Below, one piece after another: positions 1 to 28,217 of a stretch of 28,217 nt of DNA. The stretch covers positions 1 through 28,217 of the forward strand of contig JBDKUT010000045.1 of the NCBI GenBank assembly GCA_039679545.1, given 5' to 3'. Below the pieces are notes generated by a model. That model was not told where the DNA came from, ran no database searches, and saw only the letters and a list, made by a program, of their open reading frames with translations. This DNA is from Thermotogota bacterium (lineage in GTDB: Bacteria > Bipolaricaulota > Bipolaricaulia > UBA7950 > UBA9294). Each line of letters begins with the position of its first letter. The stretch's first letter is position 1. Both the position numbers and the translations under genes were made by a program.

Positions 1-534
1 TACATCGTGTTCGGTGACGCCGCGCTGCGCGACATGGCCCGTCGCCGCCCGACGACGGCCGAGGGATTCCTCGAGGTGAGCGGCGTCGGCGAGGCCAAGG
101 CCCGCCAGTATGGCGAGACGTTCGTCGCGGCGATTCGCGAGTTCTGCAGGAGCCGCGAGATCGAGACGGACGTCGATCCCGACATCAAGGCGGTTCCCAA
201 GCCGACGCGGAAAGGCTCCAAGGTGCGGGCCACCGTCGACCTCGCGCGACCGATGGTCTACGAGCGGTTCGACCGCGGCCAGTCGCTCGACGCCGTCGCC
301 GACGGCATCGGCAAGTCGCCCGACGCCGTCCTCGAGTACCTCCTTGGCTACCTGCGAGAGAAGAAGCTCACCTCGCCCGAACCGTGGGTCGACGCGACAA
401 GCTTTGACCGAATCAGCGAGGTCGCGCGCGTCACCGGCACCGCGCGCCCCATCAACATCCTCCGCCAGCTGAACGGCCTCGTCACCTACGACCAGGTCAA
501 GATCGCGATCGTGTGCATCGAGAACGGCGAGTAG
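1..534 (+). CDS. recQ: C-terminal part of RecQ DNA helicase (HRDC domain plus C-terminal HTH); 5'-truncated by the window
   Basis: YIVFGDAALRDMARRRPTT..FLEVSGVGEAKARQYGETF is an HRDC signature, followed by an HTH_40-like tail (SLDAVADGIGKS...VTYDQVKIA); TAG at 532-534. Confidence 0.85.
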   Translation, partial: YIVFGDAALRDMARRRPTTAEGFLEVSGVGEAKARQYGETFVAAIREFCRSREIETDVDPDIKAVPKPTRKGSKVRATVDLARPMVYERFDRGQSLDAVADGIGKSPDAVLEYLLGYLREKKLTSPEPWVDATSFDRISEVARVTGTARPINILRQLNGLVTYDQVKIAIVCIENGE

Positions 535-543
535 CGAACGGAG

Positions 544-645
544 GGGACTCGCAGGGTTCATGGAGCTCGTGGAGTTCCGGATTGCGGAGCACACGCCGAA
601 CATCCGCCTCAACCATCTCAGCGAGCCCCAACGAACCCAACGAAC
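544..645. repeat. Degenerate 9-mer tracts arranged as inverted arms
   Basis: GGGTTCATG GAGCTCGTG GAGTTC (554-577) faces CCAACGAAC CCAACGAAC (628-645). Confidence 0.6.
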
Positions 646-693
646 GGGGAAACCTCGTCCACGCCGTCGGAAAGAACTGTACATCTCATACCC

Positions 694-722
694 TAGACTC
701 AAAGACAAACAGAACATACAAT
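694..722 (+). promoter_or_regulatory. sigma70-type promoter for the ORF6N gene
   Basis: TAGACT(694-699)-17 nt-TACAAT(717-722) in an AT-rich patch. Confidence 0.55.
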
Positions 723-767
723 GCATCCGGCCAGCCATGCTACAGCAACATCCGCAGGGAGGGAGAG

Positions 768-1313
768 ATGGAAGAGCAGGTGTCGGTGGATTCCGTCAAG
801 CTTCGGATCGTCGAGGTGCGAGGCGTGAAGGTCATCCTGGACAGCGACCTTGCTGGGCTCTACGGCGTCGAGACGCAGGCGCTGAATCAGGCAGTTCGGC
901 GGAACGCGGATCGGTTCCCGAGCGACTTCCTCTTCCGGCTCACCGAGGAAGAGAAGGCAAAGGTTATCACAGATTGCGATCACCTCGCGAATCTGCGATT
1001 CTCGCCCCATCTTCCGGTTGCGTTCACCGAGTACGGCGCCCTGATGGCCGCGAGTGTCCTCCATTCGCGCCAGGCAATCGCGATGAGCGTGTTCGCTGCC
1101 AGAGCGTTCGTCCGGCTCCGGAGCATCTACGCGTCGCACATCGAACTCACCCGACGGCTGGACGAGCTCGACATCAAGGTTGGCGCGAACGACGGACCCA
1201 CCCGATCGATCGTGGAAGTCATTCGCCAACTCATGCTTCCCGATTCCCCGCGGAGAGCGCTTGTCGGGCTGAACACACTGGAAAGGTGGTCGGGGCGTGG
1301 GCGGTCAGAGTGA
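768..1313 (+). CDS. ORF6N/KilA-N-like DNA-binding domain protein
   Basis: RIVEVRGVKVILDSDLAGLYGVETQALNQAVRRNADRFPSDFLFRLT...LPVAFTEYGALM matches ORF6N; ATG768 follows GGGAGGGAGAG; the C-terminus looks divergent or extended. Confidence 0.85.
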   Translation: MEEQVSVDSVKLRIVEVRGVKVILDSDLAGLYGVETQALNQAVRRNADRFPSDFLFRLTEEEKAKVITDCDHLANLRFSPHLPVAFTEYGALMAASVLHSRQAIAMSVFAARAFVRLRSIYASHIELTRRLDELDIKVGANDGPTRSIVEVIRQLMLPDSPRRALVGLNTLERWSGRGRSE

Positions 1314-1317
1314 ATCG

Positions 1318-1460
1318 GGCTCGTGGTTCTCAGTGCGCAATTCGCCGTGCGAAGACCGGAGTTCGCAGCGCGCATTCAGTCGCCCAAGGTATGTAGAGCA
1401 GCGAACCACGAACTGCGCACCGTGAACCGTGCACTGCGCTCTCCCAGCCGCGCACCATGA
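1318..1460. repeat. Degenerate 7-mer tracts arranged as inverted arms
   Basis: GAACCAC GAACTGC GCACCGT GAACCGT GCACTGC (1403-1437) is preceded by a complementary-type arm (GTGGTTCTCAGTGCGCAATTCGCCGTGCG...GTTCGCAGCGCGC). Confidence 0.65.
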
Positions 1461-1467
1461 GATCGGG

Positions 1468-1496
1468 TAGACATCGTAGATAAATCATGCTAGGGT
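1468..1496 (+). promoter_or_regulatory. Putative promoter of TA module 1 (near-leaderless)
   Basis: TAGACA-17 nt-TAGGGT with an extended TGn; ATG 8 nt downstream and no Shine-Dalgarno. Confidence 0.45.
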
Positions 1497-1504
1497 ATAC
1501 GCCT

Positions 1505-1726
1505 ATGACCTCATCGACAGTGTCGGCGAAAGTGCCCGAGGAGCTGCGGAAGCAGCTTGAAGAGATTGCGAAGGCAGAGCGACGCACGACCAGCAATGTC
1601 ATCCAGCTCGCGATCGAGGACTTCGTCAGGCAGTACAACGAGATTCATCCGCAGTTCAGAGCTGACATCCTTGAGGCGCTCGAGCAGATGAAGACCGGCG
1701 ACGTAGTTCCTTACGAGTGGGGCTAG
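1505..1726 (+). CDS. Ribbon-helix-helix (CopG-like) antitoxin
   Basis: TVSAKVPEELRKQLEEIAKAERRTTSNVIQLAIEDF is an RHH pattern; lies directly upstream of a RelE-like ORF. Confidence 0.8.
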   Translation: MTSSTVSAKVPEELRKQLEEIAKAERRTTSNVIQLAIEDFVRQYNEIHPQFRADILEALEQMKTGDVVPYEWG

Positions 1727-1731
1727 AGCTC

Positions 1732-2022
1732 GTGACGTACACCCCAGTCCCGGTACGCAACTTCGACCGCATCAAGAAGAAGCTTCCGGCTGCTCTGAGA
1801 GCCGAGGTGGATCGGCAGGTCCGTGTGATCTGCGACAATCCTCTGCTCGGCGAAGAGAAGACGGGGGATCTGCGTGGCGTGTTCGTCCACAAGTTTCGAG
1901 CGGCAGGCAAGCTTTACCTTCTTGCCTACTGGCCTGACGCGGCCGGACGGACCATCACCCTCCTTGCTCTTAGCGGGCACGAGAACTTCTACCGCGACCT
2001 CAAGCGGTATCTCGCGAGCTGA
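1732..2022 (+). CDS. RelE/ParE-superfamily toxin
   Basis: ICDNPLLGEEKTGDLRGVFVHKF...YLLAY...LLALSGHENFYRDLK; GTG start at 1732 inferred. Confidence 0.85.
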   Translation: MTYTPVPVRNFDRIKKKLPAALRAEVDRQVRVICDNPLLGEEKTGDLRGVFVHKFRAAGKLYLLAYWPDAAGRTITLLALSGHENFYRDLKRYLAS

Positions 2023-2059
2023 GCCACGCGAGAGCCTGCCCATTGCGAAACTCGTAGCT

Positions 2060-2155
2060 CAGCATTCGTTGAGTTCATAGCGTTCTTGGAGTTTGTAGGG
2101 TTCCGTAACTGCAGCCGCGAACTGCGAACTACCCACTCCGCGCCCAACGAACGGC
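2060..2155. repeat. 9-mer and 7-mer degenerate tracts
   Basis: TTCGTTGAG TTCATAGCG TTCTTGGAG TTTGTAGGG TTC, then CGAACTG CGAACTA..., then CCCAACGAACGG. Confidence 0.6.
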
Positions 2156-2313
2156 CCGCGGAGCCGCCTGTTCGCCGCTGGGCGCCATGCTTAGTTCGGC
2201 GGCGGGCCATGAGGCTCAGCCGGATCCCCGCTCGCGGCCGTTGACAGGTGCGCCCGGATGCGATACGGATGTAGGTGTTCCGGATAGGCCAGAGAAAGGG
2301 AGGCGCAGATCGC

Positions 2314-3729
2314 ATGACCAAGCGATGGGTTGTGCTCGGTGGTTTGACCGTAGGATTGGCGCTTCTTGTCTGCGGGTGTAGCTGGCTGCAGCCAGCGTCG
2401 GTGACGGAAACGGCCGCTGACCCCGTGCGAACGATCGAACTGGTCGTCGACGGCCCGCTCAGTGATGCAGTTGTCGCAGAGCTGGCGGAGTACGGCCAGG
2501 TGACGCAACGCTTCGACGCGATCGGAGGCGTCATCATGCGGGCCAAGGAGTCTGCGCTCAAGGCGGTGTCGGGCCTGCCCTCCGTCCGTCTCGCGGGGGC
2601 CATTGCGCAACGGCACGCCGACAACTACGCCGGCGGGATCAGCCCCTGGGATCTTGACCTGATGAACGTCACGGATTTCGGCGTGCCGCGGGTCGCGGAG
2701 TACGACGGGAGCGAGGTCTACGTCGCTGTGCTCGACACCGGCCTCGTTCAGAACTGGCGCGAGTACCTCCCCGAAGAGCGCATTGCCGTGCAGTATGCGA
2801 AGGCGTTCAAGAGCGGGGCGAGCGACAACAGCACGGTTGCCGAAGCGACGCACCAGTGGGAGCGGGACACAGAGGCGCACGGCACGCACGTCACAAGCAC
2901 GATCCTCGGCTACTGGATCAAGAGCCTGACGGCTCCGTACGCCGCCAACGGCGTCGCTCCGATGGCGACCGTGATTCCGGTCAAGGTTCTCGGCAACAAC
3001 GGCGGCGGATGGTCGCCGGCGATCGCGGCGGGAATCGTGTACGCCGTCGATCTGAAGCTTGCGCTGGGTGCGCCGATGGTGATCAACATGAGCCTCGGCG
3101 GTTCGCAGCTCTCGCCGCTTGAAGCGGCCGCGATCGACTACGCGATGGACAACGGCGTCGTCGTCGTCGCCTCCGCCGGCAACGAGGGTGAAGCCGGGAT
3201 GGGCTATCCTGGGGCTTACGCCCCCGTCGTCAGCGTCGGCGCGATCGGCTGGGTCGACGAGTGGGTCGGCGGCGGCGGGTTCTGGAGACGAAACGTCGCG
3301 GAGCCGGCGTCGGACGAAGCCCTGCAGGACATGGTCTACGTGTGCGACTTCAGCAGCCGAGCGCTGACCGGTCAGGACCTGGACGTTCTCGCGCCGGGAA
3401 GCTGGATCGTCGGACCGTACCTCGGCTCCGGCGCCGCGACGCCTCCTCTGTGGGCGAACGGCCAACCCGGCGAGTACTACTTCCTCGGCGGAACCAGCAT
3501 GGCTTCGCCGCACGTCGCCGGCCTGGTTGCGCTGATGTTCGACAAGAACCCGGCCCTGGCAGCGGCGGATGTCGAAGGCATCCTCGAGGGTGCAGCCATC
3601 GACCTCCCCGCCGGATCGCGAACCGTCGACGACGGCTCGGGCGTGCAAGTTGAGTTCAGCTGGGGCGACGACGCCACCGGAGCGGGCATCGTGCTCGCCG
3701 ACGAGGTCCTCGATGCCGTAGCGCCGTAG
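2314..3729 (+). CDS. S8 (subtilisin-like) serine peptidase, probable lipoprotein
   Basis: Catalytic motifs VAVLDTG, HGTHV, SAGN and GTSMASPHVAG; signal peptide ending LVCGC; RBS GGGAGG before ATG2314. Confidence 0.92.
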   Translation: MTKRWVVLGGLTVGLALLVCGCSWLQPASVTETAADPVRTIELVVDGPLSDAVVAELAEYGQVTQRFDAIGGVIMRAKESALKAVSGLPSVRLAGAIAQRHADNYAGGISPWDLDLMNVTDFGVPRVAEYDGSEVYVAVLDTGLVQNWREYLPEERIAVQYAKAFKSGASDNSTVAEATHQWERDTEAHGTHVTSTILGYWIKSLTAPYAANGVAPMATVIPVKVLGNNGGGWSPAIAAGIVYAVDLKLALGAPMVINMSLGGSQLSPLEAAAIDYAMDNGVVVVASAGNEGEAGMGYPGAYAPVVSVGAIGWVDEWVGGGGFWRRNVAEPASDEALQDMVYVCDFSSRALTGQDLDVLAPGSWIVGPYLGSGAATPPLWANGQPGEYYFLGGTSMASPHVAGLVALMFDKNPALAAADVEGILEGAAIDLPAGSRTVDDGSGVQVEFSWGDDATGAGIVLADEVLDAVAP

Positions 3730-3752
3730 GATACCGCGGCACAAGAAGGATC

Positions 3753-3790
3753 ACGGCGCGGCCCGCGTGGGCCGCGCCGTCTCTCTTTCT
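3753..3790 (+). terminator. Intrinsic terminator-like hairpin after the peptidase gene
   Basis: Perfect 12-bp stem ACGGCGCGGCCC-GCGT-GGGCCGCGCCGT followed by the pyrimidine tail CTCTCTTTCT. Confidence 0.75.
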
Positions 3791-3877
3791 CCGTACGCCA
3801 CGCACGCGAGAGTCGCACCAGAGTAGTCTCACATCCCTGTCGGACTCCCGGGCACATCGGTCCCAAGCCTAGGAATC

Positions 3878-4058
3878 GTAGCGAGTGGCCTGTGGCTCGT
3901 GGATTGTGGGAACTGCGTCCTGTCAGTGCTTCTCCTACGTGCCACAAACCACGTGCTACCAGCCGCCTTTCACAACCCAACGAACCGAATGAACTGGGCA
4001 CCGCGCACTGCGAACCAGTCGACGAACCTAGACGAGCGCGTCGAACTGCGCACCATGA
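3878..4058. repeat. Inverted 7-mer arms plus 9-mer/7-mer tracts
   Basis: TAGCGAG TGGCCTG TGGCTCG TGGATTG TGG versus CCACAAA CCACGTG CTACCAG CCGC; then CCCAACGAACCGAATGAAC. Confidence 0.6.
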
Positions 4059-4083
4059 CGCTTGAGCACTAAAGCGTTATAAT
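4055..4083 (+). promoter_or_regulatory. Promoter with embedded operator for TA module 2
   Basis: ATGACG-17 nt-TATAAT; inverted repeat ACGCTT(4058-63)...AAGCGT(4072-77). Confidence 0.6.
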
Positions 4084-4101
4084 GCCTCCCGGTGATCCGT
4101 G

Positions 4102-4326
4102 ATGACGAAGCGAGCGACGATCTACTTGGAGCCGGAGCTCCACACCGCGCTCAAGGTGAAGGCGGCCCATACCGAGCGATCGATGTCAGAACTCGTGAAC
4201 GAGGCAGTGCGCGAATCCCTTCGCGAGGACCAAGAGGATCTCCAGGCGTTTGCCGACCGCGCTGCCGAGCCGACGATGTCGTACGAAGCCCTCCTCGCCG
4301 ACCTCAAGGCGCATGGCAAGATATAG
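4102..4326 (+). CDS. CopG/RHH antitoxin
   Basis: KRATIYLEPELHTALKVKAAHTERSMSELVNEAVR is an RHH pattern; overlaps the downstream toxin. Confidence 0.85.
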   Translation: MTKRATIYLEPELHTALKVKAAHTERSMSELVNEAVRESLREDQEDLQAFADRAAEPTMSYEALLADLKAHGKI

Positions 4327-4573
4327 ACTCGAGATCAAGAAGAGCGTAGCCAAGGATCTACGCGGCATACCCCAAAAACACGTTGCGCGGATTCTGAAAC
4401 GGATTGCGGCATTGGCTGACGAGCCCCGAGGGCCCGATTCCGAGAAGCTGTCCAGCCGAGAGCTCTACCGAGTGCGACAAGGCAGCTACCGGATCCTCTA
4501 CGAGATCCGAGATGCTAACCACGTCGTTGTGGTCGTCAAGGTCGCCCATCGGTCCAAAGCCTACGGCTCGTAG
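4313..4573 (+). CDS. relE: RelE/StbE family mRNA interferase toxin
   Basis: MARYRLEIKKSVAKDL...EKLS...YRVRQGSYRILYEI...VVVKVAHR. Confidence 0.88.
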   Translation: MARYRLEIKKSVAKDLRGIPQKHVARILKRIAALADEPRGPDSEKLSSRELYRVRQGSYRILYEIRDANHVVVVVKVAHRSKAYGS

Positions 4574-4678
4574 ATGAGCTACTCGATTTCTCTGAGTTCG
4601 TTGAGTCCAGCAACCGGGTGGATAAGCCTCGAGTTGCCTTTCGGGACTCAAAGAACCCAACGAACTGGCCTCGGTCCA

Positions 4679-4750
4679 GGAGTTCCGCATCCGCCCTTTG
4701 CCTGCGGAACTCCCGAGCTGTCGGTCAACGCAGATCGACCGACAGCCACG
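4679..4750. repeat. Double-hairpin REP-like element (family A), copy 1
   Basis: GGAGTTCCGCA/TGCGGAACTCC stem, CGA linker, GCTGTCGGTC-10 nt-GACCGACAGC stem; 4703-4750 is identical to 8839-8886. Confidence 0.85.
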
Positions 4751-4881
4751 GACTGCGCACTGCGCACCCAACGAACCCGACGAATGCATCCCCACATGCC
4801 ACGAGCCGCCTCTCGTGAGCCAACGAACTCAACGAACGGCCCCTTGGCAACCGCCCTAACTTCCTCCATCCTTGTCACGTG

Positions 4882-6195
4882 ATGAAAGGCTTGAGCCGCT
4901 CCACTACGTGCACACTGAGGGGCAGATTGCCGATCGCCGCCACGATAGCGGTTGCCACCGTCCTCGCAGCCGGCGGATGCTTCCTCTTTCCCAACACCCT
5001 CCCAATCGCGGAGATCGACGCCGATCCCACGATGGGGATTGCGCCGCTCACCGTCGAGTTCGATGCCGGTGAATCCTACGATCCCGACGGCACGATCCGG
5101 CGGTACGAGTGGGATTTCGGCGACGGACACGAAGGCGCCGGAGTGCGGATCGACCACACCTACACGGCCGCCGGAGAGTACGAGGCCACCCTCACCGTAG
5201 TCGACAAGCGCGGAGGCCGGGCGACCGGCTCCGTCGAGATCGCCGTGCGCGGAGCGAACGAGCTACCTGTCGCCGCGTTCTCGGCGTACCCGTCTCCCGC
5301 CTATCCGCGGCAGACCGTCCGCTTTAACGCCGGCGCGTCCTACGACCCCGACGGGGAGATCGAGTCGTATGCGTGGAGCTACGGAGACGGCTCGACCGGC
5401 ACCGGTGCATCCGCATTCCACCAGTACGCCTCCGTAGGCTCCTACACCGTCACCCTCACAATTCGCGACAACGACAACGGCGAGAGGACCGCGACCACTA
5501 CAATCACCATCGTGACGACCATCGACACCTCCGGGACCGTGTCGCGGCACTACGAGTGGGAGTACGGCGGGCAGGATGAGAGCTGCGACCTCGAGATCTC
5601 GCTCGACCTCTACCGGTACTACAAGTCCCAGCCGCGCACCGCGTTCGTGAACAGAGACTACGACGAGTACGTCCTCGACCCGCTCGACGACGACGACCTC
5701 GAAGTCATCACCCAGGAGATCCTGAGCGGCGCGGGCGGCGACTACCACGCCCAGCTCGAGAACGCCCTCTTCTTCGTCCAGCACTGCGTCGAGTACGTCA
5801 ACGACCCGTACTGGTACGAGTACCCCCGCTACCCCATCGAGGTGCTCGTCGACCTGATCGGCGACTGCGAAGACACCGCCATCCTCTATACCAGCCTCGT
5901 CCGCACCCTCGGCCACGGAGCCCTCATGGTCGCCGTAGACACCAGCGGCGACGGCGTCGCCGACCACATGATCGCGTGGGTTCCCGTCGAGCAGAGCTTC
6001 ATCACCGCGCATCCCGACCGCAGCTTCTGGGACTACCACGGCAAGGTGTACGCCTTCGCCGAGACCGCCGTCGAAGGCGGCTACGTCCCCCTCGGCGTCG
6101 ACCCGTGGGGCCTGACGGCGGAAGACATCGACACTGTGTACGACGTGTCCAGTATCGACAGGGCTCCGCGAGCCCTGCTATTGCGAGGGCCGTAG
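4882..6195 (+). CDS. Lipoprotein with two PKD domains and a C-terminal transglutaminase-like (Cys-His) domain
   Basis: Lipobox LAAGGC; SYDPDG..YEWDFGDG and SYDPDG..YAWSYGDG PKD repeats; YPRYPIEVLVDLIGDCEDTAIL...HMIAW; start codon uncertain. Confidence 0.8.
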   Translation: MKGLSRSTTCTLRGRLPIAATIAVATVLAAGGCFLFPNTLPIAEIDADPTMGIAPLTVEFDAGESYDPDGTIRRYEWDFGDGHEGAGVRIDHTYTAAGEYEATLTVVDKRGGRATGSVEIAVRGANELPVAAFSAYPSPAYPRQTVRFNAGASYDPDGEIESYAWSYGDGSTGTGASAFHQYASVGSYTVTLTIRDNDNGERTATTTITIVTTIDTSGTVSRHYEWEYGGQDESCDLEISLDLYRYYKSQPRTAFVNRDYDEYVLDPLDDDDLEVITQEILSGAGGDYHAQLENALFFVQHCVEYVNDPYWYEYPRYPIEVLVDLIGDCEDTAILYTSLVRTLGHGALMVAVDTSGDGVADHMIAWVPVEQSFITAHPDRSFWDYHGKVYAFAETAVEGGYVPLGVDPWGLTAEDIDTVYDVSSIDRAPRALLLRGP

Positions 6196-6426
6196 TTGAG
6201 GAGATGAAGAGCGCTGTTGAGGCGCAGAGAAGCCGGAACCAGTTGTGGACCTGCTCATTGGCGGCTTGGCGCGACGCATTCGCCCAATACCGGCGTCCAC
6301 CGCACGCCGAAGGCCACACGGTCTACCCTCAGGGTCGTCCCTTGACGCAGCGGGCTGCCCCCCGAGTGAGAGACGCAGTCGCATCCATGCTTACTGCGTG
6401 GGCTCAACCCGATGGACACTCGGGGC

Positions 6427-7569
6427 CTACGGCCTCGGGATGAGTTGCGCTGGCTCCTCAAGGATTGCCAGTAGGTCAGTCGCGCAGTACGCGCGATCGC
6501 GCTGGCGGCCGTCGACCGGAGACAGGATGTTCTTGTCCACGAGGATGGAAATAGCGCGCGCCGCCGTCGTTCGCGCCACGCCCAGACGGTCTGCCACGTG
6601 CTTGGCGGTGACAAAGGGGTTCCCCGCAAGAAGATCGACGACTCGTGCGGGCGCGTCCGACCTCACTCCGCGTAGGTCCGCATGCCACTCGAGAACCAGG
6701 TCGCGCATGCGAGCCGCGCGGTCGACAGCGTCTTCCGACTGCCGCGCGACGCCGTTCAGGAAATAGACGAGCCAGTTCGCCCAGTCGGCCGCGCTCGTCA
6801 CCTCGCGCAGGCGGGTGTAGTAGTCGGAGCGGGTCGCCTCGAAGAACGCGCTTAGGTAGAGGAGTGGAGATGGGAGAACCCTGCTGTCTACGAGAAAGAG
6901 GCTGACGAGCAGCCGGCCGACGCGACCGTTCCCATCGAGGAACGGGTGAATCGCCTCAAACTGAACGTGCGCAAGCGCGGCCTGAACGAGTGGAGGGAGC
7001 GAACGATCCTGCAAGAACCGTTCCAAGTCGCGCAAGAGCGCAGGGACACGTGCGGGCGGCGGCGGAACGTACACTGCCGTATGCGGGGTCGAACCGGGAA
7101 GGCCGATCCAGTTCTGGATCGTGCGTACCTTCCCTGGTTGGGCGTGGCCGCCGCGCACCTCGCGCATCAGGAGAGCGTGGACTTCCTTCAGGAGCGAGAC
7201 GGAGAGGCCAAGAGCCGGCAACCGATCGATCCCGTGCTCAAGGGCGGCGACGTAGTTCGCGACCTCGCGCAGGTCTTCGGGACTCCGGTCGACGATCGCG
7301 CCAGCCTCCGCAGCGAGCAGCTCACCCAGCGTAGCCCGCGTGCCCTCGATTCGACTGGAGAGCACGGCCTCTCGCGCAACAAAGGGACGCATGAGGATGT
7401 GCGGATTCGGCAGTCCGCGGCCCTCGCCTGCGAGCCGCCCGATGGCCCGATCTGCGTCCGACATCGCGTGCACGATCTCCCTCGTCCACTCGAGAGTCGG
7501 CGGCAACGGGTTCGGGACGAAAGCCGAGTACCCTTCTTGGCTCTTGATCCACTCCCCTGGCTGAGGCAC
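6427..7569 (-). CDS. fic: Fic family AMPylase with N-terminal inhibitory motif and C-terminal HTH
   Basis: HPFLDGNGRVGR catalytic motif; SSRIEG matches (S/T)xxxE(G/N); C-terminal TAKHVADRLGVARTTA; GTG7569 follows GGAGGAG. Confidence 0.9.
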   Translation of the reverse strand: MPQPGEWIKSQEGYSAFVPNPLPPTLEWTREIVHAMSDADRAIGRLAGEGRGLPNPHILMRPFVAREAVLSSRIEGTRATLGELLAAEAGAIVDRSPEDLREVANYVAALEHGIDRLPALGLSVSLLKEVHALLMREVRGGHAQPGKVRTIQNWIGLPGSTPHTAVYVPPPPARVPALLRDLERFLQDRSLPPLVQAALAHVQFEAIHPFLDGNGRVGRLLVSLFLVDSRVLPSPLLYLSAFFEATRSDYYTRLREVTSAADWANWLVYFLNGVARQSEDAVDRAARMRDLVLEWHADLRGVRSDAPARVVDLLAGNPFVTAKHVADRLGVARTTAARAISILVDKNILSPVDGRQRDRAYCATDLLAILEEPAQLIPRP

Positions 7570-7585
7570 GTCTCCTCCCGTCGCT

Positions 7586-7729
7586 ATGAGCGTAAAGATA
7601 GAATAGCGCACATAACGTTCGATGCCAATGAGCGCACCCCCGTGCTCGACGCATCATAATGAGCGATGAAGGCCGAATGCGCTCATAACGTCCTCGCCCT
7701 GTGAGCGGAACCCGCCGCATTCCGTTCAC
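7586..7729. promoter_or_regulatory. Array of four operator-like inverted repeats upstream of fic
   Basis: RTGAGCG-N14/15-CGYWCAY-like boxes starting at 7586, 7628 (degenerate), 7659 and 7701. Confidence 0.6.
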
Positions 7730-7807
7730 GCGGCCCTGTTTCCCACATGCCGCCTCTCGTAACCCAACGAACTGCCCAGCCGACCAGGAGAAGCCAGCCC
7801 CACACAA

Positions 7808-7920
7808 GGAGTTCGGCGACGTGTCGCGGACACCGACCGAACTCCCGAGCTGCTCGAAAACCTGAGAGATCGAGCAGCCCAACTCCCCGAGCTACTCAGC
7901 ACCGCAGCCCGCTGAGTAGC
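7808..7920. repeat. Family A hairpin cluster, copy 2 (three hairpins)
   Basis: GGAGTTCGG/CCGAACTCC; GCTGCTCGA-12-TCGAGCAGC; GCTACTCAGC-10-GCTGAGTAGC. Confidence 0.85.
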
Positions 7921-8018
7921 CACGAACCCAACGAACTCAACGAACTCAACGAATCGGCCAGCCTCCGAGCCACGCACCGCGAACCGCGAACCGCGCACTC
8001 CGAGCCCAACGAACCCAA
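7921..8018. repeat. 9-mer then 7-mer tandem tracts
   Basis: CACGAACCC AACGAACTC AACGAACTC AACGAA; CGAGCCA CGCACCG CGAACCG CGAACCG CGCACTC CGAGCCC. Confidence 0.8.
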
Positions 8019-8088
8019 GTGACTCGCGCGCACACCGGGAACGCTATAATCCTTCAAGCTCGTTCGGCATGGGCGGAGCGGAGGCGCG

Positions 8089-8328
8089 ATGAAGTTCTAT
8101 TCATTCCAGATCGTCATCGAGAAAGAGAAGGACGATCCAGGCTACTACGCCTACAGCCCAGCTCTTCCCGGGTGCTTCAGCAACGGAAAGACCGTCGAAG
8201 AGGCGAAGCGGAACATCCGTGAGGCGATTGAGCTGCACATCCAATCCCTCCTAGCGCACGACCAAGACGTTCCGCAAACCGGTCAGCTCGTCCACGTCGA
8301 AGAGCTCACCGTCGGCGTCCCAGAATGA
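8089..8328 (+). CDS. hicB: HicB family antitoxin (short form, no DNA-binding domain)
   Basis: YYAYSPALPGCFSNGKTVEEAKRNIREAIELHI; TATAAT at 8045-8050 upstream. Confidence 0.9.
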   Translation: MKFYSFQIVIEKEKDDPGYYAYSPALPGCFSNGKTVEEAKRNIREAIELHIQSLLAHDQDVPQTGQLVHVEELTVGVPE

Positions 8329-8552
8329 CCCGAGCGCCGCAGATCACCGCTCGGGAGCTTCTCGCATTCCTCAAGAGGAAAGGCTTCGTCGAAGAGAGAC
8401 GCTCCGGCTCGCATCTCACGCTCCGGCACCCAAACAGCGGCAAGACCGTCACTCTGCCGGTGCACACCGGCTGCGATCTCGGCCGAGGACCTGCCGTACG
8501 AGTCCTGCGGGACGCCGGGTTCTCGCTGGACGACTACCTCGCTGCCCGCTGA
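8325..8552 (+). CDS. hicA: HicA family toxin
   Basis: GFVEERRSGSHLTLRH...TVTLPVH dsRBD-like HicA motif; ATGA overlap with hicB. Confidence 0.9.
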   Translation: MTRAPQITARELLAFLKRKGFVEERRSGSHLTLRHPNSGKTVTLPVHTGCDLGRGPAVRVLRDAGFSLDDYLAAR

Positions 8553-8626
8553 TCCGCCCCGCGCACCCCGTCCACGGACCTGGAGTTGCCTCCTTGAGTC
8601 GTCGCCTCCGGCGCAGTCCCACCCAA

Positions 8627-8886
8627 GGGGTTCGGTAACGTGTCGCGAAGGCCGTCCGAACTCCCGAGCTGCTCGAGAACCCAGGACATCGAGCAGCCCA
8701 CCTCCCCGAGCCGTCGGTTCCGTGAGAAGAAGCAGCCGAAGCAGCGGCTGCTTCCAAGCTGCTCAGACCGGGCGTTGCCGAGCAGCCATCGACTCGACAG
8801 CCACGGACACCTTCCAGGAGTTCCGCGACCAGTACAGGTGCGGAACTCCCGAGCTGTCGGTCAACGCAGATCGACCGACAGCCACG
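8627..8886. repeat. Family A hairpin cluster, copies 3 and 4 (BIME-like mosaic)
   Basis: Stems at 8627-8664, 8668-8697, 8729-8754, 8758-8786, 8817-8849 and 8853-8882. Confidence 0.85.
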
Positions 8887-8924
8887 CACTCCGCGCCGCC
8901 GCCTCTCTCCCACTTTCCCCACTG

Positions 8925-8960
8925 TTGGAATCGACGTACGCCTACGCTAGAATCGCGTAG
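8925..8960 (+). promoter_or_regulatory. Putative hsdR promoter
   Basis: TTGGAA-17 nt-TAGAAT; the -10 is bracketed by the inverted repeat CTACGC/GCGTAG. Confidence 0.55.
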
Positions 8961-9017
8961 ATCCCGTCTGGAGGGCTGTCTGAGCGATAGACTCGCGCGG
9001 GCAGACAATGCCGACGA

Positions 9018-11870
9018 ATGACCACCCCTGAGCAACGCGCCCGCGAAGTGATCGACAAGAAGCTCGCCGAGTCCGGCTGGGTTGTGCAGAGCCGGGACGA
9101 GATCAATCTCTCCGCCGGGCCGGGCGTCGCGGTGCGTGAGTTCGTTCTCGAACCTGGTCACGGCCACGCGGACTACCTTCTCTTCGTCGACGGGAAGGCT
9201 GTCGGAGCGCTCGAAGCGAAGCCTGAGGGGTATCCCTTGACGAGCGTCGAGGGGCAGGGTGCGAAGTACACGGCGGGCCTTCCGTACTCGATCTCGGCGT
9301 CCGCGCCGGTGAGCCCGCTGCCGTTCGTCTATCTCAGCACCGGGAGCGAGACGAAGTTCGCGAACGGCCTTGATCCCGAGCCACGCAGCCGGAGCATCTT
9401 CCAGTTCCATCGCCCTGAGACTCTTCGCGCCTGGGTCGAAGCCGACACGCTGCCCCAGTGGATCCACGACTGGCATCCTGAGACGGGCGAGTACGCCCAC
9501 AACCCGAAGCGCCCATCCTCCCTGCGCGCACGCCTGCAGGCGATGCCGCCCGTCCTGCGCGGCAGCCTCTACGACAACCAGTTCCGCGCCGTCGCGAACC
9601 TAGAGAAGTCGCTCCGCGAGGATCGGCCGCGCTCGCTCATCCAGATGGCCACCGGCTCCGGCAAGACGATCATGGCGATCACGTCCATCTACCGCCTGAT
9701 CAAGTACGCCGGCGCCTCGCGCGTCCTCTTCCTCGTCGACCGCAAGAACCTCGGCGAGCAGGCCGAGAAGGAGTTCGGGAACTACCGCACGCCCGACGAC
9801 CACCGCAAGTTCACCGAGCTGTACAACGTCCAACGGCTCCAGTCGAACACCATCGGCGCGTCGAGCAAGGTCGTCATCTCGACCATCCAGCGCCTCTACT
9901 CGATGCTCCAGGGAGAGGCCGAACTCGATCCCGCGCTCGAGGAGGAGTCGCTGTGGGAAAAGGACGGCGCGCTGTCGAAAGAAGCGCTGCCCGTCGTCTA
10001 CAACCCGGCCATCCCGCCTGAGCACTTCGACGTCATCTTCGTCGACGAGTGCCACCGCTCGATCTACTCCTTGTGGCGCCAGGTACTCGACTACTTCGAC
10101 GCCTACCTCGTCGGCCTCACCGCCACGCCCGCCGCGCACACCTACGGCTTCTTCCAGCGGAACCTCGTGATGGAGTACAGCCACGAGGAGGCCGTCGCCG
10201 ACAACGTCAACGTCGACTTCGAGGTCTACAACATCCGCACCCGGATCACGAAAGAAGGCGCGACCATCCGGCCCGGCGACTACCAACTCGGCATCCGCGA
10301 TCGGCAGACCCGCCGCGTACGTTGGGAGCGGCCCGACGAGCCCCTGACCTACAGCGCCAACGACCTCGACCGAGCCGTCGTCGCCGAGGACCAACTCCGG
10401 ACGATCATCAGGACCTTCCGCGACAAGCTGCCCACCGAGATCTTCCCCGGCCGACGCGAGGTGCCGAAGACGCTCATCTTCGCCAAGGACGACTCGCACG
10501 CCGAGGACATCGTCAAGATCGTGCGCGAGGAGTTCGGCAAGGGAAACGACTTCTGCCAGAAGATCACGTACAAGTCGACGGACAAGAAGCCGTCCGACCT
10601 CATCCAGGAGTTCCGCGTGAGCTACAACCCGCGCATTGCCGTGACCGTCGACATGATCGCGACCGGCACCGACATCAAGCCGATCGAGATCGTCATGTTC
10701 ATGCGCAGCGTCCAGAGCCGCGTCCACTTCGAGCAGATGAAAGGCCGCGGCGTGCGTGTCGTCGACCAAACGACGCTCCAGGGCGTGACGCCCGAGGCGC
10801 AAGCGAAGACGCACTTCGTCATCGTCGACTGCGTCGGCGTCACCGAGGGACCGCTCTCCGACACCCAGCCGCTCGAACGCAAGAAGACGATCTCGTTCGA
10901 CGCGCTGCTCGAGCACGTCGCTCTCGGCGGAACCGATCCGGACTACCTGTCGTCGCTCGCCGCCCGCCTCGCGCGGCTCGACCGCCAGTGCGGCGACGAA
11001 GAGAAGAAGCGGATCAGCGATGCGGCCGGCGGCACGAGGCTGGCCGACATCGTCCACGGTATCGTCCGTGCCCTCGATCCCGACGAGCAGGCGGCCGTGG
11101 CCCGCATCGCGCAGAGCCTGCCCGAGGACGTCGAACCGAAGCCTGCTGACGTGGACGCTGCAGCGAAGACGCTGCTCATGGAGGCGGCGGCGCCGCTTGC
11201 GACGAAGCCCGCGCTACGGCAGCTCCTGATCGCGACGAAGCGGTCGTTCGAGCAGATCATCGACGACGTCAGCCTTGACGAGCTTCTCGAGGCCGGCACC
11301 TCCGAAGAAGCGCGCGACAAGGCGCGCGCTCTTGTGCGCTCCTTTGAGCAGTTCCTCGCCGAGAAGAAGGGCGAGATTGAGGCGCTTGAGTTCTTCTACT
11401 CGCAGCCGTACAAGAGGCGGATCTCGTTCGCCGACATCAAGGCCTTGCACGCGGCGATCAAGGCGCCGCCGCGGCTCCTGACGCCGGAGCGGCTGTGGGC
11501 GGCCTACAAGCTCCTCGAGCAGAACAAGGTGCGTGGCGCGAGCAGCCAGCGGAAGCTGGCCGACATCGTCTCGCTCGTGCGGTTCGCCCTGCACCAAGAA
11601 CCAGAGCTGGTTCCCTACGCAGACGGTGTACAGGTTCGCTTCGAGCATTGGATGGCGACGCAGGAGTTGGGCGGGCGGTCGTTCACCGTCGAGCAGCGGC
11701 GGTGGTTGGAGATGATTCGCGATCACATTGCGCAGAGTCTTGAGATCACGCCCGACGACTTCGGCTACGCTCCGTTCGTTGAGGAGGGCGGTCTGGGCAA
11801 GGCACGACAGGTTCTGGGCCCGGATCTCACGAAGCTGATGGATGAGCTGAATGGAGCGCTCGTCTCATGA
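9018..11870 (+). CDS. hsdR: Type I restriction enzyme R subunit (EcoEI/EcoAI-like)
   Basis: ADYLLFVDGKAVGALEAK nuclease motif, QMATGSGKT, DECHRS, LTATP, MIATGTD, QMKGRG, and an EcoEI-type C-terminus. Confidence 0.95.
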   Translation: MTTPEQRAREVIDKKLAESGWVVQSRDEINLSAGPGVAVREFVLEPGHGHADYLLFVDGKAVGALEAKPEGYPLTSVEGQGAKYTAGLPYSISASAPVSPLPFVYLSTGSETKFANGLDPEPRSRSIFQFHRPETLRAWVEADTLPQWIHDWHPETGEYAHNPKRPSSLRARLQAMPPVLRGSLYDNQFRAVANLEKSLREDRPRSLIQMATGSGKTIMAITSIYRLIKYAGASRVLFLVDRKNLGEQAEKEFGNYRTPDDHRKFTELYNVQRLQSNTIGASSKVVISTIQRLYSMLQGEAELDPALEEESLWEKDGALSKEALPVVYNPAIPPEHFDVIFVDECHRSIYSLWRQVLDYFDAYLVGLTATPAAHTYGFFQRNLVMEYSHEEAVADNVNVDFEVYNIRTRITKEGATIRPGDYQLGIRDRQTRRVRWERPDEPLTYSANDLDRAVVAEDQLRTIIRTFRDKLPTEIFPGRREVPKTLIFAKDDSHAEDIVKIVREEFGKGNDFCQKITYKSTDKKPSDLIQEFRVSYNPRIAVTVDMIATGTDIKPIEIVMFMRSVQSRVHFEQMKGRGVRVVDQTTLQGVTPEAQAKTHFVIVDCVGVTEGPLSDTQPLERKKTISFDALLEHVALGGTDPDYLSSLAARLARLDRQCGDEEKKRISDAAGGTRLADIVHGIVRALDPDEQAAVARIAQSLPEDVEPKPADVDAAAKTLLMEAAAPLATKPALRQLLIATKRSFEQIIDDVSLDELLEAGTSEEARDKARALVRSFEQFLAEKKGEIEALEFFYSQPYKRRISFADIKALHAAIKAPPRLLTPERLWAAYKLLEQNKVRGASSQRKLADIVSLVRFALHQEPELVPYADGVQVRFEHWMATQELGGRSFTVEQRRWLEMIRDHIAQSLEITPDDFGYAPFVEEGGLGKARQVLGPDLTKLMDELNGALVS

Positions 11871-13411
11871 GGAACTGCATTCCATCCAACTGGACCATCG
11901 CCAGGCTCGGGGATCTTGGTCAGTACTACAACGGGCGGGCATTCAAAGAGTCGGAGTGGAAGTCGACCGGCCGCCCGATCATACGAATCCAGAATCTGAC
12001 CGGATCAGGCTCCGAGATTCACTACTACGACGGAGATGTGGATGCCCGGAACGAAGCGCACGCCGGCGACCTCTTGGTCTCGTGGGCCGCAACGCTTGGT
12101 GCATACATCTGGGACGGCCCTCCCGCAGTCATCAACCAGCACATCTTCAAGGTCGAAAGCCTGATCAACAAGCGCTTCCACTTCTACTCCATCCAGGACG
12201 CTCTCGATGACCTCTATCGGCGCTCACACGGCACCGGGATGGTTCACGTCACTCGCGGCGTCTTCGACGAGACTAAGATCGGGCTTCCGCCACTGAGCGA
12301 ACAGGAGCGCATCGTCGAGGCGATCGAGTCGTACTTGACGCGGCTGGACAACGCGGTCGCGCTCTTGGAGCGGGTGGAAGAGAACCTGAAGCGGTATCGC
12401 GTTTCGGTCCTCAAGGCTGCCGTCGAGGGCCGTCTCGTGCCGACTGAGGCCGAGCTGGCACGACGCGAGGGAAGAACCTATGAGCCCGCGAGCGACCTCT
12501 TGAAGCGCATCCTCGCCGAGCGCAAGACGCGCTGGATCGAAGACGCTGCCGAGAAGGCTCGCGCCAAAGCCGAGGAGAGGGCACACAAGAACGGCCAGCC
12601 ATGGACAGTCAAGGACAACGCCGCGGTCCTCGACAAGGAACGCGCCAAGGTCGCCAAGCAGTACAAGGAACCTGCTGCCCCGGACACGACCGATCTCCCC
12701 AAGCTCCCCGAAGGTTGGTGCTGGGCCACACTGGAGTCCATCTTCGCGTCAATCACTGACGGGGATCATGTCGCTCCGCCACAGTCACCGGAGGGGATTC
12801 CGTTCCTGGTGATTGGCGACGTGCGCGACGGCACGATCCACCTACTGGGGACGCGACATGTTCCACGCGAGTACTACGTACAACTCGATCCAGCAAGGAA
12901 GCCGACCGTGGGGGATATCCTCTACACGGTAACGGGATCGTTCGGCATACCCGTCTTCGTTGATAGTGATGTTGAGTTCTGCGTTCAGAGGCACATCGCG
13001 ATCTTGCGCCCGGCTCCAGAAGTGAATGCCCGCTTCCTCACAAAGCTGCTTCGATCGCAACCGGTGTTTCTGCAAGCGTCCGATGCCGCGACTGGTACGG
13101 CGCAGAAGACGGTCGGCCTCCAGAAGCTCCGGGTAATCACGGTGCCTCTTCCTCCGGAACCGGAACAGAACAGGCTCCTCGGTGAGCTGGAGCGAGCTGA
13201 GTCACTTGCGCTGTCAGTGGGTGCCGCGATTCTGAGGGCGACATCCCGTGCCGTTCGCCTGCGCCAGTCGATCCTCAAGTGGGCGTTCGAGGGGAAGCTC
13301 GTCAAGCAGGACCCGAGCGACGAACCTGCGTCGGTCTTGCTCGAGCGGATCAAGGCGGAGCGAGCGCTCAACGGTGCGCCGAGACGCGGGCGAAGGAGGC
13401 GTGATGGCTAG
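11867..13411 (+). CDS. hsdS: Type I R-M specificity subunit with two TRDs
   Basis: IPSNW..., LPPLSEQERIV, LPEGWCW, LPPEPEQ, LRQSILKWAFEGKLV, DEPASVLLERI; ATGA overlap with hsdR. Confidence 0.93.
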   Translation: MRNCIPSNWTIARLGDLGQYYNGRAFKESEWKSTGRPIIRIQNLTGSGSEIHYYDGDVDARNEAHAGDLLVSWAATLGAYIWDGPPAVINQHIFKVESLINKRFHFYSIQDALDDLYRRSHGTGMVHVTRGVFDETKIGLPPLSEQERIVEAIESYLTRLDNAVALLERVEENLKRYRVSVLKAAVEGRLVPTEAELARREGRTYEPASDLLKRILAERKTRWIEDAAEKARAKAEERAHKNGQPWTVKDNAAVLDKERAKVAKQYKEPAAPDTTDLPKLPEGWCWATLESIFASITDGDHVAPPQSPEGIPFLVIGDVRDGTIHLLGTRHVPREYYVQLDPARKPTVGDILYTVTGSFGIPVFVDSDVEFCVQRHIAILRPAPEVNARFLTKLLRSQPVFLQASDAATGTAQKTVGLQKLRVITVPLPPEPEQNRLLGELERAESLALSVGAAILRATSRAVRLRQSILKWAFEGKLVKQDPSDEPASVLLERIKAERALNGAPRRGRRRRDG

Positions 13412-13925
13412 TCAAGAACCAGCAGCTGCGCGCGAAAGGACCGACTCCAAGCTTCGCTATGCCGCTGTGCACTTGGAGGAACTCCGGGCCATGCAGCGCC
13501 GGGGAAGTGATCCTGAGCGAGCGCATCAGGAGTCGTACCTCTTTCACTTGCTCGGCGTGCCAGACGCGCTTCTCCAGGAGATGAACGCCCAATACGCCCT
13601 GGGCCTCACGCAGAGAAGAGTGTCCGTGTCATCAATTGCCACAGAGCTACATGCAGCTGGGCGTACGTCAGGGGCGCTGACGCACATGCTCGCGGTCGAG
13701 CGGGATCCAAAGAGCTGGCTGAACTGCGCGAAGGATATGCGCAACCACGTTACGCACCGCGCGAGTGTGCCGCGGCACTTCTACCAGGGTGGCCCAAGAC
13801 ACAACCAGGCATCGCTTGTTGACACGCGAACGAACAAGGAGATTGACCAGGACTACTTGGTGCTCTATGACGGCTGGTTCTCAGACATGAACGCTTTCGT
13901 GAAGGACGTTCGAAGCAAGATGTAG
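13404..13925 (+). CDS. Hypothetical alpha-helical protein with HEPN-like RxxxxH motif
   Basis: RBS AAGGAGG; overlaps the hsdS stop; ends 9 nt before hsdM; ...WLNCAKDMRNHVTHR... Confidence 0.65.
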   Translation: MASQEPAAARERTDSKLRYAAVHLEELRAMQRRGSDPERAHQESYLFHLLGVPDALLQEMNAQYALGLTQRRVSVSSIATELHAAGRTSGALTHMLAVERDPKSWLNCAKDMRNHVTHRASVPRHFYQGGPRHNQASLVDTRTNKEIDQDYLVLYDGWFSDMNAFVKDVRSKM

Positions 13926-13934
13926 TGGAGGCGA

Positions 13935-15464
13935 ATGCCCGAGTCGACGCAGCAACTGACAAGCAAGCTCTGGTCGTACTGCCACGTCCTGCGCGACGAC
14001 GGACTGAGCTACCAGGACTACCTGGAGCAACTCACGTTCCTCCTCTTCCTCAAAATGGCCGACGAGCGCGAGGCGCAAGGAAAGCCGAACCCAGTACCTG
14101 AAGGCTATCGCTGGCGCGACCTATCGGCCCCGCACATGGAGGGCTCGCGGCTTGAGGACCATTACCGCAAGACGCTCGAAGACCTTGGGAAGAAGGGTGG
14201 GATGCTCGGCCTCATCTTCCGCAAGGCGCAGAACAAGGTTCAGGACCCGGCCAAGCTGCGGCAGCTCATCGTCGAGCTGATCGGAAAAGAAGAGTGGCTG
14301 TCGCTCACGGCCGACGTGAAGGGCGACGCCTACGAGGGCCTGCTCGAACGCAACGCCCAGGATGTGAAGTCGGGCGCCGGCCAGTACTTCACGCCGCGGC
14401 CGCTCATCGACAGGATCATCGACTGCATCCAGCCTCGGATTACCGAGACCGTGTGCGACCCGGCCTGCGGCACGGGCGGCTTCCTTCTCTCGGCCTACCA
14501 CTACATGGCTCGCCAGAGCCGCGACCTCGATCCCGATCAGAAGAAGCACCTCAGGTACAACGCCCTGCGCGGCGTCGAACTCGTCGACGGTGTGTCGCGC
14601 CTCTGCGCGATGAACCTACTCCTGCACGGCGTCGGGCCGGACGGCGATGAGGCTGATCCGCCGATCCGCACCGACGACAGCCTGCGCAACGAGCCGAGCG
14701 TGCACTACCCCGTCGTCGTCACCAATCCGCCGTTCGGCAAGAAGTCGAGCATCACGGTGGTCAACGAAGAGGGCGAGACCGACAAGCACACGATCAGCTA
14801 CAGCCGCCCCGACTTCTGGACCACGACGACGAACAAGCAGCTGAACTTCGTGCAGCACATCAAGAGCCTGCTCGAGCAGAACGGCCGCGCCGCTGTCGTC
14901 GTGCCCGACAACGTCCTGTTCGAGGGCGGCGCCGGCGAGACCGTGCGCCGCAAGCTGATGCACGAGTGCGACCTGCACACCGTCCTGCGCCTGCCGACCG
15001 GCATCTTCTACGCCCAGGGCGTCAAGGCCAACGTCATCTTCTTCGACCGCAAGCCGGCGAGCGAGACCCCGTGGACGAAGACGGTGTGGTTCTACGACCT
15101 GCGCACCAACATGCACTTCACCCTCAAGCAGAACCGCCTTGAGCGAAGCGCCCTCGACGAGTTCGTTGCCTGCTACCGCCCAGGAGATCGGCACAACCGG
15201 TCCGCAACCTGGACGCCCGAGACTCCCGAAGGCCGTTGGCGGCCGTACACGTACGACGAGATCATCCAGCGCGACAAAGCCAGCCTCGACATCTTCTGGC
15301 TGCGCGACGAGAGCCTCGAAGACTCCGCCAACCTCCCCGATCCCGACGTCCTCGCCGCCGAGATCATCGAAGACCTCCAAGCCGCGCTCGAAGAACTGCA
15401 AGCCATATCCGACGACCTGGCCCAGACCCCAGGAGCGAGAGAAGGAGATGCCGATGGCAGATGA
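13935..15464 (+). CDS. hsdM: Type I R-M N6-adenine methyltransferase
   Basis: GQYFTPR, DPACGTGGF, NPPF, LRLPTGIFYAQGVKANV. Confidence 0.96.
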   Translation: MPESTQQLTSKLWSYCHVLRDDGLSYQDYLEQLTFLLFLKMADEREAQGKPNPVPEGYRWRDLSAPHMEGSRLEDHYRKTLEDLGKKGGMLGLIFRKAQNKVQDPAKLRQLIVELIGKEEWLSLTADVKGDAYEGLLERNAQDVKSGAGQYFTPRPLIDRIIDCIQPRITETVCDPACGTGGFLLSAYHYMARQSRDLDPDQKKHLRYNALRGVELVDGVSRLCAMNLLLHGVGPDGDEADPPIRTDDSLRNEPSVHYPVVVTNPPFGKKSSITVVNEEGETDKHTISYSRPDFWTTTTNKQLNFVQHIKSLLEQNGRAAVVVPDNVLFEGGAGETVRRKLMHECDLHTVLRLPTGIFYAQGVKANVIFFDRKPASETPWTKTVWFYDLRTNMHFTLKQNRLERSALDEFVACYRPGDRHNRSATWTPETPEGRWRPYTYDEIIQRDKASLDIFWLRDESLEDSANLPDPDVLAAEIIEDLQAALEELQAISDDLAQTPGAREGDADGR

Positions 15465-16557
15465 ATCCCCCGGTGTAGTCCTTGATCGCCCTCTTGGCGA
15501 GGCGCTCCTATTCCAGGCGGTCAAGGAGAAGCTGATCGACGGCGACATAGCATTGGGAAACGGATACGTGTCCAAGCTACTCGCGAATCCGCCGTCGGCG
15601 GACTTGCTGCACAGAGCGTTCGAGCAGCTCGTTCTGTGCGGGAGAGTGTTCTTGCCATTCTGGACGCCCTCAGCGTGGGAGGGATGCGTCTTCGAAGACG
15701 GCCTGTTCGTGCCTCTTCAATCTGTGGAGGAGGAATCGCTCGTTCGCGTAACGGACCTAGCTCCCGAGGTGGTCGCTTCTCTCTTGCAGGATCGCGGAGT
15801 GCAGTGGAGTACCGAGAGACTCGTCTCCGAGTACGACAAGTATGTTGGCGCATTCGACAAAGCTGGAGAGGTGCTTTCGCCAGATGAGCTGAAGGTCGCG
15901 GACGTGTACATGGCATTGCTGCCTCTGCTTGGTCATGGCGACCGGCCGCTCATTACGGAGCGCCAGGCTGCTGCGTGGGAGAGGCTGGCCGTTGCCACAG
16001 AGACATTCAGGCCCGTGATCTCAGTGATCAAGGAGTATCGCCAGGTTCTCACGCAGTCGTTTGCGAATGGTCTTCTCAGTTCTGTTCCCGTTGGCGCTGC
16101 GAGTCTTCCGCACCTCAAGACGGCGTTGTGCGACGACACCTCGGAGAGGCTGACGCTGTTGCACTTTGCGTGCGGAGAACTGGGTATGCTTCCAATTGCA
16201 GCGGAATTGAGGAGCACGATCGTCATTGCCCAGTCGGATGCTGCCAGTGAGTTCAGAGTGAGGCTGAGGCAGTGGGCCGAATTGCTGAAGACGGCACCTG
16301 ACACCGCCATGAAGAGGATTGGCAGCAAACTGAGGTGGGCTAAGCGATTCAAAAGCACGGGGGTGCTGCTCAATCGTGGAAGGCAGCTGTTGGTAGGTGT
16401 TAGCGTCCCGGCAGCGCTAGCCGGCGCCTTGACGCTGAACCCGATTGTTACGGCTGCCGCAAGGGTGTGCGCGCTCGCCGGCGGTGCGATGCTTGGTGGT
16501 GAGAAGCTGATCAGAGCTTCGACCCGGTGGGCAAGCTTCGGACTGAAACGGCCATGA
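15454..16557 (+). CDS. Hypothetical protein with C-terminal hydrophobic hairpin
   Basis: RBS GAAGGAG; overlaps the hsdM stop; long ORF with visibly less GC-biased codons; LLVGVSVPAALAGALTLNPIVTAAARVCALAGGAMLGG. Confidence 0.65.
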   Translation: MADESPGVVLDRPLGEALLFQAVKEKLIDGDIALGNGYVSKLLANPPSADLLHRAFEQLVLCGRVFLPFWTPSAWEGCVFEDGLFVPLQSVEEESLVRVTDLAPEVVASLLQDRGVQWSTERLVSEYDKYVGAFDKAGEVLSPDELKVADVYMALLPLLGHGDRPLITERQAAAWERLAVATETFRPVISVIKEYRQVLTQSFANGLLSSVPVGAASLPHLKTALCDDTSERLTLLHFACGELGMLPIAAELRSTIVIAQSDAASEFRVRLRQWAELLKTAPDTAMKRIGSKLRWAKRFKSTGVLLNRGRQLLVGVSVPAALAGALTLNPIVTAAARVCALAGGAMLGGEKLIRASTRWASFGLKRP

Positions 16558-16638
16558 GTCCGCGCGATGGGGTGAAAGAGCTGGTCTCCTGGCGGCGGTC
16601 TGCCGGGGTCTTCAGCCGGGAGCGTGCAGGAGAGCGAC

Positions 16639-17655
16639 ATGAGTGACTCAGACAGGACTATCTGGGGAATCCACGCCGGGAGGATGGGCAGGGCAGACAA
16701 CCTCTTCCTGAAGAAGAACGTCATAGCTATTGGCTGGAATGAGATTGGCGATCCGTCTCGTATCGGCGGCGACCGAGAGGCGCTCAAGGCAAAGGTTGCC
16801 AGTACTCACCCTGACGGGAAGCCCGGGGCGGTTCCGGTCCATGCCGGACAGCTCTACCGCTTCATCACTGAGATTCAGGTGGGCGATCTCATCGCCTACC
16901 CGTCGAAGATCGACCGCGAGATCCACATCGGCAAGGTACTCGGGCCGCACCGCTACGACCCTGCTTTTGACGCGGAGTACCCGAATATCAGGAAGGTCGA
17001 GTGGCTTGGGAAGTTCCCGCGTACGCGCTTCTCCCAGGGGGCACTCTACGAGATAGGCTCGGCGTTGACGCTCTTCCAGATCAGGAACTACGCCGATGAG
17101 TTCGTCGCCGCTCTCACGGGGGAAGCACCAATTCCTGCGGACAGCGACGAGGCAACGGCAGCGATTGTCGCTGAGGAGATCGAAGCGACTACGCGCGACT
17201 ACGTCCTGAAGCGACTGGCCCAGGAGATGAAGGGCCATCCGCTCGAGGAGTTCGTGGCCCATCTGCTCGAGGCCATGGGATACAGAACGCGGGTTGCTGC
17301 GGTGGGAACCGACTCCGGCATCGACATCATCGCCCACAAGGACCATCTTGGGTTCGAGCCACCGATCATCAAAGTCCAGGTGAAGAGCACGGAAGGCAGC
17401 GTCGGCGACCCGGTCGTGTCCGCTCTGTACGGGAAGGTGAGCCCGAGCGAGTTCGGCTTGCTTGTCACCTTGGGCACCTTCACAACCCAGGCGCGAGCAT
17501 TCGCCCGTGAGAAGCCGAACCTCCGGTTGATCGACGGTGACGAGCTCGTGAACCTCGTCTTCGAGCATTACGAGCACTTCGACGCGAAGTACAAGGGACT
17601 GCTGCCGCTGAAGCAGATCTACGTGCCGGAGCCACTTGGCGGCGATGGGGAGTGA
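16639..17655 (+). CDS. mrr: Mrr-family (type IV-like) restriction endonuclease
   Basis: C-terminal Mrr_cat: LEEFVAHLLEAMGY...DSGIDII...VQVK...GLLVTLGTFT...LRLIDGDELV; N-terminal domain IWGIHAG...IAIGW. Confidence 0.85.
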   Translation: MSDSDRTIWGIHAGRMGRADNLFLKKNVIAIGWNEIGDPSRIGGDREALKAKVASTHPDGKPGAVPVHAGQLYRFITEIQVGDLIAYPSKIDREIHIGKVLGPHRYDPAFDAEYPNIRKVEWLGKFPRTRFSQGALYEIGSALTLFQIRNYADEFVAALTGEAPIPADSDEATAAIVAEEIEATTRDYVLKRLAQEMKGHPLEEFVAHLLEAMGYRTRVAAVGTDSGIDIIAHKDHLGFEPPIIKVQVKSTEGSVGDPVVSALYGKVSPSEFGLLVTLGTFTTQARAFAREKPNLRLIDGDELVNLVFEHYEHFDAKYKGLLPLKQIYVPEPLGGDGE

Positions 17656-17898
17656 GTGAGCCGTACCTTGGTTGCCAGATGAAACCCGAGTACCTGCGGA
17701 AGGGCGCGCATCCGCGCCGCGGAACGGTGCGCATCATCGGATGCGGGAGAGCGGAGGCAGTTCGGGCGGAGCAGCCGGTGTCTGCAAGTTGTCGCTGCAG
17801 AAACGGGCGATGTGTTGCACAAGGCCGTGTTCCGGCTGGGCGGCAGTAGCGAGAACCCGCTAGGTCGAGTTGAGGAACAGGACCGAGAGGAGGGCGCG

Positions 17899-19005
17899 GT
17901 GACAGATGTCGTTCGCAGTCACAAGTCCCAATGTTTCGTCATGATGCCATCGGGGCTCCACGATGAGTACAAGGACGGCAAGAAGGAAGCCGACTTCGTC
18001 TACAACGGTATTGTTCGAAAGGCGATCCTCGAGGCATTCGGAGGAGACGTTGCGGTAGTACGGGAAACTGACAGCAGAAAGCCCGGTGCAATCACACGCT
18101 CCATCATCGAGCATGTCGCAGGGGCGGACATCTGTATCGTGGATATCACAGGTCAGAACCCGAATGTCTTCCTTGAACTCGGCATTCGCTACGCGCTCAG
18201 AAGGAGCTGCACCATCCTGCTGAAGCAGGAAGAAACCGCCAACCCATTTGACATCCACAACTACCGATGTGTGGTGTACAGCCCAAGGTTCGAGGGGGTC
18301 GAGAAGGCGATTCGGGACATCGCTGATGCGATTCACAGTGTACTCACTCTGTCGAAGCAGCAGCGGCTCTATACCGACAGCCTTGTCTTCGAGGTCTACC
18401 CTGAGATGGCAGTGACGATCCCAGGTGTCATACGCGAGCCTGAGGAGGAGACGCTCTCCGCACAACACATGCCCTGGAGCGAGTACTGGAACCAATTGGA
18501 GAGAGTAGTCGAGAAGATGCGCAACTACTTCCAGGATGGTCGCTTTGTGCCGGACGTGGTACTCGGCATATCGAATGGCGGGCTGGTGTACGCAGACCTT
18601 TTGGGGCGCGAGCTATTCAGCGGAATCCCTATCCTTTCGTTGTGGGCAGACAGACAGAACAAGGAAGGCAAGTTCTTTGAGAACGCGATCAATGAAGCAG
18701 TGGTCGGAGCTATCTCCCGTCTTTCCTCCTCGTCTCGCGAACACGCAAGCATTCTTCTTGTGGACGACATCGTCGCGTCCGGGAACACAGTCGTACAGGC
18801 GCTGAACTACCTGAAGAAGCGCATTCCGTTCGGCGAGATCGTCTTCTTGCCGCTGTTCAGCAGGAACGAGAAGTATTTCGACCTGATCAAGGACGACGTG
18901 ATCTGGCTGTCTGAGCTCTTCAACTGGACGGAAGAAGCGATAGTCGGAATGCATGCGACCGATAGGATCTACTTGCCCTACGAGAAGGAAATCCGTTCCA
19001 CGTAG
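17899..19005 (+). CDS. Fusion of a nucleoside 2-deoxyribosyltransferase/TIR-like domain and a type I phosphoribosyltransferase domain
   Basis: N-terminal CFVMMP...ADICIVDITGQNPNVFLELGIRYAL...PFDI; C-terminal PDVVLGISNGGLV...ILLVDDIVASGNT...LPYEK; GTG17899 follows GAGGAGG. Confidence 0.75.
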   Translation: MTDVVRSHKSQCFVMMPSGLHDEYKDGKKEADFVYNGIVRKAILEAFGGDVAVVRETDSRKPGAITRSIIEHVAGADICIVDITGQNPNVFLELGIRYALRRSCTILLKQEETANPFDIHNYRCVVYSPRFEGVEKAIRDIADAIHSVLTLSKQQRLYTDSLVFEVYPEMAVTIPGVIREPEEETLSAQHMPWSEYWNQLERVVEKMRNYFQDGRFVPDVVLGISNGGLVYADLLGRELFSGIPILSLWADRQNKEGKFFENAINEAVVGAISRLSSSSREHASILLVDDIVASGNTVVQALNYLKKRIPFGEIVFLPLFSRNEKYFDLIKDDVIWLSELFNWTEEAIVGMHATDRIYLPYEKEIRST

Positions 19006-19041
19006 TAGGGCGAAGCACCAAGGTGCCAGGCTCGGGTTCTG

Positions 19042-19101
19042 GAGATCGGGGGACGCGTACCTCAACTCAGCCGAGGTGGGGGAGTTGAGGTATGTGTCCC
19101 C
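19042..19101. repeat. REP-like palindrome (family B), copy 1
   Basis: GAGATCG + GGGGACGCGTACCTCAACTC-13 nt-GAGTTGAGGTATGTGTCCCC (20-bp stem with two G-T pairs). Confidence 0.8.
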
Positions 19102-19191
19102 GCCGCGGGCGGCACGCCGCGAGGGTCTGGTCCTGTATTCCGGTAGTCGAGCACCGCTGTCGCCGATGACGGGCGTGTGGCGAGGGCGTGC

Positions 19192-19268
19192 GGCACGCAC
19201 GAAACACCTGTCAGGTTCGCTAGCTTGTCTGCGAGGGGAACCAGCGCCAGCCGGAGCCCTCGGACGCA
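19192..19268 (-). repeat. Orphan copy of the MBL-hydrolase gene 3' end
   Basis: 19226-19268 is identical (43 nt) to 21079-21121; GGCACGCAC and CCTGTCAG are also shared. Confidence 0.8.
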
Positions 19269-19413
19269 GTATCGGATTGTGCAAGGCGCAGATCGGGTCA
19301 TGTCCCTGCGGGCACGGCGGGGGCGGAACTGCCGAATGCGTCGACCGTTGCGTGGGCGGCTGCAGGGGCCGGCAGATGCTTTCGGAGACGTGAGAGGCGC
19401 AGGGATTGATCGC

Positions 19414-19506
19414 GCGTATCCGATAGGATACGCCTCGCTCCGTGATCGGGATTCGCCAGACCGACGAGTTCGAGTCTTGGTTCGAGGGCCTATGCGACGA
19501 GACGGC
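19414..19506 (+). pseudogene. Operator plus 5' remnant of an addiction-module killer (RelE/HigB-like) gene
   Basis: GCGTATCC-GATA-GGATACGC then VIGIRQTDEFESWFEGLCD, paralleling 20290-20380 (IEVRQPDEFELWFESLRD). Confidence 0.7.
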
Positions 19507-19645
19507 TGGGTCCTGGGATTCAACCTTGGAGCCCAGCAGTCTGCTGTTGTCAGGGATAGGCGTCTGCGCCGGCGCTCCAACGAAGCGATTGGCCTTGCGC
19601 GCCAACGCGGGCTATACTCTGGCTATCCGGCGGGAGGTGACGCCT

Positions 19646-19894
19646 ATGCTCACGAAGGTTCAGAAGTGGGGCAACAGCCAGGGCTTGCGCCTCAGCAAGG
19701 ACGTGTTGGCGGACGCGGACCTGGCGGTGGGCGACGCGGTCGAGGTCGCGGCGCGCGAAGGGGCGATCGTGATCACTCCCGCACGTCGGGTGCGCGGGCG
19801 ACACAGCCTTGCCGCCCTCGTCAAGGAACTGCCTTCGCACTACAAGGTCGGGGAGTTCGACTGGGGAGCTCCTGCGGGCCGCGAGGTGTGGTAG
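19646..19894 (+). CDS. mazE: AbrB/MazE antitoxin
   Basis: MLTKVQKWGNSQGLRL...EFDWGAPAGREVW; RBS GGAGG; TATACT at 19613-19618. Confidence 0.92.
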   Translation: MLTKVQKWGNSQGLRLSKDVLADADLAVGDAVEVAAREGAIVITPARRVRGRHSLAALVKELPSHYKVGEFDWGAPAGREVW

Positions 19895-20230
19895 ATGGCC
19901 GAGTACACCCCGCGTCGGGGCGACTTCGTCGCCGTCGGCTTCGATCCGCGGACCGGCCACGAGCAGAGCGGGCGGCGCCCGGCGCTCGTCGTGAGCCACG
20001 ACCTGTTCAACCGCAAGACCGGACTCGCCTTCGTCTGTCCGGTGACCAGCACGCATCGCGGATACCCGTTCCACGTGGCGATCCCCGAGGGTAGCGCCGT
20101 GACAGGGTTCGTCATGGTCGAGCAAATGCGGACCATTGACTACCGCGCGAGACAGGCGAAGCGAATCGGGACGGCTCCGGAGGCCGTGCTCGAAGAGGCT
20201 CTGGCGCTTCTCGACGCGTGCCTCTTCTAG
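19895..20230 (+). CDS. mazF: MazF/PemK endoribonuclease toxin
   Basis: YTPRRGD...FDPRTGHEQSGRRPALVVS...CPVTS...YPFHV...EQMRTIDY. Confidence 0.93.
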   Translation: MAEYTPRRGDFVAVGFDPRTGHEQSGRRPALVVSHDLFNRKTGLAFVCPVTSTHRGYPFHVAIPEGSAVTGFVMVEQMRTIDYRARQAKRIGTAPEAVLEEALALLDACLF

Positions 20231-20314
20231 TTTGTCCCACTCCGCGCCTACCGCGGAGGCTGCCGGGAGGAACGCTCTCGCTGTGGCGGTGTATCCGTTG
20301 GGATACATTCCCCT

Positions 20315-20612
20315 GCAATCGAGGTCCGTCAGCCCGACGAGTTCGAGTTGTGGTTCGAGAGCCTGCGCGATCGCGAGGCGCGGTTCCGCATCCTCGCCCG
20401 GATTCGTCGACTCTCTCGGCAATCCCGGGGACGTTGAGCCCGTCGGTGAGGATGTCTCCGAACTGCGGATCCCCTATGGGCCGGGATATCGGATCTACTA
20501 GAGACAGCAGGGCGACGCGACGATCGTGTTGCTCGCAGGCGGCGACAAGTCAAGCCAGAAGGGTGACATCGAGCGGGCGAAGGAGCTCGCGCGGGGTCTC
20601 TCTATGGAGGTG
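20315..20612 (+). pseudogene. Pseudogene of an addiction-module killer toxin (RelE/HigB-like)
   Basis: IEVRQPDEFELWFESLRDREARFRILARIRRLS / frameshift in CTCTCTC near 20411-17 / LGNPGDVEPVGEDVSELRIPYGPGYRIY* (TAG 20499-501) RQQGDATIVLLAGGDKSSQKGDIERAK; no canonical start at the expected position; operator TGTATCC-GTTG-GGATACA at 20290-20307. Confidence 0.85.
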
Positions 20613-20616
20613 CATC

Positions 20617-20907
20617 ATGCCCGAGATGAAGACGAACACCCGGCAGTGGGATCCGGCACGATACCTCGAAAGCGTTGAAGACATCGTTGCGTACCTCGAT
20701 GCTGCGCTCGAAGAAGACGATCCAGCGCTGCTGTCGGCCGCTCTCGGCGATGTAGCTCGAGCCAAGGGAATGTCCGAGATCGCGCGCCTGACCGGGCTTG
20801 GACGCGAAAGCCTCTACAAGGCGCTCTCGACAGAAGGCAACCCGGAGTTCGGGACGATCCTCAAGGTCGTGCGGGCACTCGGGTTGAAGCTTCGCGTGAC
20901 CACGTAG
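20617..20907 (+). CDS. Addiction-module antidote protein (HTH antitoxin)
   Basis: WDPARYLESVEDIVAYLDAA...ALGDVARAKGMSEIARLTGLGRESLYKALSTEGNPEFGTILKV; RBS GGAGG. Confidence 0.92.
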   Translation: MPEMKTNTRQWDPARYLESVEDIVAYLDAALEEDDPALLSAALGDVARAKGMSEIARLTGLGRESLYKALSTEGNPEFGTILKVVRALGLKLRVTT

Positions 20908-21038
20908 CCCGTGCGGTGCGGGAATTCCGGGGACACGATGCCATTCCCGCTGCTCGTGGCGGGCGCTCTTAGGACGCGATCCCGAACTCGCCGATCTGCA
21001 CGCTGCAGACTCGGGTCATGTCCCAGGGGATGGGCGCG

Positions 21039-21180
21039 AGGCACGCACTAGCTGATGCGCCTGTCAGTTCCTCGGGCCTGTCTGCGAGGGGAACCAGCGC
21101 CAGCCGGAGCCCTCGGACGCAATGCGCCCCAAGCCCGGGAACGGCGCATGCGAGAGGAAGACGAGGGCGCCGCTCCGCGC
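21039..21180 (-). repeat. 142-bp displaced duplicate of the MBL-hydrolase gene 3' end and its flank
   Basis: Direct repeat of 21997-22138 with 5 mismatches counted by eye; encodes ARSGALVFLSHAPFPGLG...GPRN*. Confidence 0.92.
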
Positions 21181-21253
21181 AGGTTTGGTCATTCGTTCCA
21201 GCACTGGGACCAAGCGATTCCTACGACTGCGGCCAGCCGCCCGCGTCCTGGGT

Positions 21254-21568
21254 CTACGCAACCGTAAGGGGCTTGATGGCCTCGATGTCGTCGCGGATCG
21301 CCTGCGCGGTATCCCACAGATCGACCGCGCGCTGGGCGTTGAGCCAGAACTCGGGGGAGTTCCGGAAGAGCCTCGACAGACGCAGCGCCATCTCCGGACT
21401 CACGGCTCGGCGCTCACGCAAGAGCTCGTTCACGGTCTGCCGCGACACGCCGAGCGCGTCCGCCAAGCCGGCCACGGTGAGCCCGTAGTCGGGAAGGAAG
21501 TCCTCGCGGATCATCTCGCCCGGGTGGATCGGCCGCACTTCCCTCTTGCCCGTGCTCTTGATGCTCAT
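21254..21568 (-). CDS. higA: HigA family antitoxin
   Basis: PIHPGEMIREDFL...LADALGVSRQTVNELLRERRAVSPEMALRL...PEFWLNAQ. Confidence 0.93.
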   Translation of the reverse strand: MSIKSTGKREVRPIHPGEMIREDFLPDYGLTVAGLADALGVSRQTVNELLRERRAVSPEMALRLSRLFRNSPEFWLNAQRAVDLWDTAQAIRDDIEAIKPLTVA

Positions 21569-21581
21569 AGCTCACCTCGCC

Positions 21582-21863
21582 TCAGTGGTAGTCCGTGATC
21601 TCGACGTCGAAGGCATCTCCATCTTCGAATCGGAAGCAGATGCGCCACTGGTTGTTGATCGCGATGCCGTACTGGCCTTCTCGGTCCCCCACAAGCTTGT
21701 GCAGTCGGTTTCCCGGCGGCACCCTCAGGTCGCCGATCCGGCTCGCAAGGTCGATGTACTCAACCTTTCGCCTTGCCCGCCGCGTGATCTCCGGCGGCAA
21801 GCGGCTCGATCGCCCCGTCACGTAGAGCTCTTGAGTGTGCCGGTCCGCGAACGCCTTGATCAC
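21582..21863 (-). CDS. higB: HigB toxin (plasmid-maintenance killer family)
   Basis: VIKAFADRHTQELY...DLRVPPGNRLHKLVGDREGQYGIAINNQWRICFRF...VEITDYH. Confidence 0.92.
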   Translation of the reverse strand: MIKAFADRHTQELYVTGRSSRLPPEITRRARRKVEYIDLASRIGDLRVPPGNRLHKLVGDREGQYGIAINNQWRICFRFEDGDAFDVEITDYH

Positions 21864-21869
21864 AGATGC

Positions 21870-21898
21870 AGTGTAACGCGTAACGTGACGCATGACAA
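21870..21898 (-). promoter_or_regulatory. higBA promoter, leaderless geometry
   Basis: Minus strand TTGTCA-17 nt-TACACT-6 nt-GTG. Confidence 0.7.
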
Positions 21899-21902
21899 GA
21901 GC

Positions 21903-21963
21903 GAGATCGGGGGGACACGTACTTTGACTCGGCCGAGGCGAGGGAGTTGAGGTACACGTCCCC
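21903..21963. repeat. REP-like palindrome (family B), copy 2
   Basis: GAGATCGG GGGGACACGTACTTTGACTC-13 nt-GAGTTGAGGTACACGTCCCC; downstream GCCGCGG..GCGGCACGCCGC is shared with copy 1. Confidence 0.8.
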
Positions 21964-22021
21964 GCCGCGGATGGCCGCCGCGAGCGGCACGCCGCAAGGC
22001 ACGCACTAGCTGATGCGCCTG

Positions 22022-22873
22022 TCAGTTCCTCGGGCCTGTCCGCGCGGGGAACCAGCGCCAGCCGGAGCCTTCGGACGCGATGTGCCCCAAGCCCGGGAAC
22101 GGCGCATGCGAGAGGAAGACGAGGGCGCCGCTCCGCGCCGCTCGGTCGAACAGTCGGCGCCGCGTGTCCCGGATTCTCTCCTGCGAGGAGTCGTACCCCG
22201 TCCTCCAGGTTGGGTGCTCGACGACGATGGGGTGGAGCACGGTGTCTGCCAGGTGGAGGAGGGTCTCGCCCCTCGAAACGAACTCGACGGCCGTGTGCCC
22301 CAGACGATGGCCGGGTGCAGGGAGAGTCCGCACTCCGGTGACGACCTCGGTCTCGTCGCGCGTGAAGAGGACGCGCCCCTCCAAGAGGCGGGCGAGCGTG
22401 CGGTAGGCCTCGGCATCCGTTGGCGAGCACATGGCCAAGATTCGCTCGGACCTGTATCCGGCCCAGGCTTCTTCCGCCATCACGTGGCGCGCGTTGGGGA
22501 ACGCCAAGCCCCCGTCTGGCGCGATGACGCCTCCGGCGTGGTCGAGGTCGAGGTGGGTGAGGATGACGTACGCGACGCGGTCCGGCTCGACGCCGGCCTG
22601 TCGGAGGGTCAGCAGGAATCGACTCTCGAGTTGATCGGTGCACGGCCCCCAGCCGGGATCGATGACGATCGCGTCGTCTCCGGCGCGAACGAAGAGCCCG
22701 AGGAAGTCGTACGACATCTCCTCCGTCGACCAGCCACGGAGAGCGAGCGCCTCTCGCACTTGAGGGTCGTCGACGTCCGGGAGGAGTTCCCTCACGTGGA
22801 ACCGCTCCGAGGCGTCTCGTATCGCGACGCAGTCGAGGTCCCCGACGCGGAATCGGTAAGCGCTCTCAGTCAT
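22022..22873 (-). CDS. MBL-fold metallo-hydrolase
   Basis: VIDPG, LTHLDLDHAGG, PAPGHRLGH, LADTV, SHAPFPGLG; RBS AAGGAG. Confidence 0.9.
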   Translation of the reverse strand: MTESAYRFRVGDLDCVAIRDASERFHVRELLPDVDDPQVREALALRGWSTEEMSYDFLGLFVRAGDDAIVIDPGWGPCTDQLESRFLLTLRQAGVEPDRVAYVILTHLDLDHAGGVIAPDGGLAFPNARHVMAEEAWAGYRSERILAMCSPTDAEAYRTLARLLEGRVLFTRDETEVVTGVRTLPAPGHRLGHTAVEFVSRGETLLHLADTVLHPIVVEHPTWRTGYDSSQERIRDTRRRLFDRAARSGALVFLSHAPFPGLGHIASEGSGWRWFPARTGPRN

Positions 22874-23108
22874 GTCGCTCCTTGTGGCGGGATCGAGCGA
22901 CCGGCTCTCTCCGCCTAGGCGGCACTCGGTCGTGCGCCTGGATCGGTCGTCGGGTCACAGGCTATCTGCGTCGGTCGCTTCGTTCCCACGCCTTCCATCA
23001 GGATGCGGATGACCGTCGCGCCTTCGTCTCCCTCCTGCATTGGCCGCATCGGGAAGAGCGGCAGCGAGAGCTGCTACCCGAGTCGAGCATCAGACCGCGG
23101 CGGCGCGG

Positions 23109-23441
23109 CTACGGCAGGAACATCTCGTTCAAGATCCGCAACGCGCTCTCGAGCGCCTGGCTGGACAGCTTCCCGAGCTCCCGAATGAGACGTTCGCGAT
23201 CCACGGTGCGGATCTGGTCGAGGACGATCTGCCCTTGCTTGCCCTGGAACTGACAGGCCACCCGGAACGGGTACGAACGCGATGCTGTGGTTAGCGGTGC
23301 CACGATGCACGTCTCGAGGTGGGAGTTGAGCTCGTCGGGGGAGATCACGACACACGGGCGGGTCTTTCGGATCTCACGCCCAATGGTTGGATCGAGGCAG
23401 ACAAGGTAGACGTGGCCGCGCTGCGCGGTCACCACGTCCAC
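23109..23441 (-). CDS. PemK/MazF family toxin
   Basis: RGHVYLVCLDPTIGREIRKTRPCVVISPDELN...APLTT...LDQIRTVD. Confidence 0.92.
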   Translation of the reverse strand: MDVVTAQRGHVYLVCLDPTIGREIRKTRPCVVISPDELNSHLETCIVAPLTTASRSYPFRVACQFQGKQGQIVLDQIRTVDRERLIRELGKLSSQALESALRILNEMFLP

Positions 23442-23677
23442 TCCTCGACGTCAAAGCGCGTGGGCACATCGCCGTCGAGCGCCTTGCCCTCGCCTCGTTT
23501 CTGCATCTCTCGCGCCGCGTCGGCCCAGCCACTACGAGGTGGCCTCATCGGCGTGATGATCAGTCGGCCCTCGTGAACGTCGAGCTCGGCCTCCTCGACC
23601 AGCCCCACATGGTCGAGGATCGCCTTCGGCAGGCGAATGCCTCTCGAATTGCCGATCTTGATGAGCTTTGTCTTCAT
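23429..23677 (-). CDS. AbrB/MazE family antitoxin
   Basis: MKTKLIKIGNSRGIRLPK...PRSGW...FDVEEWTW; RBS GGAGG. Confidence 0.92.
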   Translation of the reverse strand: MKTKLIKIGNSRGIRLPKAILDHVGLVEEAELDVHEGRLIITPMRPPRSGWADAAREMQKRGEGKALDGDVPTRFDVEEWTW

Positions 23678-23697
23678 CGCACCCTCCGCGTAGGTAC

Positions 23698-23726
23698 ATC
23701 GTAATTACGGCGATCGCGCCAGTCAA
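23698..23726 (-). promoter_or_regulatory. Promoter and operator of the AbrB-PemK module
   Basis: Minus strand TTGACT-17 nt-TACGAT; palindrome CGTAATTACG (23700-23709) overlaps the -10. Confidence 0.65.
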
Positions 23727-23890
23727 GACGGGCCGCGCGTAGGGCCGGGCACGGGTGCCTCGCCATGAGTGGTCGTGGTCTCGGGGGCCGTCGTTTGTCC
23801 TCGCGAGCTGGGTGCAGGCGGCCGCCCGCTATGAGCCGGAGGAGTAGACTGGGGTGGGCCAGGCGCGACCGGTGCGTGAGAGGGAGGACG

Positions 23891-24571
23891 ATGAAAGGGC
23901 AGGGATTCGAGACAGATAGGTTGAGCACGTCGGAGGGCGACCTCGAGATCACGTTCCTGGGTCACGGCTCGCTCCTCTTTCGCCACAGACAGAAGATTGT
24001 GTACGTCGACCCGTTCAGCCGGGTGGCCGACTACTCGAAGCTGCCGAAGGCGGATGTAATCTTCATCACACACGAGCACCGCGATCACCTCGACCCGGGC
24101 GCGTTGGCCGCGATCCGCACGAAGACGACGAGCGTGGTCCACACGGTTCTGTGCGAGGGCGCGATCGCCGGCGGGCTGGCGATGCGCAACGGCGACGTGA
24201 CGGCCGTGCAGGGGATCGGCGTTGAGGCGATCCCGGCCTACAACCTGGTCCACCAGCGGGAGTCGGGCGACCCGTTCCACCACTGCGGCGACGGGAACGG
24301 TTACATCCTCACGTTCGGCGGCCTGCGCGTGCTCGTCGCCGGCGACACGGAGAACACGCCGGAGCTGAAAGCGCTGCGCGACATCGATGTGGCCTTTCTG
24401 CCGATGAACCTGCCCTACACGATGACGCCGGAGATGGTCGCCGACGCGGCGCTCGCCATTCGGCCGAAGATCCTCTACCCGTACCACTTCGGCGACACCG
24501 ACCCGTCGCGCCTCGCCCAGCTCCTCTGCGACCACCCCGAGATCGAGGTCCGCATCCGCCGCCTCGCCTGA
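23891..24571 (+). CDS. MBL-fold metal-dependent hydrolase (beta-lactamase-superfamily)
   Basis: ITFLGHGS, YVDPF, ITHEHRDH, AGDTE, LPMNLPYTM, YPYHFG; RBS GGGAGG. Confidence 0.9.
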   Translation: MKGQGFETDRLSTSEGDLEITFLGHGSLLFRHRQKIVYVDPFSRVADYSKLPKADVIFITHEHRDHLDPGALAAIRTKTTSVVHTVLCEGAIAGGLAMRNGDVTAVQGIGVEAIPAYNLVHQRESGDPFHHCGDGNGYILTFGGLRVLVAGDTENTPELKALRDIDVAFLPMNLPYTMTPEMVADAALAIRPKILYPYHFGDTDPSRLAQLLCDHPEIEVRIRRLA

Positions 24572-24658
24572 GATCGGGGGACACGTACCCTATCTCCGCC
24601 GTCGCAAGTCCGGAGACACGTACCAGAACTCCTGCGTGGAGTTGAGGTCCACCTCCCC
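24570..24658. repeat. REP-like palindrome (family B), copy 3 (composite, two left arms)
   Basis: GAGATCGGGGGACACGTACC...GGAGACACGTACC...GGAGTTGAGGT..TCCCC; overlaps the upstream stop codon. Confidence 0.7.
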
Positions 24659-24674
24659 GACGGAAGGCAGCCCC

Positions 24675-24723
24675 TTCACTATCGTTCCCATATCGGGTAC
24701 GATCGTTCCCATAATGGGAACGA
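24675..24723 (+). promoter_or_regulatory. Promoter with tandem 21-bp operators
   Basis: TTCACT-17-TACGAT; TCGTTCCC-5-GGGTACGA followed immediately by TCGTTCCC-5-GGGAACGA. Confidence 0.7.
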
Positions 24724-25322
24724 ATGATGACACTGACTCCCGCGGACTTGCCGGAGCGCTCTTCACGCCGGTACAGCAGCGGGTGCTCGGCCTCCTGTTC
24801 GGTCAGCCCAGTCGCCGCTTTCAGAGTGCGGAGTTGATCCGTCTTGCACAGGGGGGAACCGGCGCCGTGCATCGCCAGCTTGCTCGCCTCGAAGCCTCCG
24901 GTTGGGTGACGGTCACTCGGATTGGGAACCAGAAGCACTACCAGGCGAACGCCGAGTCTCCCGCGTTCGAGGAGTTGCGCGGACTCATCGCCAAGACGGT
25001 CGGTCTCGCAGAGCCGCTCCGGCGTGCGCTGGAACCTCTTGCAGGCCAGATCCACGCGGCCTTCGTCTACGGCTCGGTCGCCAAGGGGACGGACAAGGCG
25101 ACGAGCGACATCGATCTTCTCGTAGTGTCCGATCGGCTCGGCCATCCCGACCTCTTCGCCGCGCTCCAGGCAGTCGAGAGGGAGCTGGGACGGCCGGTGA
25201 GTCCGAACGTGATGACCCTCCGCGACTGGCGTACGAAGAGTCGGCAGAAGGACTCGTTCGCGGGGCGCGTCAGCGCGCAAGCTCGGCTCTTCGTTATAGG
25301 ATCGGACGATGATCTCGCCTGA
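24714..25322 (+). CDS. wHTH plus minimal nucleotidyltransferase (MNT) antitoxin
   Basis: ALFTPVQQRVLGLLF wHTH; AFVYGSVAKGTDKATSDIDLLVV (GS...DxD). Confidence 0.88.
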   Translation: MGTNDDTDSRGLAGALFTPVQQRVLGLLFGQPSRRFQSAELIRLAQGGTGAVHRQLARLEASGWVTVTRIGNQKHYQANAESPAFEELRGLIAKTVGLAEPLRRALEPLAGQIHAAFVYGSVAKGTDKATSDIDLLVVSDRLGHPDLFAALQAVERELGRPVSPNVMTLRDWRTKSRQKDSFAGRVSAQARLFVIGSDDDLA

Positions 25323-25734
25323 ACTCGAGAACCTCGCACGTTGCGGGGTGCTGAAGCGCGAGCCGCCGGCCCGCGCGGAGTACGAAGGGCTTGTCGCGTC
25401 TGCCGCGGCGCGTCTCGCAGACGCTGCGCGTCCAGACCTGTCGCTCGAGAGCCGCTTTGACCTTGCCTACAACGCTGCGCATGCCTTGGCTCTGGCGGCG
25501 CTCCGTCGGATGGGCTATCGCTCAGACAGCCGGTACGCCGTGTTCCAGGTATTGCCCTACACCGCGGGTTTGCCCACGGCCACCTGGCGATTCCTCGCCA
25601 AGTGCCACGAGCGGCGGAACCTGGCCGAGTACGAAGGCGCCAGAAGTCTCGATGGCCGCCTGATTGATGACCTCGTTTGCGCCGCAGAGGAACTCATGAA
25701 GGCTGTGAGCGCTCTTCGCCCTCCTGGAGGGTAG
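25309..25734 (+). CDS. HEPN-like partner (toxin) of the MNT
   Basis: Overlaps the MNT gene; helical; RFDLAYNAAHALALAALRRMGYR...HERRNLAEYEG (R-x4-Y variant). Confidence 0.7.
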   Translation: MISPELENLARCGVLKREPPARAEYEGLVASAAARLADAARPDLSLESRFDLAYNAAHALALAALRRMGYRSDSRYAVFQVLPYTAGLPTATWRFLAKCHERRNLAEYEGARSLDGRLIDDLVCAAEELMKAVSALRPPGG

Positions 25735-25737
25735 GAC

Positions 25738-25795
25738 GAGATCAGGGACACGTAGCTCACTTTCACGGGACGTGGCAGCTGAGATGCACTTCCCC
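25738..25795. repeat. REP-like palindrome (family B), copy 4 (degenerate)
   Basis: GAGATCAGGGACACGTAGCTCA...GCTGAGATGCACTTCCCC between convergent genes. Confidence 0.6.
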
Positions 25796-26654
25796 TACGG
25801 CAGCTCGGACGGCGCGAAAGTCAGGTTGGTGAGCGCGATGCGCTCTGCGCCGTCGGCCCACAGCGGCGCCAGCTCGAGCCGCGCGTAGCGCGTGAAGTCG
25901 GCCTTGACGTACACGTCGATGATCCCCGCGACGAGGTCACAAGAGACGGAGTAGAGCGTTCCTCCGACCACGTCGGGTGGGGGAACGACGCTCGTGGCCC
26001 GGAGGATCTGCGCGACGCGAGCGACCGTTGGGCTTGCGTCCCACGTGATCATCGTCTTGGCGATGTTGTAGCGGTCGCACGGCCAGCTGCCGAGCGATGG
26101 GTCGTCGAGCCAGAAGTTGGTGACGGCGAATCCGGCGTGGTTCGGAAGACGTCCTGCTTGCCGGTGTAGACCGCGGCGTCTCCGGCGCGGTCGGCGACGA
26201 AGACCTGAACCTCAGGCTCATTCCCGGCGTAGTCTCTCGCCCGGAGGAACGCCAGGGCTTCGGGCACCGTCGCGCACGTGGTCATCATGCCGTGCTCGAT
26301 CGCGGCGCCTTGGCGGCTTCCGCCCGCGGGCAGGTTCCCGGAACCCTGCAGCGGAGCGGGCGTCGAGCGGAGCGGGGCGCTGAACAGGTCGAAGTACAGG
26401 CCGCGGTCGTTGATCCCCTGCATCTCGCGTCACTCGGCGGGGCGGCCTCCGACGCTCGGGAAGCGGAAACCGAAGAAGACGGCGCCGTACGTCGTCTCGG
26501 TCGCCGCCTGCGCCCACACCGCGGCGCTGGTAACGACTGTATCTTCGTTCCCGCCCACGACGACAGCGCCGGCGAGGACGACACCGGTGCACGCCTCGGC
26601 AGCGACGAAGGCCAAAGCGAGAACGAGAAGGGTCACTCCGACGACTCGGCTCAC
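25795..26654 (-). pseudogene. Disrupted secreted Ntn-hydrolase (N-terminal Cys nucleophile; C45/choloylglycine-hydrolase-like)
   Basis: Signal peptide then ACTG...GGNED...; in-frame TGA at 26430-32; QGINDRGLYFD; 1-nt frameshift near 26135; FAVTNF...CDRY...TLYSVSCDL. Confidence 0.75.
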
Positions 26655-26773
26655 GCGTCCTCCTTCTTCCTACGCTCGCTGATTCTACCGGGCGAACGGG
26701 GCGTTGTGCGACGCTTTGGCTCGCGGCGCCGCAGGTGTAGAGTAGCGTCAGGCTTCTTCGATTCTGGGGGTCG

Positions 26774-27787
26774 ATGGTGATGGCACAGTGGTGGATCGTG
26801 CGGTGGTTGGTTCTCGCCTTGGTGGTTGTCGCACCCCTTGCAGAGACGGCATGTGCGGCCGACGCGGCAGCCGGGGCGCCGGTGGGCGAGGTGCTGGCGG
26901 AGATCGCGAGCACCGGGGTCTTCCGCGTGGGGCTGCGCAGCGACGTGCGCCCGTTTGCGTACGTGGACGAGCTGGGCCGGCCGGCGGGGTTCTGCGTGGA
27001 CATGGCGCTCCTGCTCACGGCGAAACTCTCTGAGTACGCAGGGCGGCCGGTGGAGATGGTGGTCGTGTCGATCACCTCGACGAACCGCCTGGACAAGGTG
27101 GCAAGCGGCGAGGCGATGATCGAGATGGGGGCGTCGACCCACAACGCGGTGCGCGACGTGGTCGTCGACTTCAGCCTGCCCTACTTCCTCTCCGAAACGT
27201 CGTTCATGGTCCGTGCGAGCGGCGGGATCGCCAGCCTCGCCGATCTCGCCGGGAAGACCGTGTGCGCGACGAGTGGGACGTCGAACCTGCCGGCGCTCGA
27301 GGCGGCAATGGCCGACGGGCGAGTCCCCGCGGCGGGGATTGAGATCGCCGATTCCCACGAGCAGGGAGTGAAGTGGCTGCGTGACGGGAAGGTCGACGCC
27401 TACTTCACCGACACGGTGCTCCTCCAATCGCTCAGGACATCTTGGCCGAAGCCCGCCGACTTCGTCGTCGTGCAGGACTCCATCCACACGGAACCGTACG
27501 GGTGGATTCTCCCGGAGAACGACTCGGACTGGCGCGACTTCGTCGACAACTTCCTCATCTGGACCCTTGAGGTCTCGTGCGCGGAGCAGGTCTTCCTTCT
27601 CGACGAACTCGGGATCATGAGCGCGTGTCGGGACGGGGCGTGGAGCGCCTTCGACGCGGTCTACGACAAGTGGTTCGGCCCGCTGTCGGCGACGCCGGTC
27701 GCCCGCTCGGCCGAGTTCGACGCCCTGCTCGCGGCGATGCAGTGGCCCGACGTCCTCGAGGTATGGCCGGGAAGCGCGGGGAAGTAG
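26774..27787 (+). CDS. Amino-acid ABC transporter substrate-binding protein (SBP family 3, GltI-like)
   Basis: Signal peptide; RVGLRSDVRPFAY..G...GFCVD, VDFSLPYF, LADLAGKTV, GKVDAYFTD, EPYG. Confidence 0.88.
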   Translation: MVMAQWWIVRWLVLALVVVAPLAETACAADAAAGAPVGEVLAEIASTGVFRVGLRSDVRPFAYVDELGRPAGFCVDMALLLTAKLSEYAGRPVEMVVVSITSTNRLDKVASGEAMIEMGASTHNAVRDVVVDFSLPYFLSETSFMVRASGGIASLADLAGKTVCATSGTSNLPALEAAMADGRVPAAGIEIADSHEQGVKWLRDGKVDAYFTDTVLLQSLRTSWPKPADFVVVQDSIHTEPYGWILPENDSDWRDFVDNFLIWTLEVSCAEQVFLLDELGIMSACRDGAWSAFDAVYDKWFGPLSATPVARSAEFDALLAAMQWPDVLEVWPGSAGK

Positions 27788-27824
27788 GCGCGAGACGTAC
27801 GCCATGCCCAAAGCTGTGGTGGTC

Positions 27825-27872
27825 TTGACATTGTAGGCGTGTGGCCTACAATTGTAGGCACAATGCCTACAA
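27825..27872 (+). promoter_or_regulatory. Promoter with tandem 21-bp operators
   Basis: TTGACA-16-TACAAT; TTGTAGGC-5-GCCTACAA twice (27831-51 and 27852-72). Confidence 0.8.
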
Positions 27873-28217
27873 GCCGCCTCGCTCGGGCGCTGTTCCCGGA
27901 TAGCCGCGCCGCCATCCTGGCGGCGCTCGACGTGGCTGGTGACGAGGGACTTCACCTGCGCGAGGTCGCGCGGAGGACGGCCCTCAACTCGAAGACGGTC
28001 ATGCACGAGCTCCACGCGCTCCGCGACGCGGGGATCCTCGTGTCGCGGGATGTCGGACGTCAGGTCGTCTACCGCCTCAACCCGGGCTGCCCGATTGCCG
28101 AAGAGCTGCGTGCGTTGATCCGGAAGACCGTGGGGCTGGCAGGTATCCTGCAGGCCGCCCTTGAGCCGCTTGCCGATCGCATCGAGCGAGCGTACGTGTA
28201 CGGAAGCCTTGCGCGTG
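27863..28217 (+). CDS. Second wHTH-MNT antitoxin, 3'-truncated by the window (absent from the ORF track)
   Basis: MPTSRLARALFPDSRAAIL...LHLREVARRT...VYRLNPGCPIAEELRALIRKTVGLAGILQAALEPLADRIERAYVYGSLAR; paralog of 24714-25322. Confidence 0.85.
   Translation, partial: MPTSRLARALFPDSRAAILAALDVAGDEGLHLREVARRTALNSKTVMHELHALRDAGILVSRDVGRQVVYRLNPGCPIAEELRALIRKTVGLAGILQAALEPLADRIERAYVYGSLAR

Follow-up and report, generated by a model that had tools for sequence, protein, structure and literature searches.

The window analysed here is a 28,217-nt stretch from a metagenome-assembled genome (MAG) of the phylum Bipolaricaulota (UBA9294). It holds a hotspot of toxin-antitoxin (TA) modules and repeats (Table 1), and comparison with relatives reveals gain and loss of modules at this place. 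An earlier note on this DNA had proposed that five of the modules (relBE2, hicBA, mazEF, higBA and MNT-HEPN) sit between diverged direct repeats and move as cassettes of one undescribed system. All five repeat pairs were found in place when global identities were recomputed over the intervals that the note had named, with 26/34 identical positions for the flanks of relBE2, 83/98 for hicBA, 66/93 for mazEF, 137/142 for higBA and 36/56 for MNT-HEPN; BLAST searches against the genome gave E-values of 1e-24, 1e-63 and 1e-7 for the flanks of hicBA, higBA and mazEF, respectively. The names given to the modules in the note hold (Pfam, NCBIfam) with one exception: the 141-aa HEPN partner matches nothing in either collection and owes its name only to its position beside an MntA-like gene.

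The repeats are not private to their modules. They are of four unrelated kinds, namely the terminal inverted repeat (TIR) of a TIRYT, a dispersed hairpin, 9-mer arrays and captured gene ends, and Rfam gave no match at the gathering threshold. With no single family of recombination sites at all the modules, the locus does not represent one new cassette system; the captured flanks that the note had also considered are real at higBA and mazEF.

Table 1. Modules, repeats and gene remnants in the window.
Feature	Positions	Strand	Evidence
A-type 9-mer/7-mer patch, left of relBE2	3953..3997	+	repeat search; non-folding
relBE2: RHH antitoxin and RelE/ParE toxin	4099..4573	+	Pfam/NCBIfam
CD double hairpin, copy a, no partner role	4678..4748	+	repeat search, folding test
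A-type patch, right of relBE2	4797..4839	+	repeat search, folding test
CD hairpin element copy b, three hairpins, then A-type arrays	7795..7922	+	fold z -7.0
hicB-hicA	8089..8552	+	Pfam/NCBIfam
CD element copy c	8614..8711	+	repeat search, relatives
CD element copy d	8816..8884	+	repeat search, folding test
B1: TIRYT TIR doublet (hairpin), start of unit 1	19043..19101	+	repeat search, folding
M3: old captured MBL gene 3' end, joined to killer upstream region as in G016:C123	19184..19268	+	relatives
K1: operator and 5' stub of resident (G016-like) killer gene	19394..19506	+	91/105 to G016
mazE-mazF	19647..20230	+	Pfam/NCBIfam; empty site in G016:C123
K2: broken killer gene (frameshift, internal stop) and antidote	20256..20907	+	Pfam/NCBIfam, relatives
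B': decayed TIR arm(s), start of unit 2	20920..21020	+	aligns with intact G016:C123 TIR; right arm by eye
M2: recent MBL 3' end copy	21035..21180	+	relatives
higB-higA	21254..21863	-	Pfam/NCBIfam
B2: TIR doublet, start of unit 3; higB promoter joint at outer foot	21904..21970	+	relatives
M1 and intact MBL-fold gene	21993..22873	-	Pfam/NCBIfam
Truncated-gene remnant and mazEF2	22942..23709	-	relatives
B3: single TIR and decayed doublet, at MBL2 stop codon	24570..24660	+	repeat search, relatives
HTH-MNT and putative HEPN partner	24690..25734	+	Pfam/NCBIfam for MNT; empty site in G005:C35
B4: decayed TIR doublet	25737..25793	+	repeat search, folding

Dispersed repeats around relBE2 and hicBA

The motif flanking relBE2 has further copies at 4626-4668 and 7741-7773, and the flanks do not fold (z of +0.29 and -1.11 against shuffles). 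Its A-type 9-mers are the same as those that in relatives form arrays around four-helix-bundle genes (PF05635), a gene type accompanied by inverted 7-mer/9-mer arrays; in this genome, by contrast, none of these genes was found and the arrays are orphans. The module is missing in G001:C30, with the left break 92 nt away from the first repeat and 57 nt of the relE 3' end surviving. Breakpoints in the left half of the window do not coincide with the repeats to which the note had tied them: 0/10 alignment ends fall there, and the loss of relBE2 breaks elsewhere.

The hairpin family beside hicBA (CD) gave 19 nhmmer matches on seven contigs, five of them inside the window. In 3/3 relative loci examined (G004:C116, G044:C76, G045:C8) hicBA lacks CD hairpin flanks, CD hairpins are also found without hicBA, and the same segment as CD copy c sits behind an unrelated gene in G003:C77. 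No mover for these hairpins was found, and their genomic neighbours varied among the sites listed. Both CD hairpins and A arrays are repeats of the dispersed type that have gathered in this one hotspot; any role as recombination sites would be conjectural.

Family B and the TIRYT genes

Judged by motif and position, family B is the TIR of a short TIRYT HUH transposase. The GGGGWSAS motif given in the TIRtron passages of PMC3733652 lies at the repeat end, and B arms in inverted orientation bracket a 218-aa Y1 gene in G001:C24; among the 16 loci examined, they bracket 11/11 genes with at least 53% identity, one arm being degenerate in L119. A short TIRYT is carried by 20 of 73 family genomes and by two of five congeners, once inside the orthologous hotspot (G002:C1), and a search of the present MAG (93.6% complete) with a short-TIRYT query found none matching family B. 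The genome does have a long TIRYT, whose TIR differs from family B. The link to RAYT/HUH genes suggested in the earlier note thus holds for family B, while the other repeat kinds are unrelated to it.

B1 folds better than shuffles (z -5.3), the other B copies range from -0.8 to +0.1 and B' has no fold signal; inspection by eye found no GTAG-type tetranucleotide at the hairpin foot in B or CD. The leading B arms share one orientation throughout, both in the window and in G005:C35; G020, the sole single-contig family genome, has two TIR copies, too few to judge a replichore bias. Around TIRYT genes, the foot of the TIR is itself often present as a short tandem duplication. Complete doublets without a gene exist (G004:C147, G001:C149, G005:C81), and one of them replaces about 19 bp at a site that is filled differently in G000. 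Among contigs of another study (X5), two low-depth joints involve B ends; they possibly come from other organisms and were not counted.

Captured gene ends and empty sites

The flank of higBA is the 3' end of an MBL gene, of which M3 is a third copy. The module is 99% identical to a copy in G003:C156 up to the foot of B2, where this identity breaks 40 nt from the start codon. The right end of M2 is joined to the downstream flank of higA by 5-6-nt microhomology (relative to G016:C123), and the right end of K1 is a non-homologous joint. Three joints of the window that made duplications, at the right ends of M3, K1 and M2, lack a TIR.

At mazEF, K1 and K2, the two killer 5' copies, come from different lineages and hence are not a reusable recombination site. 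K2 is a mosaic with a G004-like 5' part and a mostly G016-like 3' part; its promoter segment matches G004 at 56/80 positions versus 33/80 for G016, and a premature stop in the killer 3' half is common to K2 and G016. To judge from these sequences, a crossover inside a shared gene, with two copies of different ancestry, is seen for mazEF (killer gene) only.

An empty site that has both flanks and a single repeat copy, the comparison proposed in the note, exists for mazEF and MNT-HEPN, that is for two of the five modules; it does not for relBE2, none was found for hicBA, and only the right flank of higBA is conserved in relatives. The empty MNT-HEPN site in G005:C35 has a B3-like repeat on its left and a B4-like one on its right, and 'B3 + MNT' is found again elsewhere, joined on the left at the TIR foot. 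The relocated MNT-HEPN of G005 is cut inside HEPN by a different TIR type (G005:C35, 0 nt from the foot) and is therefore not a TIR-to-TIR unit. The place of mazEF2 is occupied by a B doublet in G005:C35.

Joints at TIR ends

In the TIR-bearing right half of the window, alignments to relatives have 23 ends, of which 11 are at most 10 nt from a TIR end. These rows are not independent, one junction being seen in up to three relatives; counted as distinct junctions, the share is about 7/16. As background, with only the window TIRs considered, 2.4% of positions overall and 6.7% of those in intergenic regions or at gene ends are as close to a TIR end; the latter figure should be about twice as high, since the ends were scored against the TIRs of either sequence. 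Seven of the 11 ends near a TIR are not at a gene end and four are; many TIR feet directly adjoin stop codons, so that part of the signal is confounded by gene ends and by selection. Where a TIR-less homolog of the outer flank exists, 11 of 22 TIR feet break within 10 nt (12/23 with the artefact row t92, which is excluded). Coding sequence is truncated at TIR feet in HEPN (G005:C35), in the 3' end of an ATPase-like gene, in IS110-like genes and in the TIRYT itself; these mid-frame truncations lie 0-7 nt from the foot, with new DNA behind.

In G016:C150, a 122-bp gene 5' stub with a TIR exactly at the joint is followed by an MNT-HEPN pair and the full gene, and in G044:C150 a 105-bp, 98% duplication surrounds a TIRtron and one gene; from their architecture, we regard both as independent recurrences of duplication together with a TIR. 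Tandem duplications of 80-247 bp ending at TIRs were found in G003, G004 and G050, and direct TIRs enclose TA modules in G051:C3, G004:C47 and G016:C106. Local direct repeats with an end near a TIR arm make up 11 of the 48 in the loci examined, some of them containing the TIR itself; the other 37 have no TIR near an end. Duplications also bracket modules without any TIR (G004:C116, G005:C11, G011:C62). In a cross-phylum set (63 of 76 TIRYT loci examined, 51 with a TIR), the local repeats number 79, of which 61 have an end close to a TIR arm, and most of the 61 contain the TIR itself. A few examples that bear on cross-phylum generality were seen by coordinates only (L256, L257, L270, L275, L277). 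The closest comparisons are between species with 84-93% identity, too distant to give the order of events.

Comparison with described systems

Integron cassettes and CALINs are likewise tandem one- or two-gene units with many TA modules and same-strand repeats; unlike them, the locus has no attC boxes, several unrelated repeat kinds and ragged unit ends. A simple pattern test (no covariance model) gave 0 attC R''/R' box pairs in 13/13 repeat regions, and no integron integrase was detected (TIGR02249, best 77 bits versus a cut-off of 265); four other tyrosine recombinase matches lie elsewhere in the genome. In REPtrons (RAYT or TnpAREP with REP-BIME; PMC3333891), an HUH enzyme acts in trans on dispersed palindromes, as the TIRYT may do here. 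Unlike REPtrons, the locus has TIR-type repeats and no GTAG-footed REP, and the enzyme class differs, the short TIRYT scoring 55.9 on the RAYT model versus a cut-off of 80. Strand transfer by TnpAREP has been shown in vitro, and hicAB replaced the REPtron in some E. coli (PMC3333891).

In TIRtrons (Di Nocera 2013, PMC3733652; subclass 2.1 of Quentin 2018, PMC6006769), a Y1 HUH gene lies between inverted repeats led by GGGGWSAS, and TIRs are dispersed as singles, dimers and clusters; family B and the second TIR type, that of the long TIRYT, fit this description. The TIRtron passages of these papers treat genes and TIR families only and report no cargo, gene truncation, duplication or activity; unlike there, TIR feet coincide here with TA module joints. 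We found no assay of TIR binding or cleavage in the literature using the TIRYT term.

Homology-facilitated illegitimate recombination (HFIR) and single-crossover integration of re-circularised DNA (PMC3240628) have in common with the favoured reading of the locus one homologous anchor and one non-homologous joint, which there shows 3-10-bp microhomology, and the single-crossover route also duplicates the anchor: in E. coli conjugation, 56/60 insertions had a homologous anchor duplication, of 109-950 bp in 14 sequenced clones, whereas classical HFIR usually causes a deletion. Successive insertions leave gene stubs in the T6SS immunity arrays of Vibrio cholerae (PMC5361080) as well. The locus differs from both in that small TA modules in a defence hotspot are concerned and about half of the joints in the TIR half lie at TIR ends. 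No system of the kind proposed in the note is described in the literature searched, where most subscription papers are absent. Insertion with 100-950-bp flank duplication is already known from ordinary recombination (PMC3240628).

Discussion

We favour, at a probability of about 60%, the reading that the modules were gained through one homologous crossover and one non-homologous joint that duplicated the anchor, with many of the joints at the outer foot of a TIRYT TIR. The repeat pairs are likely to be scars of ordinary recombination in which a short flank was duplicated upon module gain, and TIR ends are best read as preferred joints. Incoming DNA from a relative would undergo RecA recombination in a gene common to both (killer, MBL), in linear form (HFIR) or once re-circularised (single crossover); comEC and dprA are present in the genome. 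Resident and incoming copies of the anchor would be left on either side of the module, and the other end would be joined by microhomology (M2, K1 and M3 joints) or at a TIR foot (higB promoter, MBL2, HEPN stop), the latter probably through a putative activity of the TIRYT that cuts and joins there in trans. Repeated rounds would have produced the three tandem units, each starting with a TIR and an MBL 3' end. The duplicates could also recombine with loss of the module, which toxin addiction would probably oppose.

The TIRs and repeats may instead be passive, the TIRYT depositing MITE-like doublets behind genes only and ordinary recombination and deletion moving the modules; breakpoints would then coincide with TIR ends through their shared position at the ends of genes and through homologous recombination seeded by repeats. 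The gene-less complete doublets, the cognate TIRYT not found in this MAG, the 37/48 local repeats without a nearby TIR and the duplications around TIR-less modules are in keeping with this explanation. We nevertheless consider it unlikely, as TIR feet truncate genes mid-frame and bring new DNA, the nearly identical higBA copy breaks at the B2 foot, and the TIR foot is often duplicated in tandem around TIRYT genes.

Less likely again is an integron-like scheme, a version of the note's idea confined to family B, in which 'TIR + cargo' is excised between direct TIRs by the TIRYT as single-stranded circles and reinserted at a TIR foot. It would account for the empty MNT-HEPN site, the recurrence of 'B3 + MNT', the uniform direction of the leading B arms and the TA modules found between direct TIRs elsewhere, and E. 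coli TnpAREP cleaves and strand-transfers ssDNA, with circle models existing for BIMEs (PMC3333891). Against it stand the cut inside the relocated HEPN, three of five named modules without a TIR at a flank, and the missing attC boxes; in contigs of five runs there were no circles, back-joints or module-skipping joints among the 15 of 18 and the 12 joints listed, an absence that carries no proof, as contigs drop rare forms.

That the duplications are assembly chimeras of related strains, a doubt voiced in the earlier note and invited by a MAG contig whose whole stretch no single compared contig spans, is barely credible: contigs of a second sample (X2) cover 7785-8868, 19564-20484, 21126-21791 and 24398-25608 with 0 differences and so bridge the hicBA, mazEF-K2, M2-higA and B3-MNT joints, X5 bridges M3-K1 (19175-19625, 8 differences), the order MBL2-B3-MNT-HEPN-B4 is repeated over 4.2 kb in G001:C109, and the long contigs have an even depth (about 5-9). 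Only X1, the possible source run, spans the HEPN-B4-Ntn joint with 0 differences; a diverged X5 contig spans it as well.

We further advance tentatively, and at clearly less than even odds, that TIRYTs are one-ended joining enzymes, by which the TIR outer foot and the genes behind it are fused to new DNA, with RecA providing the anchor at the opposite end. If true, orphan TIRs would be portable entry points that build TA and defence arrays without an integrase, and 60-250-bp flank duplications and truncated genes would be left behind in the Bipolaricaulota and possibly in other phyla.

Quentin 2018 (PMC6006769) reports Y1 proteins of the TIRYT type (subclass 2.1) for 14.9% of its surveyed strains; they are not known to have a function, and in the literature searched their name appears in two works only. 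The locus and its relatives supply base-level joints, a cognate enzyme-TIR pair and natural substrates, and thereby make the question of what TIRYTs do directly testable. This would also give TA and defence hotspots one way to expand with no integrase involved. Should the enzyme have no role, the locus would be an unusually legible, if ordinary, record of anchored insertion.

The Repeats Around the Toxin-Antitoxin Modules Are of Four Kinds

Contig C45, which the window covers entirely, is a variable hotspot downstream of recQ that carries ORF6N, two RHH-RelE pairs, Fic, hicBA, a type I restriction operon with Mrr, mazEF, a killer-antidote pair, higBA, a second mazEF, MNT-HEPN and, at the contig end, a second HTH-MNT. 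The earlier note had regarded five of its modules as candidate cassettes lying between direct repeats. All five repeat pairs exist (flank identities: hicBA, 83/98; higBA, 137/142; mazEF, 66/93; MNT-HEPN, 36/56; relBE, 26/34). They are not chimeras, because the hicBA, mazEF-K2, M2-higA and B3-MNT joints reappear, with 0 differences, within contigs of a second sample, and a contig of another study bridges the M3-K1 joint (M1 to M3, copies of an MBL-fold gene 3' end; K1, a killer gene 5' stub; K2, a broken killer gene; B1 to B4, family B copies). Among the contig joints listed, there was neither a module-skipping joint nor a circle closure, which is weak evidence since only contigs were compared.

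An integron was rejected for the window, as a simple pattern test found no attC boxes in 13/13 repeat regions and no integron integrase scored over the cut-off. A single cassette system with one repeat type was not borne out either, since the repeats are of four different kinds. Family B, for which the suggested tie to RAYT/HUH genes holds, is the terminal inverted repeat (TIR) of the Y1 transposase TIRYT, and the B repeats of the window are those of TIRtrons (gene plus TIRs). On G001:C24, a 218-aa Y1 gene lies between two B arms in facing orientation, such ends accompany 11/11 genes of at least 53% identity (among 16 loci examined), and the motif matches GGGGWSAS, described as the TIRYT TIR consensus (Di Nocera 2013, PMC3733652; Quentin 2018, PMC6006769). 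The exact B pattern is present in 15/73 family genomes and 5/5 congeners, and the cognate short TIRYT in 20/73 and 2/5, respectively. The latter was not found in the source genome (a MAG of 2.35 Mb, 93.6% complete), which holds a 287-aa TIRYT with a different TIR. For a TIRYT of another genome in the genus, a 100% match bears the label Candidatus Bipolaricaulis, which puts the organism in Bipolaricaulota.

The hicBA flanks are copies of CD, a family of dispersed hairpins with 19 matches on seven contigs of the source genome (five of these matches in the window) and members in 5/5 congeners and 7/73 family genomes; the four copies tested fold with z values of -2.8 to -7.0. A mover for these hairpins was looked for and not found. 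The relBE flanks are 9-mer patches with no fold; these 9-mers also occur in 7/25 four-helix-bundle loci of relatives (by eye), and the four-helix-bundle gene was not found in the source genome. Captured gene ends make up the flanks of higBA and mazEF: the 3' end of the MBL gene, which is present in three copies, and the 5' end of the killer gene.

Coordinates of features in the window and of related elements elsewhere
Location	Feature	Observation
Window 620-8890 and 19043-25745	A patches, CD elements, leading B arms	All in the same orientation
Window 9018-19005	Likely defence island	Type I restriction operon interleaved with HEPN-like gene, 367-aa gene without assigned role, Mrr-type nuclease and two-domain phosphoribosyltransferase; GC lower
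Window 19101, 21963, 24658; also G005:C35	Hotspot doublets	Left arm keeps foot; right arm ends just past C run
Window 20925	Decayed arm
Window 25795-26654 (-)	Three successive ORFs without Pfam match	Resemble a single gene in pieces (Ntn-hydrolase-like by eye); longer ORF at this site in relatives (G004:C47)
Window 27863-28217	Start of second HTH-MNT module	Follows SBP gene; in G001:C109 this site is taken up by a B doublet and a different gene
G000:C7:16817-17389	Second copy of long TIRYT	Broken
G000:C91:333-452; L164, L165, L169, L172, L174	CD adjoining tRNA gene	Orthologous site in genus; 1-3 tandem copies
L181 (G001:C66) ~1450-1650	Two CD-type hairpin units	At 3' end of IS110-like transposase gene (identified by eye); compared with the L091 homolog, one unit replaces ~10 coding nt, as if built in place
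L024:9524, L033:3078; L026, L032	msrAB 3' end, then B-type TIR	Four genomes; DNA behind the TIR differs each time (mazEF in G016:C106, long TIRYT in G003:C117)

Empty Sites in Relatives

Among 40 loci of relatives, the empty sites with a single repeat copy expected from the earlier note were present for mazEF and MNT-HEPN; the relBE2 break lies off the repeat, and hicBA occurs without CD flanks. For mazEF, G016:C123 is a true empty site with the same left flank, a single killer gene and the antidote. K1 is close to G016 (91/105), the K2 promoter segment is closer to G004 (56/80) than to G016 (33/80), and of the seven 80-nt segments that follow it, six are equal or nearer to G016 (within one base); a premature stop in the killer 3' half is common to the window and G016. 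Such a K1/K2 pattern would result from crossing over within the killer gene, combined with a non-homologous joint at the K1 end.

At the MNT-HEPN site, G005:C35 has a single B element between the second MBL gene and the Ntn-like gene; its left part is B3-like and its right part B4-like. Elsewhere on that contig, MNT-HEPN begins at a B foot (outer TIR end), and HEPN is cut internally by another TIR type. For higBA, G001:C185 and G005:C35 have a single B-M-MBL copy with different left neighbours, M1 and M2 have in common a 5-nt insertion missing in five other copies, and the 99% identical higBA of G003:C156 ceases to match at the B2 foot. Counting the decayed arm, three tandem units can be read in the window, each starting with a TIR and MBL 3' end.

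In G001:C30, relBE2 is missing with both flanks kept, except for a remnant of the relE 3' end; 92 nt separate the left break from the first repeat. The hicBA loci without CD flanks are in G004:C116, G044:C76 and G045:C8, CD copies also stand alone away from hicBA, and in G047:C14 a different small gene separates Fic from the downstream flank.

Breakpoints at TIR Feet

Breakpoints were counted as ends of alignments to relatives of at least 200 bp and at least 80% identity. In the right half of the window, 11/23 ends fell no more than 10 nt from a TIR end, seven of them off gene ends, against a background (window TIRs alone) of 2.4% among all positions and 6.7% among those that are intergenic or at gene ends. 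Merging the ends by eye gives about 7/16 distinct junctions at TIR ends; related genomes do not count as independent. In the left half, all 10 ends lay farther than 10 nt from any A or CD end, the nearest being 16 and 20 nt away. Counted from the TIR side, there is a break no more than 10 nt away at 11/22 of the feet for which a homologous flank without a TIR exists (one artefact row left out), and several feet cut into coding sequence. The design of the window recurs elsewhere: G016:C150 combines a gene stub, a TIR at the joint, MNT-HEPN and the full gene; in G044:C150, a 105-bp, 98% duplication encloses a TIRtron together with one gene; and other loci of relatives show tandem duplications that stop at TIRs, as well as TA modules with direct TIRs on both sides. 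Some similar cases exist at TIRYT loci of other phyla. Against this, 37/48 local repeats in the examined loci lack a TIR close to their ends.

Around TIRYT genes, the TIR foot itself is often duplicated in short tandem arrangements (L091, L097, L100, L102, L112, L117, L118, L119, L123). Complete doublets outside the hotspot retain both feet; the unequal doublet arms suggest strand-specific processing.

A Possible Route of Module Gain

The cassette interpretation of the modules is partly supported, and the modules of the window appear to work like anchored insertion. HFIR uses 3-10-bp microhomology, and the anchor was duplicated in 56/60 E. coli insertions, ascribed to a single crossover of re-circularised DNA (PMC3240628); HFIR has also been invoked for T6SS immunity arrays (PMC5361080). 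In the hotspot, DNA from a relative, perhaps taken up through competence (comEC and dprA are present in the source genome), would integrate through a single homologous crossover at one end and a non-homologous joint at the other, so that two diverged copies of the anchor remain.

The element added here to anchored insertion would be the TIR feet as preferred joints, likely because TIRYT nicks and transfers strands there, by likeness to the related TnpAREP, which does so at REPs (PMC3333891). A literature search listed no paper that describes TIRYT ends serving to join cargo genes; a preprint had tied subclass 2.1 genes to lanthipeptide diversification, with the causal claim withdrawn (10.1101/2020.03.09.984088).

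As a general rule, toxin addiction opposes the loss of such modules, and it would probably do so here.

Follow-up and report, generated by a model that had tools for sequence, protein, structure and literature searches.

An orphan two-hairpin repeat of REP/BIME-like mobile type in a family of uncultured Bipolaricaulota

A repeat composed of two different hairpins and carrying no gene was found in the stretch of DNA analysed here (28,217 nt, referred to as the window) and, in a patchy distribution, in related genomes, and it may well be copied as folded single-stranded DNA by an HUH (Y1) transposase acting in trans. It was classed as a new type of REP/BIME-like mobile repeat, an orphan in that none of about 50 Y1 genes was flanked by it. 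Among the readings offered in the earlier note (a REP/BIME-like substrate, an attC-like folded site or a structured non-coding RNA), the REP/BIME-like one fitted best, with the unit being intergenic and tandem and having filled and empty sites.

The unit consisted of a GGAG...CTCC hairpin, a C-N-A linker, a GC...GC hairpin and a C, with an overall size of 55-95 nt. Six GCT...AGC hairpins with a stem of at least 7 bp, and no others, were detected in the window at positions 4717, 7849, 7891, 8668, 8758 and 8853, with the stems and loops that the earlier note had given, and they represented the second half of the two-hairpin unit. Their length was 30 nt, except for that at 8758 (29 nt), and those at 4717 and 8853 were identical, leaving five distinct sequences among the six. 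All units of the window were on the plus strand. Complete units were located at 4679-4747 (first hairpin 4679-4713, CGA 4714-4716, second hairpin 4717-4746, closing C), 7808-7879 (first hairpin 7808-7845, CGA, second hairpin 7849-7878), 8627-8698 (first hairpin 8627-8664, CGA, second hairpin 8668-8697) and 8817-8883 (first hairpin 8817-8849, CGA, second hairpin 8853-8882). The first hairpins of these four were of the GGRGTT...AACTCC form, so that the claimed coupling through CGA to a GGRGTTC(C/G)G-type hairpin was confirmed for them; the hairpin at 8758-8786 likewise had a partner, a variant first hairpin at 8729-8754 joined to it by CAA (variant unit 8729-8787). The hairpin at 7891-7920 was preceded by a bare half unit, with the 3' arm of a first hairpin, the linker and the second hairpin in tandem at 7879-7921, abutting three copies of a 9-mer repeat at 7927-7953. 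As read directly from the sequence, a relic 5' arm of a first hairpin (GGAGAAGC type, plus strand) lay at 7787-7797 ahead of the 7808 unit, and a second, similar relic arm started at 8582. The region of the 8627-8698 unit was 85% like positions 7795-7892 over 98 nt. When the folding was compared with 200 shuffles, eight of nine stretches beat all or all but one of the shuffles, and the ninth was equalled by 4 of 200.

According to Pfam, the 4679 unit was placed between a pair of RHH antitoxin and ParE toxin genes (4099-4573, plus strand) upstream and the gene for a PKD-domain protein with a weak transglutaminase-like match (4879-6195, plus strand) downstream. The gene for a Fic-domain protein (6427-7611, minus strand) was divergent from hicB across the 7808 array, and the hicB-hicA toxin-antitoxin pair (8089-8552, plus strand) had co-oriented repeat arrays on both sides.

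The hairpins had been described as fixed in length. A length of 30 nt was indeed the commonest, being that of 14 of the 27 linker-anchored second hairpins in the source genome and of 54 of 124 across the relatives, in a set biased toward 30 nt by having been fetched partly with 30-nt patterns; the range of 17-39 nt meant, however, that the length is not fixed. Regardless of context, GCT...AGC hairpins of 30 nt were unremarkable in the genome (14, versus 3-14 at each other length between 18 and 45 nt). The loops varied from 3 to more than 20 nt, with 10 nt as the commonest form. The claim of covariation held. A total of 173 distinct units was collected by the constant ends only, with no selection for pairing, and the first two inner pairs were Watson-Crick in 158 and 162 of them, respectively; three consecutive inner Watson-Crick pairs were present in 91 of 163 units, versus 11.6 in shuffles (maximum 21 among 1000 shuffles). 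The second hairpin was 96% paired, with double changes at 7 of 10 pairs and none of 500 shuffles as high, in rows chosen for pairing. Both stems thus stay paired although the stem sequence turns over, and the feet and the 3-nt linker were constant in at least five genera while stems and loops varied. The base after the second hairpin was C in 124 of 124, and the linker was CTA, CAA or CGA, each about equally often. A unit need not have both hairpins, since 49 of the 173 lacked the second one. Covariation is itself no proof of selection by a protein, since copying of one arm from the other during replication yields it too.

The source genome contained 36 linker-anchored matches on 19 contigs (controls, 3 and 0), and the motif was present in 31 of 184 genomes of the phylum, 30 of them from one family of uncultured Bipolaricaulota. 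The unit was intergenic in 18 of 18 clusters and occurred singly, as co-oriented tandem arrays of varying copy number or as inverted pairs, the last restricted to some tRNA spacers; some units were nested in GTAG repeats of another family. Outside the lineage, two of nine matches in genome contigs were coding chance matches, and three scans of viral contigs gave 6, 0 and 1 matches, all read as chance; beyond the phylum, the genome and metagenome scans covered forms other than the short tRNA-type variants, and the viral scans covered all but one stem variant. Plasmid and phage collections yielded nothing meaningful. A description of the unit was not found in the literature searched, the consensus lists in figures and supplements of PMC3733652 and PMC6006769 being outside the comparison.

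The unit is mobile, coming and going between relatives at given sites, because filled and empty sites were found in a tRNA spacer, an IS110 end, a transposase gene and a toxin gene spacer. Inserts of 86 and 179 nt separated tRNA-Ser and tRNA-Arg, and in two other genomes the same genes abutted with no spacer; these inserts were clean, with no shared flanking homology. By pairwise alignment, one IS110 left end bore two units and the left end of a congener had none. One unit interrupted a TIRYT transposase gene, and the parE-S8 spacer of genome G001 held an array that was missing from its counterpart at 2020-2165 of the window. In several filled sites, the second hairpin ended 1-4 nt from the foot of a pre-existing stem, namely a tRNA 5' end, a tRNA 3' end (on the other strand) or a re-copied T arm, and at others 10-26 nt of the target were replaced by the unit. 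Excised or circular forms were not seen in the contigs. A low-depth contig of run X2 joined window position 8678 to 4708, with 20 other letters and 12 differences; its interpretation as a rearrangement in the window was rejected, as it matched the unit order of another locus (L032).

A clear preference of the repeat for tRNA gene ends was observed. In the source genome, a unit lay within 300 nt of 9 of 52 tRNA-type calls; the tRNA-linked units were mostly co-oriented with the tRNA, some ending 1-3 nt before its first base, antisense units lay behind tRNA-Ser, and inverted and direct re-copies of tRNA ends surrounded many units. Mimicry of tRNA, with the linker and second hairpin as D arm and the first hairpin as T arm, was dropped as a mere resemblance because the three linkers are about equally frequent.

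For copying by an HUH transposase, the constant feet and linker would be what the protein reads, and the stems would need only to pair. The 3' end left free after the second hairpin would be joined to a target stem or would prime copying there; as proposed, this would account for the replaced target DNA, for the growth of tandem arrays and for tRNA ends being re-copied in both inverted and direct form. Co-oriented copies, once in place, may offer homology by which toxin-antitoxin modules are reshuffled more readily, without directing the process. These genomes may have lost the enzyme, or their assemblies may lack it; mobilisation of REPs in trans and their persistence after loss of the gene are given in the accessible part of PMC3333891, and an orphan REP superfamily in that of PMC3733652 serves as a precedent. 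That DNA rather than a transcript is the substrate was indicated by the mixed orientation to flanking genes, the clusters between divergent genes, the antisense copies at tRNA-Ser and the lack of a clear G-U strand bias (12 versus 6, p 0.24).

The RAYT proposed to be flanked by the repeat was sought among the Y1 genes, and none of about 50 had the unit as a flanking pair in assemblies 67-94% complete, one locus in one set of 24 being seen in part. The Y1 enzymes of the carrier genomes were of three or four types, and three close contacts were found: at L118 a unit had inserted in the gene, at L115 a tRNA-linked copy lay upstream, and at L163 the unit was nested in GTAG repeats. Besides the lack of a repeat-flanked gene, several observations count against an HUH enzyme. 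Genome G005 had 21 model matches and no Y1 match, and G067, the best assembly, had only TIRYTs, which carried other repeats. A GT[AG]G tag at the stem foot was present in 17 of 124 second hairpins (minus strand) and in 0 of 124 at the three other feet; CT, which with CA is where RAYT cleaves, was not enriched near the junction (36 of 124, versus a background of 30%); the units had no bias to either replication strand at the contig scale; and the units with no second hairpin belong here too.

A bolder reading, held tentatively, is that some enzyme recognises the feet and linker of the two-hairpin donor and attaches the donor at the foot of nearly any stem already present, sparing essential RNAs. 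The polarised arrays built in this way would gather toxin-antitoxin modules and reshuffle them with no integrase. The stems used as targets there would be tRNA arms, the non-coding end of IS110, other repeat families and the unit's own copies. If this somewhat doubtful scheme with shape on both sides applied, the repeat would be a new class of miniature mobile DNA.

It is conceivable, if rather unlikely, that no dedicated enzyme is involved and that host replication and repair generate the units by fold-back template switching at stems, gene conversion and unequal exchange via short homologies. The re-copies of tRNA ends around many units, the three sites at which target DNA was replaced rather than cleanly interrupted, the short words shared at some joints (for example, at a hicB truncation) and the fact that no candidate enzyme tracks the repeat would all agree with this; the constancy of feet and linker while stems and loops change, the invariant C behind the second hairpin and the clean tRNA-junction inserts would not.

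Movement of the unit by another enzyme (a serine recombinase, an IS110 recombinase, a reverse transcriptase, a small nuclease or an unnamed family) was judged distinctly unlikely. Units were found in the IS110 left end in genomes of several genera, and other orphan repeats of these genomes flanked GIY-YIG and four-helix-bundle genes, so that non-HUH partners are plausible. Large serine recombinases were rejected, however: 17 of 74 genomes had one, none of 26 loci had the repeat within 1.5 kb, and in G066 a serine recombinase island had pushed the array away from its tRNA. IS110 was rejected as well, its type being present in 22 of 184 genomes and in 0 of 8 of the repeat-rich genus g12, with most copies unit-free. 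No reverse transcriptase exceeded the cut-off in five carriers, the small GIY-YIG genes bore other repeats and were dropped, and neither the four-helix-bundle nor the GxxExxY genes of the source genome tracked the repeat. Beyond shared loci and toxin-antitoxin genes, no unnamed gene recurred beside it.

That the units are kept as RNA structures, either as modules of tRNA precursors and mRNA ends for processing or protection or as small RNAs, was regarded as improbable. The proximity and co-orientation to tRNA genes and the excess of G-T over A-C in the second stem (27 versus 9) would agree with it; the first stem leaned the opposite way (A-C 20 versus G-T 6), sites were empty in close relatives, and the copies behind tRNA-Ser were antisense. 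The mixed gene contexts, with 5 of 18 clusters between divergent genes, disfavour a discrete RNA. Rfam 15 gave no matches over the gathering score in the window and only tRNAs over threshold in seven repeat-related loci, so that the suggested known non-coding RNA was not found there, and the RNA runs, analysed as contigs, had next to no cover of the units. A secondary RNA role may apply to some copies.

The attC-like proposal, in which an integron-type system would capture and reorder toxin-antitoxin cassettes at the units, has very little probability. Of 35 metagenome loci, 23 had toxin-antitoxin genes within 400 nt, the units were co-oriented in 19 of 20 array loci while the modules there varied in order and direction, and 32 of 164 breakpoints fell within units, versus 9.5 expected by length. 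Against non-coding DNA alone, the excess was small (32 versus 21.6, p 0.018, the loci not being independent), and the scattered breakpoints, most of them outside the unit, including 78 in other spacer DNA and 34 in genes, largely refuted this reading. Many modules adjoined with no unit between them, and only 4 of 14 toxin-antitoxin-like genes of the source genome were near a unit. A supposed loss of parDE at a unit proved wrong, as G001 retained a 3' remnant of parE and both ends of the loss were outside the unit. A full-length integron integrase (TIGR02249 over the cut-off) was present in 3 of 71 genomes, all repeat-free, with a fragment in G066. Plain intrinsic terminators, suggested by G+C-rich stems that are stable and lie in spacers, in some cases after stop codons, can practically be dismissed, as none of the seven terminator-like sites at 3700-9100 of the window was a unit, no T run followed the units on either strand and the clusters between divergent genes do not suit them.

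The accessible parts of PMC8266576 and PMC3733652 treat as unsettled how REP-like repeats select a target and why a known transposase is missing for some of them. With its cleanly filled and empty sites, its constant feet beside freely varying stems and its preference for tRNA gene ends, the repeat allows the rules for donor and target to be deduced from genomes, and short oligonucleotides could serve to test a candidate enzyme. The repeat also marks toxin-antitoxin hot spots that are reshuffled with no integron. Should an ordinary RAYT or TIRYT prove to be the mover, this is one more REP type; otherwise, the repeat points to a structure-guided insertion enzyme.

Among known systems, integron attC sites and CALIN arrays are likewise structured, vary in sequence and lie co-oriented among toxin-antitoxin modules, but they have a fixed crossover base and one site per cassette, neither of which was seen in the loci compared, and the carriers had no integron integrase. 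The tRNA-linked units resemble tRNA-tail repeats, of which rtT behind tyrT in E. coli is an example, in forming tandem hairpin-rich units behind a tRNA gene, each closing with a re-copy of the tRNA 3' end; in contrast, no Rfam match exceeded the threshold here, and the core also lies far from tRNA genes, as in the window. The terminal inverted repeats of TIRYTs occupy the same genomes and hot spots, and their outer end resembles the first-hairpin arm in a few genes (L025, L124 and L125), but the unit has no GGGGWSAS core (the consensus in the accessible parts of PMC3733652 and PMC6006769), and neither linker nor second hairpin follows the repeats flanking those genes. The CGTC-tagged REP superfamily, as far as the accessible part of PMC3733652 describes it, shares orphan palindromes with no dedicated tyrosine transposase and a short C-rich unpaired tail, and differs in its tag (CGTC at the stem foot in 1-2 of 124 units here), in loops of 4-5 nt and in lacking the two-hairpin unit. 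With neither the GTAG tag, the CGTC tag nor the GGGGWSAS motif, the unit did not match the repeat classes defined by these. From E. coli REP/BIME with TnpA-REP and Pseudomonas REPINs, as given in the accessible parts of PMC3333891, PMC8266576 and PMC3337134, it differs in joining two unlike hairpins in tandem by a 3-nt linker, where those systems pair a REP and an inverted copy of it (units were co-oriented in 19 of 20 array loci here), in flanking no transposase gene and in its strong link to tRNA gene ends. With them it shares the short, lineage-restricted intergenic palindromes in many copies, the tandem arrays of strain-dependent copy number, the arms that vary yet pair, and a mobility thought to be in trans that lets the repeats persist with no gene of their own.

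The six GCT...AGC hairpins claimed by the earlier note were recovered exactly in the window, together with the four partner hairpins joined by a CGA linker, and the 29-nt hairpin at 8758 was also found to be paired with a partner, a variant hairpin (8729-8754) with a CAA joint. The unit reads GGAG-stem-loop-stem-CTCC, then C-N-A, then GC-stem-loop-stem-GC and a final C. The copies in the window (starting at 4679, 7808, 7879 (half), 8627, 8729 and 8817) are all on the + strand and are spread over three spacers, namely parE/PKD-domain gene, fic/hicB (divergent genes) and hicA/type I restriction gene. A 9-mer repeat, often tandem and co-oriented with the units, was also observed (window 627-645, 2143, 3976, 4656, 4767, 4828, 7763, 7927-7953 and 8005; also locus L425), and shares six letters with the loop of the 30-nt hairpin. 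Inverted copies of this 9-mer flank a four-helix-bundle gene in the relative G005; this gene was not found in the present assembly.

Covariation was estimated with 41 distinct 30-nt second hairpins, in which 96.1% of cells were paired and 7 of the 10 pairs had changes on both sides, exceeding all 500 shuffles. Since these rows had been chosen for pairing, two further checks were done without such selection. With no demand for pairing, a pattern search of five congeners gave 16 matches, and 13 of them form the stem as read by eye. For the first hairpin, inner pairs 1 and 2 were Watson-Crick in 158 and 162, respectively, of 173 distinct units retrieved by their constant ends only, and three consecutive Watson-Crick inner pairs were present in 91 of 163 units retrieved in this way, as compared with 11.6 in shuffles. 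The covariation claimed beforehand is borne out, also in these 173 units; the claimed fixed length is reduced to a mode, second hairpins being 30 nt in 54 of 124 and ranging from 17 to 39 nt. Among the 54 second hairpins of this modal length there are 20 different stems, with an A-rich, fairly constant loop. First hairpins range from 19 to 52 nt, and 49 of the 173 units are without the second hairpin. Wobble pairs have opposite strand leanings in the two stems, so that no strand is singled out.

The window is one contig (C45) of a 2.35-Mb assembly, for which a linker-anchored census gave 36 matches spread over 19 contigs (controls: reversed, 3 matches; base-swapped, 0). Both hairpins are present in 22 of the matches; a few single-hairpin matches may be due to chance. 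When the second hairpin was searched for with a covariance model, 17 of 151 genomes of the phylum had matches, all of them from the family of this genome. The pattern of first hairpin and linker had matches in 31 of 184 genomes (control matches, 3 in total), 30 of them within the family, with 5 of 5 congeners and 8 of 8 genomes of the repeat-rich genus g12 positive; the sole match outside the family has no fold. A metagenome scan added 44 stretches. No description of this repeat family was found by a literature search covering the running text of papers.

Filled and empty sites were compared by pairwise alignment. At the tRNA-Ser/tRNA-Arg junction, inserts of 86 and 179 nt were found where the genes abut directly in the relative G066 and in this genome. 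An IS110 left end of this genome contains two units, each in place of 10-26 nt of the form in the relative G001, and a gene of G066 for a TIRYT (a type of Y1, the HUH single-strand DNA transposases) contains one unit in its 5' end in place of about 14 nt. The parE-S8 spacer of G001 has a unit array that is absent from window 2020-2165. Further copies lie within GTAG repeats belonging to a different family, and others at ends of hicB and ORF6N-like genes that are truncated (the ORF6N label being our own reading of the translation). The repeat is real, covarying and mobile, and very probably represents mobile DNA of some kind. As the best reading, held with moderate confidence, it would be non-autonomous and copied as folded single-stranded DNA by an HUH enzyme acting in trans. 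The data show the unit's anatomy, its covariation, filled as well as empty sites and the geometry of the junctions; recognition of the feet (the constant stem ends) and the linker by protein, the chemistry and the enzyme class are what we infer. Spreading of the units by host replication and repair alone was considered rather unlikely.

In this genome, a unit lies within 300 nt of 9 of the 52 tRNA-type calls (tmRNA and a few doubtful calls included), and in relatives within 300 nt of such a call in 32 of 47 loci, which is no rate because 20 of these loci were hand-picked. The second hairpin ends 1-4 nt ahead of the first base of tRNA-Arg or, with the unit inverted, immediately after CCA of tRNA-Ser; 3' of tRNA-Arg, Gln, Val and Leu, the unit is flanked by inverted and direct re-copies of the T arm/3' end, often in tandem. 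The common target feature would be a stem foot adjoining the same unit end. An island in G066 has pushed a pre-existing unit array away from its tRNA. Relative to protein genes, the units have no uniform orientation (divergent genes flank 5 of 18 clusters), and no replication-strand bias of the units was found. Elsewhere in this genome, a hairpin array copying the tRNA-Val start lies immediately 5' of tRNA-Val (C21:27240-27625), without the feet and linker of the two-hairpin family, and a tRNA-Asn island (C8:33187-44000; L376, L012) contains a large serine recombinase, a tyrosine recombinase and an Mrr-like gene.

The only Y1 gene of this genome is a TIRYT with its own repeats. About 50 Y1 genes from the family were inspected together with their flanks, which had GGGGWSAS-type, GTAG-type or no clear repeats; none had the unit as a flanking pair, and the flanked RAYT suggested as a check was not found among them. 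Other candidates were tried and rejected: small GIY-YIG genes carry other repeats, serine recombinases (17 of 74 genomes) do not track the repeat, the IS110 type is absent from 8 of 8 g12 genomes with the query used, and no reverse transcriptase was above the cut-off in 5 carriers. Movement of the unit by another enzyme class is improbable. By clustering of unit-neighbouring proteins, only shared loci and toxin-antitoxin genes recurred. GTAG repeats are retained in the relative G067 with the matching RAYT not in the assembly, so orphaning occurs in these genomes; orphaned REPs have been reported in E. coli (PMC3333891).

Several other elements were observed. For GTAG-tagged REPs of this genome (C135, C126, C163 and C17; also loci L016-L018, L114 and L163), the matching RAYT was detected in relatives only. 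In several genomes, an IS110 family element of the phylum is located at one and the same point of TIRYT terminal repeats (L396, L398, L399, L401, L404, L415, L416 and L417), with a relic in this genome (C125, L048), and its conserved left non-coding end has bridge-RNA-like words matching both this target and the element's own end. A small stand-alone GIY-YIG gene has inverted CGTC-type palindromes on both sides (L272 and L303, in G118 and G158); the CGTC-type REP superfamily is reported as having no transposase (PMC3733652). In two genera, four-helix-bundle genes carry insertions of small GIY-YIG genes that have short inverted repeats of their own (L271, L302, L304 and L312).

That the units are a selected RNA structure is improbable; the Rfam search proposed in the earlier note found nothing in the window.

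In metagenome contigs and three genomes, units were found among HicBA, VapBC, MNT-HEPN, MNT-HepT, DUF2281-PemK and RHH-ParE modules, and these modules vary in order and direction between strains. Toxin-antitoxin genes lie at most 400 nt from units in 23 of 35 loci, and 19 of 20 array loci have all their units pointing the same way, the loci in both counts being kin and not independent. The window is a toxin-antitoxin hot spot, since its hicBA, fic and parDE sit elsewhere in relatives. The 164 breakpoints are scattered: units hold 32, where 9.5 would be expected by length and 21.6 if non-coding DNA alone is counted; a further 78 lie elsewhere in spacers and 34 inside genes, and the parDE loss in G001 ends outside the unit. 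The repeat is a marker of module shuffling and probably helps it along, but it does not define cassettes. The attC-like site also suggested by the earlier note is very unlikely, given the scattered breakpoints and a full-length integron integrase in 3 of 71 genomes, none of which has the repeat. An integron integrase 3' fragment adjoins a TIRYT gene in G066 (C46; L112, L243). A plain terminator, the match named beforehand as refuting, is highly unlikely, none of the window units being terminator-like.

Toxin-antitoxin genes of the right half of the window are accompanied by TIRYT-type repeats, not units. There, these genes are separated by a second repeat family (19046-19113, 21908-21975 and 24574-24662), which has its match in the terminal repeats that short TIRYT genes carry in relatives (L025, L213). 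A direct repeat of 146 nt (96% identical; 21035-21180 and 21993-22138) lies around higA, with its core again at 19207. Window 1487-28216 is rich in toxin-antitoxin and defence genes: two RHH-ParE pairs, Fic, HicBA, two MazEF pairs, HigA, MNT-HEPN-like pairs, a type I restriction system, Mrr and a PRTase-domain gene.

Comparison with known repeats drew on PMC3733652, PMC6006769, PMC3337134, PMC8266576 and PMC3333891. The repeat works in the REP/BIME manner, and to this extent the earlier REP/BIME-like reading stands. Unlike GTAG-type REP/BIME and CGTC-type REP, only 17 and 1-2 of 124 units, respectively, have the GT[AG]G and CGTC tags; unlike RAYT-processed REP, CT at the unit junction is not in excess; none of the transposase genes inspected is flanked by the unit, and the unit is a tandem of two hairpins. 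On these points it departs from REP/BIME; it is a REP-like palindromic repeat with an unusual design and tRNA-end targets.

Follow-up and report, generated by a model that had tools for sequence, protein, structure and literature searches.

A glycosidase-like domain fused to a phosphoribosyltransferase fold: a rare bacterial gene family with a possible role as a one-gene immune effector

The closest tested analogues of the N-terminal domain described here are BcTpr (BcTir/Tpr) and the Thoeris type VIII protein ThsI, rather than the retron effector RcaT, which a sequence-only reading of the locus had given as an example. The MilB-like N-terminus of BcTpr carries the residues N80-P81-N82 and E86, and the substitutions N82A and E86A impair NAD+ depletion and abolish defence (bioRxiv 10.1101/2023.05.26.542521, preprint); ThsI, the effector of a cADPR system, joins a 'CMP hydrolase' domain to TPRs and is hypothesised to change nucleotide pools upon cADPR activation (bioRxiv 10.64898/2025.12.03.692087, preprint). 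Phosphoribosyltransferase (PRT) domains have been described in other systems: in ShosT a hydrolase domain is linked to a PRT, and both sites are required (PMC11961720, PMC12961424), while the toxicity of ShosT and of the retron Eco11 effector comes from binding or depleting PRPP (PMC11961720, PMC12961424, PMC12746101). Activation of the Eco11 PRT halves PRPP, and its fold is nearest to the xanthine-guanine and purine PRTases (PMC12746101). In Kongming, KomB is a housekeeping salvage-type nucleotide enzyme fold that has been repurposed as the sensor for an NADase. Domain surveys describe the DRHyd domains of conflict systems as NADase effectors or cyclases (Iyer et al., 2022), and report that TIR, DRHyd and EAD domains interchange at the N-terminus of core components and that EADs sit on effectors too (Kaur et al., 2020, 2021). 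DUF4062 is likewise reported as a TIR-like NADase family.

The fusion described here resembles each of these systems in part. With BcTpr and ThsI it shares an N-terminal MilB-like glycosidase, for which control by the C-terminal domain is proposed, and with BcTpr also the N-P-N-x3-E motif (the comparison covers the motif); those two proteins, however, have a C-terminal TPR and a separate TIR gene, whereas the fusion has a PRT fold and no recurring TIR partner. Like ShosT, it is a two-domain protein of hydrolase and type I PRT, with DD in the PRPP loop, without the Hpt/Gpt Asp and in a defence context, but the hydrolase of ShosT is a pyrophosphatase and ShosT needs the DprA-like antitoxin ShosA, while the N-domain of the fusion is MilB-like. 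Only in the PRT motif does the sequence resemble ShosT (PADLOC, E 1.6e-5, residues 200-325), the arrangement that defines ShosTA (a PPase-PRT toxin beside a DprA-like ShosA) is not found, and no DprA-like neighbour occurs in the scanned loci. The retron type III-A PRTase effectors (Retron-Eco11) have a purine-PRTase-like fold and a similar degenerate PRPP loop; unlike the fusion, they include a winged HTH, require RT and msDNA, and lack a glycosidase domain. The PADLOC match to the retron III-A PRTase is weak and at the level of a motif, the adjacent reverse transcriptase and ncRNA of type III-A retrons are missing, and no RT family occurs among 243 scanned neighbours. Finally, TIR-STING/Cap12, PycTIR and KomB-KomC resemble the fusion as it is proposed to work below, in that a nucleotide-binding module gates an NAD-cleaving module, but the fusion has no nearby CD-NTase, cyclase or deaminase, and its putative sensor is a PRT fold. 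The adjacent CD-NTase, cyclase or ThsB-type TIR typical of CBASS, Pycsar and Thoeris effectors is absent here, and none of these recurs as a neighbour across loci.

The features of the window, that is, the whole stretch of 28,217 nucleotides that was analysed, are collected in Table 1. The fusion gene has a GC content of 54.6% against 65.0% for the genome, which places it below the first percentile (57.9%) of 2047 windows of the same size; no promoter or terminator signal above chance was found. An imperfect palindrome of about 60 nt lies at 19048-19113, 43 nt past the stop codon, and occurs again at 21910-21975; a second element at 19207-19268 has further copies at 21060 and 22018. The copies of both are found on this contig alone and may be insertion marks of toxin-antitoxin (TA) and defence cassettes. 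At 620-8030, short AACCCAACGAAC-type repeats (families D2, D6, D9 and D10) lie in the intergenic regions that separate small TA-like and accessory genes and give this part of the contig a cassette-like look.

Table 1. Position of the fusion gene, of its domains and motifs, and of neighbouring genes in the window
Feature	Position	Strand	Remarks
Type I R-M cluster (hsdR, hsdS, HEPN-like gene, hsdM)	9018..15464	+	PADLOC, Pfam
Small HEPN-like gene between hsdS and hsdM	13407-13925		DUF6586 and Cthe_2314-like, both below cut-off
Orphan 367-aa ORF between hsdM and Mrr gene	15454-16557		candidate defence gene
Mrr-family nuclease	16639..17655	+	Pfam Mrr_cat; PADLOC PDC-S02 E 1.6e-137
Ribosome-binding site GAGGAGG	17887..17893	+	5 nt upstream of GTG start
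Fusion gene	17899..19005	+	single open frame, 368 codons, GTG 17899 to TAG 19005
N-terminal DRHyd (MilB/NDT/TIR-like) domain	17923..18402	+	residues about 9-168
N87-P-N89-V-F-L-E93 motif	18157..18177	+	spacing as in BcTpr N80-P81-N82...E86
Type I PRTase-fold domain	18463..18996	+	residues about 189-366, Gpt/archaeal HGXPRT-like
PPi loop GISNGG	18565..18582	+	residues 223-228
R252, after strand 3	18652..18654	+	likely phosphate/pyrophosphate ligand (inferred)
PRPP loop LLVDDIVASGNT	18754..18789	+	residues 286-297
PemK/MazF toxin, first of several downstream TA modules	19895..20230	+	Pfam

The joining of the two domains is neither a product of chance nor an assembly artefact, since most of the listed homologues are full-length (110 of the 119 non-self matches listed cover at least 90% of the query, with 37-70% identity), a contig from a second sample (X2) runs through the gene without a single difference, and near-identical pieces of it occur in another study (X3). 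The AlphaFold2 model of the protein, built from an alignment of 102 sequences (mean pLDDT 91, pTM 0.71), consists of two Rossmann-like domains. Searches with the whole model in Foldseek gave mostly spurious multi-domain matches, and VIA-align was relied on for the fold comparisons instead. Both domain assignments of the sequence-only reading, an NDT/TIR-like domain with a Glu motif plus a PRTase domain at the C-terminus, were borne out by fold and profile matches, and the three motifs that it named (NPNVFLELG, GISNGG and LLVDDIVASGNT) are all present. No NCBIfam model scores the protein above its threshold.

In the model, residues 8-161 best match MilB (Z 12.1, rmsd 3.2, 138 aligned), with a plant TIR tied within 1 of it (Z 11.2), the NDTs at Z 9.8-11.2 and the TIR of TIR-STING at Z 10.1; residues 21-132 also partially match the PADLOC 'Effector/TIR' profile PDLC00733 (E 1.8e-13). 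The motif NPNVFLELG spans residues 87-95, and all 102 aligned sequences keep N87, N89, D82 and the presumed catalytic E93; the further invariant columns include G19, E30, E56, G63, T84, G85, V90, G95, R97, P116, F117, D118 and Y127. Over a larger set of 162 fusions (157 read by pattern, 3 by eye, 2 truncated) no substitution of the catalytic Glu was seen. The domain also has a family-specific loop, G19-x3-EY-x2-G-x2-E30, and a C-terminal D160-S-L-V-F segment. It gives no match at E 0.1 to PF05014, the family of the classical 2'-deoxy-specific NDT/DNPH1 enzymes, and the aromatic residue of strand 1, which would be equivalent to the Tyr that NDTs have beside the catalytic Glu, is Phe in 87/102 sequences and Tyr in 3/102. 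The nearest relatives of the N-domain on plasmids are 'TRAFs-binding domain' (DRHyd-TPR-S) proteins, and the DRHyd domains closest to it in other families occur in proteins that add TPR-S/TRAF-binding, TPR, Macro, TIR or a second NDT-like domain. Together with the published work on BcTpr, ThsI and conflict-system DRHyd domains, this makes it a well-founded prediction that the domain acts as a glycosidase on NAD+ or a ribonucleotide. The same N-domain subclade occurs in L110/L111 (P0180), P0202, P0244 and P0205 with other, mostly unassigned, C-termini or a TIR, and L111 has an FtsK/SpoIIIE gene in its vicinity; for the C-terminus of P0180 a PLD-like/DUF5919 identity was considered and found no confirmation.

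The C-terminal domain has both the fold and the PRPP loop of a type I PRTase (PF00156 over residues 202-342, E 1.7e-12; 47.4 bits against a cut-off of 26.3). In the model, the best match of about residues 188-363 is archaeal HGXPRT (Z 14.0, rmsd 2.9, 139 aligned), and H. pylori XGHPRT and related purine PRTases are also close (Z 13-14). The domain shares with Gpt/HGXPRT (PDB 4z1o, 7kl6, 1vdm, 4trb) the fold, the N-terminal W-x-E helix, the GG loop and the DD pair, but the identity is 17-24%, and the domain lacks the Asp after DDxx, is fused and is sporadic. Among 198 PRT copies, the acidic pair and the 5'-phosphate loop are almost always kept (D289 in 197, D290 in 196, T297 in 193), as are R252 (194), N226 and G228 of the GISNGG loop (188 and 197) and the C-terminal Y361 and K363 (187 and 190). 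Position 293, where 4z1o, 4trb and the Hpt of the host have the Hpt/Gpt Asp, is variable in the same copies (A 94, G 48, S 18, F 13, Y 11, D 1). In Hpt/Gpt enzymes this Asp (DDxxD/EDxxD) acts as general base. The scores against the Hpt/Gpt equivalog models are far below their cut-offs (20.6 against 150 bits and 19.6 against 138), and the score against PRTase-CE (PF24390; Nicastro et al., 2023) is 19.9 bits, below its cut-off of 27; a canonical Hpt is encoded elsewhere in the host genome.

Because the PRPP residues are kept and the Asp is gone, the PRT domain probably still binds a phosphoribosyl ligand and, judged by its motifs, is not a standard Hpt/Gpt. The earlier label of a 'purine-type' PRTase thus holds for the fold and fails for the catalytic motif. 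The loss of the Asp is no proof of inactivity, since ShosT and the Eco11 effector also lack it and are toxic through PRPP; by analogy with them it is a mark of PRTs of the defence type and is compatible with a sensor as well as with an enzyme. In ESM feature space, the clusters nearest to the PRT domain (18451-19002) are stand-alone tailed-phage/Minisyncoccota proteins of 170-204 aa (score 0.91); tblastn found no phage record that matches the domain.

Of 5142 candidates in a word-indexed search, 203 proteins reached E 0.001 or better. Both domains are present in 175 of 263 proteins, three of which are copies of the query, and about 170 full-length fusion proteins were found. The carriers that could be named are metagenome-assembled genomes of Deltaproteobacteria, Acidobacteriota, Bacteroidota, Verrucomicrobiota, Actinomycetota, Planctomycetota, Chloroflexota and Calditrichota. 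None of 60 relatives of the host has the full fusion gene, one of them having a match to the N-domain only, and the PRT clade occurs in 1/250, 1/400 and 0/400 genomes sampled around three carriers, many of these genomes being incomplete; both new matches from these 1050 genomes are the same fusion. Of 38 loci, 29 have a gene whose GC content falls short of that of its flanks by at least 0.03; in 5 the gene exceeds them and in 4 it equals them. The matches in viral loci (37) are to the N-domain alone, and none of the 74 matched plasmid records covers more than 80% of the query. The family is rare, sporadically spread and accessory. Its N-domain is the more conserved half (mean pairwise identity 50%, against 40% for the PRT domain), and the pairwise identities of the two domains correlate (r = 0.77, 5151 pairs). 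In five homologues (L018, L112, L103, L113 and L016) the protein is split into two ORFs, for which a frameshift, a pseudogene or an assembly error are all possible.

The same PRT clade is also found C-terminal to other domains: TIR_2 in six non-redundant proteins (P0210, P0216, P0221, P0230, P0262 and P0266), EAD11 in two (P0217 and P0241), DUF4062 in one (P0168), and two N-termini that have no assigned family. Inspection by eye shows a catalytic Glu in both the TIR and the DUF4062 partners. A FastTree tree of 173 PRT domains, with 25 fragments set aside, requires 10 changes to accommodate the 11 non-DRHyd fusions, and in a subset of 39 rows (the non-DRHyd rows, their nearest neighbours and 12 random ones; quick tree, LG+G4) the AU test rejects a single clade of TIR fusions (p-AU 0.000187) and a single clade of all non-DRHyd fusions (p-AU 1.7e-36). 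Since the tree needs these changes and the single clades are rejected, the N-terminal slot has seen repeated swaps, in most cases for a different N-glycosidase fold that also bears the Glu. Few in number, the non-DRHyd fusions are for the most part metagenome singletons, and the list of architectures is a lower bound (further homologue searches for other PRT fusions returned 7 and 11 proteins). The second feature match in the ESM Atlas is a cluster of 50 CAP12-TIR+PRT members (score 0.84), a lead whose PRT may belong to the same clade. An HTH suspected at the N-terminus of P0201 was supported neither by Pfam and NCBIfam nor by a small local HTH profile, and this N-terminus is counted as unassigned.

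In the window, the fusion gene lies 243 nt past the Mrr-family gene, at the end of the R-M/Mrr cluster, as had been read from the sequence; as a conserved trait this position did not hold up, for no neighbour family recurs. The orphan ORF between hsdM and the Mrr gene has no match in PADLOC, NCBIfam, Pfam or PHROGs. An all-against-all comparison of 1393 ORFs from 54 loci and the window revealed no conserved partner gene, which agrees with the earlier view of a stand-alone gene; the recurring families are only near-duplicate contigs, integrases and a few pairs. The neighbours of 32 loci were scanned with heuristic gene calling, and 30 loci remained once L081 (too short) and L111 (not a fusion) were dropped. 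Defence or TA genes lie near the fusion in 12 of the 30, a count that does not include a background rate: a clear defence gene stands within about 5 kb in six (AbiU2-HEPN and PIN in L003, AbiU/AIPR in L004, Shedu in L009, PDC-S33 in L078, TIR-TM in L082 and Septu in L091), a weak candidate in two (L011 and L086) and TA genes in four (L005, L008, L014 and L106). Mobile-element genes alone occur in five loci (L079, L085, L089, L094 and L112), L089 being classed here through the role that we take DUF1670 to have, and the remaining 13 of the 30 lack all three kinds of gene (defence, TA, mobile) over the same distance of about 5 kb. This context gives moderate support to a defence role. TIR genes adjoin two loci and are of other types (TIR-TM in L082, a TIR-Septu fusion in L091). 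The purine-salvage operons that the sequence-only reading had named as the setting that would speak against defence were looked for and found in none of the 30 loci; in L005 the fusion lies amid pyrimidine-degradation-like genes (an amidohydrolase and a dihydropyrimidine dehydrogenase-like gene), where a HEPN-nucleotidyltransferase pair is also inserted.

Some neighbours deserve separate mention. In L003, the gene directly upstream of the fusion (L003:5051-7570) encodes a protein of 839 aa that combines a related DRHyd domain with many TPRs, and in L091 the homologue is directly preceded by a 1771-aa TIR-WD40-GTPase-DUF4365-PtuA fusion (L091:1408-7529), then PtuB. An AAA_35-like ATPase adjoins the fusion in L011 and L204 (in L204 by eye), which may reflect a frequent gene type. 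The radical SAM neighbours of L003, L004, L014 and L099 belong to different families and were ruled out as partners.

A mechanism can be proposed from these observations. PRPP or a 5'-phosphoribosyl nucleotide is the predicted ligand of the PRT-fold domain, which would switch on the N-terminal glycosidase, with either a rise or a fall in the ligand as a possible trigger. The glycosidase would then break the N-glycosidic bond of NAD+ or of a ribonucleotide, and the infected cell would be arrested. The cue would be a host metabolite change caused by the phage or a signal made elsewhere in the cell, because no dedicated signal synthase recurs nearby. That the fusion is such a one-gene, ligand-gated immune effector, with a PRT sensor gating a swappable NAD+/NMP glycosidase, is the reading preferred here, tentatively and at somewhat less than an even chance; the architecture suggests the sensor, and homology the glycosidase/NADase. 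The variable TIR/DRHyd/EAD slot on a constant core fits the pattern of sensor-type core components in the surveys, the N-domain is elsewhere fused to Macro, TPR and TPR-S domains, KomB is a precedent for a housekeeping nucleotide enzyme turned into the sensor of an NADase, and the accessory distribution of the gene counts in favour as well. Several points may be held against this reading: ShosT and the Eco11 effector, the two defence PRTs characterised so far, are themselves toxic; the retention of D289, D290, R252 and T297 in 193-197 of 198 copies fits catalysis as well as binding; EAD fusions can mark effectors as well as cores; clear defence genes stand near 6 of the 30 loci; and the non-DRHyd fusions are scarce. 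Of the mechanisms listed in the sequence-only reading, the domain swaps favour the one in which a sensor gates the hydrolase and make a chain that 'breaks and makes base-ribose bonds' less favoured.

The latter corresponds to two coupled enzymes, an unlikely but serious alternative in which the glycosidase would free a base from NMP or NAD+ and the PRT would recouple it with PRPP, in a futile drain or to form a toxic or signalling nucleotide. Its precedents are ShosT, with its two required sites, and the Eco11 PRT, with its effect on PRPP and its xanthine-guanine/purine PRTase-like fold; every PRPP-contact residue is conserved in the fusion, the two domains diverge together, and most swapped partners are also N-glycosidase folds. 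EAD11, however, is a non-enzymatic adaptor that could not feed such a cycle, the variation at position 293 suggests a loosely constrained base site, TIR and DUF4062 release nicotinamide, which is normally salvaged by a different PRT fold, and a constitutive cycle without antitoxin or partner gene would need an off-switch of its own. It is improbable that the PRT is instead the toxic effector and the N-terminal module acts upstream of it, as an infection sensor, a maker of an ADPR-derived signal or an EAD-like oligomerisation adaptor: an adaptor would need no invariant Glu, the N-domain is the more conserved half, and a second DRHyd gene was seen in one of the loci examined. In favour of this reading, EADs link core components with effectors, signals can be made by TIR and DRHyd domains, the known defence PRTs are effectors, and in L003 the second DRHyd-TPR protein lies directly upstream. 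More improbable still is a metabolic or house-cleaning enzyme outside defence, which would strip an unusual base from a nucleotide and salvage it. The fold matches are salvage enzymes, source records automatically name the protein hypoxanthine phosphoribosyltransferase, many loci lie between housekeeping genes, and L005 has its degradation-like neighbours; but no salvage or biosynthetic neighbour recurs, L005 is one locus in 30 and has the inserted HEPN-nucleotidyltransferase pair, the scores lie far under the Hpt/Gpt cut-offs in a host with a canonical Hpt, and TIR and EAD fusions are typical of conflict systems. Taken together, the sensor, coupled-enzyme and PRT-effector readings make a conflict or defence role a prediction of high probability.

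Each half of the protein is a known type of defence domain; their combination and the swappable PRT clade appear to be undescribed. No description of a glycosidase-PRT fusion was found in the searchable literature, although the supplements of the Aravind-lab surveys may list the architecture, a full-text search found no paper on a TIR domain fused to a PRT domain in a phage context, and no PADLOC or NCBIfam model covers both domains, in line with the earlier remark that the fusion belongs to no named system. PRT domains in anti-phage systems have so far been known as toxic effectors (ShosT, retron III-A). The fusion sets one beside a type of enzyme with a simple readout, the cleavage of NAD+ or NMP, in a single 40-kDa chain, and the natural TIR, DUF4062 and EAD swaps provide built-in comparisons, so that this family could answer whether PRT folds serve as immune sensors or as PRPP-draining enzymes. 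A broader proposal, rather unlikely as it stands, is that the Gpt-derived PRT clade is a new immune receptor module with a role comparable to that of STING, SAVED and cNMP-binding domains, which would read PRPP or a phosphoribosylated nucleotide and plug interchangeably into DRHyd, TIR, CAP12-TIR, DUF4062 and EAD domains, to form single-gene metabolic guards without a dedicated signal synthase. If the sensor reading is true, bacterial immunity would gain a further class of receptor and perhaps also a new danger signal.
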